This document shows positions 1-64,000 of a stretch of DNA of 64,000 bases, in pieces. Every line of letters starts with the position of its first letter. Positions within the stretch are counted from its first letter, which is position 1. A model generated the notes under the pieces. That model was given only the letters and a program-made list of their open reading frames with translations. It did not search any database and had not been told where the DNA came from. A program made the translations under genes and the position numbers. This DNA comes from Verrucomicrobiota bacterium (GTDB lineage: Bacteria > Verrucomicrobiota > Verrucomicrobiia > Verrucomicrobiales > V1-33), in NCBI GenBank assembly GCA_040386695.1, contig JAZKFB010000009.1, positions 47,436 through 111,435 of the forward strand, read 5' to 3'.

Positions 1-210
1 TTCATCTCCCATCCTGAGCTGCTGCAGGATTATTCCGTCTTCTCCATGCTGGCCGGCATCTTCGCCGCCTGGCTCGCCGCCGTGCTTTCCGTGAAGTGGA
101 TGGTCGGCTGGCTTCAGAAACGGGGCATCACCATCTTCGGTTATTACCGCATCGCTCTGGCCATCATCGTGACCGCGCTGCTGATGTCGAAGGTGATTTC
201 CCCGACCTGA
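1..210 (+). CDS. uppP: undecaprenyl-diphosphate phosphatase (UppP/BacA family), C-terminal fragment; 5' end outside window
   Basis: Frame 1 is open from base 1 to TGA 208-210 (absent from ORF track because there is no start in the window). Translation ...FSMLAGIFAAWLAAVLSVKWMVGWLQKRGITIFGYYRIALAIIVTALLM gives two terminal TM helices with the F-x-YRI tail I associate with UppP. Confidence 0.55.
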   Translation, partial: FISHPELLQDYSVFSMLAGIFAAWLAAVLSVKWMVGWLQKRGITIFGYYRIALAIIVTALLMSKVISPT

Positions 211-329
211 CGGAAACCAGACACGGGCTACCCATTCAGGTAGTGCCGCCCCAAGGATAGGAGGTTGTATGTTTGTTATGCCGGGTTTTATGATGGCGTT
301 CGGTTTTTCGGCTGCTTATCCAGCATGCC

Positions 330-959
330 ATGACCGCCATCCTTCCCCATCAGCAAATGAACGCTGCCTCCCCCGCCCGCCTCACGCTTCAAATCCTTGC
401 GTTTGGAGGCTCCCTGTGTTCTCCTGCCGGGACGGCGAAAGCGGCTCTGACGTTCTCCAATTTGAAGCTGACCTCCGTCAGTTTCTCAGTGGACATTCTG
501 GGGACTATGCCTGCGACTCCTCCAGTGGACAGCAAGGGGGTTTTTTACTTCGTTAACCCGGTATCAAACGCAAGTCCGGGATTTGCCCGGGGGAATTTTG
601 CTGAAAGCGATTCCCGAAGTTTCATCGGAGCCCAGAGTTTCCGCACTTCGTTTGGCATGCGGACAGGAGGACTCAATTTTGGTGACTATCTGGTGGCTGC
701 TTTTGAGGGTCTTTCCCCTGGAGAAGTTATCGAAGGCACACTTTCAGGCCGTTGGGCTTCGGCTGCTTTTGATGTCTCACAGGTTTCCAGCCTGAATGTG
801 TTCTGGGGCTCCAATGAGTCTTTGGGATATAGTGGCGCGACAACCGGCGGGGTGCTTGTGGGCGATCATATTCCGGTGAATGCCAATCCCGCACCGGAAG
901 CTTCATCGCCGCTGATGCTCGGCCTGACTGGCCTTCTCACGCTCCGCCGCCGGCGCTGA
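330..959 (+). CDS. PEP-CTERM sorting-signal protein, function unknown
   Basis: 209-aa ORF. Signal-like N-terminus (true start may be M at 357: MNAASPARLTLQILAFGGSLCSPAGTAKA). C-terminus PAPEASSPLMLGLTGLLTLRRRR has the P-E-x motif, hydrophobic helix and Arg cluster of a PEP-CTERM signal. Confidence 0.7.
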   Translation: MTAILPHQQMNAASPARLTLQILAFGGSLCSPAGTAKAALTFSNLKLTSVSFSVDILGTMPATPPVDSKGVFYFVNPVSNASPGFARGNFAESDSRSFIGAQSFRTSFGMRTGGLNFGDYLVAAFEGLSPGEVIEGTLSGRWASAAFDVSQVSSLNVFWGSNESLGYSGATTGGVLVGDHIPVNANPAPEASSPLMLGLTGLLTLRRRR

Positions 960-1118
960 GAGTGGTTGGCCTTTCCGGATTTCCAATCCCTTCCGGAGCG
1001 ATGGCTCCAGGATGGACTTTTTGGAGCACGCCGGATATGGGAAAGGAACGGCCACTCCCTTATGCAGGATCAGTTGGGGATTGACCACCGCTCCCTCTTC
1101 CTCTTCAAAGAGAGGATC

Positions 1119-2522
1119 ATGTCCTTCATCCACGACGATTTTCTTCTCGCCACCCCCCTGGCGCGCCGGCTTTACCATGAAATCGCGGCTCCCCAGCCGA
1201 TCATCGATTTCCACTCCCATCTGCCGCCCCAGGATGTGGCCGAGGATCGGCGGTTCGCCAATCTTTTCGAGATCTGGCTGGCCGGGGATCACTACAAGTG
1301 GCGGGCGATGCGGTCCAACGGGGAAGCCGAGGCTTTCTGCACGGGCAACGCGGCGCCTTATGAAAAATTCCTCGCTCTGGCCCGCACCATCCCGCACTGC
1401 CTGCGGAATCCGCTCCACCACTGGTGCCACCTGGAGCTGAAGCGCTATTTCGGCATCGACGAGCTGCTGACGCCGGAGTCCGCGCCCCGCATCTGGGCGC
1501 AGGCCAACGAGCGGCTGTCCGCGCCGGACTGCACCGCGCGGAAAATTCTCGCCGATTTCAAAGTCGAGGTCGTCGGCACCACGGACGATCCCGCCGACCG
1601 GCTCACGCATCACAAAACCATCGCCGCCTCCGGCTGCGCCACCCGCATTCTCCCGACTTTCCGGCCGGACAACCTGCTGAAAATCGACCAGACCTCCTTC
1701 TTCAACACCTACGTTGAAAAACTCGCCGCCACCGCCGACACGGACGTCGGCACTTTCCAGGGCCTGATCACGGCGCTGGAAAAACGCCATGCGGCCTTCC
1801 ATTCCATGGGCGGGCGGCTCAGCGATCATGGGCTTCCCCAGGCCACGCACCATTTCTGCAGCGGTTCGGAAGCCGCCGCCATTTATGACAAAGCCCGCGC
1901 GGGTCATCAGGTCACGCCGGAGGAGCAGCAGAAATTCGCCACCTACATCATGGTCCACACCGGCCGTCTGGACGCCCAGAAAGGCTGGACCATGCAGCTG
2001 CACCTCGGTCCGCTGCGCAGCAACAGCACCCGGCAGTTCCGCGCCCTGGGGCCGGACACCGGATTCGACTCCATCGGGGATCTGCCTCAGGCTCAGGCGC
2101 TTTCCCGGTTTCTCGACTATCTGGATGTCGATGGCTCCCTGCCGAAGACCATCCTCTACAACATCAACCCCGCCGACAACTACACCATCGGCACCATGTG
2201 CGGGAATTTCATGGACGGCAGCATCGCCGGGAAAGTGCAGTTCGGCTCCGGCTGGTGGTTCCTTGATCAGAAGGAGGGCATGGAATGGCAGATCAACGCC
2301 CTGTCGAACCTCGGCCTGCTCAGTCACTGGGTGGGCATGCTCACGGACAGCCGGTCCTTCATGTCCTTCCCCCGGCACGAATATTTCCGCCGCATTTTCT
2401 GCAATCTCCTCGCCCGCGACGCCGCCAGCGGGGAAGTTCCGGACGATTTCGACATGCTCGCCGGTCTCGTGGAGCGCGTCTGCTATGGCAATGCCCGGAA
2501 GTTTTTCGGATTTTACGCCTGA
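1119..2522 (+). CDS. uxaC: glucuronate isomerase
   Basis: MSFIHDDFLL..ARRLYHEIA..PIIDFHSHL..GDHYKWRAMR..GSGWWFLDQKEGM are UxaC hallmarks over about 467 aa. ATG 1119 is preceded by AAGAGAGGA. The track start at 966 adds 51 non-homologous residues. Confidence 0.93.
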   Translation: MSFIHDDFLLATPLARRLYHEIAAPQPIIDFHSHLPPQDVAEDRRFANLFEIWLAGDHYKWRAMRSNGEAEAFCTGNAAPYEKFLALARTIPHCLRNPLHHWCHLELKRYFGIDELLTPESAPRIWAQANERLSAPDCTARKILADFKVEVVGTTDDPADRLTHHKTIAASGCATRILPTFRPDNLLKIDQTSFFNTYVEKLAATADTDVGTFQGLITALEKRHAAFHSMGGRLSDHGLPQATHHFCSGSEAAAIYDKARAGHQVTPEEQQKFATYIMVHTGRLDAQKGWTMQLHLGPLRSNSTRQFRALGPDTGFDSIGDLPQAQALSRFLDYLDVDGSLPKTILYNINPADNYTIGTMCGNFMDGSIAGKVQFGSGWWFLDQKEGMEWQINALSNLGLLSHWVGMLTDSRSFMSFPRHEYFRRIFCNLLARDAASGEVPDDFDMLAGLVERVCYGNARKFFGFYA

Positions 2523-2530
2523 AAAACGGC

Positions 2531-2554
2531 CCCGCGCCAACGGAAGCGCGGGGC
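2531..2554 (+). terminator. GC hairpin immediately after uxaC stop (terminator-like, no U-tract)
   Basis: CCCCGCGC (2531-2538), loop CAACGGAA, GCGCGGGG (2547-2554). It begins 9 nt after the TGA. No T-run follows, so intrinsic-terminator status is uncertain. Confidence 0.35.
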
Positions 2555-2649
2555 TCCGATCCGTGAGTTTCCAAATTCCGGCCGCAAAGTCCTCTGCCTG
2601 AAGGAGTTTGACATTTTAATCAGAACTGCAACTTTCTCGGCAATTCTGT

Positions 2650-3462
2650 ATGAAAAACCTCCTCCTCGCCCTTTGTCTTGTCGGCATGTCCTCTCCCGCC
2701 GCCCAAGCGGTGCTGATTCTGGCGGACAATTTCAACGCTCCGGACAACACCAATTTTGACAACTCGGACCAGACCGGCCGCCGCAGCGGCACCCTCGGGC
2801 CCGATGTTCAGCTGCGCTCCTCCCGCATTCAGCAGCAGATTATCGGCAATCAGCTGCAGCTGAACAAACCGGCTTCGGGTTCCGGCCGCATCCGTTTCCA
2901 CGATACCGCCAATCTCGGCGTCTGGCACGACTTCGCCACCGGTCCCTCCGGCGCCGCCATCCTCGCCGACGGCGGTTTCCGGGTGCAGTTCGACTGGACA
3001 CCCGTCGTGAACAATAACGAAAACTGGGTCTCCTACAGCGTGGGCATCGCCGGGCAGGGAGTTGCGGAGCCAGGCACCCGCGTGAACCACGCGGACACGG
3101 ATTTTGGCATTCTCTTCCGCCAAAGCGGGGGAAGCCAATTTTTCGACAACAGCGTGCCCACCACCGGAGGGACCTTCACCGCCACCACCAGCGCCCGGCA
3201 CGTGGTGATCGACTACTTGTTCAGCTCCTTCGCCGACGGTGCCAATTTCACGGTCACCGCCTCGGTGGACGGCAGCGCCCCGGTGGTCAACCAGACCTTC
3301 CAGTGGGCGGGCAACGCCGGGGCTCTTTACATGGAGCTGGGGTCCCTGGAAAATGGCACCCTCATTGACAATTTCTCCATCAGCACCATCCCCGAACCCA
3401 GCGCCCTGGCCTTCGCCGGCCTCGCCGCCGCCGGCGGCGTTCTGCGCCGCCGCCGCCGCTGA
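2650..3462 (+). CDS. PEP-CTERM sorting-signal protein, function unknown
   Basis: Signal peptide MKNLLLALCLVGMSSPAAQA. C-terminus STIPEPSALAFAGLAAAGGVLRRRRR is a canonical PEP-CTERM signal. Confidence 0.8.
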   Translation: MKNLLLALCLVGMSSPAAQAVLILADNFNAPDNTNFDNSDQTGRRSGTLGPDVQLRSSRIQQQIIGNQLQLNKPASGSGRIRFHDTANLGVWHDFATGPSGAAILADGGFRVQFDWTPVVNNNENWVSYSVGIAGQGVAEPGTRVNHADTDFGILFRQSGGSQFFDNSVPTTGGTFTATTSARHVVIDYLFSSFADGANFTVTASVDGSAPVVNQTFQWAGNAGALYMELGSLENGTLIDNFSISTIPEPSALAFAGLAAAGGVLRRRRR

Positions 3463-3628
3463 GCGGAGGGTTGACATTCCGCCGGCCATGCCATGCGATG
3501 GAGTAAGCGGCTCCTGATCCCTGTGGTTTTCCGGCGTCCGCAGGAAAATTACTGCTTTCTGATTTACAGGAGTCTGTGGACAGAATGCCCTCCTATTTGG
3601 TGAACTCCGCCGTTTCGCGGGAAATAGT

Positions 3629-4840
3629 TCACCGCCGCAGTTCCGTGCGGTAGCGTCCCGGCGTCTTGCCGGTGTGGGTTTTGAAAACCGCCCCCAGGTA
3701 TTCCTGATGGCGGAAACCGGCGCGTTCGGCGACTTCGGTGTAGCTGAGCTCCGTTTCGACCAGGAGCTGCTTGGCGCGCTTCAGGCGGGCGGCGAGGATT
3801 TCATCATGCACGGAGGTGCCCAGCGCGCTGCGGAACCTCCGCTGGAGCACACTGCGGGAAACCGGCACCGCGTCCACCACATCCTCCACCCCGATGCCCT
3901 CGCAGGCCCGTTCCCGGATCAGGCGCAGGGCGCTGCCCACCACGCGGTCGCTGATGGCCAGCACCTCGCTGGAATAACGGGCCGCCACCGTGCGGGGCGG
4001 GAGCACGGTTTCGCGGTCGGGCGCGGGCTCTCCCGCCAGCAGCCGGGCCATCAGGCAGGCCGCCTCGTACCCCACCTGCTCGTGCGCCGGATCCACGCTG
4101 CTCAACGGAGGCCAGCTGACCTCGCAGATGGGCACATCGTTATCCACGCCCACCACCGCGATCTCGTCAGGCACGCCCACGCCCGCGCGCCGGCAGGCCT
4201 CCAGCACCTCGGGACCGCGCTGGTCGCTGCAGACCACGATGCCGCAGGGACGCGGCAGATTCGCCACCCACTTCGCCAGCAGCTCCACCTGCTCGGTCCA
4301 GCCATGCCCGCGCGGCGCCTCGTGAACAGCGAAAGTCAGCTGCCGCTGCGTGGTCCAGATCCGCAGCGCCTCCCGGCGGCGCTCCGACCAGTTTTCGCCG
4401 GAAATGCCCACAAAAGCGAAGTGCCGGAATCCGCGCTCCGCCAAGTGCTCCGCCGCCATGCGGGCAACAGCCGCGTCGTCCGCCCGCACACAGGCGATGC
4501 CGGACTCGGGAAGAACCCCCAGAACATCCACCACCGGGACGTTCAACTCCCGCACCGCCTCCAGCGTGGCCTGATCCTGGATCCGGGCGATGATGCCGTC
4601 CCCTTTCCAGCCTCTGAGCCCGGAGGGAATCCCCTCCTGCAGTCCGCGGGGCTGATGGAAGACGGACCACTGATGATGTTCCCGGATATGGCGCGCTATT
4701 CCGCTGAGGATATCGCGGCCGGACGCCAGGGAGGTTTCTATCAGCAGCGCCACTTGCGGGCGGGAGGAAACGGAGGGTTCAAATGCTTTCACATGTTCCG
4801 ACCTAATGTCTTCAGATTGCAGTGTCAACATTTGCGTCAA
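3629..4840 (-). CDS. XylR-like transcriptional regulator (periplasmic-binding-protein-like sensor + AraC-type HTH)
   Basis: 403 aa. N-terminal PQVALLIETSLASGRDILSGIARH..VDVLG resembles a LacI/PBP-like sugar-binding fold. C-terminal RRFRSALGTSVHDEILAARLKRAKQLLVETELSYTEVAERAGFRHQEYLGAVFKTHTGKTPGRYR is an AraC HTH. It is divergent from galK. Confidence 0.85.
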   Translation of the reverse strand: MTQMLTLQSEDIRSEHVKAFEPSVSSRPQVALLIETSLASGRDILSGIARHIREHHQWSVFHQPRGLQEGIPSGLRGWKGDGIIARIQDQATLEAVRELNVPVVDVLGVLPESGIACVRADDAAVARMAAEHLAERGFRHFAFVGISGENWSERRREALRIWTTQRQLTFAVHEAPRGHGWTEQVELLAKWVANLPRPCGIVVCSDQRGPEVLEACRRAGVGVPDEIAVVGVDNDVPICEVSWPPLSSVDPAHEQVGYEAACLMARLLAGEPAPDRETVLPPRTVAARYSSEVLAISDRVVGSALRLIRERACEGIGVEDVVDAVPVSRSVLQRRFRSALGTSVHDEILAARLKRAKQLLVETELSYTEVAERAGFRHQEYLGAVFKTHTGKTPGRYRTELRR

Positions 4841-4983
4841 AAAATGAAGCGATACTTAAAAACCCCGAAGCATAGCAAATCCCGCAAAAACCTGATTTCT
4901 TTGCTTTTCGGGACTCTAAATCTTAAGGAATCGGCTTTAACTCTCATTGCCGCGCCGGTCCGTCCGTGATTTGATGGTAAGAC

Positions 4984-6138
4984 ATGCGGTCTCTGAATTC
5001 TCCATTTCCATCTGTCCCGGACGACCGTGCCGCCGCCGGAGCGTGGGTGGTTTCCGCACCCGGCAGGGTCAATCTGATCGGCGAGCATGTGGACTACAGC
5101 GGCGGATTTGTATTGCCCGCCGCCATTGACCGGCGGGTCACTCTGACCGCCTGGCCGCTGAGGGACAGGATCCTGCGGGTCCGCAGCCGCCATGAAACGG
5201 AGGCTGTGGAGATCGATCTCACCCAATCCCTCCGGAAAGGTCATCCCTCCTGGGCAAATTACGTGAAAGGCGTCGCCGCCGGTTTTCAGGAGCGCGGCAT
5301 CGCTTTGCCCGGGCTGGAAATTGAAATCGATTCCACCGTTCCCGCCGGAGCCGGACTCAGCAGCAGCGCCGCCCTTGAAGTCTCCACCGCCACCCTGCTG
5401 GAGACCGTGACCGGAAATCTTCTGGATCCCACAGAGAAGGCCCTGCTGTGCCAGCGGGCCGAGCACGAGTTCGCGGGCGTGCCCTGCGGCATCATGGACC
5501 AGTTCGCCTCCGTTCACGGCCGGGAAGGACACGCGCTGCTGCTGGATTGCCGCGACCGGACTTTCGAGCACATCCCCATGAGCGATCCCGCCGTGTCCCT
5601 GCTCATTTTCGACACCAAAGTGAAACACCAGCTCGCCACCAGCGCCTATGCCCGCCGCCGCGCCTCCTGCGAGGCCGCCGCCGCGTCGCTGGGCGTGGAG
5701 ACATTGCGTGACGCCACCCTGGAACAGCTTGAGGCCGCGAACCTGGATCCGGAAACACACCGCCGCGCCCGGCATGTGATCACGGAAATCGCGCGCACCG
5801 CGGAGGCCGCCTCCGCCCTGAAGTCCGGCGGCTGGGCCGCCGCCGGAAAGCTGATGCGCGCCAGCCACCTTTCGCTGCGCGACGACTTCGAAGTGAGCTG
5901 CGCCGAACTGGATTTCGCCGCCGACACCGCCTTGACCATGGACGGCGTTTTCGGCTGCCGCATGACCGGCGGCGGCTTCGGCGGCTGCGCGGTCGCCCTG
6001 GTGGCCACGGCGGCGGTCGGGGAAATCAGCACCCGCCTGACCTCGGCCTATCAGGCCCGCACCGGTATCACTCCCGCTGTTTTTCTCACCCGCCCCGCGA
6101 ACGGTCCCCGCGTGGAATCGACCCCCTCCGGCGCATGA
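4984..6138 (+). CDS. galK: galactokinase
   Basis: GRVNLIGEHVDYSGGFVLPAAID (galactokinase signature), PAGAGLSSSAALEV (GHMP ATP motif), MTGGGFGGC. The stop overlaps the next start (ATGA at 6135-6138). Confidence 0.93.
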   Translation: MRSLNSPFPSVPDDRAAAGAWVVSAPGRVNLIGEHVDYSGGFVLPAAIDRRVTLTAWPLRDRILRVRSRHETEAVEIDLTQSLRKGHPSWANYVKGVAAGFQERGIALPGLEIEIDSTVPAGAGLSSSAALEVSTATLLETVTGNLLDPTEKALLCQRAEHEFAGVPCGIMDQFASVHGREGHALLLDCRDRTFEHIPMSDPAVSLLIFDTKVKHQLATSAYARRRASCEAAAASLGVETLRDATLEQLEAANLDPETHRRARHVITEIARTAEAASALKSGGWAAAGKLMRASHLSLRDDFEVSCAELDFAADTALTMDGVFGCRMTGGGFGGCAVALVATAAVGEISTRLTSAYQARTGITPAVFLTRPANGPRVESTPSGA

Positions 6139-7643
6139 CTCCCGTCCTTCAGCTCAACGGCATCGTGAAGCGCTTCGGCGGCTTCGCGGCTCTGCGCGGG
6201 GTGGATCTGGAGGTCCGGGCCGGCGAAATCCATGCGCTCATGGGCGAAAACGGCGCGGGCAAAAGCACGCTCATCAAAGTGATGACCGGCGTTCACGCTC
6301 CGGATGAGGGCACGATCCGGCTGGGCGGCCTTGGCATTTCCCCGCAAAGCCCGCGCGAGGCGGAGGCGGCGGGCATCAGCACGGTTTATCAGGAGGTGAA
6401 TCTGCTCCCGAATCTCAGCGTGGCGGAAAACATCCTGCTGGGCCGCCAGCCGATGCTCGGCCCCTTCATCCGGCATGGCGAGGTCAAACGCCGCGCCCGC
6501 GCCGCGCTCCAGCGGCTGGGGCTCGACATCGATGTCACCCGCACCCTCGGCGAATTCCCCGTCGCTGTCCGCCAGATGGCCGCCATTGCCCGGGCCCTGG
6601 ATGTGCGGGCCAAAGTCCTGATCCTGGATGAGCCCACGTCCAGCCTGGACGCCAAGGAAGTTGACGAACTCCTCACTGTCATGCGCGGCCTGCGCGACGG
6701 GGGCATGGGCATCGTGTTTGTCAGCCACTTCCTCGATCAAATTTACAGCGCCACTGACCGCATCACCGTGCTGCGCGACGGCGGCTATATCGGCACCTGG
6801 GACACGGCCTCGCTGCCGCGCCTCGATCTGATCGGTCAGATGCTTGGGAAACCGGTCGTCACCGTCACGGGCGAAACAGTGGCTGAAGCCCATCACTCTC
6901 CGCCCCCCGCCACCGGAATCCCGCTGCTTTCCCTGCAAAACCTGGCCCGTGAAAAATCCGCGGGACCGCTGAATTTTGACATCGCTCCCGGCTCCCTGAC
7001 CGGCCTGGCGGGGTTGCTGGGCTCGGGCCGCACCGAGTCCGCGCGGATGCTTTTCGGCATCGACCCCGCGACTTCGGGGAAAATCACCCTGGCGGGAAAG
7101 CCGGCGCGGCTGCGCACTCCCCGCGAGGCCGTCCGCCACGGCCTCGCCTTCTGCAGCGAGGACCGGAAAGCCGAGGGTCTGTTCCCCGATTTATCCGTGC
7201 GCGAAAACATCGTCCTCGCCCTTCAGGCCTCGCGCGGGGCTTTGCGGCGGATTTCCCGGAAGGAGCAGGACGCCCTCGCGGAGCAGTTCATCGCCTCCCT
7301 GAACATCAAAACACGCGGCCCGGAAACTCCCGCCGGATTGCTGTCGGGAGGAAATCAGCAGAAAGTCCTCCTCGCCCGCTGGCTGGCCCTGCAGCCGAAA
7401 CTGCTGATTCTCGACGAGCCCACGCGCGGCATCGACATCGGTGCCAAAGGGGAAATCGAAACCCTCCTGCGCAGCCTGCGGGACAAAGGCCTGGCCGTCG
7501 TCTTCATCTCCGCCGAACTGGAGGAGGTGGTGCGGCTCTGCGATCAGGTGGTCGTCCTCCGTGACCGCCATCAGGAAGCCGTGCTCCAGGGGCCGGCCAT
7601 TTCCATGGACGCCATTCTCCGGGTGGTCGCCGCCGCAGCCTAA
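6135..7643 (+). CDS. ytfR: sugar ABC transporter ATP-binding protein, duplicated ATPase (YtfR type)
   Basis: 502 aa with two ABC cassettes: GENGAGKST Walker A, LILDEPTSSLD, and a second half with LSGGNQQK..LILDEPTRGID. It is followed by two RbsC-like permeases and, after the TA cassette, a YtfQ-like binding protein. Confidence 0.9.
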   Translation: MTPVLQLNGIVKRFGGFAALRGVDLEVRAGEIHALMGENGAGKSTLIKVMTGVHAPDEGTIRLGGLGISPQSPREAEAAGISTVYQEVNLLPNLSVAENILLGRQPMLGPFIRHGEVKRRARAALQRLGLDIDVTRTLGEFPVAVRQMAAIARALDVRAKVLILDEPTSSLDAKEVDELLTVMRGLRDGGMGIVFVSHFLDQIYSATDRITVLRDGGYIGTWDTASLPRLDLIGQMLGKPVVTVTGETVAEAHHSPPPATGIPLLSLQNLAREKSAGPLNFDIAPGSLTGLAGLLGSGRTESARMLFGIDPATSGKITLAGKPARLRTPREAVRHGLAFCSEDRKAEGLFPDLSVRENIVLALQASRGALRRISRKEQDALAEQFIASLNIKTRGPETPAGLLSGGNQQKVLLARWLALQPKLLILDEPTRGIDIGAKGEIETLLRSLRDKGLAVVFISAELEEVVRLCDQVVVLRDRHQEAVLQGPAISMDAILRVVAAAA

Positions 7644-7663
7644 TTTATTCCTTTTCCCATTCC

Positions 7664-8707
7664 GTGGCTTTCCCGACCTCCTCCCCGTCATCCGTTCCCG
7701 GCGCGCTGAAAACGCTGCTCTGGCCGCTGGCGGCGCTGCTGCTGCTGCTGGCCTTCAATGCCGTCACCTCCGATTTTTTCCTGCACGTGGAAATGCGGGA
7801 CGGCCGCCTCTACGGCACGCTGATCGATATTCTCAATCAGGGCGCGAAAGTCATGATCCTCGCCGTGGGCATGACCCTCGTCATCGCCACCGGCGGCGTC
7901 GATCTGTCCGTCGGCTCCGTCATGGCCATCGCGGGCGCCCTGGCCGCCGTGCTGGCGGCGGATGCCCATGCGGGGCTGTGGCTGATTCTTCCCGCCTGCC
8001 TGGGACTGGCGGCCGTGCTGGGCTCGGTGAACGGTTGGCTGGTTTCCGGCCTGAAACTCCAGCCGATCATCGCCACCCTCATCCTCATGGTCACCGGCCG
8101 GGGAGCCGCCAAGCTCCTCACAGGCAACGATATCTCGCCCGTCCGCACGATCACCTTCGACTTCCCGCCGCTGCGTTTTCTCGGCTCCGGGCACGTGCTC
8201 GGCGTGCCTTTCTCCATCGTGCTGGTGGCCCTGATTTTTGGCCTGACGGTCCTGATTTTCCGCCGCACCGCCCTGGGGCTTTTCCTGGAGGCCACCGGCA
8301 ACAACGAAACCGCCGCGCGCTTCGCCGGCCTGCCCGCCGCGCGGGTGAAAGTGCTGGCCTACGCCTGGTGCGGCCTCTGCGCCGGGCTTGCGGGGCTGGT
8401 GGAAACGGGCAATCTGGGCGCCTGCGACCCGGAGCAGACCGGCCAGATGATGGAACTCGACGCCATCTTCGCCGTGGTCGCCGGCGGCACCGTGCTCACC
8501 GGCGGGCGCTTCAGCCTCGCGGGCTCGATCCTCGGCGCGCTGCTCATTCAGACCCTGACGCACACCCTGCTGGCGCATCAGGTGCGCCCCACCGTGATGC
8601 CCGTTTACAAAGCCGTGGTCATCCTCGCGCTCTGCCTCCTGCATTCCCCCAAATTCCGCGCCCAGCTGGCCCGCCTGCGCCCGCGCCGCGCGGCCGCCGG
8701 AATCTGA
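7664..8707 (+). CDS. ytfT: sugar ABC transporter permease (YtfT type)
   Basis: 347 aa, polytopic. Motif TGGVDLSVGSVMA is typical of RbsC/BPD_transp_2 permeases. Confidence 0.88.
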   Translation: MAFPTSSPSSVPGALKTLLWPLAALLLLLAFNAVTSDFFLHVEMRDGRLYGTLIDILNQGAKVMILAVGMTLVIATGGVDLSVGSVMAIAGALAAVLAADAHAGLWLILPACLGLAAVLGSVNGWLVSGLKLQPIIATLILMVTGRGAAKLLTGNDISPVRTITFDFPPLRFLGSGHVLGVPFSIVLVALIFGLTVLIFRRTALGLFLEATGNNETAARFAGLPAARVKVLAYAWCGLCAGLAGLVETGNLGACDPEQTGQMMELDAIFAVVAGGTVLTGGRFSLAGSILGALLIQTLTHTLLAHQVRPTVMPVYKAVVILALCLLHSPKFRAQLARLRPRRAAAGI

Positions 8708-8778
8708 GTCCGGTCCGGCTGACATCCTCCTTTCCCGCCCGTCCCTCTGTTCTTCCTCCGCCCGCACCGCCGCCGCTC

Positions 8779-9738
8779 ATGAATCTTCTCCGACACCGCT
8801 GGCTTCTGCCGATGGCCACCGCCGTCATCCTGACCGCGCTGTGGCTGGGCGCGGGAATGCGATATGACAATCTGCTGAGCGTCCGCGTTTTTTCGAATCT
8901 GCTCGGAAACAACGCCGTGATCGGCGTCGCGGCGGTGGGCATGACGTTTGTGCTTCTGGCGGGCGGCATCGATCTTTCGGTGGGGGCGGTGGTGGCCTTC
9001 ACCTCCATTTTCATCGCCTCCCAAATGCGCGGCGGCATGGGAGCCTCGGCCGTCATGGCGGCGGCTCTGGCCATCGGCACTGTTTTTGGAGCGCTTCAGG
9101 GGCTGATGATTCAAGGCTACCGGCTGCCGGCGTTTCTGGTCACTCTGGGCGGAATGTTTCTCATGCGCGGCCTGGCCTTCATGGTCAGCGAGGAATCCAT
9201 CGCCATCACCAGCCCGCTTTACAGCGCTCTGCAGGAGCGCGGCATCCCCCTGGCGGCGGGCGTGCAGCTGCCGCTGACCGCAGTGCTGTTTCTGGGCGTC
9301 ATCGCGCTGGGCGCGCTGGTGGCGCACGGCACGCGCTTCGGGCGGAATGTCTACGCCCTCGGCGGCAGCGAGCCCAGCGCCCTCCTCATGGGACTGCCGG
9401 TCGCCCGGGTGCGGGTGGCTGTTTACGCCCTCAGCGGATTCTGCGCCGCCCTGGCCGGAGCCGCTCTGACGGTCCAGTCCGGAGCGGGCAACGCCACCAA
9501 CAGCCAGGGCCTGGAACTGGAGGCCATCTCCGCCGCCGTCATCGGCGGCACCCTGCTCAGCGGCGGGCGCGGCTACATCGTCGGCACCCTTCTGGGCGTG
9601 CTGGTCGCCGGCCTCATCCGCACCGTCATCAACTTCGCCGGCAACGTCCCCGCCGCCTGGCAGAGCATCGCCGTCGGCGGCCTGCTGCTCGCGTTCATCC
9701 TCCTTCAGAAACTCATCGCCCGCCGGGCTCCGGTCTGA
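8779..9738 (+). CDS. yjfF: sugar ABC transporter permease (YjfF type)
   Basis: Real start is ATG 8779 (MNLLRHRWLLPMATAVILTALW...). AGGIDLSVGAVVAF motif. The 7441 start in the track runs out of phase through ytfR/ytfT and is Arg/Pro-rich. Confidence 0.88.
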   Translation: MNLLRHRWLLPMATAVILTALWLGAGMRYDNLLSVRVFSNLLGNNAVIGVAAVGMTFVLLAGGIDLSVGAVVAFTSIFIASQMRGGMGASAVMAAALAIGTVFGALQGLMIQGYRLPAFLVTLGGMFLMRGLAFMVSEESIAITSPLYSALQERGIPLAAGVQLPLTAVLFLGVIALGALVAHGTRFGRNVYALGGSEPSALLMGLPVARVRVAVYALSGFCAALAGAALTVQSGAGNATNSQGLELEAISAAVIGGTLLSGGRGYIVGTLLGVLVAGLIRTVINFAGNVPAAWQSIAVGGLLLAFILLQKLIARRAPV

Positions 9739-9811
9739 TAAACAGACACGGGGAATTCATCAGCCTGAGGAAAAGCCGCGACTTCCGGAAAATCTCAAAG
9801 TAACTTCCGTC

Positions 9812-10000
9812 ATGAGCACTCAATTTCTAACTGATGACCAGGGCCAGAAAATCGCCGTCGTCATTCCAATTTCCGAATATGAGGAACTTTTGGAGGATTT
9901 ATCGGATCTTGCCACCGCAGCCGAACGACGCAGCGAGCCAAGAATCTCCCTGGCGGACCTCAAAACTCAACTGATCACTGATGGCCTCTTACCAGGTTGA
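9812..10000 (+). CDS. type II antitoxin (Phd/RelB-like)
   Basis: 62 aa: ..KIAVVIPISEYEELLEDLSDLATAAERR.., typical small antitoxin layout. It overlaps the RelE/ParE toxin gene by 20 nt. GC is visibly lower than in the flanks. Confidence 0.75.
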   Translation: MSTQFLTDDQGQKIAVVIPISEYEELLEDLSDLATAAERRSEPRISLADLKTQLITDGLLPG

Positions 10001-10241
10001 ACTCAGTCGATCAGCATCCAGGGATCTGCGGGCCATTGATCGGAAATGGATTCCCAGAATCCTCCTGGCTGTGGAGGCGCTCGCCAGGGATCCCCGGCCT
10101 GATGGGTGCCGGAAACTGGTTGGCTCGGCACACACTTACCGGATACGAATTGGAGATTACCGTGTGATTTACGACATTCAGGACAATGTATTGGCCGTGC
10201 TCGTCGTAAAAATCCGCCCTCGCGGCGATGCCTATCGCTAG
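9981..10241 (+). CDS. RelE/ParE family toxin
   Basis: 86 aa. ..LARDPRPDGCRKLVGSAHTYRIRIGDYRVIYDIQDNVLAVLVVKIRPRGDAY matches the YRxRxGDYRxxY...R..xY RelE/ParE core. Confidence 0.88.
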   Translation: MASYQVELSRSASRDLRAIDRKWIPRILLAVEALARDPRPDGCRKLVGSAHTYRIRIGDYRVIYDIQDNVLAVLVVKIRPRGDAYR

Positions 10242-10338
10242 CCTTTCAGGATTCGGCCGGTATTTCACCGATAACTCCCAACGAATTCCAGACCGGCATT
10301 TTTTCAACCTCCGCATTCCCCAACCCAGCAACCCACCC

Positions 10339-11319
10339 ATGAAACGCACCGCTCTCCTCCGCCTCATCACTCTCTGCGCCCCCGCGCTTCTCTTCAGCTG
10401 CAAGCCCGCCGCCAGCGGCCCGGGCGCGGGCCAGGCCACCGGCAGCGGCGGCAAAGTCATCGGCTTCAGCCAGAGCAACGCCTCTGAAAACGCCTGGCGC
10501 ACCGCCGAGACGCAGTCCATCCTGACGGAAGGCAAAACGCGCGGTTTTGAAGTGAAACTCGCCGATGCCCAGGGCGACCAGACCAAGCAGATCGCCGCGC
10601 TGAAGGACTTTATCGCCCAGGGCGTCAGCGCCATTATTCTCTCGCCAAAAACCACCGACGGCTGGGAGCCGGTGCTGAAGGAAGTGAAAGCCGCCGGCAT
10701 TCCCGTGATCCTCGTGGACCGCGGGGTCTCCGCCGATCCCTCCCTCTACGCCACTTTGATCGCCTCCGATTTTGTGGCCGAAGGCCGCATGGCCGGCGAA
10801 TGGCTCGTGAAACAGACCGGCGGCGCCGGCGGCGTCATTCAGCTGGAGGGCAGCGCCGGGGCGGACCCCGCCATTGAACGCCGCAAAGGCTTTGAGGAGG
10901 CCCTCGCCGCCGCGCCCGGACTCAAAATTCTCGCCAGCCAGAGCGGCGACTTCAACCGCGGCAAAGGCAAACAGGTCATGGAGGCCATGATCAAAGCCCA
11001 GGGCAAAGCCATCACCGCCGTGTACGCCCACAACGACGAGATGGCCCTCGGAGCCATCGAAGCCTTGAAAGAAGCAGGCATGAATCCGGGGAAGGACGTC
11101 CAGGTGGTCAGCATCGACGGCATCGGCGACGCCTTCAAAGCCCTTGAGGCCGGCACCCTGAACTGCACCGTGGAATGCAGCCCCATCCTCGGCGGCATGG
11201 CTTTCGACGCCGTCGAAAAAATCGCCAAGGGTGAGGCTCCGGAGAAAAAAACCATCGTTCAGGACCGCCTCTTCGACGCCGGCAGCTTCAAAGCCGAAAT
11301 GCCGAACCGGAAGTACTGA
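10339..11319 (+). CDS. ytfQ: galactofuranose-type ABC substrate-binding lipoprotein
   Basis: Lipobox LLFSC. Near-colinear with E. coli YtfQ as I remember it: GFSQ..SE..WR.AET, ADAQGDQ.KQI.A...F.AQGV.AI, GWEPVLKE.KAAGIPV.LVDR, SQSGDF.R.KGK.VME..IKA, VYAHNDEMA.GAI.A.KEAG..PGKD, SIDG. Confidence 0.92.
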   Translation: MKRTALLRLITLCAPALLFSCKPAASGPGAGQATGSGGKVIGFSQSNASENAWRTAETQSILTEGKTRGFEVKLADAQGDQTKQIAALKDFIAQGVSAIILSPKTTDGWEPVLKEVKAAGIPVILVDRGVSADPSLYATLIASDFVAEGRMAGEWLVKQTGGAGGVIQLEGSAGADPAIERRKGFEEALAAAPGLKILASQSGDFNRGKGKQVMEAMIKAQGKAITAVYAHNDEMALGAIEALKEAGMNPGKDVQVVSIDGIGDAFKALEAGTLNCTVECSPILGGMAFDAVEKIAKGEAPEKKTIVQDRLFDAGSFKAEMPNRKY

Positions 11320-11335
11320 GATTCCGGGAAGCGGG

Positions 11336-11382
11336 CCACGGACGGCATGGATAAAAACGGATTGTGTCCGTCCCGTCCGTGG
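11336..11382 (+). terminator. 10-bp-stem hairpin after ytfQ (terminator-like)
   Basis: CCACGGACGG (11336-11345) pairs perfectly with CCGTCCGTGG (11373-11382), and a pyrimidine-rich TTCCTCTTCCCTCTT follows. The loop is large (27 nt), so confidence is low. It swallows the ATG at 11347, which argues for a later pgeF start. Confidence 0.3.
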
Positions 11383-11397
11383 TTCCTCTTCCCTCTT

Positions 11398-12069
11398 ATG
11401 AATCCGCCTGTTGAGGACGTGATGGAAAATTTCCCGGCGCTGCGGCTGCCGGGAGTGGCCCATGGATTTGTGGGGCGCGTGCCCGGGCTGAGCCTGAGTC
11501 CGGACAAGGCGGAGGGGCTCGCGCGGTTGCGGCCCTGGCACGGGGCCGCGCAACGGGCACTGGGATTCCCGGAGGACAAAGTTTTCACCGCCGAACAGAT
11601 CCACGGCGGGGAAACCGCGCGCATCACCTCCACCTCGCCGCGCTGGACACCGGGCGTGGACGGCCTGATGACGGACGAGCCGGGCCTGCTGCTGGGCATT
11701 CACACCGCCGACTGCGCTCCGGTTTTCATCGTTGATCCCGTCCGCCGGGCCGTCGCTCTCCTGCACAGCGGGCGCAAAAGCACGGAGGCCGGCATCACGC
11801 CGCGGGCCATCGGACTGATGGCGGAGGCCTACGGCTCACGGCCATCGGACCTGATCGTGCAGATCGCTCCCTGCATCCGCCCGCCGCTTTTTGAAATCGA
11901 CATCGCGGCCATCATCCGCCGCGGTGCCATCGCCGCCGGAGTGCCCTCCGGCCAGGTTCACGACTGCGGCATCTGCACCGGGGCGCAGGTGGACCGTTAT
12001 TATTCCTACCGGGTGGAAAAAGGCCGGACCGGCCGTCTCCTGGCGCTGCTGGGCCTGCTGCCGCAGTGA
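11398..12069 (+). CDS. pgeF: peptidoglycan editing factor / laccase-domain protein (YfiH, DUF152)
   Basis: GVAHGF..R, QIHG, VDGLMTDEPGLLLGIHTADCAPVF, ALLHSGRKS, YSYRVEKG.TGR match YfiH family blocks. Start is uncertain (11347, 11398 or 11422). Confidence 0.85.
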   Translation: MNPPVEDVMENFPALRLPGVAHGFVGRVPGLSLSPDKAEGLARLRPWHGAAQRALGFPEDKVFTAEQIHGGETARITSTSPRWTPGVDGLMTDEPGLLLGIHTADCAPVFIVDPVRRAVALLHSGRKSTEAGITPRAIGLMAEAYGSRPSDLIVQIAPCIRPPLFEIDIAAIIRRGAIAAGVPSGQVHDCGICTGAQVDRYYSYRVEKGRTGRLLALLGLLPQ

Positions 12070-12131
12070 CCGGGGGATGGCCGTTTTTGGAACCGGAACC
12101 GGAGCCGGGCCGGGAGCGGCCGGAGCCATTT

Positions 12132-13427
12132 TCAGGCCGCGCGGCGGAAGCGGGCGGGCAGGCGGGGAATGCGCAGGGATTTGGCGGAGAGAACGAGGGC
12201 GGCAAAGAGAACCGTCTGGGTGGCGAGGACGGCGGGCCACTTCAGCCAAGGCGGGAAGGAAAAAAGATCCGGCACCACGGCGGCGGCCTCCTGGGTGAGC
12301 CGCAGGAAGTGCGCCCCCACGGAATCGGAGCTGGCCGTGACGTGGCACAGCGCCATCAGCAGCGCGGCGCTGAGGAGGGAGCCCAGCCAGAGTTTTTTCC
12401 CGGGCCGCCACGCCGGATCGCGGGCCATGAGAATCACCCAGCCGGGAGCATTCACAAAAAACACGGCCACCACCTGCTGGTTCAGGGGAAAAGTCAGCTC
12501 CATCAGCCACTCCACCGAGCCATGCAGCGCCACCAGGGCCATGCCCACCGCCAGCGCGGCCCGGCGGTCGATGAGGGCCAGGAAAGCGAACATCTCCAGA
12601 AAGAAGCCGCCGCCGAAAATCCACCGCGCCAGCACCGGATGCCGGCTCAGCCAGTCGGCGGGCGCGGGAATCGGATGGCGGTAGCGGTCCGTCGCCGGAT
12701 CCGGGGGATTGGCCGCGGCCGGCGGCACGCCCTGGATAAAGACGGGATCCAGCCTGTTGTAATAATTCTGCCGGTGCGTTTTGACGATTTCCGTGGCGAG
12801 ATACGGCGAATTTTTCAGCCACCTGCCGTTGGACGCGCTGATCTTGGAGCACACCGCCACGAGGTAGGCGGCGGCGGCGATGGCGATGGTGTAGGTCCAG
12901 ATCCACGTCCAGTTTCCCGGCCCCGCCCAGGCGGGAAGCGGGCGTTTCCGCAGCCGGGACGACAGCCTCACCGCCGCCAGCAGCCACACCACCAGCGTCT
13001 GCGTGAGCAGCGCCAGGCTGAGCATTTGAAATCCGTGATGCGTGGCCCCCTGCGAATTATTCAGCGTCCGGGCGCCGATATGCACCAGCGTCACCACCGG
13101 CAGCGCCAGGGAAAGCCCCACGCCGGCGGTGTAGAAAATCAGGGCCACCCGTGTCCACAGCAGGCATTTTCCCCAGAACACCGGATCCGTCAGGCGGCTG
13201 AGATCCCAGCCCAGCCACTCCCACAGCGCCGGCCAGGCGGCCAGCCCCACCGGCCGGGGCAGGTCCGGATAGGAGGGGGTGAAATCGAGGCTGCACCACA
13301 CCACCATGGCAAACAGCGCGCGCAGAAAAAATCCCTCCAGCCGCCCCGCGTCCCTCAGTCCCGTGCCGCCCAGCAGCGCCGCGCGCCAGCCGCGCGTCCG
13401 CCAGTCCCCGATCAGTGATGACATCAT
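12132..13427 (-). CDS. polytopic membrane protein, function unknown
   Basis: Start taken at ATGATG 13427 (MMSSLIGDW...), 1 nt after the upstream stop. About 10 hydrophobic segments, Trp-rich loops. The 36 residues upstream in the track ORF are Arg/Cys-rich and overlap the previous gene. Confidence 0.65.
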   Translation of the reverse strand: MMSSLIGDWRTRGWRAALLGGTGLRDAGRLEGFFLRALFAMVVWCSLDFTPSYPDLPRPVGLAAWPALWEWLGWDLSRLTDPVFWGKCLLWTRVALIFYTAGVGLSLALPVVTLVHIGARTLNNSQGATHHGFQMLSLALLTQTLVVWLLAAVRLSSRLRKRPLPAWAGPGNWTWIWTYTIAIAAAAYLVAVCSKISASNGRWLKNSPYLATEIVKTHRQNYYNRLDPVFIQGVPPAAANPPDPATDRYRHPIPAPADWLSRHPVLARWIFGGGFFLEMFAFLALIDRRAALAVGMALVALHGSVEWLMELTFPLNQQVVAVFFVNAPGWVILMARDPAWRPGKKLWLGSLLSAALLMALCHVTASSDSVGAHFLRLTQEAAAVVPDLFSFPPWLKWPAVLATQTVLFAALVLSAKSLRIPRLPARFRRAA

Positions 13428-13428
13428 T

Positions 13429-14004
13429 TCAGTTCTCCGCCTCCTTCTCAAAAACCTCGCGGTATCCCTGCTCCGAGGGCAGAATGTCCCCCCGCCACAA
13501 CTGCACGCGGTCGGGCAGCGGGGTGCCCTTGGCATGGGACTGTTTCACAAATCCATTCAGCACCTCCTTCGCGAACCCCTTGCGGATGTCCGCCGGAACC
13601 TGCGATTTCCCGCCAAGACCGTTCGCGCGGGTCCATTCCCGGAGCAGCGTGTTCAGCCGCTTTTTCAGCTTCGGCGCGGTGTCCCCCGCCATCTCCGCCA
13701 CCGGCAGCGGGTTGCCCTCCGCGTCCGTCAGAAAATAATACTCCACCGGTTTGGGACCCGGATTCCCATACATCGGGAAGTGGGAGAACGGGTAATGCTC
13801 GCCAATCTTCACCGAAGCCCAGGTCACGGCGATGATGAACACCGCCAGCCAGACATACCGCTCCGACGGCCGCCACCAAGCGTGCGCCGATGGGCAGCGG
13901 GTCACGGTCTCAGCTTCCATGCCGCCCATCGTGGGCAGCACCGCGGCCGGCGCAAGGATGATTTTGAAACCTGTCAGACCCCGGCGGGAAGGACGGTCAT
14001 TCAA
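13429..14004 (-). CDS. single-pass membrane protein, function unknown
   Basis: 191 aa. One TM (YVWLAVFIIAVTWASV) then a soluble domain GEHYPFSHFPMYGNPGPKPVEYYFLTDAEGNPLP... Stop TGA 13431-13429 abuts the next ATG (13427). The start could be an internal Met. Confidence 0.6.
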   Translation of the reverse strand: MNDRPSRRGLTGFKIILAPAAVLPTMGGMEAETVTRCPSAHAWWRPSERYVWLAVFIIAVTWASVKIGEHYPFSHFPMYGNPGPKPVEYYFLTDAEGNPLPVAEMAGDTAPKLKKRLNTLLREWTRANGLGGKSQVPADIRKGFAKEVLNGFVKQSHAKGTPLPDRVQLWRGDILPSEQGYREVFEKEAEN

Positions 14005-14236
14005 CCGCCTCAGCCTCTCCCGGGCTTCAAAAACATTTGTCCCTGTGTGTTTAGCGTCAATTTAACACTGTTCATACAGCAGGATCACGGCGTTTGACGG
14101 CTGCGCGGGGACCGGATGATTTCTTTGTTGCGCCACCGGGCTCAGAGCATTACAGATCCCGCCCCGCAGCCGGGGAGTGCCGTATCCCGGCGAAAATCCC
14201 CGACTGTCGCCCCCCAACCTTCCGCCGTCCGACTTC

Positions 14237-14890
14237 ATGCCCAGCAAAGGAACCTCCAGCAAACCGGCTTCGGCCGACTCCTCTCCGGCTCCGGCCAAGG
14301 AAAAGTCCCCCGCGAAGAAAAAATCCGCCGCGAAGGACGAAGCTCCACCCGTGAAGGCCGCCCCCGCCAAACCGGCTCCCGCCCCCATTTCCGATGAGCC
14401 CGCCGAGGGCGAGATCAAGCACTCGGTGTTCATGAAGATCTCCAAGCAGAAGCTCCTGGATCTCAAGGACTCCCTCATGGACTCCATGACCGGCATGGCC
14501 AACGAGACCCTGCGCTCCAAAGCCGAGGGCAGCGAGGCCAGCGCCTTCGGCATGCACCAGGCGGACGCCGGCACCGACGCCTACGACCGCGACTTCGCCC
14601 TCAGCCTGCTTTCCCAGGAACAGGACGCCCTTTACGAAATCGAGGAAGCCCTCAAACGCGTGGAGGCCGGCACCTACGGCATCTGCGAAATGTCCGGAAA
14701 GCGCATCCCCCAGGCCCGCCTGGAGGCCCTGCCCTTCGCCCGCTTCACCATCGAATGCCAGCAGCAGTACGAAAAAGAGGTCGGCCCCAACAGCTCCCGC
14801 CGCCAGGTCCGCTCCCTCTTCGGCCTCATGGGCTCGGAGGACGAGGATGAGGATGGTGACGAAGAATCAGTTGAATCTGAAAAAGACTGA
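14237..14890 (+). CDS. DksA/TraR-family protein with incomplete Cys4 zinc finger, basic N-tail and acidic C-tail
   Basis: Core ..DAYDRDFALSLLSQEQDALYEIEEALKRVEAGTYGICEMSGKRIPQARLEALPFARFTIECQ aligns with the DksA coiled-coil tip and finger. Finger positions read C..S / T..C. N-terminus is KPAKKKSAAK/AP-rich and C-terminus is EDEDEDGDEE. ATG 14237 is chosen over the track start 14177. Confidence 0.8.
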   Translation: MPSKGTSSKPASADSSPAPAKEKSPAKKKSAAKDEAPPVKAAPAKPAPAPISDEPAEGEIKHSVFMKISKQKLLDLKDSLMDSMTGMANETLRSKAEGSEASAFGMHQADAGTDAYDRDFALSLLSQEQDALYEIEEALKRVEAGTYGICEMSGKRIPQARLEALPFARFTIECQQQYEKEVGPNSSRRQVRSLFGLMGSEDEDEDGDEESVESEKD

Positions 14891-14931
14891 GATAAACTCC
14901 GCCCTCCCAAGTTCGAAATTTTAAAAAAATC

Positions 14932-15105
14932 ATGCCACGCGATATCATTATCCTCGAATGCACCGAGGCCCGTGCCGAAGGAGGCACCCCTTCCCGCTAC
15001 GTCACCACCCGCAACAAAAAGAGCGTGCGCACGCCCGGCCGTCTTGAGAAGGTGAAATTCAATCCCTTCCTGAAGCGCCGCACCAAACACCGGGAAATCC
15101 GCTGA
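14932..15105 (+). CDS. rpmG: 50S ribosomal protein L33 (Cys-poor form)
   Basis: Not in the ORF track (57 aa). [57 protein letters not shown] has the L33 blocks Y.T.KNK and K..P....H.E. Only one of the four Cys of zinc-binding L33 is present. Confidence 0.88.
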
Positions 15106-15148
15106 TCGGGATCCGCCGTCCAACCTTTTTTTGGAATAACAAGCTATC

Positions 15149-15388
15149 ATGCAACCGAAGACCACGCAGCGCCTCATCAATTTCCGCAAGCATAACAAGC
15201 GCATGCCGCGCCGCCGTTATGACATCAAGGTGGAGATGGTGGACTACAAGCAGCCCGAATACCTCGCGAAATTCACCACCGAGACCGGCAAAATCCTTCC
15301 CCGCCGCCTCACCGGCATCACCGCCTGGCTCCACCGCAAGCTGACCCGCGAGATCAAGCGCTCCCGGAGCGTGAATCTCATGCGCTAG
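15149..15388 (+). CDS. rpsR: 30S ribosomal protein S18
   Basis: 79 aa. ..VDYKQPEYLAKFTTETGKILPRRLTGITAWLHRKLTREIKRSR matches the S18 core (IDYKD..L..fI.e.GKI.prR.TG....QR.l..AIKrAR). No Cys. Confidence 0.9.
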   Translation: MQPKTTQRLINFRKHNKRMPRRRYDIKVEMVDYKQPEYLAKFTTETGKILPRRLTGITAWLHRKLTREIKRSRSVNLMR

Positions 15389-15416
15389 CCGCCGTTCCGT
15401 TCCGGCGGGTCTTTTT
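15389..15416 (+). terminator. rho-independent terminator after rpsR
   Basis: CCGCCG (15389-15394), loop TTCCGTTC, CGGCGG (15403-15408), then GTCTTTTT. It begins right at the TAG stop. Confidence 0.75.
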
Positions 15417-15540
15417 GCCCGGCGGACAGACCGGTCAGTGACGGCGGAAGCGTTTTCCTTTTCGAAATCCGGAAACCCGGCCCCGTCACGCGAAACCGCG
15501 TTATTCAGTTGGCCACGCCTTGGCCAAAAATCATTTCCGC

Positions 15541-15576
15541 TCAGGGGCGTATTTTCATGCGCCCCTGATTCGTTTT
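15541..15576 (+). terminator. second, orphan terminator-like hairpin in rpsR-folE2 spacer
   Basis: TCAGGGGCG (15541-15549) pairs perfectly with CGCCCCTGA (15560-15568), 10-nt AT-rich loop, followed by TTCGTTTT. Confidence 0.55.
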
Positions 15577-15772
15577 CCGGAAACGTCTTCCGGATCCACT
15601 CCTCCGCCAGCGGCGCGGAAGCCCGGCCCGCCTGAACGGAACCGGAAAACGCGGCGCGCCAGAGCTTTCCGGAACCTTCCGCTGAATCCCTCCAGGAACG
15701 CGGTTTTAAAAAATTCCGGCACGGCAAAGGCATCAGGCGGACGGTCCCGTCCCCTCCGGCCCCGGCCCTTTC

Positions 15773-16552
15773 ATGAACCCCCTCGAAGACACTCAAAGCC
15801 AGCAGGACACCCGTCAGGTCCCCATCCAGCGCGTGGGCATCCGCGGCTTGAGATACCCCATCACCGTCCTCCGCCCGGGCGGCGCGCCAGTCCCCACCGT
15901 GGCCAGCGCCACCCTGCTGGCCAGTCTCGCGGCCACGGAGCGCGGAACCCACATGAGCCGGTTCGCGGTCCTCATGCACACGCACCGGGACCGCATTGAT
16001 CCCCGGAACCTGCTGGAAATGGCGGAACAACTCCGCGCCAGCCTCCAGGCGGACGCCGCCCAGATCGTGCTGACCTTCCCGTGGTTTGTGGAAAAAGCGG
16101 CTCCCGTCACCGGCCAGCCCGGCATGGTGGATTACCAGGTCACCTGGGACGCCACCGTCAGCTCCGCCGGCATCAGATTCCTGACCACGGTGGTCGTGCC
16201 CATCGCCACCGTCTGCCCCTGCTCCAAAGCCATCAGCGACCGCGGCGCGCACAACCAGCGGGGCGAACTCACCCTGACCATCGCCAGCGCCACGCCTCCC
16301 TGGCCCGACGATGTCATCCGCATCGCCGAAGCCAGCGCCAGCTGCGAGCTTTACAGCGTCCTGAAGCGCCCCGACGAGAAATTCGTCACCGAGCGCGCCT
16401 ACGATTCCCCGTCCTTTGTCGAGGACGTCGTGCGCCAGGCCGCCCTCGGTCTGCGCGCCCTGCCGGGCATCGAATCCTTCCGCGCCCAGGCCGAAAACTT
16501 TGAAAGCATCCACAGCCACAACGCCTTCGCCATGGTGGAGGAAGGCTGGTGA
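15773..16552 (+). CDS. folE2: GTP cyclohydrolase I type 2 (GTP cyclohydrolase IB)
   Basis: 259 aa. IQRVGIRGLRYPI, GTHMSRF, VCPCSKAIS..GAHNQRG are FolE2/MptA family blocks. Confidence 0.9.
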   Translation: MNPLEDTQSQQDTRQVPIQRVGIRGLRYPITVLRPGGAPVPTVASATLLASLAATERGTHMSRFAVLMHTHRDRIDPRNLLEMAEQLRASLQADAAQIVLTFPWFVEKAAPVTGQPGMVDYQVTWDATVSSAGIRFLTTVVVPIATVCPCSKAISDRGAHNQRGELTLTIASATPPWPDDVIRIAEASASCELYSVLKRPDEKFVTERAYDSPSFVEDVVRQAALGLRALPGIESFRAQAENFESIHSHNAFAMVEEGW

Positions 16553-16761
16553 AACCGGGACTTTTATTTTTACCCGGCTGCGTTGCGCCTCTGTAATCCG
16601 GCAGAGGGATAACAGCGCCGGTCGTTTTCTTTACGCCAACGGCGTTGAGCCCCTCAGCCTAGGGTTGCCGAGGAAGGAGGCCACCCCAGTTTGGCACCGC
16701 AAACCCTTGAACCGCAACGCGGTTCCGGCCTTGATCCAATGTGTCAGCGGGTCTGAATCCG

Positions 16762-18366
16762 TCACTTCCCGAAGCTGTCCATCACGTTGAGATTTCCGCC
16801 GGGAGAGGCGCTGCTGGAAGGGACAACAATGGGGGTGCTGAATCCGGGAGGCCGGAAATCGGAGGCGGGAATCCTCAGCTGTGTTCCCGCGGGCGGCGCC
16901 ATCGTGGTGTCCGGAACAGACCCGGAGCCCGGCCCGTCCGCCGGAGTCCCGAACGTGTCCGGAAAAGGATTAAGAGTGGTGGATCGGGACTGATCCAGTT
17001 TCTCCTGCATCCGGTCCAGCTCCGTCTGCTGCGCGGTTTTGAATCCGGAGGGTCCCGCTTCCCCTGCGCGGGATTCCGCAATCCTGCGCCCTGTTTCCTC
17101 CAGACGCTCCCGCTCCTCCGCGGAGAATTGCGGGGAACTGTCCTTGAAAACCGCGCTGAGAAGATGCGCCGCCGCCCAGAGGATCACAAACGCCCAGCGG
17201 CCGGAGGGCAGCCAGTCCCTTTTGGATTTCGGCCGGACCGCCGCCTGGGCCTGGCGCACCTGGGCCAGGGTTTGATTCAGAACCGGTTCCGGCACCACCC
17301 GCGTGACCAGCGGCCAGCCTTCCCATTCCTGACCGCACCCGGCGATGACGGACTGCAGGGCGGACATGTTTTCCGGGCGGCTCCAGTCCGCCTCCCCGTC
17401 GCCGGATTCAAACAACTGGTGCTCCCACACCCGGCGGTGCGGCAGGGAAAATGCGGCAAACACCTTGCCCGCCGCGCTGCGGAGTTCGATTTCCCGGACA
17501 ATCTGCTCCCGCACGCCGGGGCCGGTCTGACGGTAAAGCTCATCCGCCAGACGGCTGGCGATATGGGGCAGATGAAAGGCCGCCATCTGCGCCGTGAAGT
17601 GCATGGCGCGCAGCATCGCGGGATCGTTCGCGATTTTCTGGTCCAGCATCAGATTCGCCAGCTGCGTCAGGCGGTTCAGCAGCGTGATCTCCTCCCGCCA
17701 GGTCATCAGAATGCGGGCCGCGCAGCCGCCTTCCCCGTGCCCCATGAGCAGCAGCACATCCTGGGCATGAATCTGCGGCAGCAGCCGGAGACCGCGCTCC
17801 GTCTGGAACAGGGCATCCAGAACCACCACCCACGGAGCCGCCAGCGCCGCCGGGTCCTCCCGGACCATGTTGCGCAGCATGTTGAACTCCGGGGATTCCG
17901 GAGCCTGGGCCACCCGCCGCAGCCGTTGCCGCAGACGCTCGCAGCCTGACAGAAATTTCTCCGGCAGATCCGGAAAATCCTCCAGCCGCCGGGGCGCGGG
18001 GGCGGCTTCGGCCTCGTCCGGCGGTCCCGAAGTTCCGGAATTCGAATTCGATTCCAAATCCCCGTCCGGCCCGGACTCCGTCCCTGCGGAACCGTCGCCC
18101 GTTTTTGAAGAATCCGCCGCTTCCGGCACCATCGGCAAAACCGGCGGCTCCACCGTCACCCCGGCCGGCGATGATGGATTTTCCAAATCCTCCCGGACAT
18201 CCCGCAGCGCCTGATGATAGGCCTCACTCACCCGCTGAAACCCTTCCGGATCCTGATCCGGCCGGTGCCGCTTCAACAGCCGGGCGTAGGCGCGTTTCAC
18301 CTCGCGCTCGCCGGAGGCGCTCCGGTCCAGCTCCAGCAGTTCCCAGGGATCAGGGGGAAAATTCAT
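16762..18366 (-). CDS. J-domain protein with C-terminal membrane anchor (DjlC/DjlB-like)
   Basis: Start ATG 18366 (MNFPPDPWELLELDRSASGEREVKRAYARLLKRHRPDQDPEGFQRVSEAYHQAL = J-domain helices I-III). One TM near the C-terminus (WAFVILWAAAHLLSAVF). It lies downstream of the Hsp70 gene on the same strand. Confidence 0.8.
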   Translation of the reverse strand: MNFPPDPWELLELDRSASGEREVKRAYARLLKRHRPDQDPEGFQRVSEAYHQALRDVREDLENPSSPAGVTVEPPVLPMVPEAADSSKTGDGSAGTESGPDGDLESNSNSGTSGPPDEAEAAPAPRRLEDFPDLPEKFLSGCERLRQRLRRVAQAPESPEFNMLRNMVREDPAALAAPWVVVLDALFQTERGLRLLPQIHAQDVLLLMGHGEGGCAARILMTWREEITLLNRLTQLANLMLDQKIANDPAMLRAMHFTAQMAAFHLPHIASRLADELYRQTGPGVREQIVREIELRSAAGKVFAAFSLPHRRVWEHQLFESGDGEADWSRPENMSALQSVIAGCGQEWEGWPLVTRVVPEPVLNQTLAQVRQAQAAVRPKSKRDWLPSGRWAFVILWAAAHLLSAVFKDSSPQFSAEERERLEETGRRIAESRAGEAGPSGFKTAQQTELDRMQEKLDQSRSTTLNPFPDTFGTPADGPGSGSVPDTTMAPPAGTQLRIPASDFRPPGFSTPIVVPSSSASPGGNLNVMDSFGK

Positions 18367-18590
18367 AACAGCAGTTCCCGTTGTATCATCCGGCGGAAAA
18401 CCTGACAACCTTTAACCTGATTCCAAAAACCGGACTTCGGATAAAACGGCTTCCCGGGAGAAACCGGGCCCTTCACTCAAGCGGGCAAGGCCGCTCACCT
18501 CCGCTGAATCCGCAGTTGTCCACTGAATCCGTGCCATCCGTTATATCAGTGCCATCCGTGGCCCGTCAGAACCGGTTGTGGCTCAGGCCG

Positions 18591-20282
18591 TTAATTGCGC
18601 GGCTCCTGCTCCGAGCGGAAAAACGGAGCCAGAAACGAATCCAGATCCTCCGCCGTGGCCGCGATGGCTTTGTCATCGTGACATGAAAGCGCGGACTCGA
18701 ACTGGTCGATAAGCTGATTCAGGCTGGTCCGGATTTCGCCCGTGAGTTCCGCATACAACCGGTTCGCGCGCTCCAGCCGCGCCCGGTGCGGCGGCAGGTC
18801 GCGGGGCCGGATTTTCAGGGGCGCGAGACGGCGCATGGCCGCTTCAATCTGCTCCGGCGTCATGCTGCCGGGCCGGTCCTCGAAAATTTTGGACGTCTTT
18901 TTCCCCGTGGCCATCACCGTGATCTCCACCTCCAGAATGCCGCTCATGTCATAGGTGAAACGCACTTCCACCACGCCGGGCATCCGCTGCTCAGGCTGAT
19001 GCTTCATGCCCTTCACCACCAGTTCGCCGACTTTGCGGTTCTCCTTCACCATGCGGCTCTCGCCCTGATAGACCTCAATCCGCAGCTCGTCCTGCTCCGG
19101 ATGCAGGGTGCTGAAAGTGTCGCTGCGGCTGACGGGCACCGTGGTGTTGCGGTCGATCAGGGGCTCGAAAAATCCGGACTCATGACGGCCCGGCATCAGC
19201 GCTTTGGCCACGGCCACGCCGAGGGTGTGCGGGCAGACATCCGTGAGCACCAGATCGCTCACCGCCTCATTGCCCGCGACCAGGGCCTGCTGCACCGCCG
19301 CGCCCATGGCCACCACGCGGTCCGGATCCAGATCATTCCGCAGGGTGCAGCCCAGCATTTCCCGGATGCCCTCGCCGACCAGGGGCATCCGCGTGGCTCC
19401 GCCGACCAGGAGCACGGAATCCAGATGCTGCGCCGTGATCCCGCCATCGCGCAGACAGCGCCGCACCACCGGCCAGAGACGGGCGGTCAATTCCAGGGTG
19501 GCGTTTTTAAAATCCTCCGGGCTCACCCACAACGAGCCTTTTTCCCATGTGAATTCCTGCGGCAGTCCCGCGCTGAGGCCGCGTTTCAAAGTCTCCACCT
19601 GCACCCGCAGACGCCCGGTTTTCAACTTGGCGGCGGGCAGTCCCGTTTTTTTCGCCAGCCAGTCCGCCAGCAGATCCGTGTAATCCTCGCCGCCCAGACG
19701 GCTTTCGCCGGACGAGGCTTTGACCTCCACCACGCCGTCAAACACCTCCAGCACCGTCACATCAAAGGTCCCGCCGCCGAGGTCAAACACCATCAGCGTG
19801 GAGTCGTCGCCCGGCCGCTGAAACCCCCAGGCCAGCGCCGCCGCCGTGGGCTCGTTCACCAGGCGCTCCACTTTCAATCCCGCGATTTTCGCCGCGTCCA
19901 CCGTGGCCTGGCGCTGAGGGTCGTGAAAATACGCGGGCACCGTGATCACCGCGCTCTCCACCGGTTTGCCAAGGCGCAGTTCCGCGATGCGTTTCATCTC
20001 CCGCAGAATCGCCGCCGAGCACTCGATGGGATTCCACTTCCGCCCGCCGAAGGAATACTGGGCGTCGGTTCCCATGTCCCGTTTGAAAAACGCCCGCCCC
20101 GCCTCCGGAGCCGCGATCAGCCGGTCCCGCGCCGCCCGGCCGGTCAGAATGGTGCCGTCCTCCGCCACCGCGACCACGCTGGGCGTGAGGGTGTCGCCGA
20201 ATTCATTCTCCAGAATCTCCGGTCCCTTCTCCCCGAGAACGGAGACAAGGCTGTGCGTGGTTCCCAGATCGATGCCTATCAT
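18591..20282 (-). CDS. hscC: Hsp70-family chaperone, HscC-like
   Basis: MIGIDLGTTHSLVSV, ITVPAYF...QRQAT..A..IAGL.V.RL.NEPTAAALA, FDLGGGTFDV, LVGGATRMP, length about 563 aa with a short HscC-like C-terminus. The track ORF (to 21434) has a Gly/Arg-rich false extension. Confidence 0.92.
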   Translation of the reverse strand: MIGIDLGTTHSLVSVLGEKGPEILENEFGDTLTPSVVAVAEDGTILTGRAARDRLIAAPEAGRAFFKRDMGTDAQYSFGGRKWNPIECSAAILREMKRIAELRLGKPVESAVITVPAYFHDPQRQATVDAAKIAGLKVERLVNEPTAAALAWGFQRPGDDSTLMVFDLGGGTFDVTVLEVFDGVVEVKASSGESRLGGEDYTDLLADWLAKKTGLPAAKLKTGRLRVQVETLKRGLSAGLPQEFTWEKGSLWVSPEDFKNATLELTARLWPVVRRCLRDGGITAQHLDSVLLVGGATRMPLVGEGIREMLGCTLRNDLDPDRVVAMGAAVQQALVAGNEAVSDLVLTDVCPHTLGVAVAKALMPGRHESGFFEPLIDRNTTVPVSRSDTFSTLHPEQDELRIEVYQGESRMVKENRKVGELVVKGMKHQPEQRMPGVVEVRFTYDMSGILEVEITVMATGKKTSKIFEDRPGSMTPEQIEAAMRRLAPLKIRPRDLPPHRARLERANRLYAELTGEIRTSLNQLIDQFESALSCHDDKAIAATAEDLDSFLAPFFRSEQEPRN

Positions 20283-20600
20283 AACGCCGGATTCTGACGG
20301 CGGACCCCGCACGCTGCAAGGGGAGCGGGAAGACAGGGACACCGCGGGAAATCTGGAGCTTGCTCCCGCTTTGGAAAAGGGGGCTTGCCCCCGCCGCGTG
20401 AATCGCCGCTCAACCGGCGAATAACATTTCAGGGCGCCGGGCGCGGGGCAAGCCCCGCTGGAGAAAGCGGAGGCAGGCCATCCGCACTCCAAAAAAATCC
20501 GGCAGTTGCTCAATAACGTAAACCGGCCATTTCCAGCCGAAGGAGCAATTTCCAAAAATTCCTGTCCGGTCCGCGGGCTCCGGCGGCGATATTCCGGTGA

Positions 20601-22796
20601 ATGCCCGCGCCTGATCCGAATTTCACCCGCTTCGCCGCCACCGGGGACGCCGAAGCGTTCCGCGCCCTTGTGGAGGAGCACCTGCCGATGGTTCAGGCCG
20701 TGGCCTGGCGGCGGCTGGGGGAAAATGCGCATCTGGCGGCGGATGTGTCGCAGGCGGTGTTCACGCGGCTGGCAAGGGTGGCGCGCGGGCTGCCTTTGAA
20801 TTTGATCCTCGCCGCGTGGCTGCACCGTCAGGCGGTGCGCCTGGCCATCGACACTGTGCGCTCGGAAACCCGCCGCCGTCTCCGCGAATCCACCGCCGCC
20901 GCCATGCTCCAGTCCTCCCGCGATGACGATCCCGATTCCCCCGCCCCGCCGCCCGCCTGGCAGCGGATCGCGCCGCTGCTCGACGAGGCCATGGACCGTC
21001 TGCCGGAAGCCGACCGCGCCGCCCTCGTGCTGCGGTTTCTGGAGGACCGCGATTTCGCCGCCGTCGGCTCGGCCCTGAAAACCTCGCCCGAAGCCGCGCG
21101 CAAACGCGTTGCCCGCAGTCTGGAAAAACTCCGCGCGCTCCTCAGCCGTCGCAGCGTCGCCCTGCCCTCCGCCGCCGTCCTCGCCGCCTGTCTTGCCCAG
21201 AATCACGCCCAGGCCCAAGCCCATTTCCTGACCGCCGCCGCGGGCACCGCATCCGCATCCGCCGCGAAGCTGTCGGCCGCCGCCATTTCCAAAACCGCCC
21301 TTACCGCCGCCACATCCACCACCGGAGCCGCCGCCAGCACCGCTGTCCTCACCACCTTTTTTATGTCCCACCTCACCTCCGCCGGAGTCGGCGCGGCTCT
21401 CATACTGATCGCCGCCGGGTTTTTCCATCAGCATCAGGAAGTGGAAATAAACCGCCGCCTTTCCACCGCCGCCGTCCCGGTTTCGCCGCCCGCCCTGTCC
21501 GCCGCCTCCCGGAAGGAAGCGCTTCCTGGCCGCCCGGGATCAGGCTTCTCCGGCCAAGCCGCTGAGGAGAACGGTCCCGGAACCCTGGCCGAAATCATCA
21601 ATGCTCTGGAAACCATCACAACCGGACCCGACGACCCCCTGGCCAGCCTGCGGATCGCCCTCCTTCTGAGAAAGGTTCCCCCCGCGCAGTATCTGGAATT
21701 TTACCTCACCGCTGAAAACCGGCTTCCTCCTCCGCGCTGGCGGACTGTCGTCTGGCGCTCCATCAGTGAATGGTCCCCGGTCGATCCCGGGGCTTTGTGC
21801 ATGGCCCTGTTTGATTCCGACAGCGCCAAAAAAGATCTGCTCCGGGAGAGCAAAGTGCGGTCCTCCCTGGCGCTGAACAGCCTGATCCTCGAGGCCCGCA
21901 CGGAGGGCGGCATGACGCTGAGAAGGATGTACCCTGAACCCTTCCGGGAATGGTTGAGGCGCGACCTTCCCGCTGCCGTGCGATGGGTGCAAAAGAACGC
22001 CGCAACGCCCATGCTCCGGTTCAGAATGGACATGTTCCAAAACAAGGCGCTGTCGGCGGACCTTCTGGAAATGGCCGCCGGGCAGCTTTCTCCGGGAGCC
22101 TCCGCCGACACCCTGAGGACTCTGGCTGGCGTGTCCCCGAATCCCGATCTTCACCGCTCCTGGGCCGCTGGCCAGTTGAAGGAAGGCCGGCCTTTCGAGG
22201 AAGCCATCACCCAGGCCGGCGGACCGCTGGAGGTCCGCGCCCTGAGCACTCAACTGGCGCTGAAAGATCCTGACGCCCTCCGGTCCTGGGTGCGCGGGGC
22301 CCCGGCGGATTCCCCCGCCAAATTTGACGCTGCCCTGGGCCTGGTCGGAGCTCCGGCCCTGGAGAGTGTCAGCGGCAGCAGCATGAGAACCCTGGAAGGC
22401 GCTGAATACCGGGACCGCGCGGCTTTCGCGCTGGAGCATTCGGGCGCGGTTCCCAGAAGTGAGGCCTTGAGGGAAATTGCCGGCGCCTGGGTGCGAGCGT
22501 CCCCTGAAGGCATGAAGGAACTCCGGGACTGGGTGAACAAATCCGGACCGCCCGGGGAAACGCAAAGCGCCCTGGAGACCGCCGCGCGTCTGCTTTCGCA
22601 AAACTGGCGGAAGCTTCCCGAAGCCATGGCCTTTGCCGCCGATGTCGCCGATCCCGCCCGGCGCGATTCCCTGCTGCGCGGGATGTTTCTCCGCTGGCGG
22701 GACACTGATCCCACCGCCGCCGCTAAATTTCTGACCACCGCCCCGCCTCCTGCCGCCGCCGTGCTGGAAGCTGTGATCCCCGCCGAACAGCCGTGA
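20601..22796 (+). CDS. ECF sigma-70 factor fused to a TM segment and a large W-x3-DP-x2-A-x2-W repeat domain
   Basis: Region 2: FRALVEEHLPMVQAVAWRRLG..AADVSQAVF..L...AWLHRQAVRLAIDTVR. Region 4: LPEADRAALVLRFLEDRDFAAVGSALKTSPEAARKRVARSLEKLR. TM: GVGAALILIAAGFF. Then about 440 aa with repeats such as FREWLRRDLPAAVRW, MFLRWRDTDPTAAAKF. Confidence 0.85.
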   Translation: MPAPDPNFTRFAATGDAEAFRALVEEHLPMVQAVAWRRLGENAHLAADVSQAVFTRLARVARGLPLNLILAAWLHRQAVRLAIDTVRSETRRRLRESTAAAMLQSSRDDDPDSPAPPPAWQRIAPLLDEAMDRLPEADRAALVLRFLEDRDFAAVGSALKTSPEAARKRVARSLEKLRALLSRRSVALPSAAVLAACLAQNHAQAQAHFLTAAAGTASASAAKLSAAAISKTALTAATSTTGAAASTAVLTTFFMSHLTSAGVGAALILIAAGFFHQHQEVEINRRLSTAAVPVSPPALSAASRKEALPGRPGSGFSGQAAEENGPGTLAEIINALETITTGPDDPLASLRIALLLRKVPPAQYLEFYLTAENRLPPPRWRTVVWRSISEWSPVDPGALCMALFDSDSAKKDLLRESKVRSSLALNSLILEARTEGGMTLRRMYPEPFREWLRRDLPAAVRWVQKNAATPMLRFRMDMFQNKALSADLLEMAAGQLSPGASADTLRTLAGVSPNPDLHRSWAAGQLKEGRPFEEAITQAGGPLEVRALSTQLALKDPDALRSWVRGAPADSPAKFDAALGLVGAPALESVSGSSMRTLEGAEYRDRAAFALEHSGAVPRSEALREIAGAWVRASPEGMKELRDWVNKSGPPGETQSALETAARLLSQNWRKLPEAMAFAADVADPARRDSLLRGMFLRWRDTDPTAAAKFLTTAPPPAAAVLEAVIPAEQP

Positions 22797-22867
22797 CCGC
22801 CGGCCCGCCCACCCCGTTCGCCGCCGCTGCTCCCGCGCTGGAAGCACGGGCCACTTTTGAAATCCTT

Positions 22868-24169
22868 ATGAACCGATCCTTTCTTGCCGCCACTGCCGGG
22901 GCCGCCACCGCCGCGGCGCTGGTCGCCATTCCCCTGATGCTGCAGCAGCGCCGGGCGGCCGCCAGCCTTCGCTTTCCAAGCCGTGGGATTCCTGCCAACG
23001 CAACCGCCCCCACGCCGCCGGAAACGGTGCTGTGGCAATGGAAAGCCGTTCAGGAAACCGGCTCCAAAGCAGACGCGGAGCTGCGGGCCGCCGAGTCAGT
23101 CCAGCATCTGAGCGCCGCCGAATGCCGCGCCGCCGCTGAGCAAACGCTGGCCGCAGGGGACAAATCTCCGCTGGCCGACCTGCTGGGCCGCTGGGCCTCG
23201 CTGGATGGAAAAGAAGCTTTCGCCTGGCTGGCGGAACACCCGGAACTGCTGGACGGAGTCATCGACAACGCCGGTCCCGCGTGGGCGGCATCAGACCCGG
23301 CGGGTTACGCCGCCTGGCTGCCCGGCTACCGTGTCGGCCCGGAAGCCAAAAGGTCCGGCCGGGGACGTCTGCCGGAGTTTGGAGCCGATTACATGCGCTA
23401 CAAATCCTCGCACTGGCTGGCCGCTTACGACCTTCCCGCCGCCATCCGCATCACCATGGAAAAAGTCCATGCCGCCGGCATCTCCCACCTTTATATCAAC
23501 CGCACGGAGCTTTCCCCTTTCATCCGCACGGCAAAAGACGCGGAAGCTCTTGGAGCGGAGATCGCGGCCCACCCGGAATGGGCGACGGATCTTCCGCGGG
23601 AAAAATCGCTGCGGGTGCTCGTGGCCCTGCGGGAGTGCTGGCAGGACCTTGACCCGGATGGCTGGGACCGCTGGGCGGAGGCGCATCCACTTTTTGCCGC
23701 CAAAGCGGAAAACGAGCCCGTGAGGCCGGCTCTCACTTTTCTCCGTGCCCGGGACCCGCAGGCCGCCGCTGATAAAATCCTCGCCACCGCCCCGCCGGAA
23801 AAACAGGCCGAAACCCTGGACGGTCTGATGCGTCTGTGGACGGAAACCGACCTCAACGCCGCTGGAACCTGGCTCAGCGCACAGCCGGAAAGCCCTGAAA
23901 AATGGAATGCCGTCCAGACCTTCGCCCTCGCCGCTGTAAAGGACGACCCCGAGGCCGCCCTGCAATGGGCCGCCAGCATTCCCGACTCCGCGCTGCAGGC
24001 CCGCGCCCGGCGCCGCGTCCTTGCCCACTGGGCCGACACCGATCCCGACGCCGCCAGCGCCTGGCTTTCCAGCTCGGGCTGGAGCGGATCACAACTCCAG
24101 GCCGCCCGGGACATCCTTGCCGCCGGGAAGCCAGGAGGACCTGAGGAAGCGCCAGTGCGCCATCAATGA
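22868..24169 (+). CDS. membrane-anchored W-x3-DP-x2-A-x2-W repeat protein (paralog 1)
   Basis: MNRSFLAATAGAATAAALVAIPLML anchor. Repeats LLGRWASLDGKEAFAWL, PAWAASDPAGYAAWL, RLWTETDLNAAGTWL, VLAHWADTDPDAASAWL. An alternative GTG start at 22793 overlaps the sigma stop (GTGA). Confidence 0.75.
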   Translation: MNRSFLAATAGAATAAALVAIPLMLQQRRAAASLRFPSRGIPANATAPTPPETVLWQWKAVQETGSKADAELRAAESVQHLSAAECRAAAEQTLAAGDKSPLADLLGRWASLDGKEAFAWLAEHPELLDGVIDNAGPAWAASDPAGYAAWLPGYRVGPEAKRSGRGRLPEFGADYMRYKSSHWLAAYDLPAAIRITMEKVHAAGISHLYINRTELSPFIRTAKDAEALGAEIAAHPEWATDLPREKSLRVLVALRECWQDLDPDGWDRWAEAHPLFAAKAENEPVRPALTFLRARDPQAAADKILATAPPEKQAETLDGLMRLWTETDLNAAGTWLSAQPESPEKWNAVQTFALAAVKDDPEAALQWAASIPDSALQARARRRVLAHWADTDPDAASAWLSSSGWSGSQLQAARDILAAGKPGGPEEAPVRHQ

Positions 24170-24209
24170 TACAAGGACCTGAATGGAAAACGCCGGAGGA
24201 GTTTCGCCT

Positions 24210-24716
24210 CTAATCCACATCAATCCGCGCCGGGAATCCGGGGCAAAGCCCGGACTGGACCACTGACTCCGGCGCGCTGAGCGCGGTGAAAAACTCCATG
24301 TTTCCCGCCTCGTCGCAGAGCCAGACCTCCTGCGCGCCTTTGGCGTAATAGAGCGTCATTTTCGCCAGCATCTCCTCCCGGCTGTTGGAGGGGGACAGAA
24401 TCTCCACGCAGATCTCGGGGGCGACGGGCAGGGCGGTGCTGCGTTTGTGCGGTTCCCAGCGCTCCCTCGACATCCAGCCCACATCAGCTACCCGCACCCC
24501 TTCGCTGGTACGGACGGGAGCTTCATTGATGATCTTTCCCTGCGGCAGAAGAATGCCCAGCATTTTCCCGATCTCGTATTCATAATTTCCATGCCAGGCG
24601 GATGCGGGACTCATGATGATCTGGTTACTCCGGTTGGTTTCGATTTTGTAAGGCAGGTCCTGCAATGAGCGGTCCTCCAGAATGTCCTCCCAAGTCATGG
24701 CTTTCATGCGTGACAA
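24210..24716 (-). CDS. Uma2-family (DUF820) putative endonuclease
   Basis: 168 aa. ..RVADVGWMS...PEICVEILSPSNSREEMLAKMTLYYAKGAQEVWLCDEAGNMEFF matches the Uma2 PD-(D/E)xK-like core (D...E.lSpsn....K...Y...G..e.W). GC is lower than in the neighbours. Confidence 0.82.
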   Translation of the reverse strand: MSRMKAMTWEDILEDRSLQDLPYKIETNRSNQIIMSPASAWHGNYEYEIGKMLGILLPQGKIINEAPVRTSEGVRVADVGWMSRERWEPHKRSTALPVAPEICVEILSPSNSREEMLAKMTLYYAKGAQEVWLCDEAGNMEFFTALSAPESVVQSGLCPGFPARIDVD

Positions 24717-24736
24717 ATACCGTCATCCGGGGTTTT

Positions 24737-27700
24737 ATGCAAACCGCATCCCCCTCCGCCATGAATGCCGGTTTTCTCCGTTCAGGATTTTCCGCCGCGC
24801 TGCTGTGGCTGGCGGGCACTTCCCTTCTCCGCGCGCAGACGCTGACTCCCATTCCTCCCGCCGCGCCGGGCCAGCCGCTGAGGCTGGAGAGTCCGCTTCA
24901 ATCCGGCAAACTGCTCCAGCTCGACGCCTCGCCGGATCTGTCCGGCTGGACGGAGATCGGCCGCTTCCACGATGCGCTGTTTCCCTATGCCGATGGCGGC
25001 GCATCGGGTGCCGGGGCGGCTAGGCGATTTTACCGCCTGCGCTCCTCCGTGCGGGTGGTGGCGGACGACTGGAAAAATCAGCTCCTGTTCCCGGAGGACG
25101 TCTTCCGGTCCCCCGAGGGCGACGGCGGGACGGTGCGCTGGGTGAAGTTCGCCCTGCGCCCCGAGGAGCCGTGGCGGGTGTATTTTCAGGACAGCGTGCG
25201 CTATCCCTTTCACTACGAATTCGCCACTTCCCGCCTGTCCCCGTTCGCCGGCATGACGCGGCCGCAGTTCGACGCCGTCTCCCTGCGCCGCGCCGGGCAG
25301 CGGGTGGTGCTGGGAGCGGTGCTGTTTCCGCCGCGCCCGAGTTTTCGGGAATACGCCGTGCAGTTCGTTGGCCTGGATGCCTACACGCCGGCGGAGGTCG
25401 GCGGGTGGTTTGCCTCCGTGAAAAACGCGGTTCACGCGGACAACGGCGGCGCGGGCGCGCTTTACATGCCGGTGTTTGAGCAAAGCGAGACCGCCAGGCG
25501 CGATGCGGAGGCCTTGGCCGCGCTGGGCGTCACCGTGGCTTCGGTGGACCGCTGGGTTCTGGGGCACCACATTTATTCGGCGGGCTGGGCGCTGGGACGG
25601 CTGAAGTTTTTTCCGTCAGGGGAAATCACCGCCGCCTTCACGGACGGACGGCTGCTGCCCACCGACATTCTCCTCACCGACGGCGTGCCTGCGGAAACCC
25701 CGCCGGTCGCGGGCATCATTTCCCTGACGCCCGCCACGCCCAACAGCCACACCGCCATCCTCGCGCAGTCCTTCGGCATTCCCTTCATCCACCTGCCGGA
25801 TGCCGCCGACCAGACCCGCGTCCGCGCCCTCGACGGACGGAAAGTGATCCTGCGCGCCCAGATTCAATACGAATCCGGAACCGTGAAGCTGATTGATGTT
25901 CACGAGACCCTGCCTCCGGCGGTGGAGGCCGAGCTTCTCGCCCTGAAAGCCCCGCAGCCGATTCTTTACACCCCGAAGCAGACACGCGGCGCGATCAGCG
26001 CCGACGTCACCAGTCTTCAGCCGGCGGACATCCGCTTCTTCGGAGGAAAAGCGGTGAACTACGGCCTCCTGCGCCGCGCCATTCCCGCGAACTGTCCGCA
26101 GGGAGTCGGTTTTACATTCGATCTCTGGGACGCTTTCATGGAGCAGACGCCGCCTGGCTTCAGCCGCCCGCTGCGTCAGGAAATCGCCGCGCGCCTGGCT
26201 CCCCATTCCACCTGGCCGCCGCAGATGGCAGCCATGAAATCGGCCTTGGCCGGCGTCCGGGAGCTGATCCGCCGCACCGCCGTTTTCCCGGAGGCGCAGC
26301 GTCAGCCGGTTTTTGATGCTCTGGCCAATTTCACGCCCGCCCGGAAAATCCGCTTCCGCAGCTCCACGAATGTCGAGGACGGCGCCACCTTCACCGGCGC
26401 GGGCCTCTACGACAGTTACAGCGGCTGCCTTCTGGACGATCTTGATCCCGACAGCGCCGGTCCCTGTCTCTGCGAACCCGGCGAGCCGGAGGAACGCGGT
26501 GTTTTCCGCGCCATCCAGCGGGTTTACGCCAGTTTTTACAACGACAACGCCTATCTCGAACGCCTGCGCCACGGCGTCGTGGAGTCCGAGACGGCGATGG
26601 GAATTCTGGCGCATCATTCCTTCCCCGATGAGGAGGAACTGGCCAACGGTGTGGCCGCGCTGGAATACCGTTACACCTTTTCCCAGACTGTTTCCGGCCC
26701 CATGGTCACGCAGGCCGGGGCGGAATCCGTGACCAATCCGGCGGGCGGCTCACTGCCGGAAATCGTGGATCTCTTCCGCTATGCCGCCACCACCACCCTG
26801 ACGCCGAAACAGGGTTCCTCGCGGCTGCCCCTGGGCGCGCAGGTGCTGACCTGGCAAAAGGATTACACCGGCTTCTCGGATCTTTTCAAAACGGTGGGCG
26901 ACGCCTGGCGGCAGCGCACGCCTGACAGAACCACCTTCAGTCTGGATTTTGAATACAAGAAGGATAAAAACCTCGGCCTGATCGTGAAACAGGTCCGCGA
27001 AATTCCCGCCGCGCCCGCCGGTTCCACCATTCCCTGGCTGATTGAGGAGCCGGTGATTCTTCAAGTCGCGCAGCGGGAATACGGCAATGTTTTCGCCAAT
27101 CACCGCCTGAAATCCGTCTGGAATCTGCGCACCGCCAATGGCCGGATCACGCCCGCGTTTCTGGCCGTCGGTCTTTACCGCACCGGCAGTCTGGAGCATG
27201 TGGAGAGCAGCGCGCGCCAAACCCTCTCCGGTCCTCTCTCCGTCTGGCCGGGCGCGACACTCTCCCCGGCTGGAACCCTGCATGGTTGGACCACCGGCAG
27301 TGGAGCGGGCCTTCGTCGCTGGAGCCTGGACACCGCCGTCACCACCACGGTGACCGGAAAAACGCCTCCGCTTTTCACAGCGTCCGATTTCCCCGTCACC
27401 CTCAGCGTCACCCACACCACGCCCCAGCCGCTGACCGAGTATAACGGCAACTTCCTCACCACCACCGAGGACAACGCGGCCCTCGAAACTCCGCGTGCGG
27501 TGACCCCCGGCTGCATCCCCGTCGAACGCCTGCTGGAAAACGGCAAAGGCATCAGCGTGCGCACCCGTTTCCTCTGGCCGGACGAGCCGCCCACCGCCGG
27601 CGGCTACACCGCGCCCCTGGTGAAATTTGAATCCACCACCATCACCGGCCTAGTTTCGAAACCCATCACCCTGACCAGCTACTGGTCCCAGACCTACCGC

Positions 27701-27880
27701 CCCGGCCATCACAATTTCACGGAGGACTTCATCTTCGAACCCGCCCTGGAACCGGGCATCGACGCCACGCTGCTGGATGAGCTGCGCGCCGCCAATATCC
27801 AGTATCTCCACGTCCGCGCCGGCTTCGGCGTGCCCGACATCAACGCCCTCGGCCTCGACGGCAAGCTGCGGCGGCTGTGA
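24737..27880 (+). CDS. large secreted/anchored protein with PEP-utilizer phosphohistidine domain followed by PPDK_N-type ATP-grasp domain
   Basis: 1048 aa from ATG 24737. Signal-like AALLWLAGTSLLRAQT. IISLTPATPNSHTAILAQSFGIPFIHL (swivel-His motif, His codon 25748-25750). FFGGKAVNYGLL (26036-26070) and RSSTNVEDGATFTGAGLYDSY..IQRVYASFYNDNAYLER..MGILAH are PEP/pyruvate-binding (PPDK_N) blocks. Confidence 0.8.
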   Translation: MQTASPSAMNAGFLRSGFSAALLWLAGTSLLRAQTLTPIPPAAPGQPLRLESPLQSGKLLQLDASPDLSGWTEIGRFHDALFPYADGGASGAGAARRFYRLRSSVRVVADDWKNQLLFPEDVFRSPEGDGGTVRWVKFALRPEEPWRVYFQDSVRYPFHYEFATSRLSPFAGMTRPQFDAVSLRRAGQRVVLGAVLFPPRPSFREYAVQFVGLDAYTPAEVGGWFASVKNAVHADNGGAGALYMPVFEQSETARRDAEALAALGVTVASVDRWVLGHHIYSAGWALGRLKFFPSGEITAAFTDGRLLPTDILLTDGVPAETPPVAGIISLTPATPNSHTAILAQSFGIPFIHLPDAADQTRVRALDGRKVILRAQIQYESGTVKLIDVHETLPPAVEAELLALKAPQPILYTPKQTRGAISADVTSLQPADIRFFGGKAVNYGLLRRAIPANCPQGVGFTFDLWDAFMEQTPPGFSRPLRQEIAARLAPHSTWPPQMAAMKSALAGVRELIRRTAVFPEAQRQPVFDALANFTPARKIRFRSSTNVEDGATFTGAGLYDSYSGCLLDDLDPDSAGPCLCEPGEPEERGVFRAIQRVYASFYNDNAYLERLRHGVVESETAMGILAHHSFPDEEELANGVAALEYRYTFSQTVSGPMVTQAGAESVTNPAGGSLPEIVDLFRYAATTTLTPKQGSSRLPLGAQVLTWQKDYTGFSDLFKTVGDAWRQRTPDRTTFSLDFEYKKDKNLGLIVKQVREIPAAPAGSTIPWLIEEPVILQVAQREYGNVFANHRLKSVWNLRTANGRITPAFLAVGLYRTGSLEHVESSARQTLSGPLSVWPGATLSPAGTLHGWTTGSGAGLRRWSLDTAVTTTVTGKTPPLFTASDFPVTLSVTHTTPQPLTEYNGNFLTTTEDNAALETPRAVTPGCIPVERLLENGKGISVRTRFLWPDEPPTAGGYTAPLVKFESTTITGLVSKPITLTSYWSQTYRPGHHNFTEDFIFEPALEPGIDATLLDELRAANIQYLHVRAGFGVPDINALGLDGKLRRL

Positions 27881-28034
27881 GCTGTTTCCGCAGATGCCGG
27901 GCGCTCAGGTCCTGACAGTCCACCTGTTTCATTCGGCCCTCAGTCTTCCCATGCGGTCTCAAAGCGCCGATAGTTCCCCGGTTTTTTTTACAGTTTATCA
28001 TTTTCTTCGACCTGAAATCTGTCAGCTTCGGCTG

Positions 28035-29255
28035 GTGAAACTCCGGCCCGCTCCATTCCTTGTTCTGCTCCTGGCGGCAGCCGCCGGAGGGTATTTCACC
28101 GGAAAGGCCTGTAACCCTTCTCCTTCCGCCGGTTTGCCCGTTCCAGCTGGGGAGCCTCTGCCCGCCAGGGCTTTACTGCCGGGGCCGGCTTCGGGATTTT
28201 ATTCACTGGCCAAAACAGGATCCGACGCGGTTCCTGAAATCCTCGCCGCTCTCGATCAGGCCTCCCCGGCCGGACTGCGGCGCATGGCGGAGGAACTGCT
28301 CGGCGATCCCCGGAGGCGGCGGGATCAGGGATTGTGGGCTCCCCTGCTGGCGAAGTGGTCGGAGTTGGACGGTGCGGGCCTCGTGGCCTTCGCCCGGGCG
28401 CTTCCTCCGGCGGACCGCGGCTGGCTGGAGGGAAAAGCCTGGTATACCTGGGGAGCCTCAAACCCCGCCGCAGCCTCCGCGGCCGGAGGCACCCTGCCAA
28501 AAACCTGTCTCCGCGAGCTGATCCAGGGCATGAGCCGCAAGGACCCGCAGGCCGCTCTCGATTTCGCGCTCCGGATGCCGGAGGCCCAGATGAATGTGTG
28601 GCTTCTTTCCGATGCCTTGAAAGCGCTGCCACCCGAAAGGCTGGAATCCCTTCTTCCGAGGGCCATTTACGACGGCATGAGAATGCCCCTGCGGGCCGCC
28701 CGGGCCGCCGCTCTGGTGGAGACAGATCCCTCCGCCGCCCTCGCGGCCACGTCCCCTCAACTCGGCCACGACGGCGTGCCCGCCACTCTGGCCCTGATCG
28801 CCGAAAAGGATCCCGCCAAAGCCCGGGAGCTGCTGTCGGCCATGCCCTCCAGCCGCTCGCGGGCGCTTTCCTCCCTGAGTCTGGCGCGCACCTGGGCGGC
28901 TCAGGATTCCGGGGCCGCTCTGACCTGGGCGCGGCGGGATCTTCAGTGCCCCGTGCGTCAGGCCGCGCTGCTGGAAATCGCGGCCGTCTCCGGAGGATCG
29001 GCGCCGGCGGAGGCCCTCGCCCTGGTGGAGGAGGCCGGATGGACGGGGCAGGGAAACTTCGGAGCGGTGCGGGGAGGAAATCACATTCCCGTGGAGGCCG
29101 CCGGCTTTCCCTCTCCCGTAAAAACCGCCGGACTGCTGCTCCAGCAGCTTCAGTTGCTGGACGCGGAGATGGCGCGGCAATATCTCCGGAACCGGGTGCC
29201 GGAGGAATACCGCGCCCAAGTGGCGAAAAAAGCCGGCATGACTTTGGAACCATGA
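28035..29255 (+). CDS. membrane-anchored W-x3-DP-x2-A-x2-W repeat protein (paralog 2)
   Basis: GTG 28035 gives (M)KLRPAPFLVLLLAAAAGGYF, matching the short-N-terminus plus TM layout of the paralogs. ATG alternatives are 27951 and 27894. Repeats LLAKWSELDGAGLVAF, MSRKDPQAALDFAL, LARTWAAQDSGAALTWA. Confidence 0.7.
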   Translation: MKLRPAPFLVLLLAAAAGGYFTGKACNPSPSAGLPVPAGEPLPARALLPGPASGFYSLAKTGSDAVPEILAALDQASPAGLRRMAEELLGDPRRRRDQGLWAPLLAKWSELDGAGLVAFARALPPADRGWLEGKAWYTWGASNPAAASAAGGTLPKTCLRELIQGMSRKDPQAALDFALRMPEAQMNVWLLSDALKALPPERLESLLPRAIYDGMRMPLRAARAAALVETDPSAALAATSPQLGHDGVPATLALIAEKDPAKARELLSAMPSSRSRALSSLSLARTWAAQDSGAALTWARRDLQCPVRQAALLEIAAVSGGSAPAEALALVEEAGWTGQGNFGAVRGGNHIPVEAAGFPSPVKTAGLLLQQLQLLDAEMARQYLRNRVPEEYRAQVAKKAGMTLEP

Positions 29256-30961
29256 AAACTCTCCCCGCCGCCGTCGCCCTGATTCTTGCCGCCGGAGCCG
29301 GGTTTTCCCTCGGCTGGTATCCTGACGGCCGGGGCCACGGACTGACTGCGGAGTCCCCGCGCGCCGCCGCCAGGAGGGAATCGCCTCCACCGCCCGCGCC
29401 AGCCCCCGCCTCAAAACTTCCCGGTTTTGCGCTGGAACTGCCTGACCTTCCATCCGCCGATGCCTGCCGCCTGTTTCTGAAGGAGCTGGACACGCGCTAC
29501 CGGGGCCGGCATCCGCTGCTGCGGGATACCGCCCGGGATTTCGCCCTCCGGCGCTGGCTGGAGCTGGATGCGGAAAGCGCCCTCGCGGAGGCCGAACGCG
29601 GTTCCGGCTCCAAGGGCATCGGCAACGACCTCTTCCGCGTCTGGCTGGACCTGAATCCGGAGTCCGCCATCGCCGCCTGGAATCAAACCAGCCCCGCGCT
29701 GGCGGCAGCCACCCGGGACTCCTTCCTCTCCACCCTCGCGGAGACTGATGTTGCACGGGCTTTTGCGCTCCTGTCCACGCCCCGGGGAAAATCCGGTTGG
29801 GCATTCTCGGATCCGGCCGCAGAGGCCATTCTCCGCCTCTGGGCGCAGCGGGATCCTCTGGCCGCCCTCGCGGCGGCAAAACCCCCGGACGAGGACAGCC
29901 CGGAGGGCAGGGCGCGGGTCCAATTTCCACGGGACGTCATCTTCGAGGCTTGGGCCTCCTCCGACCCCGCCGCCCTTTTCGCCTATGCAAAAATAAGCCC
30001 GAATTCCGAGAGCTCCTTGGAAAATCTCGCCGGATGGCTGGTGCCGGCGCTTCTGAAATCCGATCCCAAAGCGGCCGCCGAAGTCATCGCCGCCTGTGCG
30101 GACTCCACTTACAGTCTGGCCTCCAAATGGGCGGACAACGACCCCCGGTCCGCCCTGGGGTGGGCGGAAACCCAGCCGGTGGACTCGCGGCAGGCCCAGG
30201 CCGTGAAACTTCATGCTGCCCGCAAATTGGCCACGGCGGATCCACTGCGCGACATTGCCCTGCTGGGAGATTGCCGCAGTGCCGCCTCCGGAGACCAGGG
30301 CTATTGGCTCAACGAGGGATACCGGGAAGCCTTCGCGTCCCTCTCGGCCACGGATCCGGACAAAGCCCGGGAAATGATTGCCGGGAATCCGGACCTGGCC
30401 ACGTCGGGCGTCAATGGCTACCTGACCCATGCCTTCGCCAAAGATGCGGCGGAGGCCATCGCCCAGGCGCGGAAGTGGCTGGAGGTCCCCGCGCTGGCAG
30501 CCACCGTCGTTCCCGCCATCCGCATGGCTTACAGCATGTCCAACGGGGCTCCGGCAAGGGACTTTTCCCCGGTGCTGGCGGCCATGCCGGAACTCGCTTC
30601 CCGGGTGGATGCGGAGACGCTGCGGGGCTGGGCCATGGCGGCCCCGGAATCCGCCGCCGAATTCCTCGCCTCGCGGGAGGCTGCGGGAAAGCCGGTGGCC
30701 GGAGTGAAGGACGCGGCGGTGCTCACCAGCATCGCCAACGCCCGCCCCGAATGGACCTCCCAATGGCTGAGCGGCCTGCCGGAAGGTTTGCTGCGCCAGG
30801 ACACGGCGGAAATGCTGAGCGCCAACTGGAGCGCGTATGACCCCGGAGCGGCAAAAGACTGGATCGATTCCCTGCCCCCCGGACCTTCGCGGGAAGCGGC
30901 CGTCAAAGCCTGGGATAAACGTCTTGAGGTGCCCAACAATCCATTCCTGCTGGAGGATTGA
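29252..30961 (+). CDS. membrane-anchored W-x3-DP-x2-A-x2-W repeat protein (paralog 3)
   Basis: ATG 29252 overlaps the previous TGA (ATGA). MKTLPAAVALILAAGAGFSLGW anchor. Repeats RVWLDLNPESAIAAW, RLWAQRDPLAALAA, EAWASSDPAALFAY, SKWADNDPRSALGWA, ANWSAYDPGAAKDWI. The track start 28334 adds an Arg/Gly-rich false extension. Confidence 0.8.
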   Translation: MKTLPAAVALILAAGAGFSLGWYPDGRGHGLTAESPRAAARRESPPPPAPAPASKLPGFALELPDLPSADACRLFLKELDTRYRGRHPLLRDTARDFALRRWLELDAESALAEAERGSGSKGIGNDLFRVWLDLNPESAIAAWNQTSPALAAATRDSFLSTLAETDVARAFALLSTPRGKSGWAFSDPAAEAILRLWAQRDPLAALAAAKPPDEDSPEGRARVQFPRDVIFEAWASSDPAALFAYAKISPNSESSLENLAGWLVPALLKSDPKAAAEVIAACADSTYSLASKWADNDPRSALGWAETQPVDSRQAQAVKLHAARKLATADPLRDIALLGDCRSAASGDQGYWLNEGYREAFASLSATDPDKAREMIAGNPDLATSGVNGYLTHAFAKDAAEAIAQARKWLEVPALAATVVPAIRMAYSMSNGAPARDFSPVLAAMPELASRVDAETLRGWAMAAPESAAEFLASREAAGKPVAGVKDAAVLTSIANARPEWTSQWLSGLPEGLLRQDTAEMLSANWSAYDPGAAKDWIDSLPPGPSREAAVKAWDKRLEVPNNPFLLED

Positions 30962-31001
30962 GCCTCACCGGAATTCAAATCCGCCCCCTGTCTCCGGAGC
31001 T

Positions 31002-31733
31002 TCACGCGAAGCGCATCACCTTGGCCAGAAAGCGGCGGGTGAACTCCTCGCGAGGGTGATTGAAAAGCTCGGCGGGCGGCGAGGTTTCGAGGATTTTTCC
31101 GGCGGCGATGAGGGCGACGTGATCGGCCACGGCTTTGGCGAAGCCCATCTCGTGGGTGCTGAGAATGATGTGCTGCCCGGCGGCGGCGAGTTCCTGGATA
31201 AGCTCCAGAACCTCGGCGGTCATCTCGGGGTCGAGCGCGGAGGTGGGCTCGTCGAGGAGGAGAATTTCGGGCTTCGCGGAGATGGCCCGCGCCAGGCCGA
31301 CGCGCTGCTGCTGCCCGCCGGAGAGCTGGGCGGGCAGCTTGTCCGCATGGGAAAGAAGCCCAAAGCGGTCGAGACAGCGGCGGGCGGTTTCGAGCGCGGC
31401 GGGTTTCGAATTCTCATGAACTTTCTCCAGCGGCAGGGTGATGTTCTCCAGCGCCGTCAGGTGAGGGAAAAGGTTGAACTGCTGGAAGAGAAACCCATTC
31501 CGCCGCCGCCATTGCAGGAGCCGGGCGGGATCGTGAACCAGCGGCGTGTCATTGATTTCCAGCACGCCGGAAGTTGCTTCGTCCAGCCCGCCGCAGAGGC
31601 GGAGAAAAGTGCTTTTGCCGCCTCCGGACGGACCGATGAGCACGAGGACCCGGGCCTCCAGGGAAAGCGTCAGGCCGTCCAGGGCATTCACCTTGCCGTA
31701 GGTGCGGGTGAGGGATTCGGCGTGCAGCTTCAT
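31002..31733 (-). CDS. amino-acid ABC transporter ATP-binding protein (GlnQ/HisP type)
   Basis: GPSGGGKST Walker [15 protein letters not shown] signature, [11 protein letters not shown] Walker B, 243 aa. Confidence 0.92.
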
Positions 31734-31781
31734 GTCAGGAGAAAGGGGGCCGTTCCGGGCGCGGGCTGGTGGAATACAGGA

Positions 31782-32597
31782 TCAGGCGGCGGTTTCCGCT
31801 TTGAAGCGCCGCTCCAGCCAGTGGGAAAAACCGGCGATCGGCAAAGTGAGCAGCAGATACCCGACCGCCAGAGGCAGGAAGGCCTCCACGCCCAGATAAG
31901 TGGCGGCGTAAAACGCGCGGGCCTGGTAGGTGAATTCCTCCACGCCGATGACGCAGAGCAGCGACGAATCCTTCACCAGGGACACAAACTGCCCCGCCAC
32001 GGACGGCAGCACCCGCCGCAGCGCCTGGGGGAAGATGACATACCGCATGACCTGCCAGCGGTCGAATCCGACGGCCCGCGCGGAGTCGATCTGCGCCTGC
32101 GGAATGCTCTCCAGCCCGCCGCGCAGGATTTCTGTCAGGTAAGCCCCCGTGAAAACCGAGAGCAGCAGGATGCCGGCGAACAATTTTCCGCCCAGTCCCA
32201 CAGCCTCCAGCACATCGCTGATGTGCCGGTTATTCAAAACGACGTAATAACCGATCAGCACCAGGCTGAGCAGCGGCATGCCCCGCACCACCTCGACAAA
32301 GCCCCGCGTGAAGCGCCGCACCATCATCAGCCCCGACCGCTGCCCGGTCACCAGCAGGGCGGCCACCAGGCAACTGCCGATCAGCGCGCCGGCGGAAACC
32401 TCCAGCGAAGCCAGCCAGCCATCGATCAGGGATTTGCGGAATTTCCAGATCGCGGGCCAGCTTTTCGCGCCGTCCAGCTGCGACAGCACCACCCAGAAAG
32501 TCCCGCAGACCAGCGCGGTGAGCAGGATGGCGGCGAGGGTTTCCCAGAGAAGCTGGCGGTTGGTCCGGGGTTTCATAATCACCTCGCTCCGGCCCAT
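31782..32597 (-). CDS. amino-acid ABC transporter permease (HisM/GlnP type)
   Basis: Polytopic. EVVRGMPLL..., ..AARAVGF..WQ.MRYVIFPQALRRVLP.. is the EAA-loop region typical of polar amino-acid permeases. The start may be 32576 (MKPRTN). Confidence 0.88.
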   Translation of the reverse strand: MGRSEVIMKPRTNRQLLWETLAAILLTALVCGTFWVVLSQLDGAKSWPAIWKFRKSLIDGWLASLEVSAGALIGSCLVAALLVTGQRSGLMMVRRFTRGFVEVVRGMPLLSLVLIGYYVVLNNRHISDVLEAVGLGGKLFAGILLLSVFTGAYLTEILRGGLESIPQAQIDSARAVGFDRWQVMRYVIFPQALRRVLPSVAGQFVSLVKDSSLLCVIGVEEFTYQARAFYAATYLGVEAFLPLAVGYLLLTLPIAGFSHWLERRFKAETAA

Positions 32598-32730
32598 GCG
32601 CGGTTGCCGGTCCGCAGGAACCGTGGGGGAAATTTCACCTTTGCCGCTGGAGCCTCGCTCATGCCGGGGGACTTACCAGCAGGATGCATTCCGTCAAGCT
32701 GCGTTGCTTTGCGCCGGTTTTGCATCCGGC

Positions 32731-32790
32731 GGATCGGCCGGATCGGCCGGATCGGCCGGATCGGCCGGATCGGCCGGATCGGCCGGATCA
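32731..32790. repeat. 9-bp tandem repeat (GGATCGGCC)x6 plus degenerate flanking units
   Basis: Six perfect units at 32731-32784, preceded by GCATCCGGC and followed by GGATCAGGCC. It is intergenic between the phosphoesterase stop and the ABC permease start. Confidence 0.97.
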
Positions 32791-33300
32791 GGCCGGGGAC
32801 TTTTCCCCGGCCAGGCGCACGTGGGTGAAAGTCCCGTCCCTTGTGTCATAAAGCCCGAACGAGGGATCGCCGAAACGCCCCATCAGCTCGCCCGGATTGG
32901 CCCACAGGGTGCGGCCTTTCTGATGGTGGTATTGCCGGTGATCGTGCCCGGTGAAAACAGCATCGTAAGCCTGACTCTCGGCCAGTCTCACCCCGATTTC
33001 CGGAAAATGATGCAGCGCGATTTTCCGCCCGCCCGCCTCCAGTTCCGCCAAGGGCGCGTGCAGAGTGACATGAGGGTGCCTCGACGCGATGCGGCACAGC
33101 AGGAAAATATCGCCGTCGTTGTTCCCGAACACCGCATCCACCGGTCCCGCGAACCCCTCCGCCAGCGCCGCCAAAGTGAAGGGCGCGCAGAAATCCCCCA
33201 GATAAAACAGCCGCTCCGCTCCCGATTCCCGCACCAGATCCAAAGCCCGGGCCAGATTTTCCAGATGATCATGACAATCGCTCAGCACCGCTATTTTCAT
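32788..33300 (-). CDS. metallophosphoesterase, YfcE/MJ0936 family
   Basis: MKIAVLSDCHDH, LGDFC, GNNDGD, HH, TGHDH are the calcineurin-like phosphoesterase metal motifs in the right order. 170 aa. Confidence 0.88.
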   Translation of the reverse strand: MKIAVLSDCHDHLENLARALDLVRESGAERLFYLGDFCAPFTLAALAEGFAGPVDAVFGNNDGDIFLLCRIASRHPHVTLHAPLAELEAGGRKIALHHFPEIGVRLAESQAYDAVFTGHDHRQYHHQKGRTLWANPGELMGRFGDPSFGLYDTRDGTFTHVRLAGEKSPA

Positions 33301-33449
33301 GCCCGCAATGTGCCCTCCCTCCCGCTCCGCGCAACCCGCCGCCCTCTCCCCGCGGAACCGTGGCAGCCGCTCAGCCGGGCCGGCCCTTTGGCATCCAGAC
33401 GGGCAGTTTGGCGGCGGGAGTCAGGTATTCCCTCCTCCACGGGCAGGCC

Positions 33450-33975
33450 TCAGGCTTTGAAAAAGGGGCCGGGATTTTTGCCGGTGGCTCTGGAGAACCG
33501 CAGCATGAACTGACCGTGTCTGTTAGCTTCGGTTTTCGGACGTTCGCCGGACTCCAGCGTTTTGTATTCCGCGAACACTTTGATAAAGGGCTCCCACCCG
33601 GATGCCTGCTGGAGCTGGGCATAAATCATCAGGGCCAGAAAGGGATCGCCTTTCCAAGGCTCCAGTGTGGCTCCCGCCGCCAGATGGGCGGCGGTTTTTT
33701 CTTTATTTCCTCCGGGGAGAATCTTTGCGGGCCTTGTCCGGAGGAATGCCGCAGACTTTGTCAAAGACGTGGAGCGTGAGGATGTCACAGGTCACCCCGG
33801 TGGTGCCGTCGGGCGTCCAGCCGCTCTCCTGGCGGGTGTGCCCGAGCTCGTGAAAATGCCCGCAGCTGCCGCAGCGCAGAGCCGTGAGGCCCCTCATCAG
33901 CGGCACCGCATCCAGACAGGTCATGATCGGATAGCCAATCCCGCGTCCCCTGTGAGTCTGGGGAAATCGATTTTC
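33450..33975 (-). pseudogene. remnant of an M60-like (enhancin-type) zinc peptidase: 5'-truncated and frameshifted
   Basis: Two overlapping frames. 33975-33703 encodes ..GYPIMTCLD..GHFHELGHTRQESGWT..TCDILTLHV (HExxH). 33788-33450 encodes ..WKGDPFLALMIYAQLQQASGWEPFIKVFAEYKTL..NPGPFF, the M60 C-terminal helical region. The upstream frame hits the TAG at 33976-33978, so the N-terminal half of the domain is absent. Confidence 0.7.
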
Positions 33976-34818
33976 CTACCGGCGGCGGCGCTTCAGGAGC
34001 AGACCGTAAAGACCGAGGGAGGCGAAAACAGCCCCGGAAGGCTCGGGAACCGCGTCGCTGAAAGCGGTGCTCACCTTGAGATTGTCCCAGGAGACATCCG
34101 CGCCCGGGGCTGACGCCAGCCGCACCGCTGTGGACCAGTTGGTGCCGGTGTAGGCCAGGGAGACATCGGCCGAGCTGGTCGCGCCGGAATCAAAATCCGC
34201 GCCATTGGGATTCACCCAGAGTTTGAGCAGATCATTGTCAAAATCGACCGCCGCCACCAGCGAATAGGTCTGGCCCGCCACAATCGCGATGCTCGACAGC
34301 GCGGAGGCGGCCCCGCTGATGCCAATCCCGAAAAAGCGGTCGGTGGTGCCTTGGGAAAGCATTCCAAAGAAAACGCGTTCCGCATCAAAATCGTAGGAAC
34401 TGAGGCCACCCCACTGACCGGTGCCGCTGGCGAACAGGGAGGACACGGAATAAGTCGTGGAGAAATAAGCCACTCCCGCCCCGCGGAAAGCCCCCTCGCG
34501 CTCATTGGTCCCGGCGGCGGAACCGCTGGTGGCCCCGCTGAACTCCCGCTTGGCCGCCGTGCCATTGGTCACCAGCAGACCGCCGGTGACCTGAGGAGCA
34601 CCGGTCAGGGCGTCCCAGTTGGAGGCGGTCGGCGCCGGAGCTCCGGCTTCATCCGTCCGTTCGTAATTCCAGCCTGTTCCGCCCGTTTGCCCCGCAATCG
34701 CTCCATTGGCGTAGGCAAAACCATCAAAGCCCACCACGGCAGCCCCGGCGGAACTCAAAGCGGCGGCGGCAAAACCAAAAATCATAACCCGACTGAGACG
34801 GCTGGCGGAAATCTTCAT
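33976..34818 (-). CDS. PEP-CTERM sorting-signal protein, function unknown
   Basis: Start ATG 34818: MKISASRLSRVMIFGFAAAALSSAGA signal. C-terminus DAVPEPSGAVFASLGLYGLLLKRRRR. Confidence 0.8.
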   Translation of the reverse strand: MKISASRLSRVMIFGFAAAALSSAGAAVVGFDGFAYANGAIAGQTGGTGWNYERTDEAGAPAPTASNWDALTGAPQVTGGLLVTNGTAAKREFSGATSGSAAGTNEREGAFRGAGVAYFSTTYSVSSLFASGTGQWGGLSSYDFDAERVFFGMLSQGTTDRFFGIGISGAASALSSIAIVAGQTYSLVAAVDFDNDLLKLWVNPNGADFDSGATSSADVSLAYTGTNWSTAVRLASAPGADVSWDNLKVSTAFSDAVPEPSGAVFASLGLYGLLLKRRRR

Positions 34819-34824
34819 GAAACT

Positions 34825-34853
34825 ATAATTAGATACAAGTTCACGTCTGTCAA
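34825..34853 (-). promoter_or_regulatory. candidate sigma70-type promoter for the PEP-CTERM gene
   Basis: On the minus strand: TTGACA (34853-34848), 17 nt, AATTAT (34830-34825), in an AT-rich patch. The -10 ends 6 nt before ATG 34818, implying a leaderless or very short-leader mRNA. Pattern match only. Confidence 0.25.
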
Positions 34854-34924
34854 CAATTATGCCTGATAAAATGAAATCTGTCACGGGCGCGCCGGGTTTC
34901 CTGCCCGCCGCCGGCAGGAGCAGC

Positions 34925-36262
34925 CTACCGCCCGCGCTCCTCCCGTTTCTTTTTCGGGTCAGGCCTCGCGGTGGGGGCCTCGACTTTACGGAATTTGCCT
35001 TTGGTTTTGCGGGCGATGGCTTTGAGCATGTCCTCCTCCTCCTTTTTGTCCGCGCCGGTGAGGTAATAAATGGTGTGAATGCGCGGCAGGATTTCCTTCG
35101 ATTTCGCGGCGGCGGTCAGCTGGGCGAGGAGAGTTTCGGCGGGAATGGCGCTCATGCCGCCGCCGGGCTGACTGGCGGTGGCGTTGCCGTCCGTGAGCAT
35201 GAAGGCGGTTTCCGGAGCCAGACGCAGGAGTTCCTCAATGGCGTAATCGTGCCGGGTGCCTCCGGGGCGGCCGCCGGTGGGCGGAGCGGTATTGGCATCG
35301 ATTTCGGTGAGAATGTGCTCCCGCGCCAGGCGCTTGTTCTCATCCGTGGCCCGCACCAGTTCCGGCCGCCAGCCGCGGGCGCTGCCGCTCCAGCGGATGA
35401 TGCCGAAACGGGTGTCCGGACCGAGGCCTTCAATGAGTTTCAGAGCTTCCCGCCGGATGATGTCAAAGGACTGTTCCGCGCCCACCTTGAGCAGTTTCCG
35501 CGACGCGCTGTCGTAGTCGCCCGTGCGGCTGAACATGGACTGGGAGACGTCGATCATGATGACCACACTTTTCGCGGTGTCCCGGATGTCAAAAAACGCC
35601 ATGCCCGAACCCTTCCCGGTGCCCCCTCCCCCGCTGATTCCCCGCCCCGTTCCGCGCCCGTAACCGGATGCGCCGATCATGCCGGAGATCTGATCGGACA
35701 CCAGTTCACCGGGATCCAGCGGCAGCATCTGTTTCAAATTCACGTCCGGCATGGCGGGCACGGTGACAGGTCCGGGCGCGGTGGAGGCCATGCGTTTGGA
35801 AAAACTCGGACGCGGGGCGGCGGCGTCATGTTTCGCATTGCTCAACGCCTGGGCGCGGATCTGCGCGGGAAGCTGCACGCGCTTCACGGGCGGCGTGAAA
35901 TCCGGAACTTCGTCAGGCATCAGCGCCTCCCGCACCACCCAGACCACCGCCAGCGCGATGATCACGGCGTGCACCAGAATGCTGATCATCAGCGATCCCA
36001 TCGCCTTCGGCTCCCCGGCAAGAGAATCCCCAAGCTCCGCCGACGGGCGTTTTCGGAGCCGCTTTCCGCCCTTTGGCCGCTTTGGAGTTCGAATCCCCCC
36101 GACTTTTGGCGGTGGCTTCACCGGAGGCCGGGCAGCGGCGGCGGTGGAAAGGGGCGCGGGACTCCGGCCTGGGGATTTCACTGGATTCCCTGCCGGTGGT
36201 GGCCGGAACGACGGGGCGCGCGGCCTTGAATCCGGTGCCGGCGGGCCGGAGGGTCTATTCAT
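34925..36262 (-). CDS. membrane-anchored von Willebrand factor A (VWA) domain protein
   Basis: Pro/Lys-rich N-terminus, TM SLMISILVHAVIIALAVVWVV, VWA with MIDAS VVIMIDVSQSM...GGT...LTDG. The start overlaps the upstream gene by 8 nt. Confidence 0.8.
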   Translation of the reverse strand: MNRPSGPPAPDSRPRAPSFRPPPAGNPVKSPGRSPAPLSTAAAARPPVKPPPKVGGIRTPKRPKGGKRLRKRPSAELGDSLAGEPKAMGSLMISILVHAVIIALAVVWVVREALMPDEVPDFTPPVKRVQLPAQIRAQALSNAKHDAAAPRPSFSKRMASTAPGPVTVPAMPDVNLKQMLPLDPGELVSDQISGMIGASGYGRGTGRGISGGGGTGKGSGMAFFDIRDTAKSVVIMIDVSQSMFSRTGDYDSASRKLLKVGAEQSFDIIRREALKLIEGLGPDTRFGIIRWSGSARGWRPELVRATDENKRLAREHILTEIDANTAPPTGGRPGGTRHDYAIEELLRLAPETAFMLTDGNATASQPGGGMSAIPAETLLAQLTAAAKSKEILPRIHTIYYLTGADKKEEEDMLKAIARKTKGKFRKVEAPTARPDPKKKREERGR

Positions 36263-37400
36263 CGGATTCCGCCTCCTTCACGGATGCGTTTTTTGGAGTT
36301 TTTGATTTGGCGCGTGATTTCCGCTTTGGTTTTTCCGGTGGCTGTTCCGGCCCGGCTTCAGGCTTGCCGGTTCCGGCGTTATTCCCGGTTCCGGCTTCCG
36401 CCGCTTCCGCTTCTGTCTCCGGTTTGGCGGCGGCCGCAGGCCTGGCGCGCGCGGCGGCGGCGGGCTGTTTGGCCAGCAGAGCGGCGGCGGCGGCGGATTC
36501 GGGGGCGACGGGGTAAAGTTCCGTCAGATCCAGAGCCCAGTCCGAAGCATGGGAAACATCGCCCTGAGCCTGCGAAAGCTGCGCCGCCGCCCACAGGCCG
36601 CGTGCCGCCAGGTCCTCCTCGGTGCCGTAAAACAGATGAGGAAACAGATAACCGTCCAGCGCCTCGTTCAGCAGACGGTCGTGCCGCGGAACCAGTTCGT
36701 CCTCCTCCCTCCAGCGTGGGTGGTCCTTCTCCAGTTGAGCCAGGGCGGCGGCGGCGGTTTCCGCCAGCACGTGGCGCAGATCAATCAGCACGCGGGGATC
36801 GCCGCTTTTGGCCAGCAGAGCCTCGGCCATCGGCCGGACCTCCGCCGTGCGGCCCTGGCGCAGCATGATCCGGAGCCGGCCGGCCTGGGCGCGGCCCCGG
36901 CGTTCGGCGCTCCAGTCCCCGGCCTCGATCTGCTGGTAAACTTTGAGCGCCCGCTCCAGCCGGTCCGGGCTGGGTTTCCGGGAAAGCAGCTCCGCATAAG
37001 TCAGGCCCAGCTCCCCGGCGGTGCAGCGGGGGCGCCCCAGCCATGCCACGCGTCTGGCCCAGAATCCGAGCATTGGTTCCGAATTCCCGTCCTTCACCGC
37101 GTCCGCCACGGCTTCGGCCTCGCCGGGCAGCGGGGCCAGCTCCACATAATCCACCTCCGCCAGCGGCACGGCGCGGAATTCGGAGACGGCTCCGGCGGCG
37201 CGCCGGAAGGTGATTTTCACCGCGTCCGCCGTGAAATCGAGCACCTGGCAGTCCGCCCGCCGTCCGTTTTTCAAAATCACGGTGTCCTGGGCCTCCGTCC
37301 GCGGCAGGCCCGGAAACAGCAGAGCAGCAGCAGCCAGCCAGGCGGTGGAAACACGGATCGCCGGCCGCTGACTTCTGTCCGCTGAGTGTTTTTCTTTCAT
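36255..37400 (-). CDS. secreted protein, function unknown (helical, Ala/Lys-rich tail)
   Basis: 381 aa. Signal TAWLAAAALLFPGLPRTEAQ. No motif recognised. ATGA overlap with the upstream TPR gene (37397-37400). Confidence 0.65.
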   Translation of the reverse strand: MKEKHSADRSQRPAIRVSTAWLAAAALLFPGLPRTEAQDTVILKNGRRADCQVLDFTADAVKITFRRAAGAVSEFRAVPLAEVDYVELAPLPGEAEAVADAVKDGNSEPMLGFWARRVAWLGRPRCTAGELGLTYAELLSRKPSPDRLERALKVYQQIEAGDWSAERRGRAQAGRLRIMLRQGRTAEVRPMAEALLAKSGDPRVLIDLRHVLAETAAAALAQLEKDHPRWREEDELVPRHDRLLNEALDGYLFPHLFYGTEEDLAARGLWAAAQLSQAQGDVSHASDWALDLTELYPVAPESAAAAALLAKQPAAAARARPAAAAKPETEAEAAEAGTGNNAGTGKPEAGPEQPPEKPKRKSRAKSKTPKNASVKEAESDE

Positions 37401-40276
37401 GGCTGGCTTCCGGTCAGGGTTTTCAGACGCTGGCGCGCCTCCGCCGCCGGGGGCTGGGAGGCGAGTTCCCGTTTGGCGAGCATCTGGCGGAGGACCTCGG
37501 CGGCGGCTTCAGGCTTGTGCAGGGACTCCAGAATTTGCCCGCGCTGCAGCCAGGCTTCCGCGGCGATGGCGCGGTAATGCGCGCCGGACAGGCAGCAGCG
37601 CTCAAAATGCCCCAGCGCCCGCTCCGGCTGGTTCGCGGCCAGGGCGCAGCGGCCCAGTTCCAGCAGGGCGCGGGCTTTCTGGGCGCTGGTGGACATCCTG
37701 CCGCCGGTGACTTTCCGGAGAAGATCCGCGGCATCCGCTGTTTTGCCCTCGCCGCGCAGCAGCACCGCGCGTTCCAGCAGGGCCTCGCCGCCACAGGTGC
37801 CGCCGGCGGTTTCCTGGCCGCATTTTTCAAACCAGACCATGGCCTCATCCTTTTTCCCCTCCGCCAGCGACAGCATTCCCAGTCCGTAGGATGACCGCTC
37901 CTTCTCCACCGCGCGCGGATGCCATTTCCGCAGGGCCAGGTAAAGGTCGCGGGCGGTGCGCGGCGCGCCGGATTCCCGCCGGGCGTCCGCGCAGTCCGCC
38001 AGCAGACGCGGGTGATGCACCGCCGGATCCAGCAGATCCCCCAGCTGCACAAACGCCACCCGGGCCCCGGCCGGTGACGACTCCCGCAGCAGATTTCCCC
38101 GCGCCCAGAGCGCCCGCACGGCCAGCGTTTTCCGCCCGGCGGCGCGGGCGGCGCGCTGGAGACCGTCGAGTTTGAAAAGCAGCTCTTTAATACCATCCGC
38201 GCCCGGATAAAGCCGCCGCGTGGCCAGCAGCAGATCCTCCACTCCCTCGTTCGCGGGATCCTCGCCCAGCTTTTCCAGCGTGGACCAGTAAAGCGCGCGG
38301 GCCTCATCGCCCTGCCCCAGCCGGGCCGCCGCCCGGCCCTGGTAAAGCACGGCCTCCGCCAGCCGGAGGCTGCGCGGGCGCGAGGCGATGAACCGCGCGA
38401 AATGATCCCGCTCCTCCCGCGGTTTCCCCAGTTTCCGCAGGCCCTCGCCGATTTTGAACTGGGCCTCCTCAAACAGCCGGTCCTCACTTTCCGGCACCTC
38501 CGCGAGAACTTTCAGGCCCGGCTCCATTTCGCCGGACGCCATCAGCGACTCGCCCAGCAGCAGCCCGGCCTCGGCGGAGTGGGAATTGTCCGGAAAATTT
38601 TGGCGGAACGTTTTGAATTCAGCGGCGGCGGCTTCGTGAAGCAGCTGATTGTGCAGACACCGGGCGCGCTCGAAGGCCGCGTCCCCGGCGTATTTGCCGT
38701 CCGGATATTTTTTCCCCCAGGATGCGAGAAGCTCCCGCGCCCCGGCCCAGTTTTTTTGAAACGTGAGCGCCATGCCCTCCCAGTAAAGCGCGTCCTCCAG
38801 CAGCGGCGTTTCCGGGAAAAGATCCGCCATTTTCCGGAACGTGATCACGGCGGCCTCGGGACGGTCCAGCTCCATCTGGCAGATGCCGCCCATGAAAAAC
38901 GCCCGCGCCGCCAGAGGATTTTCCGGAAAACCGTGAGCCAGCGCCCCATACTGACGCTCCGCCTCCTCCGTGCGGTTCAGGCCGTGCAGGGCCTCGGCGC
39001 GGGCCAGCAGCACCGCCGGGCGCTCCGGGTCCTTTCCCCCGGCCGCAAACCGGCTCTGCCAGCGGTCCGCCGCCGCCAGCACTTTGTCCCAGCCGGCGAT
39101 CTGCCGCCATGACTCCAGTTCGGCGCGCGCGGCCTGTTTCAGGATTTTGTCAGGCTCCAGGGTGCTCACCGCTGTCTCCAGAATGGACGCCGCCTCCCGC
39201 CAGCGGCCGAGTCCCATGAACGCCTGCGCCAGGCGCAGCTCCCGCGCGGCGTCGTAACTTTCGATTTTCTCAAACTGCGCCAGCTCCCGGCTGATCCGCG
39301 TCAGAATGCCGTCGGTCTGGAACACCAGGGCCTCGCGTTTCGCGCCCTCCTTTTTCAGCAGCTCCCGCCGTGCCCGCCACTCCGCCTGCCGCGCGCGCTG
39401 ATGCTCCAGCAGCCGGCCGCGCGGCCAGAGGCGGTTGAGACAGGTGATGGCCTCATACCATTTCTCCTCCTCCAGAAACTTCGCGCCCAGCCGCAGGGTC
39501 AGCAGCTGGAACGAAACCACCTGGGTCATGCCGTCCAGTTCCGGAAAGGAGGCCCTCACCAGCGCCAGCGCCCCGTCCCCGCGTCCGGCCTCCATCAGAC
39601 TGTGCAGCAGCAGCACCCGCGCGCGGCCCGCCACCTCCTTCTGGTCCGGGGGAAGTTTGGGGATCTGCTCCGCAAAAAAATCCGCCGCCGCCGGGTAGTC
39701 CTCCAGTTGAATATATCCGGTGCCGAAAAGCAGAAAAGCCTCGTACCGCCGTGTGCGGTCATGGGCGGTGTCGGCAAAATAAGCCCCGAACTGCTCCTGG
39801 GCCTCCGCCGTTTTTCCGGTGCGCAGCAGGCAGATGCCCTGCCAGAAACTCAGCTCCTCGCGGGCCGGCGCGGGCAGTTTCGGATTTTGAAGGGATTTGG
39901 CGATCAGCGCCGACGTCTCCTCAAAAGCGCCCCGTTTCACTTTGCACATGGCCAGCAGCGGCAGACACTCCTCCACCAAAGGAGCCACCTCCGCGTTTTC
40001 CCCGTAATCCGCCACCAGCTGATCCAGGAGCTTTTCCGCCTTTGTGAAATCCTGGGCCTCAAAGGCCGCCCGCCCCTGCGTGATCAGCCCGGAGGCCGTC
40101 AGGTTTCCCGGAACCCTCTCCTCCTCAGGCTTTTGCGGAGCTGCGGGCGCGGATGCGGCGGGGGTTGGGGAAACCACGGAAAAAACCAGCATCAGCCCGG
40201 CCAGGATCCGGCAGGGTATTTCCCCGGACCAAAGCGGTGAAAGGGAGGAGGGTAAGCGTGGAATTTTGAAAGGCAT
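37397..40276 (-). CDS. large tetratricopeptide-repeat (TPR) protein, secreted/anchored
   Basis: 959 aa. N-terminal hydrophobic ILAGLMLVFSVVSPTPAASA. Repeated A..x..A/Y/L helical hairpins throughout (e.g. YWEGMALTFQKNWAGARELL, AQFKIGEGLRKLGKPREERDHF). Confidence 0.8.
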   Translation of the reverse strand: MPFKIPRLPSSLSPLWSGEIPCRILAGLMLVFSVVSPTPAASAPAAPQKPEEERVPGNLTASGLITQGRAAFEAQDFTKAEKLLDQLVADYGENAEVAPLVEECLPLLAMCKVKRGAFEETSALIAKSLQNPKLPAPAREELSFWQGICLLRTGKTAEAQEQFGAYFADTAHDRTRRYEAFLLFGTGYIQLEDYPAAADFFAEQIPKLPPDQKEVAGRARVLLLHSLMEAGRGDGALALVRASFPELDGMTQVVSFQLLTLRLGAKFLEEEKWYEAITCLNRLWPRGRLLEHQRARQAEWRARRELLKKEGAKREALVFQTDGILTRISRELAQFEKIESYDAARELRLAQAFMGLGRWREAASILETAVSTLEPDKILKQAARAELESWRQIAGWDKVLAAADRWQSRFAAGGKDPERPAVLLARAEALHGLNRTEEAERQYGALAHGFPENPLAARAFFMGGICQMELDRPEAAVITFRKMADLFPETPLLEDALYWEGMALTFQKNWAGARELLASWGKKYPDGKYAGDAAFERARCLHNQLLHEAAAAEFKTFRQNFPDNSHSAEAGLLLGESLMASGEMEPGLKVLAEVPESEDRLFEEAQFKIGEGLRKLGKPREERDHFARFIASRPRSLRLAEAVLYQGRAAARLGQGDEARALYWSTLEKLGEDPANEGVEDLLLATRRLYPGADGIKELLFKLDGLQRAARAAGRKTLAVRALWARGNLLRESSPAGARVAFVQLGDLLDPAVHHPRLLADCADARRESGAPRTARDLYLALRKWHPRAVEKERSSYGLGMLSLAEGKKDEAMVWFEKCGQETAGGTCGGEALLERAVLLRGEGKTADAADLLRKVTGGRMSTSAQKARALLELGRCALAANQPERALGHFERCCLSGAHYRAIAAEAWLQRGQILESLHKPEAAAEVLRQMLAKRELASQPPAAEARQRLKTLTGSQP

Positions 40277-40419
40277 GGAGCCGAATTTACTGCAAACGAA
40301 TACAGTTACATCGTCTTATAGCCAAGCAATTTTCATCGATTCACCATAAATTATGGGCACGCGCCGCCTGACTCTCCCGCCGGGTCCGGGGGCATCGGCC
40401 GCTTCCAGCTCCCCCGGGC

Positions 40420-40448
40420 ATAGGTCCTATAAGGCCTATGGGACCTAT
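40420..40448. repeat. 29-bp imperfect palindrome with 9-bp internal periodicity
   Basis: ATAGGTCCTATAAGGCCTATGGGACCTAT: 12 of 14 arm positions are complementary around the central G. It also reads as TAGGTCCTA/TAAGGCCTA/TGGGACCTA. It lies in the divergent TPR-aroG intergenic region. Confidence 0.8.
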
Positions 40449-40604
40449 AGGGGGCTGTTAACCTTTGAGGAATGTTTGGAAACAGCTTGGAGGGCCGCGT
40501 CACGGTTTTTCACTACGGAAGCCGCGCCATTCCCCGCGCGCTTATGCCCCCATTTTTTCTTCTTGAAAGAATCGCCATTTCCCCGAAAGTGCCGGTTTCC
40601 GCCG

Positions 40605-40640
40605 CGCCGCCCGGTTTTGCCCTGGCGGCGTTTTTGTTTT
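40605..40640 (+). terminator. intrinsic-terminator-like hairpin 17 nt upstream of aroG start (candidate attenuator)
   Basis: CGCCGCC-c-GG (40605-40614), loop TTTTGC, CC-t-GGCGGCG (40621-40630), then TTTTTGTTTT (40631-40640). There is no upstream + strand gene to terminate. Confidence 0.6.
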
Positions 40641-40656
40641 CCGCCCCGCCGCCGCC

Positions 40657-41727
40657 ATGTCCCTGAAATTGTCCACTGACGATGTCCGCATCTCTGAAAT
40701 CTGGAGCCTGGTCTCCCCGGAGGTCGTCATTCATGACCTGTGCCCCAGCGACCGCGAGGTGTCCTTTGTCTCCAAAGCCCGCACCCAGGCCGATGACATC
40801 ATCCACCGCCGCGATGACCGCCTGATGGTGGTGGTCGGTCCCTGCTCGATTCATGATGAGAAGGCCGCGCTCGAATACGCCGCCCTGCTGAAGGAGGAAT
40901 TCCCGAAATACTCCGATGCCCTCTTTCTGGTCATGCGGGTTTATTTTGAAAAACCGCGCACCACGGTCGGCTGGAAAGGCTACATCAACGATCCCGGCCT
41001 CGATGAGAGCTACGACATCAACCGCGGCCTGCACCTTGCGCGCAAGCTGCTGCTGCATCTGACCGCGATGCGTATTCCCACCGGCACGGAATTCCTTGAT
41101 GCCATCAGTCCCCAGTATGTCGCCGACCTCGTCACCTGGGGCGCCATCGGAGCCCGGACGGTGGAAAGCCAGGTTCACCGCGAACTGGCCAGCGGCCTGT
41201 CCATGCCGGTCGGTTTCAAAAACGGCACCGGCGGCGGGCTGGGCATCGCCATTGACGCCATCCGCGCCGCCCAGGGCAGCCACCATTTCCTCAGCGTGAC
41301 CAAGCAGGGTGTCGCCGCGATCGTGAAAACCACCGGCAATCATTCCTGCCACATCATTCTCCGCGGAGGCAAATCCGGCGCGAACTTCGCCGCCCCCCAG
41401 GTCGCGGAAGTCACGGGAATGCTGGAAAAAGCGGGCCTTCCGCCGACGATCATGATCGACTGCTCCCACGGCAATTCCAGCAAGGATCACCGCAACCAGC
41501 CGAAAGTCGCCGCCGATATCGCCGACCAGATCCGCTCCGGCAACAAAGCCATCACCGGAGTGATGATCGAAAGCAATCTCGTCGAAGGCCGTCAGGATGT
41601 GAAGCCGGGCCAGAAGCTCACTTACGGCCAGAGCATCACGGATGCCTGTCTCGCCTGGGAGGACACCAAAGCGGTGCTCGCCAACCTCGCCGAAGCCGTC
41701 CGCGAACGCCGCGCCCTCAGTGCCTGA
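40657..41727 (+). CDS. aroG: 3-deoxy-7-phosphoheptulonate (DAHP) synthase, class I
   Basis: 356 aa. DDRLMVVVGPCSIHD, VMRVYFEKPRTTVGWKG.INDP, GAIGARTVESQ.HRELASGLS.PVGFKNGT.G, IDCSHGNS are class I-alpha AroF/G/H blocks. Which feedback isozyme it is cannot be told from sequence. Confidence 0.93.
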   Translation: MSLKLSTDDVRISEIWSLVSPEVVIHDLCPSDREVSFVSKARTQADDIIHRRDDRLMVVVGPCSIHDEKAALEYAALLKEEFPKYSDALFLVMRVYFEKPRTTVGWKGYINDPGLDESYDINRGLHLARKLLLHLTAMRIPTGTEFLDAISPQYVADLVTWGAIGARTVESQVHRELASGLSMPVGFKNGTGGGLGIAIDAIRAAQGSHHFLSVTKQGVAAIVKTTGNHSCHIILRGGKSGANFAAPQVAEVTGMLEKAGLPPTIMIDCSHGNSSKDHRNQPKVAADIADQIRSGNKAITGVMIESNLVEGRQDVKPGQKLTYGQSITDACLAWEDTKAVLANLAEAVRERRALSA

Positions 41728-41882
41728 GTGTGGACGTTTTCAGGGATTGAACTCAAAACCGGGCCGGATTTCCACGGAAAGTCCCAAAGCCGTCGCCATT
41801 CAAAACCAAAACCTGCTCCCATGCCGGCTGAGACTGGCTGAGGCGCCGTCCCGCGCCGGAATCATTTTCCAGACGCCGGCAT

Positions 41883-41918
41883 AAAAACACCGCCGCCGGC
41901 TGGTGAGGCCGGCGGCGG
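41883..41918 (-). terminator. rho-independent terminator of the minus-strand cyt c/FGE operon
   Basis: Perfect 11-bp stem CCGCCGCCGGC (41890-41900) / GCCGGCGGCGG (41908-41918), 7-nt loop. On the minus strand it is followed by GTGTTTTTAT. It lies 59 nt after the stop at 41977. Confidence 0.8.
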
Positions 41919-41976
41919 CGGGAATGGTTCTGATGGATCAGAAAGCGGCTGACGGGTATCGGCCCCGCAGCGCTCC

Positions 41977-43758
41977 TTATTTTTTATCAGCCGTGCCGAG
42001 GTTCCAGGCGGCGTGCATCTCCTCAACACTCGGGAGCTTGAGCGGCCGCACCAGCCTCATGCCGAGGAACTGGGCGCTGGTGTGGTACCAGAGGCTTTTG
42101 GGAAGCTGGGGATCAATATTTTTCCAGGCCTCACTGGACCCGCGGCGGACGGCGCTGCGGAGATTTTTCGGGAACTCATCATCCCACGAGCCGCCGCGCA
42201 CCACCCGGGGATAGATGGTCACCGGTTTGTTGAAGGGATTGGAGACCGCTCCGTTCTGAACCTGGGACTGAAGCGTGCCGTAGAAGGTCGGGCTGTACTG
42301 GTCCAGCGTCCATTCGACGGCGTTGCCATACATGTCGTAGAGGCCCCACGGATTGGGTTTCTTTTTGCCGACGGGCTGGCTCTTGCCGTCGCTGTTGTCA
42401 AAATACCAGGCGTATTCCCCGAGCTTGGATTCATCATCACCGAAGGACCAGGTGGTGGTGGTGCCGGCGCGGGCGGCGTATTCCCACTCGGCCTCGGTGG
42501 GCAGACGGTAGAACTGGCCGGTCTGGGCGCTGAGCCATTCGCAGAACTTGTTGGCCGCGTGTTCGGTCATGGAAATGGCCGGGAATCCGTCCTGGCCCAT
42601 GCCGAAGGTCATGTCCGTGTAGGGCGGGGTCGGGCTGCTGACGGCATCCACCGGCAGATCATCCTTGCCGGGGGTTTTTTTGCTGCCGTCCTTCCAGCGG
42701 GCGTCGGAAGTAACCATGAAGGGCATGTAAACATCCCAGGTCACCTCGGTGGCCCCCATCCAGAAAGGATCGATTTTCACCCTCACCTGCGGCCCTTCGT
42801 CGGGTTTGCGGTCCTTTTCGGTTTCCGGGCTGCCCATGAGGAATTCGCCGCCCGGAATGGGCACCATGGCGAAATTCTTCGGGCTGGGAGCCTTGGTCAT
42901 GGTGCCAGTGTAGGGCTTGAAGTCGGCCTCCGCGCCCTCGCCGCTGGTTTTCACGATGAGATCGCGGATCTTTTGCGTCAGCTCAATGGTGTCCGGCGAC
43001 GGCGCTCGCTCCTCCATCTTGGCTTTGGGCACGAGCACGATGCCCTCCGGCCAGGGAGCGCCCTGTTTCACCCAGAGCTTCAGCTTTTCAATCTGGTCCT
43101 TTTTCAGGGGGCCGCCGCTCTTTTTGGTCGGCATCAGCTCATCGTCATCCTCCGCCAGGGTGGTGCGTTTGAAAAGCGGGCTAGCTTCGGGATCATAGGG
43201 CACCAGAGCCGTGCCGCCGTCACCGCCGGTGATGTTGAAGGCCAGCGTGGTCATGACCAGTTCCCCTTTGGCTTTCTCAGCGTCGTGACAGGACAGGCAG
43301 TTCTGCTCCAGAATCGGCTGGATGTCCTTCACAAACTGCATCCGGGGCATCATGACCAGGGTCAGATCCGCCGGCATTTTGGCTCCGGCGGCGATCCAGG
43401 CTTTCAGGTGATCGCTCTGTTCCTTCACCAGCGGCGGCTCCTTCGACGGCGGCATGGCGGCGTCCTTGTCCCTCGGCAGCTGGGTGGTGGTGTAGATTTT
43501 GCTCTCCTCCGGCTTGCCCGGCACCAGCCAGGCGCCGTTATCGTTGCCTTTCAGCATGTGGGCCAGGGTATCCAGCCGCCCGTCGCCTTTCTGCTCATCG
43601 GCGTTGTGGCAGTGGACGCAGGTCGATTCCAGAATCGGCCGCACAAAGCGCGTGAAATATGCCTCCGAATCCGGAGCCGGATCCGCGGCATGCAGACCGC
43701 CGGTGACGGCGGCGAGGCTGGTGAATACGAGGGTGGGAAGGACGCGATGGGACAACAT
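41977..43758 (-). CDS. secreted protein: two planctomycete-type cytochrome c domains + formylglycine-generating-enzyme (SUMF1/FGE-sulfatase) domain
   Basis: Start ATG 43758 (MLSHRVLPTLVFTSLAAVTGGLHA signal). Heme motifs CVHCH and CLSCH. FLMGSP...DEGPQ..V.IDPFWMG..EVT, RLPTEAEWEYAARAGT, NPWGLYDMYGNAVEW, RVVRGGSW are FGE-sulfatase blocks. Confidence 0.85.
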   Translation of the reverse strand: MLSHRVLPTLVFTSLAAVTGGLHAADPAPDSEAYFTRFVRPILESTCVHCHNADEQKGDGRLDTLAHMLKGNDNGAWLVPGKPEESKIYTTTQLPRDKDAAMPPSKEPPLVKEQSDHLKAWIAAGAKMPADLTLVMMPRMQFVKDIQPILEQNCLSCHDAEKAKGELVMTTLAFNITGGDGGTALVPYDPEASPLFKRTTLAEDDDELMPTKKSGGPLKKDQIEKLKLWVKQGAPWPEGIVLVPKAKMEERAPSPDTIELTQKIRDLIVKTSGEGAEADFKPYTGTMTKAPSPKNFAMVPIPGGEFLMGSPETEKDRKPDEGPQVRVKIDPFWMGATEVTWDVYMPFMVTSDARWKDGSKKTPGKDDLPVDAVSSPTPPYTDMTFGMGQDGFPAISMTEHAANKFCEWLSAQTGQFYRLPTEAEWEYAARAGTTTTWSFGDDESKLGEYAWYFDNSDGKSQPVGKKKPNPWGLYDMYGNAVEWTLDQYSPTFYGTLQSQVQNGAVSNPFNKPVTIYPRVVRGGSWDDEFPKNLRSAVRRGSSEAWKNIDPQLPKSLWYHTSAQFLGMRLVRPLKLPSVEEMHAAWNLGTADKK

Positions 43759-43790
43759 GGGACAAAAACGGATCAGCGGACGGGACTTGT

Positions 43791-45080
43791 TCAAATCAGC
43801 GGTGTCACGCCCGGCTGGGGCATCGGCGTGGGTGTGAAGGATGAATCCCACTTCAGATCGTCCGGTGCAAGGTCGTCTTTGCTGTTGAGGACCTTGTCCC
43901 AGGTGACGCGCTTTCCGGTGTAGGCGGCCATGCGGCCCATGATGCCGAGCATGGTGCTGTGGCACATGAATTCGGTGTCGTTGATGGGTTTGCCGGCGCG
44001 GATGGACTGGAAAAGCTCCAGATGCTCCTGGCCGTACATGTCATTGTCCTCGCCGTCGAAACGCCATTTTTTCTCGCCGGTGATGACGGGGCGGGAGCCC
44101 TTGCCGATGATGCAGGTGCCTTTGGTGCCCTTGATGTAATCGGCGTTTTCGCCATCGCAGTTCACCTGCTGGCGGCTGGCCACGGTGGCGAAGACGCTGC
44201 CCGGGAATTCATAAATCACGCTGAAGTGGTCGTAAATATTCGCGCCCTCCATGGCGATCTGGCGGCCGCCGACGCCGATGCAGTTCAGGGGATCCTTGTC
44301 GCCAAAGGCCCAGCCGACTTTATCCACGCTGTGCACGGCCTGCTCGACGTAGGTGTCGCCGCTGAGCCAGGAGAAATTCATCCAGTTGCGCAGCTGCCAC
44401 TGCACATCGCTCCACTCGGCCTTGCGGGCGGAGGGCGGCTGCATGGGTTTCACCGGGCCGGTGTAATAAGTGGCGTAGTAGCTGACAATATCCCCGATGG
44501 CGCCGTTCTGAATCTGCTCGAAAGCCGCGCGGCGGGAGGCGCTGCGGCGCCAGCAGAATCCGGGCATGACGGCCAGACCCTTTTCCCGCGCTTTGATTCC
44601 GGCGGCCTGAATGCGCTGCACGCCGGGGATGTCCACGCCCATCGGCTTTTCGCAGAAAATGTGTTTTCCGGCCTCGACGGCGGCTTCAAAATGAATCGGA
44701 CGGAAGCCAGGAGGCGTGGAGAGAATGACCACGTCCACCCCGCTCTCCAGAACTTTGTGATAAGCGTCCATGCCGATGAACTGCCGGGAGGGATCGACCC
44801 GGGCGCGGTCACGGAACTGCTCCTCCAGGCTGCGCAGGGAGGTGTCGATGGATTCCTGAAAAACGTCCCCCACCGCGTGCAGCTCGATATTGCTGTCCGA
44901 CTTCATCGCGTCCTGCGCCGCTCCGGTGCCCCGGCCGCCGCAGCCGATGAGGCCGACTTTCAGGCGCTTGCTGTCCAGCTGGCCGAAAGTGACCGTCGGG
45001 AAAGCCAGTCCCGCCGCCACTCCGGCGGCCCCGGTTTTAAGAATGGTGCGGCGGGAAGTGGAATCGGAAAGGGAAGTCAT
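43791..45080 (-). CDS. Gfo/Idh/MocA-family oxidoreductase with twin-arginine signal
   Basis: SRRTILKTGAAGVAAGLAF (Tat-like), VGLIGCGGRG Rossmann motif, EKP motif (IFCEKPM). Confidence 0.85.
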   Translation of the reverse strand: MTSLSDSTSRRTILKTGAAGVAAGLAFPTVTFGQLDSKRLKVGLIGCGGRGTGAAQDAMKSDSNIELHAVGDVFQESIDTSLRSLEEQFRDRARVDPSRQFIGMDAYHKVLESGVDVVILSTPPGFRPIHFEAAVEAGKHIFCEKPMGVDIPGVQRIQAAGIKAREKGLAVMPGFCWRRSASRRAAFEQIQNGAIGDIVSYYATYYTGPVKPMQPPSARKAEWSDVQWQLRNWMNFSWLSGDTYVEQAVHSVDKVGWAFGDKDPLNCIGVGGRQIAMEGANIYDHFSVIYEFPGSVFATVASRQQVNCDGENADYIKGTKGTCIIGKGSRPVITGEKKWRFDGEDNDMYGQEHLELFQSIRAGKPINDTEFMCHSTMLGIMGRMAAYTGKRVTWDKVLNSKDDLAPDDLKWDSSFTPTPMPQPGVTPLI

Positions 45081-45241
45081 AGTGAGGGAGAGGCTGGGTG
45101 GTGGTGATGGGCACCGGTCCGCGCCGGGTGGACAGGCTGACCGATCATAATAAGAGTAGTAAACGTGACCGCCAATCTCCTTCTTGTTCCCTTTTCACGG
45201 CACTTTCCATACTTTCACGGGAGAAAACCCTTCCCTTTCCG

Positions 45242-46060
45242 TCACTTTACCGCCGGAAAATTTTCAGTGGCCGGCTTATCCTCTGTTACCGGCTTATCCT
45301 CAACGGCCGGCTGGCTCTCAGCGGCCGGGTTTTCCTCAGGGACCGCATTTTCTTCGGTCACCGGCTTATCCCCGGGGGCCGGATTTTCCTCAGCCGCTGG
45401 TTGATTCCCGGAGATCGGATTCTCCTCGGACCCCGCTTTATCCTCGGTCACTGGTTTCTGATCGGAGGGCGGTGAGGTTTCCCCAGGAACCGGAGAAACG
45501 GGCTGAGCGGCCTTTTTCGTGCTGTGATCCTTGATCACATCCTGGAAGTTCGGCCCCAGCTCATACCCCAGAATCTCGATTTTGCCGCTCTCAAAATCAT
45601 AAAACAGATTGAGAGTGATCACCATGTGTCTGCCCAGCATGTAGATGATCTGATGAGTGGGCCGGCGGCCGGCGAAGCTTGCTTCCGGATCCTCGATCAC
45701 CACCACACGGGGAGGGTTTCCTCCCGCCTTTTTCTTCAACTGCATGAAAGTCAGGGTCAGATCGGGATCAATATCCTCAATTTCCGGAGCCATCCCATTG
45801 GCCCATATTTCAGCGGCAATCGCTTTGAGTCCGTTGTTGATGTTTTCAGTGATCCGGATGGTCTGCTTCATTCCTTTGACATAAAACCACAGACCCCCTC
45901 CTAAAATGCCGCCGATCACCAGCAGGCCCAGCAGCGACCGGAGCAGTTTGGCGAGGGAAGGCGGATCATCAACCACCACCGCCGGAGTGACGGACGGGGA
46001 CTGACGGCGGCGGCGGAGGGACCGGGATTTAAGAGGACGGCGGGGCGGAGGAAGGCTCAT
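45242..46060 (-). CDS. membrane-anchored protein, function unknown, acidic Pro/Glu repeat tail
   Basis: ATG 46060 (MSLPPPRRPLKSRSLRRRR...), TM LLGLLVIGGILGGGLWFYV, globular middle. C-terminal imperfect repeats EENPxxG(D/N)(K/Q)P / KPVTE(D/E). The track start at 46081 is a GTG. Confidence 0.6.
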   Translation of the reverse strand: MSLPPPRRPLKSRSLRRRRQSPSVTPAVVVDDPPSLAKLLRSLLGLLVIGGILGGGLWFYVKGMKQTIRITENINNGLKAIAAEIWANGMAPEIEDIDPDLTLTFMQLKKKAGGNPPRVVVIEDPEASFAGRRPTHQIIYMLGRHMVITLNLFYDFESGKIEILGYELGPNFQDVIKDHSTKKAAQPVSPVPGETSPPSDQKPVTEDKAGSEENPISGNQPAAEENPAPGDKPVTEENAVPEENPAAESQPAVEDKPVTEDKPATENFPAVK

Positions 46061-46162
46061 GGCGGAAAAGGGAACGCACACTCAGATGTACGCCACCCGG
46101 CAAGGGTTCGCAAGATTTGTGAAATTCTTCCGGAAGGGTGTCCCTGGCGGACCCGCGGAGGA

Positions 46163-46828
46163 ATGGAAAAGGAAACAGAATTGGAAAATAACGAACAGGA
46201 GCCGGGGCTCCGGAATCTGAAACGCCGCCGCCATCCATTCCAGACTGGAAAACCAGGGCTGGCCCTGCATGGATTCGCGTCCCCGCGTCAGCTTTGTCCC
46301 TCCCCCCCTCCGCCTTTGAAAGCCCCCGAAAAAGAACTCCGCTTCACCCGCTCCCGCCAGGCTGTGCCCTTCTGGCTGTTGAGTGTGGTCCTCATTTTCG
46401 CCGCCGTCGGGCTGGCGGCCATGTGGCGGGAAAATCTCACCCTGTGGCCGCCGTGGTGGCTGGCGCTGATTCCGCTCGCGGGAGCCGCCGGGGCCATCTG
46501 GATGGCACTGCGCCTGACCCGTCACGCTTACCTGCTGCTGTCGCCTGTGGGAGTGGAGATTTTCCCGTTTTTCAAACCCTCTGAAAATTACCAGCTCGTC
46601 ACCTGGGGCAGCATCGCCGGCGCCGAGGTTTCCAGCGACGACCGCTGGCTGACTCTGATCCTGGCGGGTTATGAGGACGCCAAAATCATCCTCACCCTGG
46701 ATCCCATTGACCTCCGGGCCCGCGCCCTGCTCGTCCGCGCCGTCACCGGCATCATGGAGAAACGCGACGCCCAATCAGCGGGAGGCGGCCTGGACGGCGG
46801 GAAGGCGGCGGATCCGGACCGCGGCTGA
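46163..46828 (+). CDS. two-TM membrane protein with possible bacterial PH-like (YdbS/T-type) domain, function unknown
   Basis: 221 aa. TMs VPFWLLSVVLIFAAVGLAAMW and WWLALIPLAGAAGAIWMAL, followed by a beta-rich about 80-aa domain. The PH-like call is tentative. Confidence 0.5.
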   Translation: MEKETELENNEQEPGLRNLKRRRHPFQTGKPGLALHGFASPRQLCPSPPPPLKAPEKELRFTRSRQAVPFWLLSVVLIFAAVGLAAMWRENLTLWPPWWLALIPLAGAAGAIWMALRLTRHAYLLLSPVGVEIFPFFKPSENYQLVTWGSIAGAEVSSDDRWLTLILAGYEDAKIILTLDPIDLRARALLVRAVTGIMEKRDAQSAGGGLDGGKAADPDRG

Positions 46829-46843
46829 TCCGGTTCCGTTTTT

Positions 46844-47128
46844 ATGTTTAAACTCATTGAACCCCGGTCCCCTTTTTCCGAAAAGAGCGCCGCGCAGAAA
46901 TTTTCCGAAATGGTTGCCGTCGGTCTGTTTTTATACACGCTGACGTACTTTATCGTGATCAAAAGAGCCCCGGGTGAGATAAGATCTTTCGGTGGCTGCG
47001 CGGATCCCGCCGTGCGCCTTCTGCCGTATCCGGACAACATCCGGTCCAAGACCCTGATTCTTTACCGCCCGCTTATTTTTTCTGGACCGGAAAATCAGGC
47101 CGGAATACTGGAAGTGGGATGGCCATGA
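46844..47128 (+). CDS. hypothetical small membrane protein (weak call)
   Basis: 94-aa ORF in a low-GC patch with one hydrophobic segment (MVAVGLFLYTLTYFIVI). It starts right after a weak hairpin plus T5 at 46814-46843. No homology recognised. Confidence 0.3.
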   Translation: MFKLIEPRSPFSEKSAAQKFSEMVAVGLFLYTLTYFIVIKRAPGEIRSFGGCADPAVRLLPYPDNIRSKTLILYRPLIFSGPENQAGILEVGWP

Positions 47129-47259
47129 GAAAAGGCCGGAATGGATGAACCACTGGGATGGCCGGGAGGAACTGCCGGAGTGGATGAAATTCTGAGGTCC
47201 GTTCGATCTTTTCTCCCTGAATCCCGGGCATTTTTCCTGGCCAAAAACCGGAATGACCG

Positions 47260-48342
47260 TCAAATCCCCAGATCCTTCATGAAACCCGCGTACATCTGGA
47301 CATAGCCGCTGGCCAGTTTGAAGATCTGGATGACCGTGAAAAGCATCACCAGGCCGTAAAACGCGCCGGACAGCCAGCGGGAGGCGGATTCCAGGCGCAG
47401 GCCGGACTCGCTCATCCAGTGACGGGACTGCTGGAGGGTTTCGGTGTCCAGGGTGCCGGTGAATTCCGCCGCCGCCAGGGCGCTGGACAGTTCCTTGGGA
47501 AAAGCGGGCTGCGCGGCCATGGCCGGGCCCATCTCGCCGCCGGCCTCAATGGCGTCCGCCGCCCGGCCGCTGGCGAGGTGCAGGCCCGCGCTTTCCGTGG
47601 CCGCGCCCGCCCGGCGCAGCCCGTCGGAAAGCCGCTGGCTGCTGACCACCTGGAAATAAACCACCGCGCTCCACCGCGCCAGCGCCAGCGCCTCCCGCGC
47701 CCGGCCGGCCATGGGCAGACGGCGCAGGAAAGTGTCCACCGGCAGGGAAACCGCGCTCTTTTTGAGCAAAAACCGCCACACCGTCACCCCCAGCGCCAGC
47801 ACGCCCCACAGCATCAGCAGATGGGACCCCACCGCCAGCACGATGCCCGGGGCCTTTTTCTGCGCCAGCACCGCCGTCACCAGCGCGGGCAGCACCACGG
47901 CGGCATGCAGCATCACCACCGGATACACCGCCGCCATGCGCATGCGGATGAAAGTCTGGGCCAGAAGATGATAATATTCCTCAAGATGTTTGAAGCCGTT
48001 GACCAGCTTCCCCCCGCGCTCGGCGGCGTCCACAATGCTGAACTCCATTTTATTCAGGCTGGGAGCGAGCGCGCCGCTGATGGTCTCCCCCTCCCGCAGG
48101 CCCTGTCCGAGGGAGTTCACCGCCGACTTCACGGAATGGTCGCGCCAGCTCTGATCCAGCACCACCGCCGCCCGCGACACGGAAATCCCGGCTCCCGTCA
48201 GTCTCGCCAGTTCGTGGAAAAACTGCGACCGCCTCTCCGCCCTGTTGCTGAAAATCATGCCGGCAGCATACGGGACGTTCGCCAGGATTCGAAGCAAAGT
48301 TCCGGCACCTGTGTAAAATTTCATATTCCTGACGGAGGTCAT
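47260..48342 (-). CDS. GspF/PilC-family platform protein (type II secretion / type IV pilus system F), orphan
   Basis: Two T2SSF-like halves: FFHELARLTGAGISVSRAAVVL...ALAPSL..MEFSIVDAAERGGKL, and a second ..ALARWSAVVYFQVVSSQRLSDGLRRAG...LSSALAAAEFTGTLD. Three TM regions. Start taken at ATG 48342 (alternatives 48324, 48258). Confidence 0.7.
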   Translation of the reverse strand: MTSVRNMKFYTGAGTLLRILANVPYAAGMIFSNRAERRSQFFHELARLTGAGISVSRAAVVLDQSWRDHSVKSAVNSLGQGLREGETISGALAPSLNKMEFSIVDAAERGGKLVNGFKHLEEYYHLLAQTFIRMRMAAVYPVVMLHAAVVLPALVTAVLAQKKAPGIVLAVGSHLLMLWGVLALGVTVWRFLLKKSAVSLPVDTFLRRLPMAGRAREALALARWSAVVYFQVVSSQRLSDGLRRAGAATESAGLHLASGRAADAIEAGGEMGPAMAAQPAFPKELSSALAAAEFTGTLDTETLQQSRHWMSESGLRLESASRWLSGAFYGLVMLFTVIQIFKLASGYVQMYAGFMKDLGI

Positions 48343-48476
48343 GGCGGGGAGGAGGCTGCGGACTCCGACCCGGCAGCCCCGCCGGTGTTCAAAACCGCCT
48401 CCCTTTCCTTCCGCAAAAGTCCCAAATTTTTTAAAAACCGTAATGTGAACTGGACCGTTATACTTCCCAAGGCATT

Positions 48477-49367
48477 GTGCCGGAATCCCTTGCCGCATCC
48501 GCCGTGTCTCCCGGAAACCCCATCCCCCCCTCTCCACCCCCTGAATCCATTCCGCCGCCATGCACTGGATTCGGATGCACGGAAAATGGCCCCACTGTGC
48601 TGCTGCTGGTGGAGGACAATGCCATCAATGCCCGCGTCTCACAGCTGTTTCTGGATAAATCCGGCTTCCGCGCCGACCACGTGACCAACGGCGCGGAGGC
48701 GGTGGAGAAGTTCCGCCGCGGCCATTATCCCGGGGTGCTCATGGACTGCCATATGCCGGTGATGGACGGCTACGAGGCTTCCCGCGCCATCCGCGCGATG
48801 GAGGCTTCCCCGGGCTGGGACCGGCCGCGCTGCCGCATCATCGCCATGACCGCCAATGTCCTGAGCGGGGAACGCCAGCGCTGCCTGGACGCCGGAATGG
48901 ATGATTACGTTCCCAAACCGATCAAGCAGGCGGAGCTGGCGGCGGCATTATCCATGCTTTTTCCGGCCGGGGCCGCCGAGCCGGCCTCCGTGACGGAGGT
49001 GGATGAAAGCCTTCATGCCGCGCTGCGGCAGCTGGCGGACGAGCTTGGCGAGGAGAATGTGGTGGATTTGCTGTCGGAGTGGATGGCGGATTTTCCCAAC
49101 GCCTTCGCGGATCTCACGCGGCTGGCGGGCGGACCGGAGCAGCCCGAGATGCGCCGCGCGGCCCATTCACTGAAAGGCAGCAGCTCGCTCTTCGGCCTGA
49201 AGGATATGGAGGATCTCCTGAACCGCCTGGAACAGCTGGCCGCGCAGGACGAAAAGCCGGAGCAGGAGGGCATGGTGCGGGAGCTCGACACCGAATGGCG
49301 GCGGGTGAAGCCGCTGCTGGAGGCGGAGATGGCGGCTTTGAGGCTTCAGGCGGAGAACGGCGTATGA
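48477..49367 (+). CDS. response-regulator receiver + Hpt phosphotransfer protein
   Basis: GTG start. REC: VLLLVEDNAINARV...VLMDCHMPVMDG...IIAMTAN...YVPKPI. Hpt: RRAAHSLKGSSSLFG. The stop overlaps the next gene (ATGA 49364-49367). Confidence 0.85.
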   Translation: MPESLAASAVSPGNPIPPSPPPESIPPPCTGFGCTENGPTVLLLVEDNAINARVSQLFLDKSGFRADHVTNGAEAVEKFRRGHYPGVLMDCHMPVMDGYEASRAIRAMEASPGWDRPRCRIIAMTANVLSGERQRCLDAGMDDYVPKPIKQAELAAALSMLFPAGAAEPASVTEVDESLHAALRQLADELGEENVVDLLSEWMADFPNAFADLTRLAGGPEQPEMRRAAHSLKGSSSLFGLKDMEDLLNRLEQLAAQDEKPEQEGMVRELDTEWRRVKPLLEAEMAALRLQAENGV

Positions 49368-50596
49368 GAATTCTTTTTGTCCACGAAAGATTCGGCGCCC
49401 TTGGCGGCGCGGAGGCCAATATCATCACCGTGGCCCGGGCTCTCGCGGCGCGCGGTCACACCTTGGGCATTCTGCACGGATCCGACACCGGACGCGGCGG
49501 AGCGGACTGGCGGACGGTTTTTCCGGACCGCTTTCCGCTTCCGGAATCCCCCGGGGAAACGGCGGAGGCCACGCGCCGGGCGTTGAACGATTTCGCGCCG
49601 GACGCCGTTTATGTTCACAAAACAGCGGATTCCGCCGTGATCCTTGCCCTGACAGAAAGCGGTTTGCCTCTGGCAAGGATGGTGCATGATCACGATATTT
49701 ACTGCATGCGCAGCTATAAATACAACTACTTCACCCGCCGCATCTGCACGCGGCCGGCGACGTTGTACTGCGTTTACGGCTGTCTGGCGTGTGTGGCCAA
49801 AGAAACCGGCCCGGACGGAAAAAGACATCTGCGCTGGGTGAGCTACCGCGCCAAAAAGCGGGAAATCCGCCTCAACCGACGGATTCAGCGGATGCTGGTG
49901 GCCTCCGAATACATGCGCCAGGAGCTGCTCCGGAACGGATTTGATCCGCGCCGCATTGAAATCCACGCCCCCATCCCGCGCTCCGCCGAAAGCAGCCTGC
50001 GGAGCAGTTTTTCGGACCGGAATCTGATTCTGTTCGCGGGCCAGATCATCCGGGGAAAAGGGGTCGATCTGCTGCTGCGGGCACTGGCGGAAATGCGGGA
50101 GCCCTTTGAATGCGTGATTCTGGGGGATGGGAATCACCGGGCGGAATGCGAGGAGCTGAGCCGTGCCCTGGGGCTGTCGGACCGGGTGGCGTTCAAGGGG
50201 TTTGTCCCGCAGGAGGAGCTGCGGAACTTTTACGGCAACTGCTCGGCGGTGGCTTTCAGCAGCGTGTGGCCGGAGCCGTTCGGCGCGGTGGGGCCGGAGG
50301 TGATGCGCTACGCGCTGCCGGTGGTGGCTTTTGACGCCGGCGGGGTCAGCGAATGGCTGATCGACGGGCAGAACGGCTATCTGGTGCCGTGGGGCGATGT
50401 CCCGGCTTTCGCGGCGCGGCTGGACGGGCTGATGCGCGACAAGGCCAAGGCGCGGGAGCTGGGGGAGAACGGCTTCCGGTTTGTCACCGGACGCTTCGAC
50501 TTCGACCGTTACATCAGCGGGCTGGAATCCCTTTTCACCCGCCTCGCCGCCGAAGTGGCGGACTCCCCACCCTCAACCCCCGTTCCGGTCCCCTGA
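49364..50596 (+). CDS. glycosyltransferase family 4 (GT-B, Glycos_transf_1)
   Basis: MRILFVHERFGALGGAE... N-terminus. C-terminal EPFGAVGPEVMRYALPVVAFDAGGVSEWLIDGQNGYLV (E-x7-E motif). Confidence 0.88.
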   Translation: MRILFVHERFGALGGAEANIITVARALAARGHTLGILHGSDTGRGGADWRTVFPDRFPLPESPGETAEATRRALNDFAPDAVYVHKTADSAVILALTESGLPLARMVHDHDIYCMRSYKYNYFTRRICTRPATLYCVYGCLACVAKETGPDGKRHLRWVSYRAKKREIRLNRRIQRMLVASEYMRQELLRNGFDPRRIEIHAPIPRSAESSLRSSFSDRNLILFAGQIIRGKGVDLLLRALAEMREPFECVILGDGNHRAECEELSRALGLSDRVAFKGFVPQEELRNFYGNCSAVAFSSVWPEPFGAVGPEVMRYALPVVAFDAGGVSEWLIDGQNGYLVPWGDVPAFAARLDGLMRDKAKARELGENGFRFVTGRFDFDRYISGLESLFTRLAAEVADSPPSTPVPVP

Positions 50597-51354
50597 TGCT
50601 GAGCGATGCGGAATTATCCAACCGGATGGCGGGCCGGATCGCCGGGGCCGGGCATCCGTGGGGACGGCTGCGCCTGCGCGCCTACATGGCCTGGAAGCGG
50701 ATGGCGTGGCAGCTCACCGTCGGTTCCTCGCGGCTGCTGAAGCGGCTGCTGGATGTGTCGGTGGCGGGCATCATGCTGCTGGCGCTCTCCCCGCTGCTGC
50801 TGCTGACCGCCTGGATGGTCCGGCGCGACGGCGGGCCGGTGTTTTTCAAACAGGTGCGCGTGGGCCACGGCGGCCGGGAATTCGGCATGCTGAAATTCCG
50901 GAGCATGGTGGTGAACGCGGAGGCGGCGCTGAAGGACCTGCTGGCCCGGAACGAGAAGCAGGATGGCGTGACCTTCAAAATGAAGGACGATCCGCGCATC
51001 ACCAAAGTCGGGAAAATCATCCGCCGCACCTCCGTGGATGAGCTGCCGCAGCTGATCAATGTCCTGCGCGGGGAAATGTCCCTCGTCGGCCCGCGGCCGC
51101 CGCTGCCCCGGGAAGTGGCGCTGTATTCCCAGGAGGACCGCCGGCGGCTGCTGGCGACGCCGGGTCTGACGTGCCTCTGGCAGGTCGGCGAGCGGTCCGG
51201 AAAGCTTTTTGAGATCGGCGACCGCAATCAGATTGAATTTCCGGAGCAGGTGGCGCTGGATGTGCGTTACATTGAAAGCCAGTCCGTGATGAAAGATCTG
51301 GTGATTCTCCTGAAAACGGTGCCGGCGGTGCTGCTGGGGAAGGGGGGCGCATGA
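50596..51354 (+). CDS. undecaprenyl-phosphate sugar-phosphate transferase (Bac_transf/WbaP-EpsL type), initiating enzyme
   Basis: TM then GGPVFFKQVRVGHGGREFGMLKFRSM..DPRITKVGKIIRRTSVDELPQLINVLRGEMSLVGPRPPLPRE..TPGLTCLWQV. ATG 50596 shares 1 nt with the previous TGA. Confidence 0.9.
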   Translation: MLSDAELSNRMAGRIAGAGHPWGRLRLRAYMAWKRMAWQLTVGSSRLLKRLLDVSVAGIMLLALSPLLLLTAWMVRRDGGPVFFKQVRVGHGGREFGMLKFRSMVVNAEAALKDLLARNEKQDGVTFKMKDDPRITKVGKIIRRTSVDELPQLINVLRGEMSLVGPRPPLPREVALYSQEDRRRLLATPGLTCLWQVGERSGKLFEIGDRNQIEFPEQVALDVRYIESQSVMKDLVILLKTVPAVLLGKGGA

Positions 51355-52616
51355 CGGTGCCGGCGGCGGAGCGCGTGATCCTCATCTGCCCGGACATCCG
51401 TGCCGGGCTGGAGCTGCTGGCGGCCGGCGGTCCGACGGCGCTGGCGGCGTTTCTGGGCAAGCCGCTGCTGGACCATGCGCTGGACGGGCTGGCCCGGCGG
51501 GGGGTCCGGGAGGTGCTGCTGCTGGTCAGCGCGGGACCGGAGGAAATCCGCCAGTTCGTGGAGGGCGGGCACGCCTGGGGCCTTTCCCTGCGGGTGGCCA
51601 CGGAGAGCGCCGAACTTTCCCCGGCAGCGGCGGCGGCGAAACACGCCGGTTTTCAGGCTCAGGAGATTCTGACCCTGGACACATTGCCCCAGGCCCCTGA
51701 AGTCCCGCTGCTGTCGGGACCGGAGGCCTGGCACAAAGCCCGGGCGCTGCTGCTGCCCATTCTCGCGCCCACGATGATCGGCACCCGGGAAGTCAGTCCG
51801 GGAATCTGGGTCGGTTTGAGAGCTCAGGTGGACCCCACCGCCGTGCTGACCGCGCCCTGCTGGATCGGCCCCGCCGCCCGGGTCAGCCGCCGGGCGAAAG
51901 TGCGGGGATTTGTGGAGGAGGGCTCCATCGTGGACCACGACGCCGTGGTGGAGGACAGCACCCTGGGACCGGGCACCTGCCTGGGGGCCATGACCCTGCT
52001 GCGGAATTCCCTGGCCATGGGCAGCCATCTGCTGAACTGGCGCACGGGTTCCGCCACGCATCTGACGGATGCTTTTCTGCTCGCGCCGCTGGCGGCCGCC
52101 GCTCCCGCTCCGGCTTCCCCGCCCGCCCGGGCGGCGGCGCTGGCGGTGCTGCTGCTCACATGGCCGGTGCTGATCCTGGCCGCCGTGAAAGGCGGACCGC
52201 TTTTCAGGACCGCCCTCGCCGCCCGCGGCCGCCGGCTGCACGGTCCGCCGGGGAATCCGGTGAGATACGGTGAAATCGCCGCTTTCACCAGCCTGTGGCG
52301 CCGGTGGCCGATGCTCTGGAATATTGTGACCGGGGACTTCGCCTGGACCGGGAATCCGCCGCTGACGCCGGAGGAGGCCGCCGGGCTCAGCGGGGAGTTC
52401 GAGCTCCGCTGGCTGACCGCGCCCACGGGAATTTTCACGGCCCCGGAGACGGAAGGCAGCCTGCCGCCCTGGGATGACACCGCCAAAGCCCACGCCGCTC
52501 TTTTCGCCGGACGCGCCGATGCCGCGTGGCGGCGGCGGATTCTGCTTCATGGCCTGCAGTCCCTGCTGCGCCGTCCGGCTTCCCCCGGCCCGGAAACCGC
52601 CTCCGCCTCTCTTTGA
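51351..52616 (+). CDS. fusion protein: nucleotidyltransferase-like N-domain + beta-helix-like middle + divergent Bac_transf-like C-domain
   Basis: N-terminus VILICPD..LAAFLGKPLLDHALDGLARRGVREVLLLVS has the NTP_transferase fold pattern but no GxGTR. C-terminus ..GPLFRT..RWPMLWNIVTGDFAWTGNPPLTPEE parallels the neighbouring enzyme's DELPQLINVLRGEMSLVGPRPPLPRE. Confidence 0.65.
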   Translation: MTVPAAERVILICPDIRAGLELLAAGGPTALAAFLGKPLLDHALDGLARRGVREVLLLVSAGPEEIRQFVEGGHAWGLSLRVATESAELSPAAAAAKHAGFQAQEILTLDTLPQAPEVPLLSGPEAWHKARALLLPILAPTMIGTREVSPGIWVGLRAQVDPTAVLTAPCWIGPAARVSRRAKVRGFVEEGSIVDHDAVVEDSTLGPGTCLGAMTLLRNSLAMGSHLLNWRTGSATHLTDAFLLAPLAAAAPAPASPPARAAALAVLLLTWPVLILAAVKGGPLFRTALAARGRRLHGPPGNPVRYGEIAAFTSLWRRWPMLWNIVTGDFAWTGNPPLTPEEAAGLSGEFELRWLTAPTGIFTAPETEGSLPPWDDTAKAHAALFAGRADAAWRRRILLHGLQSLLRRPASPGPETASASL

Positions 52617-52631
52617 TTTTTTATCACCCCG

Positions 52632-52943
52632 ATGTCACCCAATATCATGAAACCACAGGAAAACGCCCTGAATCTCACCGCGCCTCCTGAACTCACCGCG
52701 AATGACGCCTCCGCGCTCCGCGACAAGGCGAAGCTCCGGTTCACGGAAAACTTCACGGATATCAATCTCGACTGCTCCCACCTCGGCTTCATTGATTCCA
52801 GCGGTCTGGGCGCCCTCATTTCCCTGCAGAAACTCGCGGCCCAGCGGGGCGGGAATCTGCGGCTTCTTCAGCCTCAGGCGGCGGTGATTCAAATCCTGGA
52901 ACTCACGCGCCTGCACCGTATCTTCGAAATCGTCCCCGGCTGA
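52632..52943 (+). CDS. STAS-domain anti-sigma-factor antagonist (SpoIIAA/RsbV/HsbA-like)
   Basis: 103 aa. ..DCSHLGFIDSSGLGALISLQK...LRLLQPQAAVIQILELTRLHRIFEI: DSSG phospho-serine motif and STAS C-terminal helices. Confidence 0.88.
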   Translation: MSPNIMKPQENALNLTAPPELTANDASALRDKAKLRFTENFTDINLDCSHLGFIDSSGLGALISLQKLAAQRGGNLRLLQPQAAVIQILELTRLHRIFEIVPG

Positions 52944-52966
52944 CCCGCGACCCGCATCAAAAACCC

Positions 52967-54757
52967 ATGAGTTCATCCCCAAGGAACGACCCCTCCCTCA
53001 CCATCACCAACGGAGCGGAGGAGGGAACCGCGTGGCGCTGGAGCGGCGAACCCGCGCTCACGGCCGTGCGCGAGGCCGCTGTCAGCGCGCGGACTTTTCT
53101 GAAACGCCAGGGCCTGACGGAGGACGATCTGAACGCCTGGGAACTGGTGCTCACCGAGGCCGCCAACAACGTGGTGCTGCACATGCCGCCGGAGCGCGCG
53201 GCGGATTCATGGAATCTCCACCTTTTTGTGACCTCCGGCGAGGTCACGGCCACGCTGACGGACCACTCGCCCGGGTTTGACTGGCCGGACAAGGTGGAGC
53301 TGCCGGACGTGGACTCGGAGTCGGGCCGCGGCCTGTTCATCATCAAGGAGATGACCGACTCCCGCTATTATCTGCGCGGCCCCCAGGAGAATGTGCTCAC
53401 GCTGGTGCGCGGGCGGCAGGCCTCGGGCCGCATCACGGCGGAGGACCATACCGGCGCTTTCACCGAGGAGCAGAAGCAGGAGCTGGAGAGCACTCTGGAC
53501 CACATGACGGAGGAGCTGGGCGCGGCTTATGAAAGCCTGTCCGCGATTTTCCGGTTCAGCTCCGAAAGCAACCGCATCACCGATCTGTCGGCTTTCACGG
53601 CCACCCTGCTGGACCACCTGGCCACCGTCACCCAGTCGGACTGCGGCGTGATCCGCACCGTGGGGGAGGACGGCGGTTTTAAAACGCTGGCCATGAAAGG
53701 CTGCGTGTCCTCCCCGGACGCGCCGGACGGCGGCGACTTTGACAGTCTGGAGAAAGCGGCCATCGCCTCCCGCGAGGACCAGTGGATCGATCCGGCGACT
53801 TTCAAAGGCGCTTCGGAAATCATGTCCGGGCTGGTGCACCCTTTTTACGAGGGCGACACCCTCATGGGCACGCTCAGCCTCGGGCGCCGGAAGCTGACCG
53901 AACCCATGCGGGCGGGGGAGGTGAATGTGGTGCACACCTTCTCGGAATTCCTGGCCCAGCACATCGTCCGCCGCCGGCACGAGGAGCAGGCTCTGAAGGC
54001 CAGCGCCGTGAAACGCGAGCTTGAGCTGGCGGCGTCCATCCAGCGCTCGCTGCTGCCGCGCTCCATGCCCACCATTCCCGGGCTGGAGCTTTCCGCCCAC
54101 TGCGAAAGCGCGATGGATGTGGGCGGTGATTTTTACGGCGTGCTGCCGTGGGGGCAGACGGGCCTGTTTTTCATGATGGCCGATGTCATGGGCAAAGGGG
54201 TCGGGGCCTCCATGATGGCGGCGGTCACCCGTTCCGTGCTGCGCTCCGTGCCCCAGTTTTACACGGATCCGGGTTCGGTGCTGACCCAGACCGCGAAGTT
54301 CCTTTTCGAGGATCTGGACCAGCTGGAAATGTTCGTCACCGCCGTGGTGGGCACGGTGGACATTCCCTCCGGGGAAGTGCGGCTGGCCAGCGCGGGGCAC
54401 TGTCCGGTGCTCATCGCCATGCCGGACGGGGAAGTGCATGAGATTCCGGCCAGCGGTCCGCCGCTGGGGCTGATGGAGGTGATTGAATACCCGTCCACCA
54501 TCATGCCCTTCCCGCCGGGATCGCGGATGCTGGTTTTCACCGACGGCCTCACGGACCCGCGCGACGGGCGCGGCGCGTTCGCCTCGCACACGGAGCTCGC
54601 CGACTGGCTGCTGGCGAACGCCGCCGGTTCCGGCACCGCCGCCAATCTGCACCAGGCCCTGCTGCAGCGGCTGCGGCTGCACAGCGCCACCGCGCCGCTG
54701 GCCGATGACCAGACTTTCCTCATCCTTCACAGGCTTGACGCCTCCCCTCTTTCCTGA
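52967..54757 (+). CDS. tri-domain partner-switching enzyme: RsbW/SpoIIAB-like Ser kinase (HATPase_c_2) + GAF-like + PP2C/SpoIIE phosphatase
   Basis: N-terminus: WELVLTEAANNVVLH..LTDHSPGFD..SGRGLFIIKEMTD. Middle about 150 aa is GAF-like (..QSDCGVIRTV..LMGTLSLGRRK). C-terminus: ELAASIQRSLLP, MDVGGDFYGV, FFMMADVMGKGVGASMMAA, SAGHCPVLI, VFTDGLTD. Confidence 0.85.
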   Translation: MSSSPRNDPSLTITNGAEEGTAWRWSGEPALTAVREAAVSARTFLKRQGLTEDDLNAWELVLTEAANNVVLHMPPERAADSWNLHLFVTSGEVTATLTDHSPGFDWPDKVELPDVDSESGRGLFIIKEMTDSRYYLRGPQENVLTLVRGRQASGRITAEDHTGAFTEEQKQELESTLDHMTEELGAAYESLSAIFRFSSESNRITDLSAFTATLLDHLATVTQSDCGVIRTVGEDGGFKTLAMKGCVSSPDAPDGGDFDSLEKAAIASREDQWIDPATFKGASEIMSGLVHPFYEGDTLMGTLSLGRRKLTEPMRAGEVNVVHTFSEFLAQHIVRRRHEEQALKASAVKRELELAASIQRSLLPRSMPTIPGLELSAHCESAMDVGGDFYGVLPWGQTGLFFMMADVMGKGVGASMMAAVTRSVLRSVPQFYTDPGSVLTQTAKFLFEDLDQLEMFVTAVVGTVDIPSGEVRLASAGHCPVLIAMPDGEVHEIPASGPPLGLMEVIEYPSTIMPFPPGSRMLVFTDGLTDPRDGRGAFASHTELADWLLANAAGSGTAANLHQALLQRLRLHSATAPLADDQTFLILHRLDASPLS

Positions 54758-54775
54758 CAATTCTTATTTCCCATC

Positions 54776-55198
54776 ATGGCCAGACTGATCATCGCTGAAG
54801 ACGAAACCCACATGCTGCGGCTGCTGGAGATGACCCTCCGCAAACACGGCCACACGTGGACCGTCTGCCGCAACGGCCAGGAAGCCGTGGACCGCGCCCG
54901 GGAACAGCCGGCGGACTGCATCATCATGGATGTGATGATGCCCGTCATGGACGGGCTCACGGCGCTGGCGGAGCTTAAAAAAATGGAATCCGTCCGCGAT
55001 ATTCCCGTGATCATGCTCACGGCGCGCGGCCAGTTCATCGACCGCGAACAGGCCCGGTCCTCGGGCGCGGCGGTTTTCCTGACCAAACCCTACTCGCCCA
55101 CGGAACTGCTCAATCACATTCAGCGGCTCACCACCCCCGCTGTTCCGGCTCCGGCTCTCCCGCCCGCCGCCGCCGCGTCCGCCGAACAACCCTCATGA
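54776..55198 (+). CDS. single-domain response regulator (CheY-like)
   Basis: ARLIIAEDE..., DCIIMDVMMPVMDG, IPVIMLTARG, FLTKPYSP. The Ala/Pro tail overlaps the next gene (ATGA 55195-55198). Confidence 0.9.
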   Translation: MARLIIAEDETHMLRLLEMTLRKHGHTWTVCRNGQEAVDRAREQPADCIIMDVMMPVMDGLTALAELKKMESVRDIPVIMLTARGQFIDREQARSSGAAVFLTKPYSPTELLNHIQRLTTPAVPAPALPPAAAASAEQPS

Positions 55199-56352
55199 AA
55201 GACACGCTTCATCTCTTCATCATGATCGACGCCTGCGGGTGGGAGATCCTCCGGGGCCGCCCGTTTCTGAAGGATCTCGCGCCGCACCGGCGGAAGCTGG
55301 AGAGCGTCTTCGGCTACAGCTCCACCTGCGTGCCCAGCATTCTGTCGGGCCACTGGCCCGACGAGCACCGGAACTGGTGCTACTTCGTTTACGACCCCGC
55401 GAATTCCCCCTTCAAATCCCTGCGCTGGCTGCGCTGGCTGCCCACCGCCATCACCGGCCGCCGGAGGTTCCGCCACCGGCTGTCAAAGTTCGTGAAGGTG
55501 AGGCTGAACTTCCGGGGCTACTTCGATTTGTATAACATCCCGTTCAAGTTCATCGATCTTTTCGATTTCTCGGAGAAGAAAACCCCATTGAGGCCCAAGG
55601 GCATGAACCGCGGAACGAATATCTTCGACCTCCTGGAGGAGGCCAAGGTGCCGTATTTCACCACGGATGACAGCCGGCCGGAGATCGAAAACCGGGACCG
55701 TCTGATCGCGGACCTGGAGGCCCGGCGCATCGATTTCGCTTTCATGTACTGGGCGGGCCTCGATGGCCTGCTGCACATGGTCGGCAATGACTCCCCGAAG
55801 ATCGCGGACAAGCTGAACCTGTACGAGGAGTGGATCACCAAAACCATGGAGACCGCCCGGCGGAACTACAAAAACGTGAAGCTTCACGTCTTCAGCGACC
55901 ACGGCATGGCCAACTGCGATGTGCTGGTGGACCTGCGCAAAACCATAGAGGCTCTGCCGCTGGAGTTCGGCGTGGACTATGTCGCCGTTTACGACAGCAC
56001 CATGGGGCGCTTCTGGTTCCTCACCGACAAGGCCCGTCCGCTTATCGAGCAGGCGCTGGCGGGAGTGAGGGAGGGGCGCGTGATGCCGGAGGAGGAGCTG
56101 CGGCATTACCGCGCGTTCTTTGAGGACGGCCATTTCGGCCAGCTGATTTTCCTCATGAGGGAGGGCGTGCTCATCGTGCCCAGCCACATGGGCGAGCGCC
56201 CCATCCGCGGCATGCACGGCTATCACCCGACGGATCCGCAGAGCTACGCCACCCTGCTGACCAACTATGAGGAGGTGCCGGACCACATCACGCACATTCC
56301 GCACATTCACCGGCTGATGGAGAACGCGCTGCCGGCCAAAGCGACCGCATGA
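55195..56352 (+). CDS. alkaline-phosphatase-superfamily enzyme (type I phosphodiesterase/nucleotide pyrophosphatase-like)
   Basis: Metal/nucleophile motifs in order: LFIMIDACGWE, YSSTCVPSILSGHWPDEH, VFSDHGM, GMHGYHP. Confidence 0.8.
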   Translation: MKDTLHLFIMIDACGWEILRGRPFLKDLAPHRRKLESVFGYSSTCVPSILSGHWPDEHRNWCYFVYDPANSPFKSLRWLRWLPTAITGRRRFRHRLSKFVKVRLNFRGYFDLYNIPFKFIDLFDFSEKKTPLRPKGMNRGTNIFDLLEEAKVPYFTTDDSRPEIENRDRLIADLEARRIDFAFMYWAGLDGLLHMVGNDSPKIADKLNLYEEWITKTMETARRNYKNVKLHVFSDHGMANCDVLVDLRKTIEALPLEFGVDYVAVYDSTMGRFWFLTDKARPLIEQALAGVREGRVMPEEELRHYRAFFEDGHFGQLIFLMREGVLIVPSHMGERPIRGMHGYHPTDPQSYATLLTNYEEVPDHITHIPHIHRLMENALPAKATA

Positions 56353-57611
56353 ACCGCCGGATCGTCCATGTCCCCCGCCGCTTCACCGCCCAGGACTGGG
56401 GCGGGACGGAAACCGTTATTCTCGAAACCGCCAGACGCCAGCAGGCGGAGGGAGCGGATCCCGTGATCCTGACCTCCATGGCCCTGGCGGCGGAAAAGTC
56501 GGAGGTCATCGGCGGCATTCCCGTGAAGCGCTTCCGGCACGTCTATCCGTTTTTCGGGCTCAGCGCGGCGGACAAAGCGGCGCTGGATCTGAAGGGCGGC
56601 AATCTGCTGTCCCTGCCGCTGTTTTACGGACTCTGGCGCGAGCCTGACGTGCGGCTGTTTCACGCGCACACCCTGAAACGGCTGGGCGGCACCGTGCGCA
56701 CCGTGGCCCGGCTGCGGAAAAAACCGTATGTCGTCTCCCTGCACGGCGGCGTCTTTGACGTGCCGGCGGCGGAGCGGGGCGACCTGGCGCGGCCGGTGGA
56801 GGGCAAATTCGAGTGGGGCCGCCCGTTCGGCGCGCTGCTGGGCGCCCGCAGGGTGCTCCAGGAGGCGGATCATGTGATCTGCGTCGGTCAGAGCGAGGCT
56901 GAAAAAGCGGCGGCGGAGCTGAATCACGGACGCGTCAGCTACCTGCCGAACGGCGTGGACTCCGCCCGCTTCACCCAGGGGGACGGCGCAGGATTCCGCC
57001 GGGAGAACGGCATTCCGGAAAACGCTTTTCTGCTGCTGGCCATGGGCCGCATCGACGCCCAGAAAAACCAGCTCGGGCTGCTGGAGGCGTTTTTGAAATT
57101 CCACGCCAAAGTCCCGGAGGCGCGCCTGCTGATTCTCGGCCCGGTGACGCAGCCGGCTTACGCGGAGAAGCTGCACGAATTCATCCGCGCGAACCATCTG
57201 ACGGACAGCGCGCGGATTCTGCCCGGCCTGCCGAACCACAGTCCGGCGCTGGTGGACGCGTTTCACGCGGCGGATGTGTTTGTCCTGGCCTCGCGGCACG
57301 AGCCCTTCGGCATCGTGGTCCTGGAGGCCTGGTGCGCGGGCTGCGCGGCGGTGGTCAGCCGCGTCGGCGGACTGCGCGCCCTGGTCCGGGAAAATGAGAC
57401 CGGCCTGATGTTTGACCCCGGCGCCGCCGATGCCGCGGACCAGCTGGCGGCCTGTCTTTTCCGCCTCCACGCCGATCCCGCCGCGCGCCGCGCCCTGGGG
57501 GAGGCCGGAAAGGCGGAGGCTCTGGCCCATTATGACTGGTCGCGCATCTCCGCGCGGCTCGAAAACGTTTACCGGCAGGCGGAGGAGAACTGCCGCTCCC
57601 GCCTGAAATGA
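56349..57611 (+). CDS. glycosyltransferase family 4 (GT-B)
   Basis: ..WGGTETVILE.. N-domain. EPFGIVVLEAWCAGCAAVVSRVGGLRALVRENETGLMF (E-x7-E). ATGA overlaps at both ends. Confidence 0.88.
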   Translation: MNRRIVHVPRRFTAQDWGGTETVILETARRQQAEGADPVILTSMALAAEKSEVIGGIPVKRFRHVYPFFGLSAADKAALDLKGGNLLSLPLFYGLWREPDVRLFHAHTLKRLGGTVRTVARLRKKPYVVSLHGGVFDVPAAERGDLARPVEGKFEWGRPFGALLGARRVLQEADHVICVGQSEAEKAAAELNHGRVSYLPNGVDSARFTQGDGAGFRRENGIPENAFLLLAMGRIDAQKNQLGLLEAFLKFHAKVPEARLLILGPVTQPAYAEKLHEFIRANHLTDSARILPGLPNHSPALVDAFHAADVFVLASRHEPFGIVVLEAWCAGCAAVVSRVGGLRALVRENETGLMFDPGAADAADQLAACLFRLHADPAARRALGEAGKAEALAHYDWSRISARLENVYRQAEENCRSRLK

Positions 57612-59167
57612 ACACTGACGACGTCAAGAAAGCCGCCTGGCGCGGAGCCCTCTACAACTACGGCAGGGTGGTGGTGCGCATCGGCCTCGGGCTGGTGACT
57701 TTCCGCCTGCTTTTCCAGGGCCTGACACCGGAGGAGTTCGGCTTCTGGTCGCTGATGTGGAGCGTGTTCGGTTATGGTATTCTCCTCGATTTCGGCTTCG
57801 GCTACGCCGCCCAGCGCCGCGTCGCCCAGGGCCTGGCGAACCGTGACTGGCCGGCGCTGAGCCATGCGCTGAGCACCATTTTTTTCTTCTACTTCGGCGC
57901 CGCCCTGGTCATCGCCGGGCTGGGCTGGATGCTGGCGGAGCCCATGATGCACTGGTTCGGCGTGCCCGATGAAAGACGCGCCATCTTCAAGCCGGTGACC
58001 GTGGTGTTCTTCGCAGGCATGGCCCTGGGATTCCCGCTGGGGGTGTTTCCGGAAGTGCTGCGCGGGCTTCAGAAAAGCGACACCGTCAACCGCATCAACA
58101 TGTGCGGACTGGTGGCCAACGCCATTCTCGTGGCCCTCGCGCTGCATTTTCGCTGGGGCCTGATGTCCGTGTTTGTCATCGCCCTGGGCTGCGTGCTGAT
58201 CCCCGACCTCATCGCCGGCCGCGCGGCCTTCAAAGCCATGCCCGAGGTCCGGCTGCGGCCGTCGCTGTTCCGCATGAGCGATCTGCTCTCGACCGGGAAA
58301 TTCTCGCTCTTCGCGTGGCTGAACATGATCTCCAATCTGCTGCGCAACAAAATGGACCAGGTCATTGTCGGCGGCCTCGTGGGTCTGCCGGCGGTGGCGC
58401 TCTACCAGTCGGGCGGCAAAGCCGGCGAGATGTTCGGCATTATCACCCGGCAGATCGCGGACGCCCTCAGTCCCGCCGCCGCCTTCCTCCACGCTGATGC
58501 CCGGGTGGAGGCGCTCCGGGAAATGCTGGTGAAGGGCGTGCGCCTGACGGTGCTGGTGGCGGCGCCGTTTTATGTCGGCGGCGCGCTTTATCTGGATCTG
58601 ATGGTGCGGCTGCTGACGGGCATGAAGGCCCCGGCTTCGGAGACGCTGATTGTGGGGGAAATCCTCCTCTTCTGGTATTTCCACCTGTCGATCACGCACC
58701 TCGTTTTCAAAAATATGTTCATGATGTGCGGCCACGAGCGGAAGCTGATGTGGCAGAGCCTCGGCGAGGCGGCGCTGAATATCCTGCTCAGCGTGGGCCT
58801 GACCCTGTGGAGCAAAAGCATCATCGGCGTGGCGGCGGGCTCGGTGCTGCCGACGGTTTATTTCGGCTGGTTCATGCTGTGGCGCTGGGCCTCGGTGGAG
58901 GCGGCGGTGGGCAAATGGGAGCTGTTCCGGCTCACGGCCCTGCGTCCCATCCTCGGCTGCGTGCCCATGATCCTCACCGGCGTGCTCTTCCGGCTGACCA
59001 TCGGGCCCCGTTTCGGCCAGCCGGAGTGGCTGCCCTGCCTGATCGGCATGGCCGTCACCGGCGTGGCCGCCGTGCTCGGCCTGTGGTTCATCGCTCTGAC
59101 TCCGGAGGACCGCAAAGGCCTGGTCTCCCGGCTGCCGGCCCGTTTCCGCCCCGCCTCCCTGCGTTGA
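57608..59167 (+). CDS. polysaccharide flippase (Wzx / MOP superfamily)
   Basis: 519 aa with about 12-14 TM segments. N-terminal ..YNYGRVVVRIGLGLVTFRLLFQGLTPEEFGFWSL.. is typical of Polysacc_synt/Wzx. Confidence 0.8.
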   Translation: MNTDDVKKAAWRGALYNYGRVVVRIGLGLVTFRLLFQGLTPEEFGFWSLMWSVFGYGILLDFGFGYAAQRRVAQGLANRDWPALSHALSTIFFFYFGAALVIAGLGWMLAEPMMHWFGVPDERRAIFKPVTVVFFAGMALGFPLGVFPEVLRGLQKSDTVNRINMCGLVANAILVALALHFRWGLMSVFVIALGCVLIPDLIAGRAAFKAMPEVRLRPSLFRMSDLLSTGKFSLFAWLNMISNLLRNKMDQVIVGGLVGLPAVALYQSGGKAGEMFGIITRQIADALSPAAAFLHADARVEALREMLVKGVRLTVLVAAPFYVGGALYLDLMVRLLTGMKAPASETLIVGEILLFWYFHLSITHLVFKNMFMMCGHERKLMWQSLGEAALNILLSVGLTLWSKSIIGVAAGSVLPTVYFGWFMLWRWASVEAAVGKWELFRLTALRPILGCVPMILTGVLFRLTIGPRFGQPEWLPCLIGMAVTGVAAVLGLWFIALTPEDRKGLVSRLPARFRPASLR

Positions 59168-59189
59168 TTTTGAAAACTGTGATGAATCC

Positions 59190-59290
59190 GAACAGAAGGT
59201 CACAAAGATCACCAAGGCGGGCATCGGCGGGGAAAGCCCTGAGCCAGCGGTCATTTTTATGATCTTTGTGTCCTTCGCGCCCTTCTGTTC
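59190..59290. repeat. 101-bp interrupted inverted repeat in flippase-GT2 spacer
   Basis: GAACAGAAGG (59190-59199) pairs with CCTTCTGTTC (59281-59290). CACAAAGATCA (59201-59211) pairs with TGATCTTTGTG (59260-59270). That is 21 bp of perfect pairing with a 10-nt asymmetric bulge and a 48-nt centre. T6 at 59296-59301. Confidence 0.85.
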
Positions 59291-59322
59291 AAACCTTTTT
59301 TCCCTGCCCCCTTTTAACCACC

Positions 59323-60216
59323 ATGAGTGTTCCCCTGATCAGCATCATCATGCGCTCCTACAACGAGGCCTGGGCGCTGCGCGAAACCCTGCCCGCGCTG
59401 CGGGCGCAGGAATACCGGAACTGGGAGCTGATCGTCATCGACAGCGGCTCCACCGACGGATCGCCGGACCTGATCCGCGCGGCCTCGCCGGCGCATTTCA
59501 TCGAAATCGCCTCAAAGGACTACAACCCCAGCCGGGTCATGAACCACGGCATGAGGCTGGCCAAAGCCGATCGCTGCCTGTTCCTGAACGCCGACGCCAC
59601 GCCGCAGGGACCCAACTGGCTGCGGCCCCTGGCGGAGGCTCTGCTGGACCCGAAAGTGGCCGCTGTCTTCAGCCGCCAGATTCCCCGGCCGGACTGTCAG
59701 GCGGTGTTCGCCGCCGACTACGACCGGTGCTTCGGCCCCAACCGCGACTCCGTGAACTGGGACCACTTTTTCAGCATGGTCAGCAGCGGCCTGCGGCGGG
59801 ACGTCTGGGAAAAACGCGGTTTCCGCGAGGACCTGCAATACGCCGAGGACGACGAATACACCCGCTGGTGCCGCCAGCAGGGTTACGAGGTCAAATACGT
59901 CCCGGAATCCGTGGCCATGCACAGCCACAACTACACCCCCGCGCAGTTTTACAAACGCTGCCTCGGCGACGCCCGGTCCATGGCCACGACCTATCCGGGC
60001 AAGGAATCGGACTTCACCTGGCCGCGCATGGTCCTGCTTCCCTGGATTCTCGACGTCCGCCGCGACGCCGTCTGGTGCGCGAAACACGGCCGGCTCTCCG
60101 AACTCCCCCACGCCGCCCGCCTCCGCTGGTCCCAGCGCCGCGGCAAACTCGCCGGCTTCCGCCAGGGCTGGAAGGACTACCGCACCGGCAAGGTGTGGGA
60201 AAAGCCGCCCGCCTAG
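59323..60216 (+). CDS. glycosyltransferase family 2
   Basis: MSVPLISIIMRSYNEAWALRETLPALRAQEYRNWELIVIDSGSTDGS..FLNADA: GT2 N-terminal signature with DxD-like NAD. ATG 59323 lies after the inverted repeat. Confidence 0.88.
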   Translation: MSVPLISIIMRSYNEAWALRETLPALRAQEYRNWELIVIDSGSTDGSPDLIRAASPAHFIEIASKDYNPSRVMNHGMRLAKADRCLFLNADATPQGPNWLRPLAEALLDPKVAAVFSRQIPRPDCQAVFAADYDRCFGPNRDSVNWDHFFSMVSSGLRRDVWEKRGFREDLQYAEDDEYTRWCRQQGYEVKYVPESVAMHSHNYTPAQFYKRCLGDARSMATTYPGKESDFTWPRMVLLPWILDVRRDAVWCAKHGRLSELPHAARLRWSQRRGKLAGFRQGWKDYRTGKVWEKPPA

Positions 60217-60292
60217 CCTTCCTCCGCCCCGGAAACCTGGTCCGCGTGTCCCGGAGCTTGAAGGTCCGGCCCGGGACGGCTACTGGAGGCGG

Positions 60293-61678
60293 ATGATTTT
60301 CCGCTTTCCGCTCCGCACCGCCGTTTTCCTCCTTGTGACCGCCGCCACGGCCACCGCGGAGGTGAAGGTGGATAATTTCAAACCGCAGGATCTGGTGCGG
60401 CATTCCGTGGTTCTGATCCGCGGTGAGGTGGAGGCCGGGGCGGAGAAGCTGACCCTGCGCACGGCCAAAGGCACGGCCAGGCCGGTGGAAAGCTCCGGCC
60501 TGGTGCAGGACGGGAAATTCAAGGCTCTGCTGGAACTGGCTCCGGGCGACAACACCATCGAGCTGAAAACCGAGAAATCGGCTTTGCCCGCGAAGCTGCG
60601 GATCACCTACAAGCCGATGACCAATCCGCATTACGTGCGGCTCATCTGGCTGGCGGATTCGACGGGGAAAACGGACTACGCAACCCCCGAGGACGACTTC
60701 CCGCAGAACTACGAGGCCCGCATGGCCACCGCCGCGCTGCTGCTCCAGTGCTTCACGGCGGAGCGCATGCAGGAACTCGGCTACGGCCGGCGCACGTTCC
60801 GGCTGGAGACCGACCGCGCGGGCAGGGTGGTGGTGCACACCATCAAGGCACCCCAGCCGGTGGAGCATTATCTGGAGATGGGGGACGGCCAGCGGATCTG
60901 GGGGGAGCTGAATCATTTCATCAACTCCCGCTATTCCGACAAATACGCCAAGAACCTCGCGCTGATGTCCTTCACCCGCAAAGACCCGGAGACCGGCCGC
61001 ATGCTGGCGCACACGGCGCTGGGCGGGGGCAATCTCGGACTGTTCGGCAGCGCCTCGATTTTCTCCTGGCCGGACAGCGTGGAATCCGTGCAGAAGGCGT
61101 TTCTGGACGAGCGGAAATACGACGTGTCCCGGGTTCACGACGACAGCGTGGGGCGCGGCACTTACTGGGGCCTGGCCTCCACGACCCTGGGAGCGACGCT
61201 TCATGAAATGAGCCACGCCTTCGGCCTGCCCCACTGCAAGGACAGTCGCTGCATCATGACGCGCGGCTTTGACCGGCTGAACCGTTTCTTCACGCTCAAT
61301 GAGAAACTTCCCGGCCAGGAGGTGAAAAAATTCGCCGCCGACTCCGAGGCCTGGTTCGCCCCGGTCAGCGCCTCGCGGCTGCGCTGGAGCCCGTGGTTCC
61401 AGCCGGAGGATCCCCGCCTGCGCCCGGATCCGAAACCGGAGATCACTTTCGACGCCAAAAAAAACGCCGTCACCATCGAGGCCCGCGCCGGACTCCGGGT
61501 GCTGGGCTTCTGGGACGGATCGGACATCCGGGGATTTCAGGAATACCGCGACAAGGCTCCCCGGAAAGTCACCCTGACCCTGGAGGAGATCGCGGCGGCC
61601 AACGAGGGCAAAACGCCCGGTAAAATCACGGCTGTGGACGAAAACGGCCGCGACGGGGAGCTGGATCTGAAGAAGTGA
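60293..61678 (+). CDS. secreted zinc metalloprotease-like protein with archaemetzincin-type signature
   Basis: Signal MIFRFPLRTAVFLLVTAATATA. HEMSHAFGLPHCKDSRCIM fits HExxHxxGx3Cx4CxM. The long N-terminal beta-rich region is unrecognised. Confidence 0.7.
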   Translation: MIFRFPLRTAVFLLVTAATATAEVKVDNFKPQDLVRHSVVLIRGEVEAGAEKLTLRTAKGTARPVESSGLVQDGKFKALLELAPGDNTIELKTEKSALPAKLRITYKPMTNPHYVRLIWLADSTGKTDYATPEDDFPQNYEARMATAALLLQCFTAERMQELGYGRRTFRLETDRAGRVVVHTIKAPQPVEHYLEMGDGQRIWGELNHFINSRYSDKYAKNLALMSFTRKDPETGRMLAHTALGGGNLGLFGSASIFSWPDSVESVQKAFLDERKYDVSRVHDDSVGRGTYWGLASTTLGATLHEMSHAFGLPHCKDSRCIMTRGFDRLNRFFTLNEKLPGQEVKKFAADSEAWFAPVSASRLRWSPWFQPEDPRLRPDPKPEITFDAKKNAVTIEARAGLRVLGFWDGSDIRGFQEYRDKAPRKVTLTLEEIAAANEGKTPGKITAVDENGRDGELDLKK

Positions 61679-61687
61679 AACGGAGGA

Positions 61688-63694
61688 TCAGGCGGCGGGC
61701 GGGAAGTGCAGGACCGCTTCGAGGTCGTCCATTCTCAGGCGGCGGCAGATCACGTCGTCACAGCCCGCCGGGTGCCGGGCACCGCATTCCATCAGGAGCG
61801 CGATGAGGCGGACCGGGTGGTCCGCGCCGGCGGCTTCACGGAGAGCGGCGGGGCTGGCGGCCCCCCACCCTTCGATCTGCGCGGTGTCGAGGAGCACGGC
61901 CCGGCAGCCGGTGGAGGCCAAAAATCCGCACGCGGCATCAAGGCCGGAACAATGCTCCAGCGGCAGCTCCATCCGTTTGAAAATAACACTGGAAAGCTGA
62001 ACGAGCATGCGGTCGGGGCTGACCAGCAGGACCGGACGGGTATCACTCCCCGCTCCGGTCACGGCGGACGCGGACGGGAGGACCGGTCTTCCGGGAAACT
62101 CCCGGGCGGCTTTGGAGGCTGAAACCGGGCCCGCCCCCGCGGAAACCGGCAGCGTTTTTTCGGATTCGGAATCCGGGGGCGGAGTTACGGGAACGCAGCG
62201 TATATAAAAGGTGAATTCGCTGCCCTGGCGGAGTTCGGAGCGCACGGTGATCTCCCCGCCCATGGCATGGCAGAGCCGCCGGCTGATGGCCAGGCCCAGT
62301 CCGGTGCCGCCATAATGCCGGGTGGTGGTGGAATCCCCCTGGGAAAAGGGCTGGAAGATTTTTTCCCGCTGGTCCGGCCGGATGCCGATGCCGGTGTCCC
62401 GGATGGTGAAAATCAGCCGCGCCTCCCGGCCGGGGCCTGCGGTCTCATGACTCACCGTAACGCGCACCCCGCCCCTGGAGGTGAATTTCACGGCGTTGCC
62501 CGTCAGGTGCATCAGGACCTGACGCAGGTGCGCGGGATCACTTTCAAACCAGAGCGGACATCCCTCCTCCTCCGTGACCTCAAACGTCAGTCCTTTCCGG
62601 ACCGCCAGGGGGGTGAACCAGTCGATCACCTCCCGCAGGCAGCTTTTCAGGTTCACGGCGGCGCGGGTGATTTCGAGGGACCCGGACTCGATTCCGGACC
62701 AGTCGAGAATGTCATCAATGATCAGCTGGAGCAGGTCCCCGCTGCGGTGAATGGTGTCCGCCTGTTCCCGCTGGCGGGCGTTGAGGGGCGTCTGCCCCAG
62801 CAGTTCCACCATGCCGAGAATGCCGTTGAGGGGCGTGCGGAGCTCATGGCTCACGGTGGCCAGAAATTCGCTTTTGGCGCGTTCCCCGGCGCGGGCCTGA
62901 TGCATGGCGCTGACGAGGCTGGTGACTGTTTTCTGGAGCCGCCGATGGTAATTTTTAACGATGAAGCCCGCGAGGCAGGAAAGAACCGCCGCCCCCGTGA
63001 CCCCGCTCAGGCCGACCTGCCGGAGATTGGCGATTCTGGCGTTGTAAGCCGTCAGCTCCAGATCCACGCCGGCCACGGCGATCACTTTTCCGGCGGCATC
63101 GCGGATGGGGGCGTATCCGCTGAGGGCGCTGCCCCAGGTGTCCACCACCGGATCCTCGTCCACATCCGCCACTCCGGTGTCAAACACCCGCCGCAGCCGG
63201 GGATTGGCCTCGGCGTAAAAATCCCCGATATGCGATTTATCCTCCACGCCGTCGCCGTCGGCATCCCCCTCCGGCGTCGGATCCAGCACAAAATAGACAC
63301 CTTCCGGCTTCCGGATGCAGGTATAGACAAACCGATAGGCGGCGCCTGTGTTCAATGCCCGGCGCACGGCCTCCATGCGCGCGGTGGCCTGAATATATTC
63401 CATGGAATTCTCCTGCTCCGGATTGGTCAGCGCGCGGTGGATCTCGGGATCAATGGCGGTGGCCAGCATACTCGCTCCCGCGCGCAGGCCGTCACGCAGG
63501 TTTTCCTTTAATAAACGCCGGGCATTCTCATAAAAAATGCCCAGAGCCACGGCGGCGGTGGCGAAGCAGATGAGAGCCGCAAAAACCGCGACCCGTCCCG
63601 GCGGCAAAGCCAGCCAGCGGGAAGTCAGACGTCCCTCCGGCGGTTTGATGGCTGGAATGGTTTCCCTCGCGGTGAGTGTGGGTGACCGGGGCAT
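61688..63694 (-). CDS. hybrid-type sensor histidine kinase (Cache-like periplasmic domain, HisKA, HATPase_c, degenerate C-terminal receiver)
   Basis: TM, then periplasmic ..YRFVYTCIRKPEGVYFVLDP..GSALSGYAPIRDAAGKVIAVAGVDL, then TM. H-box LATVSHELRTPLNGILG. N/G boxes LTGNAVKFT, IRDTGIGI, GGTGLGLAI. C-terminal 130 aa is REC-like (VLLVSPD...AVLLDT...LIALL). Confidence 0.88.
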   Translation of the reverse strand: MPRSPTLTARETIPAIKPPEGRLTSRWLALPPGRVAVFAALICFATAAVALGIFYENARRLLKENLRDGLRAGASMLATAIDPEIHRALTNPEQENSMEYIQATARMEAVRRALNTGAAYRFVYTCIRKPEGVYFVLDPTPEGDADGDGVEDKSHIGDFYAEANPRLRRVFDTGVADVDEDPVVDTWGSALSGYAPIRDAAGKVIAVAGVDLELTAYNARIANLRQVGLSGVTGAAVLSCLAGFIVKNYHRRLQKTVTSLVSAMHQARAGERAKSEFLATVSHELRTPLNGILGMVELLGQTPLNARQREQADTIHRSGDLLQLIIDDILDWSGIESGSLEITRAAVNLKSCLREVIDWFTPLAVRKGLTFEVTEEEGCPLWFESDPAHLRQVLMHLTGNAVKFTSRGGVRVTVSHETAGPGREARLIFTIRDTGIGIRPDQREKIFQPFSQGDSTTTRHYGGTGLGLAISRRLCHAMGGEITVRSELRQGSEFTFYIRCVPVTPPPDSESEKTLPVSAGAGPVSASKAAREFPGRPVLPSASAVTGAGSDTRPVLLVSPDRMLVQLSSVIFKRMELPLEHCSGLDAACGFLASTGCRAVLLDTAQIEGWGAASPAALREAAGADHPVRLIALLMECGARHPAGCDDVICRRLRMDDLEAVLHFPPAA

Positions 63695-63757
63695 CGGACG
63701 GATAAGGCAGGGCGACGGCGGATATTTTATGATGTATGCGGAAAATAATCTGTCGTT

Positions 63758-64000
63758 TTAATCGGAATTTGTGAAAGTCAGCACGCTGTTTACGATCCCA
63801 ATGAATATTCCGATAATACTTTCCTCATCTTTCCAATGCCTGTCCGCAGCGCTGTATTTTCGTGTATATCTCGTTGAACTTGTTGCATTTATGTGAATTG
63901 CTCCTTCCCTCCGGTGTTCGGGTCCCCGATGATCGGCTGAAATCCCATGTCCGCACCGAATTTTTTCACAACGGATGGCTCGTCTGAACTGGAGGAGCGT
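63758..64000 (-). CDS. possible 3' end of an unknown CDS running off the window (weak)
   Basis: The minus-strand frame is open from 64000 to TAA (63760-63758), 80 codons ending ..WKDEESIIGIFIGIVNSVLTFTNSD. It is low-GC, absent from the ORF track (no start in the window), and no homology was recognised. Confidence 0.25.
   Translation of the reverse strand, partial: TLLQFRRAIRCEKIRCGHGISADHRGPEHRREGAIHINATSSTRYTRKYSAADRHWKDEESIIGIFIGIVNSVLTFTNSD

Follow-up and report, generated by a model that had tools for sequence, protein, structure and literature searches.

A membrane-spanning ECF sigma factor of Verrucomicrobiota and the linked paralog of its periplasmic domain

Our analysis of a 64-kb stretch of DNA from a Verrucomicrobiota bacterium (the window) shows that the gene of a membrane-tethered ECF sigma factor, here called A, has a conserved, dedicated partner gene, B, that remains linked to it across lineages. 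A combines in one polypeptide a cytoplasmic sigma factor, a flexible linker of ~70 residues, a single membrane helix and a periplasmic solenoid of ~400 residues made of 32-residue helix-pair repeats. As a general design, sigma factors with a membrane-spanning extension have been described before. Two further repeat genes, C and D, lie downstream (Table 1). The four reading frames are located where the preliminary description of this DNA had placed them, and every repeat peptide that it quoted is present.

Table 1. Coordinates of the genes, protein segments and upstream motif in the window, counted from its first nucleotide
Feature	Position	Strand	Description
Bipartite motif TGTCCGG-N16-GCGATA	20563..20591	+	Ends 9-10 nt before the sigma start codon; pattern match
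Gene A	20601..22796	+	731-aa ECF sigma factor, TM helix and periplasmic solenoid (predicted); NCBI MES2705490.1
Sigma core of A	20667..21137	+	Region 2, aa 23-92, and region 4, aa 127-179; Pfam and TIGR02937
Linker of A, aa 185-257	21153..21371	+	Cytoplasmic, Ala/Ser/Thr-rich; joins sigma region 4 to the membrane helix
Predicted single transmembrane helix of A, aa 258-276	21372..21428	+	HLTSAGVGAALILIAAGFF; hydropathy, AF2 and conservation
Periplasmic helical-repeat (alpha-solenoid) domain of A, aa 325-728	21573..22784	+	AF2, Foldseek and repeat HMM
C-terminal module of A, ~150 residues, aa 559-713	22275..22739	+	Homologous to B aa 253-402
Gene B	22868..24169	+	433-aa paralog, N-terminal hydrophobic anchor and periplasmic solenoid (predicted); NCBI V4726_02700
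Gene C	28035..29255	+	About 406 aa, start uncertain; first of the conserved C-D pair
Gene D	29252..30961	+	569-aa paralog; NCBI V4726_02720; overlaps C by 4 nt

The proposal that A is an intact ECF sigma factor followed by one membrane helix and a large extracytoplasmic part is borne out by Pfam and TIGR02937 matches, by hydropathy and by the AF2 model. The N-terminal part matches Sigma70_r2 (PF04542) and Sigma70_r4/r4_2 (PF04545, PF08281), all above cutoffs, and TIGR02937 scores 65.9 bits (cutoff 42.9; E 3e-18) with 163 of its 165 positions covered. A can be aligned to SigE of M. tuberculosis (E 2.7e-12 by phmmer) and SigW of B. subtilis, and Foldseek relates its sigma core to AlgU and sigma-E with a probability of 1.0. 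Positions involved in binding to the core enzyme or to DNA (D48, Q51, F54, W73, L74, R76 and the region 4 helix-turn-helix) are invariant among 11 orthologs. A has regions 2 and 4 but not 1.1 and 3, and its binding motifs are conserved, which makes it an ECF (group 4) sigma-70 factor. The NCBIfam models of sigma subfamilies all score far under their cutoffs, as it happens with the Planctomycetaceae-specific TIGR02984 (40 bits vs 183.75). Ten ortholog clusters, 39-61% identical, retain the architecture of sigma factor, TM helix and periplasmic part.

The linker is of low complexity and has an AF2 pLDDT < 50, and a weak consensus, RRG...AAL..AL...A, is common to A and to related sigma factors bearing other extensions. 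The predicted TM segment is the one hydrophobic stretch of the protein (Kyte-Doolittle 1.75 in a 19-residue window), with 455 residues after it; AF2 places a helix at aa 261-289, and in orthologs G264 and L269 are invariant within the consensus AALLAAGLFYQ. Since anchoring was assigned by hydropathy scan only, a predicted anchor could also be a cleavable signal peptide. Searches of aa 185-731 of A gave no FecR, zf-HC2, RskA or other Pfam or NCBIfam match at E <= 1. No recognisable anti-sigma domain was found by Pfam in the linker, nor one in the nearby genes, in agreement with the earlier statement that a separate anti-sigma gene is missing.

The periplasmic domain of A, with a pLDDT of about 85-95 over its length, is modelled as helix pairs plus two small hairpins. 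Its repeat unit has 32 residues, also the dominant spacing, and the consensus RELLRAWAATDPAAARAWAEASP. An iterated 25-column HMM detects, at >=10 bits, three units in A (beginning at aa 445, 546 and 693), five in B, five in C and nine in D, and none in 50 shuffles or in the remaining 148 stop-to-stop segments (>=150 aa) of the window. When the whole window is translated in six frames, the strict pattern W-x3-DP-x2-A-x2-[WFY] is found at four places, always in A, B or D. The period is 32 residues vs 34 for TPR, and the DP-x5-W spacing is reminiscent of the TPR inter-repeat turn. Pfam repeat models (TPR, HEAT, Sel1) had no match in A-D or in 13 relatives at E <= 0.1-1, with sub-threshold ELYS hits as the sole trace; for the solenoids, the best Foldseek matches in the PDB were generic TPR, HAT and HEAT folds (E 2e-3 to 0.3, TM about 0.2), and PDB sequences searched with the B and D family profiles gave nothing meaningful. 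The preliminary description could not assign the repeat to a named family, and it has no sequence match in Pfam, NCBIfam or the PDB.

The family comprises 11,240 clusters at 50% identity and appears to be restricted to Verrucomicrobiota. Most of its members are anchored proteins with no sigma domain, sigma fusions representing about 5% of the top representatives, and the usual layout of the genes is a tandem pair or array, with short overlaps between neighbours and no sigma gene. The suggested linkage between repeat and sigma factor is true of the B subfamily, in every lineage seen, and not of the superfamily as a whole, which is scattered independently of sigma genes. Akkermansia muciniphila encodes proteins of the family, and when a link to its mucin-utilisation (MUL) genes was sought, the family could be tied to no named gene. 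On a crude NJ tree, repeat-fused sigma factors appear at four or more separate places among sigma factors with other extensions.

B most likely begins at ATG 22868 and not at GTG 22793, as the NCBI 433-aa model is 100% identical and the N-termini of orthologs align there. The sigma/B overlap at 22793-22796 that had been suggested is therefore probably unused in this genome, although most ortholog junctions do overlap by 4 nt; the C/D overlap, ATGA at 29252-29255, is real. The B model is all-helical (pLDDT 80). Comparison of the C-terminal module of A with B gives an hhalign value of 96% (E 2.8e-9), which may overstate specific homology because repeat proteins inflate profile-profile scores, and BLASTP cross-matches connect A-type and B-type proteins in several lineages. 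Orthologs of B, 42-71% identical, are found directly 3' of the sigma gene in 7/7 independent lineages seen, among them the window, L001-3, L004, L005/6, L012 and L014, and P0001 and P0084 also lie together on one 7.9-kb contig; L012 and L014 (the latter in a genome collection) were reached via B rather than via the sigma gene. Among more distant sigma-repeat fusions, L011 has an overlapping anchored paralog directly after the sigma gene, and in L038 the following paralog and the TM and periplasmic part of the sigma factor itself share 45% identity over about 600 aa. The +1 paralog was absent from two of three fusion loci (L036, L037) obtained by exhaustive search. No linked protease gene was detected at the sigma-B loci, where the neighbour genes vary between lineages.

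In the anchor of B, P22, L23 and Q26 are invariant. Only four residues precede the hydrophobic segment (3-5 across B and its orthologs), which leaves no room for a cytoplasmic anti-sigma domain, and B thus lacks the ~80-residue cytoplasmic N-terminal domain that defines class I membrane anti-sigma factors. Positive charges (QQRR) are located just after the segment, and the topology of B is ambiguous.

The motif TGTCCGG-N16-GCGRWA occupies the same position upstream of the sigma gene in 6/6 ortholog lineages (the six named above for B). Its exact form is unique in the 64-kb window, where 0.05 occurrences are expected by chance, with no match 5' of C-D or elsewhere, and related motifs precede more distant sigma fusions. 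Scans for sigma-70 promoters and terminators gave background levels. We interpret the motif as a putative autoregulated ECF-type promoter, an assignment that would make the mRNA nearly leaderless.

Among known systems, A recalls IutY of Pseudomonas putida, a sigma/anti-sigma hybrid of group ECF243 whose sigma factor is freed by regulated intramembrane proteolysis (PMC8999054). In both, a single polypeptide runs from an N-terminal ECF sigma factor through one membrane helix to a periplasmic domain at the C-terminus. However, the extension of IutY is a FecR-type anti-sigma that works with a TonB-dependent receptor, whereas A has no FecR or anti-sigma domain and so does not carry the fused anti-sigma domain before the TM helix that is expected of such hybrids. 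A has instead, in the periplasm, a TPR-like solenoid from a family without a name, and a paralog of this solenoid is its conserved partner. In Actinobacteria, SCO4117/ECF52, and also ECF48 and ECF53, have a membrane-crossing extension with an extracytoplasmic binding domain, and processing has been proposed for them (PMC8999054, PMC5826349). SCO4117 and A are alike as ECF sigma factors whose long C-terminal extension passes through the membrane to an extracytoplasmic end, but ECF52 contains a zinc-finger (ZAS-like) domain, a proline-rich region and a carbohydrate-binding domain. A, from a different phylum, Verrucomicrobiota, shows no HxxxCxxC, no Cys in aa 1-190 and no carbohydrate-binding Pfam match, which places it outside ECF52 and ECF53.

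The ECF sigma factors of Planctomycetes, including ECF57, have highly variable C-terminal extensions of multiple origins (PMC7671368, PMC7826278, PMC8999054), and by sequence they belong to the same broad sigma clade as A. The relatives of A are sigma factors of 470-1100 aa with the TM segment near aa 230 (the median start in 68 of them) and varied extensions (HEAT, TIGR03435, CarboxypepD_reg, WD40). The accounts consulted mention neither a 32-residue repeat extension nor a conserved +1 paralog (PMC7671368, PMC7826278, PMC8999054). ECF57 is characterised by WD40-like repeats in the extension and by two conserved Cys that connect regions 2 and 4 of the sigma factor (PMC8999054). With no WD40 match and no Cys in its sigma core, A is not a member of that group, and its WD40-bearing relatives are distant (E 1e-8 to 1e-15). 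ECF42 sigma factors have a cytoplasmic, TPR-containing C-terminal extension of ~200 residues, and their regulation via a partner protein has been proposed. They resemble A in the fusion of an ECF sigma factor to a helical-repeat protein-interaction domain, but their extension matches TPR models and is cytoplasmic, whereas the repeats of A are beyond the TM helix and have no Pfam TPR match. In E. coli, RseB is a periplasmic partner that binds to the periplasmic domain of the membrane-spanning RseA and gates its proteolysis. RseB may offer an analogy for B, a functional one only, being unrelated in sequence and fold; besides, RseA is a separate anti-sigma factor, whereas A has sigma and tether in one polypeptide.

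We suggest, at close to even chances, that A acts as a transmembrane signalling sigma factor within a single polypeptide, has B as its partner and is released by proteolysis, for which IutY and SCO4117/ECF52 provide precedent (PMC8999054). The periplasmic domain of A would be a sensor or a protein-binding platform, and B, either membrane-anchored or secreted, would bind to it, or compete with it, through the shared module. The signal would be transmitted by cutting the tether or the membrane helix, and the freed sigma domain could then join RNA polymerase and direct transcription from TGTCCGG-N16-GCGRWA before its own operon. Counted against this model are the lack of an anti-sigma domain in the linker that would hold the tethered sigma factor inactive, the lack of a linked protease, the varying neighbour genes, the two loci devoid of a +1 paralog (L036, L037), the QQRR charges of B, the hhalign value that repeats may have inflated and the nearly leaderless mRNA implied by the promoter assignment.

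Another possibility is that the sigma factor is active while still tethered to the membrane, as it is the case with ToxR and CadC, its long flexible linker allowing it to recruit RNA polymerase to membrane-proximal DNA, and the solenoid and B modulating it by conformation or oligomerisation. The ~70 low-complexity, low-confidence residues of the linker would agree with this, as would the fact that there is neither a fused anti-sigma domain in need of removal nor a linked protease gene. However, activation by processing is reported or proposed for the membrane-bound sigma fusions studied by experiment, being shown for IutY and inferred for SCO4117 (PMC8999054), and a permanent tether would fit poorly with the need of a sigma factor to associate with the core enzyme and afterwards clear the promoter; we consider this possibility unlikely. 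It also seems improbable that the fusion is an evolutionary by-product with no regulatory role, formed when a duplicated sigma gene landed before an anchored repeat gene, with B merely a co-transcribed regulon member or a former member of a paralog pair. The usual arrangement of repeat genes in tandem pairs or arrays with no sigma gene, the four or more separate places of repeat-fused sigma factors on the crude NJ tree and the fortuitous insertions to which Pinto & da Fonseca attribute unrelated extensions in Planctomycetes (PMC7671368) would all favour such an accident, but orthologs down to 39% identity retain the fusion with its TM helix and periplasmic domain as well as the B gene, with many extension columns invariant, and this conservation argues for selection on the whole arrangement. 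As the source is a metagenome-assembled genome, a frameshift or misjoin could have merged a sigma gene with a separate anchored gene; the probability of this artefact is negligible, and it is refuted by 10 or more ortholog clusters, obtained from independent samples with independent assemblers, that have the same continuous ORF, to which further sigma-repeat fusions are added.

The relationship of C and D to the sigma factor has to be considered separately. The best start for C by homology is GTG 28035, and the protein is 34-58% identical to the products of genes upstream of D orthologs in L007-L009; D is a 100% match to its NCBI model and has 28 ortholog clusters at E < 1e-59. Pairwise BLASTP among A-D gave marginal matches only, so that paralogy had to be established by profile comparisons. 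These support part of what had been proposed: B, C and D are mutual paralogs (hhalign 94-98%; B-C 94%, C-D 97.7%) and B shares its module with A, but A vs C gives 1.7%, with no profile similarity. The idea of sigma-B as a sigma-tagged copy of a C-D-type pair (A corresponding to C and B to D) was discarded on the same values, B being like both C and D. The preliminary description had also taken the sigma factor and the three paralogs as one system, in which the periplasmic domain of A could heteromerise with all three. The four genes are indeed within 10.4 kb on one strand and have the repeat in common, and in L001 another, divergent paralog pair directly follows the sigma-B pair. Yet that pair is not orthologous to the C-D of the window, the C-D pair has no sigma gene within 10 kb in 3/3 other loci (L007, L008, L009), B and C have two unrelated genes between them, one in the opposite orientation, A and C are dissimilar, and the very number of family clusters makes chance adjacency plausible. 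A system of four proteins is therefore very doubtful, and C and D form a two-gene module of their own, widely conserved and of the same repeat superfamily, rather than a dedicated part of the sigma system.

In a more far-reaching reading, the sigma fusion and its +1 paralog would represent a new kind of sigma control, in which a periplasmic paralog of the sensor domain of the sigma factor itself, and not a cytoplasmic anti-sigma domain, would act as 'anti-sigma' through exchange or competition at the 150-residue module, and the repeat family could be a Verrucomicrobiota-wide periplasmic interaction network that sigma factors have joined several times independently; we offer this as speculation and think it rather unlikely. 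Verrucomicrobiota and Planctomycetota have many ECF sigma factors with unexplained membrane-spanning extensions, and to our knowledge none of these has been studied experimentally. The locus provides a compact, conserved and testable case, in which a sigma fusion is accompanied by a single dedicated paralog and by a candidate promoter for autoregulation, and exposes a very large repeat family that has no name in Pfam, NCBIfam or the PDB. Genetic tools are available for Akkermansia muciniphila, where the function of the repeat family could be addressed.

The ECF sigma core of A, in which a sigma factor is followed by one transmembrane (TM) helix and a periplasmic solenoid, is complete. Sigma70_r2 spans aa 23-92 and Sigma70_r4/r4_2 aa 127-179; TIGR02937 matches at 65.9 bits (cutoff 42.9) over 163 of 165 model positions; phmmer aligns aa 11-182 with M. 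tuberculosis SigE (E 2.7e-12) and B. subtilis SigW; and Foldseek pairs the N-terminal part with AlgU and sigma-E at probability 1.0. The complete regions 2 and 4 of the preliminary description are thus confirmed, and the loss of core- or DNA-binding residues that it had thought could overturn its claim does not occur, since the usual positions in regions 2.2, 2.3/2.4 and 4 are invariant across 11 A orthologs. Its single TM helix before a long extension also stands: A has one hydrophobic segment (aa 258-276), and the AF2 model has a helix at aa 261-289, a low-confidence Pro/Ala-rich stretch at aa 285-322 and, from aa 325 to 728, a confidently modelled helical part with pLDDT of about 85-95. The downstream paralogs B, C and D, each with a hydrophobic segment in the first ~25 residues, are predicted to be membrane-anchored, with some doubt for B from a QQRR run directly after this segment.

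All four proteins contain the repeat, a 32-residue helix-pair unit (consensus RELLRAWAATDPAAARAWAEASP), as had been read from the sequence. Translated in six frames, the 64 kb hold four matches to the strict pattern W-x3-DP-x2-A-x2-[WFY], all of them within A, B and D. An HMM seeded with six instances and iterated inside A-D finds, at a threshold of at least 10 bits, 3 units in A, 5 in B, 5 in C and 9 in D, and none in 50 shuffles of these proteins or in the window's other 148 stop-to-stop segments of at least 150 aa. Among 1004 spacings in relatives, 32 residues is the commonest, followed by 64 and 96. Because hhalign scores are inflated for repeat proteins, we take those for C and D (probability 97.7%, E 2e-12), A aa 559-713 and B aa 253-402 (96%, E 2.8e-9), B and D (95.6%, E 1e-8), B and C (94%, E 1.4e-7, nearly full length) and A and D (78%, E 1.7e-5) as evidence of one superfamily; A and C score 1.7% (E 0.029). 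The C-terminal module of A and B is the most specific link.

Coordinates of features in the window and in homologous loci of other genomes (L numbers)
Feature	Location	Coordinates	Strand	Remarks
J-domain protein and adjoining Hsp70-family gene	window	16762-20280	−	J-domain protein 548 aa, weak DnaJ match
Promoter-like element	window	20563-20591
A	window	20601-22796	+	731 aa; NCBI MES2705490.1
B	window	best start ATG 22868	+	433 aa; 100% identity to NCBI V4726_02700
Uma2-family gene	window	24210-24716	−	
Protein with PPDK_N match	window	24665-27880	+	1071 aa
C	window	27777-29255, likely start GTG 28035	+	open reading frame
D	window	29252-30961	+	569 aa; 100% identity to NCBI V4726_02720
Tandem repeat of CGGATCGGC	window	32730-32796		9 bp, 7.3 copies, 98% identity
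Protein with PEP-CTERM-like tail	window	33976-34884	−	302 aa
Direct repeats of GGGCTTCCAGCCAGTGCGTCCAAC	L001	7480-7600		intergenic; seen by eye
Tandem sigma-repeat fusions	L010	5196-10332		772 and 876 aa
Anchored repeat protein	L025	2971-4404		477 aa
Four tandem paralogs	L035	9071-16446
Sigma-repeat fusion and anchored paralog	L038	8001-12675		869 and 647 aa

The window (GC about 65%) comes from a Verrucomicrobiota metagenome-assembled genome. The 1071-aa protein between B and C has a signal-like N-terminus, a PPDK_N match (E 6e-10) and a weak PEP-utilizers match; a secreted or periplasmic PEP-synthase-like protein, were it one, would be unusual. The contiguous arrangement in L001 contains neither this gene nor the Uma2-family gene, and the direct repeats there lie upstream of the sigma gene. 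The J-domain/Hsp70-family pair is divergent from the sigma gene and is not kept beside sigma orthologs. Farther downstream, the CGGATCGGC array sits between genes for an ABC permease and a YfcE-like phosphoesterase, and the 302-aa protein, whose C-terminus VPEPS...LLKRRRR resembles a PEP-CTERM sorting tail, has no match in Pfam.

Full-length A orthologs fall into 10 clusters (39-61% identity). B directly follows the sigma gene in L001-3, L004 and L012, each time with a 4-nt overlap, as well as in L005/6, L014 and the contig common to the cluster proteins P0001 and P0084; L012 and L014, the latter from the species-genome collection, were found via B. As the flanking genes differ in every lineage, conservation is limited to the sigma-B pair. 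B orthologs are 42-71% identical, with anchor residues P22, L23 and Q26 invariant. D orthologs form 28 clusters, and C orthologs (34-58% identity) overlap a D ortholog by 4 nt in L007, L008 and L009, three loci that are free of sigma genes for 10 kb around. The pair following sigma-B in L001 is a different, divergent one, and in the window B and C have two unrelated genes between them. The four-protein system of A-D proposed in the preliminary description, consistent with a motif common to all four, is therefore weakened by the sigma-free C-D pairs: B is supported as a sigma partner by its synteny in every lineage examined, and C and D are not.

In 6 of 6 ortholog lineages the sigma gene has the motif TGTCCGG-N16-GCG(A/G)(T/A)A upstream, which follows an A/T-rich stretch and leaves 9-10 nt between its end and the start codon. 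The window contains a single match to it (0.05 expected by chance), and no copy was found in front of C-D; sigma fusions that are more distant have related motifs upstream. It is probably a clade-specific, autoregulated ECF promoter, which would yield a near-leaderless transcript.

Similar arrangements recur elsewhere. In L011 the gene after a sigma fusion overlaps it and encodes an anchored paralog, and in L010 two fusion genes stand in tandem; the third gene there, cut by the contig end, encodes an N-terminal anchor protein. The downstream protein of L038 shares 45% identity over ~600 residues with the TM and periplasmic part of the sigma fusion before it, and is thus a recent copy of the sensor half that lacks the sigma. 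The fusions of L036 and L037 have no such downstream partner. In a crude NJ tree of sigma cores, repeat-fused sigmas branch at no fewer than four distinct points between sigmas that carry other extensions, in agreement with the multiple origins reported for Planctomycetes sigma extensions (PMC7671368).

The repeat superfamily is large: when HMMER was run exhaustively with the profile of the D family, 11,240 cluster representatives (50% identity) matched at E <= 1e-3, and 3,977 at E <= 1e-10. Among 121 listed representatives of at least 500 aa, 76 have a hydrophobic segment in the first 40 residues, 6 are ECF sigma fusions with a TM helix near aa 230, one has a segment farther along, and 38 have none above the threshold used. 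All 22 species-genome loci are from Verrucomicrobiota (Akkermansia, Opitutales, Chthoniobacterales, Limisphaerales; two bins doubtfully labelled). Tandem pairs and arrays are frequent at these loci, the majority without a sigma gene within 10 kb, although stand-alone ECF-type sigmas lie near arrays in L017 and L035; linkage of the family to sigma factors thus holds for B-type pairs but not for most arrays.

As to mechanism, the architecture of A, its strict synteny with B and the module the two share are observed. The periplasmic solenoid of A would act as a sensor or bind a partner, B may use the homologous module to modulate it, and the sigma domain could then be freed by proteolysis, a step for which IutY and SCO4117 are precedents (PMC8999054). 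No anti-sigma domain is recognisable in the A linker, in B, which has only 4 residues ahead of its anchor, or in neighbouring genes, in keeping with the earlier claim that a separate anti-sigma gene is absent. Alternatively, the sigma of A might be active while still tethered, or the fusion might be functionally neutral and B merely co-expressed.

C-terminal extensions that span the membrane are already known from ECF sigmas, and A resembles in this respect IutY, ECF48/52/53 and the variable Planctomycetes ECFs. When tested, A did not show the features that define the fused-anti-sigma type, ECF52 or ECF57. What is new is the conserved +1 paralog after the sigma gene, the conserved promoter-like motif, and the unnamed 32-residue repeat family with its recurrent fusion to sigma factors. 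No source gives a name to the family in Akkermansia, where an A. muciniphila metagenome-assembled genome (L025) encodes an anchored protein made up of very regular 32-residue WxxxDPxxAxxW repeats and an Akkermansia sp. contig (L035) carries four paralogs in tandem; the family is therefore present in a gut bacterium that is amenable to genetics.

What the first reader, a model, noticed from the sequence alone, without database searches (positions are those of the whole stretch)
48477..61678. His-Asp phosphorelay and partner-switching module spliced into a translationally coupled polysaccharide operon, with no sigma factor present
Thirteen co-directional genes run REC-Hpt, GT4, initiating sugar-P transferase, NTP-transferase-like/Bac_transf-like fusion, STAS, RsbW-kinase/GAF/PP2C, CheY, AlkP-family enzyme, GT4, Wzx-like flippase, GT2, metzincin-like protein. 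Regulatory and biosynthetic genes are physically coupled. ATGA overlaps occur at 49364, 51351, 55195, 56349 and 57608, there is a 1-nt overlap at 50596, and only 15-23 nt gaps surround the STAS and PP2C genes. The component set (Hpt, REC, PP2C, HATPase-type Ser kinase, STAS) is that of the Pseudomonas HptB-HsbR-HsbA pathway and of RsbU/V/W modules. Here, however, the domains are split and fused differently, and no sigma factor, FlgM-like protein or diguanylate cyclase output is encoded nearby. My inference is that the STAS protein, or the kinase it sequesters, acts directly on an enzyme of the locus, giving post-translational gating of exopolysaccharide initiation or export. This arrangement is not known to me as a described system. 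It may also connect to the PEP-CTERM cargo proteins elsewhere in the window.
Basis: partly seen in the sequence, partly recalled or inferred. Interest (0 to 1): 0.72.

Follow-up and report, generated by a model that had tools for sequence, protein, structure and literature searches.

The report
Phospho-switch built into a polysaccharide operon
A Verrucomicrobial sugar-polymer operon carries its own serine-phosphorylation switch (a STAS protein, a fused kinase/phosphatase and a His-Asp relay), which probably turns polymer synthesis on and off at the enzyme level; this resembles the Vibrio Syp and cyanobacterial All4160 systems but is wired differently.

Summary
Window 48477-61678 carries 12 (not 13) co-directional genes with the stated domains, and every stated overlap and gap was verified. 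No sigma factor, FlgM or diguanylate cyclase lies in or next to the cluster.

The arrangement is old and conserved rather than a recent splice. In 81 Verrucomicrobiota loci, STAS precedes the kinase-GAF-PP2C gene in 73/79 and a single-domain receiver follows it in 70/79. 40 of 52 loci with enough flank sit among the same polysaccharide genes.

Gene 4 is a pseudoenzyme: an NDP-sugar-pyrophosphorylase-like domain, a beta-helix and a PglC-like phosphoglycosyl-transferase (PGT) fold that has lost its catalytic Asp-Glu. It is always joined tightly to the true initiating PGT and lies directly upstream of STAS. STAS is fused to it in a Rubritalea lineage. In other relatives the STAS domain is fused to a WecG glycosyltransferase.

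This supports post-translational control of polysaccharide synthesis, most likely at initiation. The concept is already described: SypA/SypE in Vibrio fischeri, STAS-PGT All4160/HenR in Anabaena (2026), and EpsW-EpsZ in Myxococcus (2025). The PEP-CTERM link is unsupported.

Verdict: a new variant of a known kind, of moderate interest.

The parts
48477..49367 (+). REC-Hpt phosphotransfer protein. The start is uncertain: GTG 48477 by the gene caller, with alternatives at 48504 and 48597; the REC domain begins at aa 43.
   Evidence: Pfam Response_reg 2.3e-22 and Hpt 9.9e-11. The receiver Asp (LMDCHMP) and the HSLKG His motif are read from the translation. A homologue lies upstream in 23/49 related loci, and in Haloferula it is part of a hybrid HK.
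49364..50596 (+). GT4 glycosyltransferase
   Evidence: Pfam Glycos_transf_1 2.1e-35. ATGA overlap with REC-Hpt. Orthologue upstream in 20/50 loci.
50596..51354 (+). Small monotopic phosphoglycosyl transferase (Bac_transf), the initiating enzyme. The catalytic VDELPQL motif is present.
   Evidence: Pfam Bac_transf 3.1e-63. NCBIfam EPS_sugtrans 1.9e-78. Motif read. Present in 39/59 loci.
51351..52616 (+). NTL: NDP-sugar-pyrophosphorylase-like domain, left-handed beta-helix and PglC-like pseudo-PGT domain. The Asp-Glu dyad is replaced by x-Arg, and the N-terminal Gly-rich loop is absent.
   Evidence: Family Pfam hits: Hexapep 16/16, NTP_transferase 13/16, Bac_transf 3/16. BLASTP to the neighbouring PGT, E=4e-4, across the DELPQ region. 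AF2 model plus Foldseek: MurU/RmlA/GMPP/eIF2B for the N-terminus and PglC 8e37_A for the C-terminus, TMt 0.58. R318 and W319 are nearly invariant. The junction to the PGT is within +-30 nt in 41/41 loci.
52632..52943 (+). Single-domain STAS protein with the phospho-acceptor Ser56 (FIDSSGLG)
   Evidence: Pfam STAS 4.2e-15. TIGR00377 anti-sigma-factor antagonist 1e-16. Aligns to RsbV 6m36_B across the DS[ST]GLG motif. The Ser is conserved in 87/87 orthologous STAS sequences. Lies upstream of the kinase-PP2C gene in 73/79 loci.
52967..54757 (+). Fused RsbW-type Ser kinase, coiled coil, GAF, coiled coil and SpoIIE-type PP2C phosphatase
   Evidence: Pfam HATPase_c_2 1.6e-17 and SpoIIE 8.7e-40. GAF in family members. 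Invariant N/G-box and PP2C Asp motifs. PDB sequence relatives: Rv1364c, SiaA, SpoIIE, RsbW, SpoIIAB. AF2 pLDDT 80.5; Foldseek SiaA TMt 0.82 and SpoIIAB TMt 0.83.
54776..55198 (+). Single-domain (CheY-like) receiver with an intact Asp52, Thr and Lys
   Evidence: Pfam Response_reg 1.4e-26. Residues read. Lies downstream of the kinase-PP2C gene in 70/79 loci, within +-30 nt in 67/70.
55195..56352 (+). Cytoplasmic alkaline-phosphatase-superfamily enzyme (Phosphodiest/NPP-like); substrate unknown
   Evidence: Pfam Phosphodiest 7.8e-17 over the full length. No NCBIfam hit. Weak match to ENPP5 only. Among the most conserved genes, 55-72% identity in the loci that have it, present in 43/71 loci. ATGA-type overlap with REC possible in 18/29.
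56349..57611 (+). GT4 glycosyltransferase
   Evidence: Pfam Glycos_transf_1 3.6e-30. Orthologue in 24/56 loci.
57608..59167 (+). Wzx/MATE-like polysaccharide flippase
   Evidence: Pfam MatE 2e-15 and Polysacc_synt_3 1.5e-12. Present in 25/52 loci.
59323..60216 (+). GT2 glycosyltransferase, preceded by a 155-nt gap
   Evidence: Pfam Glycos_transf_2 1.4e-21. The overlapping ORF 59259-60296 has no hit. Present in 30/48 loci.
60293..61678 (+). Probably secreted putative metallopeptidase (PF12044). Co-directional but probably not part of the unit.
   Evidence: Pfam Metallopep 4.6e-84. No homologue in any of the 81 related loci.
61688..63694 (-). Membrane sensor histidine kinase, convergent; the candidate input of the relay
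   Evidence: Pfam HisKA 4.7e-21 and HATPase_c 2.4e-29. H-box SHELRTPLN read. HK homologues lie upstream of REC-Hpt in several related loci, and the two are fused as a hybrid HK in Haloferula and L085.

Best explanation
This is a conserved Verrucomicrobial operon for a Wzx-dependent surface polysaccharide that carries its own serine-phosphorylation switch.

Shown:
- All catalytic and phospho-acceptor motifs are intact. These are the STAS Ser56, the kinase N/G boxes, the PP2C Asp motifs, the receiver Asp residues, the Hpt His and the HK H-box.
- The gene order GT4 - PGT - NTL - STAS - kinase/GAF/PP2C - REC is conserved down to about 32-35% identity.

Inferred mechanism:
1. The membrane histidine kinase (61688-63694) passes phosphate through REC-Hpt to the single-domain receiver.
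2. The receiver, together with a ligand sensed by the GAF domain, sets the balance between the kinase and phosphatase activities of the 596-aa protein.
3. That balance decides whether STAS Ser56 is phosphorylated.
4. By analogy with SypA and All4160, unphosphorylated STAS is the active form. It acts directly on the initiation machinery rather than on a sigma factor. That machinery is the small PGT (50596-51354) and its translationally coupled pseudoenzyme partner NTL (51351-52616). The effect is to gate the first membrane-committed step of polysaccharide synthesis.
For: - Domains and motifs.
- Synteny in 81 loci from many Verrucomicrobiota species: STAS 73/79, REC 70/79, NTL 44/66, PGT 39/59, AlkP 43/71. 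Among 52 loci with enough flank, 30 have the full cassette and 10 a partial one.
- The polysaccharide context is spread over the whole kinase-PP2C tree, which suggests it is ancestral.
- The most divergent NTL homologue (32% identity) still sits in GT4-PGT-NTL-STAS-K/PP2C-REC, next to a hybrid HK, a Wzy and a sigma-54 activator.
- NTL is a pseudo-PGT. Its junction to the PGT is within +-30 nt in 41/41 loci, and overlap-type in 30/41.
- STAS is fused to NTL in Rubritalea marina and in a second sequence at 84% identity seen on 6 contigs.
- WecG-STAS glycosyltransferase fusions lie next to the kinase-PP2C gene in 12 loci. In L015 the stretch examined shows no stand-alone STAS ORF.
- No sigma factor was found in the cluster or in loci L001, L002, L084, L085 and L086.
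- Precedents: SypE (kinase-REC-PP2C) controls SypA Ser56 within the syp locus, acting below the level of transcription (PMC10120452, PMC4517449). [quoted passage not shown]
Against: - Nothing here is experimental, and no interaction was modelled or measured.
- The NTL-STAS fusion is confined to one Rubritalea lineage (1 of 46 loci).
- A short NTL form of about 287 aa lacks the pseudo-PGT domain, so that domain cannot be the universal STAS target.
- 12 of 52 homologous kinase-PP2C loci are not in a recognisable polysaccharide context.
- The receiver is missing in some loci.
- A sigma factor encoded elsewhere cannot be excluded.
- The direction of the switch (which STAS form is active) rests only on analogy.
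Confidence: 0.55

Rival explanations
1. Classical partner switching. The RsbW-like kinase domain sequesters a sigma factor encoded elsewhere in the genome. It could even be the primary sigma, as proposed for Chlamydia Rsb (from my own knowledge, not checked here). Unphosphorylated STAS would release that sigma factor, so control would be transcriptional.
For: The kinase domain and STAS are bona fide RsbW/RsbV relatives. 12 of 52 homologous triads lie outside polysaccharide loci, as a general regulator might. An ECF-sigma-like ORF exists in the window at 20601.
Against: No sigma factor lies in or next to the cluster or in five annotated related loci. The window's sigma-like ORF is of ECF type and lies 27 kb away behind unrelated genes. 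STAS domains fused to a glycosyltransferase or to NTL next to this kinase point to enzymes as the output.
Confidence: 0.15
2. The single-domain receiver is the real effector. Once phosphorylated through HK and REC-Hpt, it would bind the PGT (EpsW-EpsZ type) or the translationally coupled AlkP-like enzyme (a split PorX-like pair). The STAS/kinase/PP2C set would then be a separate or upstream input.
For: EpsW~P activates the PGT EpsZ directly (PMC12802240). The REC gene overlaps the AlkP gene (ATGA) here, and such an overlap is possible in 18/29 related loci. NCBIfam lists PorX among the REC matches.
Against: The PGT here is a small monoPGT of 252 aa, not a large one with the cytoplasmic domain used in the EpsZ model. 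REC is more tightly linked to the kinase-PP2C gene (67/70 within 30 nt) than to AlkP. In some loci AlkP directly follows kinase-PP2C without a REC gene. This model leaves the invariant STAS Ser unexplained. It is not exclusive of the best explanation.
Confidence: 0.15
3. The regulatory genes are only co-located passengers. They would control an unrelated process, for example the divergent T2SS-F-like gene or a general stress response, and the polysaccharide genes would be constitutive.
For: The function of none of these genes has been tested. Some homologous triads are in other contexts.
Against: The same interleaved order is kept across dozens of species at 35-50% identity, with tight or overlapping junctions. 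The T2SSF-like gene and the peptidase are not syntenic anywhere.
Confidence: 0.05

Closest known systems
Vibrio fischeri Syp regulation (SypA STAS; SypE kinase-REC-PP2C; SypF hybrid HK with Hpt; SypG sigma-54 regulator) inside the 18-gene syp polysaccharide locus
   Same: A STAS protein of about 100 aa with phospho-Ser56 is encoded inside a polysaccharide locus. One polypeptide carries an N-terminal RsbW-like Ser kinase and a C-terminal PP2C. Input comes from a His-Asp-His-Asp relay. There is no sigma-70-type (RsbW-partner) sigma factor as partner; in Syp the output is below the level of transcription and the target is unknown (PMC10120452, PMC4517449). Relatives L015 and L085 also have a sigma-54 activator next to the module.
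   Different: The central domain is GAF rather than REC, and the receiver is a separate downstream gene. HK and REC-Hpt are split and placed at opposite ends of the locus. There is no sigma-54 regulator in this window. The locus adds the NTL pseudoenzyme and an AlkP-like enzyme; I do not recall either from syp (from my own knowledge, not checked here). The phylum differs. Sequence orthology to SypA/SypE was not tested.
Anabaena PCC 7120 All4160 (STAS + Bac_transf PGT) with HenR (REC-PP2C) and the kinase Alr3423; XssP of Synechocystis
   Same: The phosphorylation state of a STAS domain is linked to a Bac_transf initiating enzyme and to polysaccharide production, with receiver-controlled PP2C activity and no sigma factor involved (PMC13555669).
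   Different: STAS here is a separate protein next to the PGT. In Rubritalea it is fused to the C-terminus of a pseudo-PGT protein, not to the N-terminus of an active PGT. Kinase and phosphatase are fused, and the receiver is separate. The authors regard STAS + Bac_transf proteins as rare outside cyanobacteria; this locus suggests the same logic in split form in another phylum.
Pseudomonas aeruginosa HptB-HsbR-HsbA
   Same: The same domain inventory: Hpt, REC, PP2C, HATPase-type Ser kinase and STAS.
   Different: The domain order and fusions differ. From my own knowledge, HsbR is REC-PP2C-kinase, whereas here the order is kinase-GAF-PP2C with a free REC. The known outputs FlgM and the cyclase HsbD are absent, and the genomic context is a polysaccharide operon.
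Myxococcus xanthus EpsW-EpsZ
   Same: A single-domain response regulator encoded with polysaccharide genes, and post-translational control at the initiating PGT (PMC12802240).
   Different: EpsZ is a large monoPGT, and that system has no STAS, kinase or PP2C. Here the PGT is small and is paired with a pseudo-PGT.
Bacillus RsbU/RsbV/RsbW and SpoIIE/SpoIIAA/SpoIIAB
   Same: Homologous STAS, GHKL Ser kinase and PP2C with the same catalytic motifs.
   Different: No sigma factor partner is encoded nearby. Kinase and phosphatase are in one chain. The module is embedded among biosynthetic enzymes.

Membership tests
Partner-switching module (RsbU/V/W, SpoIIE/AA/AB type) | STAS protein with a phosphorylatable Ser in a DS[ST]G motif | tested here: met
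   FIDSSGLG with Ser56. It aligns with the RsbV motif, and the Ser is conserved in 87/87 orthologues.
Partner-switching module (RsbU/V/W, SpoIIE/AA/AB type) | RsbW/SpoIIAB-type GHKL Ser kinase with N and G boxes | tested here: met
   HATPase_c_2 1.6e-17. E64, N67, N68, D99 and G120-R121-G122 are invariant. Foldseek SpoIIAB TMt 0.79-0.83.
Partner-switching module (RsbU/V/W, SpoIIE/AA/AB type) | SpoIIE/RsbU-type PP2C with metal-binding Asp residues | tested here: met
   SpoIIE 8.7e-40. D388, D406, D526 and D580-D581 are invariant. Foldseek SiaA PP2C TMt 0.82.
Partner-switching module (RsbU/V/W, SpoIIE/AA/AB type) | A sigma factor held by the kinase, usually encoded with the module | tested here: not met
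   None in the cluster or in five annotated related loci. The only sigma-like ORF in the window is of ECF type and lies 27 kb away. A partner encoded elsewhere cannot be excluded.
Syp-type regulation (V. fischeri SypA/SypE/SypF/SypG) | STAS gene inside a polysaccharide biosynthesis locus | tested here: met
   STAS lies between the PGT/NTL genes and the GT genes. This is conserved in 40/52 loci.
Syp-type regulation (V. fischeri SypA/SypE/SypF/SypG) | One protein with an N-terminal Ser kinase and a C-terminal PP2C | tested here: met
   HATPase_c_2 at aa 30-147 and SpoIIE at aa 398-589 of the 596-aa protein.
Syp-type regulation (V. fischeri SypA/SypE/SypF/SypG) | Central REC domain in that protein | tested here: not met
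   The centre is GAF flanked by long helices. REC is a separate gene at 54776-55198.
Syp-type regulation (V. fischeri SypA/SypE/SypF/SypG) | Hybrid sensor kinase with an Hpt domain, and a sigma-54-dependent regulator, in the locus | tested here: inconclusive
   HK and REC-Hpt are present but split. No sigma-54 activator was found among the window ORFs scanned, although one is present in relatives L015 and L085.
Syp-type regulation (V. fischeri SypA/SypE/SypF/SypG) | Sequence orthology to SypA and SypE | not tested
   The Syp sequences could not be fetched with the searches that remained.
Cyanobacterial STAS-PGT (All4160/XssP) with HenR | STAS fused N-terminally to an active Bac_transf domain | tested here: not met
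   STAS is free-standing. The only fusion found is C-terminal to the pseudo-PGT protein, in Rubritalea.
Cyanobacterial STAS-PGT (All4160/XssP) with HenR | Receiver-controlled PP2C plus a Ser kinase acting on the STAS Ser | not testable with these tools
   The domains and motifs are present. Activity needs biochemistry.
HptB-HsbR-HsbA (P. aeruginosa) | Hpt feeding a REC-PP2C-kinase protein, with STAS acting on FlgM or the cyclase HsbD | tested here: not met
   The domain set is present, but the architecture is kinase-GAF-PP2C with a free REC. No GGDEF (cyclase) or FlgM family turned up in the Pfam scans of the cluster proteins and the other window ORFs scanned.
Monotopic phosphoglycosyl transferase (PglC/WbaP superfamily), applied to gene 4 (NTL) | PglC-like fold with a re-entrant helix | tested here: met
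   Foldseek PglC 8e37_A, 181 columns, TMt 0.58. Bac_transf Pfam hits in 3/16 family members.
Monotopic phosphoglycosyl transferase (PglC/WbaP superfamily), applied to gene 4 (NTL) | Catalytic Asp-Glu dyad (DELPQ) | tested here: not met
   In the alignment to the neighbouring PGT, DE is replaced by RR. Across the family the pattern is x-R318-W319. The domain is therefore a pseudoenzyme.

The most novel reading that the evidence does not exclude
The NTase-like/beta-helix/pseudo-PGT protein (NTL) would be a previously unrecognised regulatory pseudoenzyme. It would pair with the small initiating PGT and serve as the docking site for unphosphorylated STAS. A partner-switching module would then directly gate the first committed step of polysaccharide synthesis. 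This would also give a concrete candidate class, the initiating PGT complex, for the target of SypA-type STAS proteins, which was still described as unknown in 2023 (PMC10120452). It would further show that STAS-PGT control is not confined to cyanobacteria.
Probability: 0.3. Interest if true: 0.7.

Novelty: new variant of a known kind. Interest (0 to 1): 0.5.

Why it matters
How bacteria ration undecaprenyl phosphate and nucleotide sugars among glycan pathways is an open question. Direct control of initiating PGTs has only just been shown, for EpsW-EpsZ in 2025 and All4160 in 2026.

This locus family would extend STAS-based control to a third phylum, in a split and genetically tidy form. It adds a conserved pseudo-PGT partner. 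Its natural fusions (STAS-NTL and STAS-WecG) nominate enzymes as the targets.

That makes the SypA-type target question directly testable. Cultured strains that carry the locus exist: Rubritalea marina DSM 17716, Haloferula sargassicola and Haloferula luteola.

Tried and rejected
- PEP-CTERM link: only one PEP-CTERM protein was found (2650-3462). No exosortase turned up in the window ORFs scanned. Dropped.
- Metallopeptidase and T2SS-F-like gene as members of the unit: neither has a homologue in any related locus. Dropped.
- WecG-STAS fusion in the window: tblastn found none.
- NTL-STAS fusion as a general feature: it occurs in only 1 of 46 loci, the Rubritalea lineage. It is kept as a hint only.
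- Internal terminators and promoters: the pattern scan found nothing convincing between the genes. One weak promoter-like site lies at 52621-52648, just before STAS; 5 sites were found against 2 expected.
- Recent insertion of the regulators: rejected, given uniform GC and deep synteny.
- No complex prediction tool was available, and the AF2 output gives no inter-domain error estimates. The natural fusion was therefore not modelled.
- Sigma factors in the 80 fetched loci were not scanned systematically. Only five loci have Pfam annotation, plus L015.
- The AlkP-like enzyme could not be assigned a substrate.

Full report
**1. Observation**

The window is GC-rich (about 0.60-0.69 in 2-kb windows), so many spurious ORFs overlap the real genes. 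Codon-position GC and Pfam/NCBIfam scans identify 12 co-directional genes on the + strand:

| Coordinates | Product |
|---|---|
| 48477-49367 | REC-Hpt |
| 49364-50596 | GT4 |
| 50596-51354 | Bac_transf phosphoglycosyl transferase (PGT) |
| 51351-52616 | 421-aa protein, here called NTL |
| 52632-52943 | STAS |
| 52967-54757 | HATPase_c_2 / GAF / SpoIIE-PP2C |
| 54776-55198 | single-domain REC |
| 55195-56352 | Phosphodiest (AlkP superfamily) |
| 56349-57611 | GT4 |
| 57608-59167 | Wzx/MATE-like flippase |
| 59323-60216 | GT2 |
| 60293-61678 | Metallopep PF12044 |

An independent gene call on a public copy of this contig gives the same models.

Minor corrections:
- There are 12 genes, not 13.
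- The GT2 lies in the frame of ORF 59266-60216.
- Gaps of 155 and 76 nt precede the last two genes.

A sensor histidine kinase lies convergently at 61688-63694. A T2SS-F-like gene lies divergently upstream.

**2. Wider window**

The other ORFs scanned in the window (not exhaustive; some had no Pfam hit) encode sugar catabolism and ABC transport proteins, Hsp70/DnaJ, a DAHP synthase, TPR proteins and the like. The only sigma-like ORF is of ECF type and starts at 20601, about 27 kb away. The only PEP-CTERM protein is at 2650-3462, and no exosortase was seen. The statement 'no sigma factor, FlgM or cyclase nearby' therefore holds for the cluster. The proposed PEP-CTERM link has no support.

**3. 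The regulators are intact**

- *Kinase-GAF-PP2C.* An alignment of the window protein with 11 homologues at 38-51% identity shows invariant kinase N- and G-box residues and invariant PP2C metal-binding Asp motifs.
  - Its closest solved relatives by sequence are Rv1364c, a P. aeruginosa response regulator identified as RssB, SiaA, SpoIIE, RsbW and SpoIIAB.
  - The AF2 model (pLDDT 80.5) matches the SiaA PP2C domain (TMt 0.82) and SpoIIAB (TMt 0.83).
  - The central region is GAF. The window protein scores E=0.034. 6-7 of the 12 aligned sequences hit GAF models, down to 4.5e-10. Long helices flank the region.
- *STAS.* It aligns to RsbV across DS[ST]GLG. Ser56 is conserved in 87/87 orthologous STAS sequences.
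- *Relay.* Both receivers keep the Asp/Thr/Lys set. The Hpt domain has HSLKG and the HK has SHELRTPLN (read).

**4. Gene 4 (NTL) is a pseudoenzyme**

- Pfam on 16 family members gives Hexapep 16/16, NTP_transferase 13/16, LbH_EIF2B 9/16 and Bac_transf 3/16.
- BLASTP against the neighbouring true PGT aligns the DELPQL region (E=4e-4), with Asp-Glu replaced by Arg-Arg. Across the family the pattern is x-R318-W319, nearly invariant.
- The AF2 model is moderate (pLDDT 65.7) and weak in the beta-helix. Foldseek still matches the N-terminus to MurU/RmlA/GDP-mannose pyrophosphorylase/eIF2B folds and the C-terminus to PglC (8e37_A, TMt 0.58).
- The N-terminal Gly-rich nucleotide loop of active nucleotidyltransferases is absent: the family has ICPD in that place (read; the motif expectation comes from my own knowledge).

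The added point is that the PGT-like domain lacks the catalytic dyad.

**5. Conservation**

The kinase-GAF-PP2C protein has very many homologues, and those that carry a source name are Verrucomicrobiota. A scan of one genome per species returned 544 relatives, of which the best 80 loci were kept. tblastn with the window's proteins gave these counts, each among loci with enough flank:

| Gene | Position relative to kinase-PP2C | Present |
|---|---|---|
| STAS | directly upstream | 73/79 |
| REC | directly downstream | 70/79 |
| NTL | upstream | 44/66 |
| PGT | upstream | 39/59 |
| AlkP | downstream | 43/71 |
| GT2 | downstream | 30/48 |
| Wzx | downstream | 25/52 |
| REC-Hpt | upstream | 23/49 |

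- Of 52 loci with enough flank on both sides, 30 have the full PGT+NTL...AlkP frame, 10 have part of it and 12 have none.
- On a neighbour-joining tree the polysaccharide context is spread over all major branches, and the context-free loci are nested within them. The embedded arrangement therefore looks ancestral rather than a recent splice.
- The most divergent NTL homologue found (32% identity) still sits in GT4-PGT-NTL-STAS-K/PP2C-REC, preceded by a hybrid HK, a Wzy and a sigma-54 activator.
- Junctions are tight everywhere. PGT to NTL is within +-30 nt in 41/41 loci and overlap-type in 30/41. K/PP2C to REC is within +-30 nt in 67/70.
- The metallopeptidase and the T2SS-F-like gene are never syntenic.

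**6. Clues to the target**

- STAS always follows NTL, which always follows the PGT.
- In Rubritalea marina, NTL and STAS form one 511-aa protein. A second sequence at 84% identity, seen on six contigs, has the same fusion, so it is not an assembly error. It is nevertheless lineage-specific: 1 of 46 loci.
- Twelve related loci carry a WecG/TagA-family glycosyltransferase fused to STAS close to the kinase-PP2C gene.
- In L015 the order is sigma-54 activator, K-GAF-PP2C, REC, WecG-STAS-STAS, and none of the scanned ORFs from 5.4 to 18.7 kb is a stand-alone STAS. There the glycosyltransferase-borne STAS is the obvious substrate.
- No sigma factor appears in any annotated neighbourhood.

**7. Mechanism proposed**

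Motif integrity and synteny are shown. Everything below is inferred.

1. HK passes phosphate to the REC of REC-Hpt, then to Hpt, then to the free REC.
2. REC~P and a GAF ligand set the kinase/phosphatase balance of the 596-aa protein.
3. That balance sets the phosphorylation state of STAS Ser56.
4. Unphosphorylated STAS engages the PGT/NTL initiation complex (in relatives, the attached glycosyltransferase) and gates the first committed step.

The direction of the switch is taken from SypA and All4160 by analogy only.

Weak points:
- A short NTL form lacks the pseudo-PGT domain.
- Some loci lack the REC gene.
- A quarter of homologous triads lie elsewhere in the genome.

**8. Rivals**

- (a) Classical sigma sequestration, with the sigma factor encoded elsewhere.
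- (b) The free receiver acts directly on the PGT, as EpsW does on EpsZ (PMC12802240). Alternatively it acts on the overlapping AlkP-like enzyme as a split PorX-like pair; PorX is among the NCBIfam matches of the REC.
- (c) Mere co-location.

Rival (b) is compatible with the main model. Rival (c) is hard to reconcile with the synteny.

**9. Comparison with known systems**

- *V. fischeri Syp* is the closest overall.
  - A 105-aa STAS protein (SypA, Ser56) and a kinase-REC-PP2C protein (SypE) are encoded inside the syp locus.
  - They are fed by a hybrid-kinase relay.
  - They act below the level of transcription on a target still described as unknown (PMC10120452, PMC4517449, PMC8256260).
  - The present system swaps the central REC for GAF, frees the receiver and splits the kinase from REC-Hpt.
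- *Anabaena All4160* is a STAS + Bac_transf PGT whose STAS phosphorylation, set by HenR (REC-PP2C) and the kinase Alr3423, controls heterocyst polysaccharide. Its authors consider STAS + Bac_transf proteins rare outside cyanobacteria (PMC13555669). The Verrucomicrobial loci appear to use the same logic with separate genes and a pseudo-PGT.
- *HptB-HsbR-HsbA* shares the domain inventory only.

I found no paper describing this Verrucomicrobial arrangement or a pseudo-PGT partner. Absence from the held library is not proof.

**10. Verdict**

This is a new variant of a known kind, with moderate interest (0.5). Its value lies in nominating a concrete target class for SypA-like STAS proteins and in extending STAS-PGT control to another phylum.

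Noticed in passing
window 20601-22796 (+), overlapping the upstream end of ORF 18591-21434 (-): An ECF-type sigma factor signature (Sigma70_r2 and r4 at aa 23-179) opens a 731-aa ORF. Either the sigma factor has a long C-terminal extension or the ORF is over-extended. On the other strand, the Hsp70 domain begins only at aa 385 of a 947-aa ORF.
   Followed up: no
window 2650-3462 (+): A 270-aa protein with a C-terminal PEP-CTERM sorting signal (E=1.3e-4). No exosortase was seen among the window ORFs scanned. It lies about 45 kb from the cluster.
   Followed up: partly
window 41977-43965 (-): A fusion of Planctomycete cytochrome c (PSCyt1, two copies) with an FGE-sulfatase (formylglycine-generating-enzyme-like) domain.
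   Followed up: no
window 24665-27880 (+) and 24210-24716 (-): A 1071-aa protein whose only hit is a PPDK_N (ATP-grasp-like) domain, next to a Uma2-family putative endonuclease.
   Followed up: no
window 60293-61678 (+): A putative metallopeptidase (PF12044, E=4.6e-84) with a hydrophobic, signal-peptide-like N-terminus. It abuts the convergent histidine kinase gene with 9 nt between the stops and is absent from all related loci.
   Followed up: partly
L002/L018 5088-6623 (Rubritalea marina); proteins P0175 and P0176: A natural fusion of the NTL pseudoenzyme with STAS (511 aa), found only in this lineage. A sister Rubritalea sequence (P0177, 407 aa) is unfused.
   Followed up: yes
L015 12298-13767; also L001, L002, L008, L009, L019, L023, L033, L047, L054, L072, L076: WecG/TagA-family glycosyltransferases fused to one or two STAS domains lie next to the kinase-GAF-PP2C gene. 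L015 also has a divergent sigma-54-dependent response regulator and a Wza-like export protein.
   Followed up: partly
L043 7512-11728: A tandem duplication of the STAS plus kinase-GAF-PP2C pair within one polysaccharide locus. Several subdivision-3 loci (for example L017, L022, L024, L045) have two tandem STAS genes.
   Followed up: no
L084 8886-13407 and L086 6631-7260: A PRK (uridine-kinase-like) gene recurs next to the STAS/kinase-PP2C module. In L084 the triad sits between PRK and a phosphofructokinase gene, with no polysaccharide genes nearby.
   Followed up: no
record titles of L006, L012, L027, L074 (Akkermansia muciniphila MAGs), L024 (Cyanophyceae), L039 and L059 (Bifidobacteriaceae): These MAG labels look doubtful. 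The loci group with Verrucomicrobiales or subdivision-3 sequences in gene order and similarity, which suggests mis-binning or mislabelling.
   Followed up: no
window 52621-52648 (+): A weak sigma-70-like promoter match (9/12) lies immediately before or over the STAS start. The scan found 5 sites in the region against 2 expected, so it may be chance.
   Followed up: no
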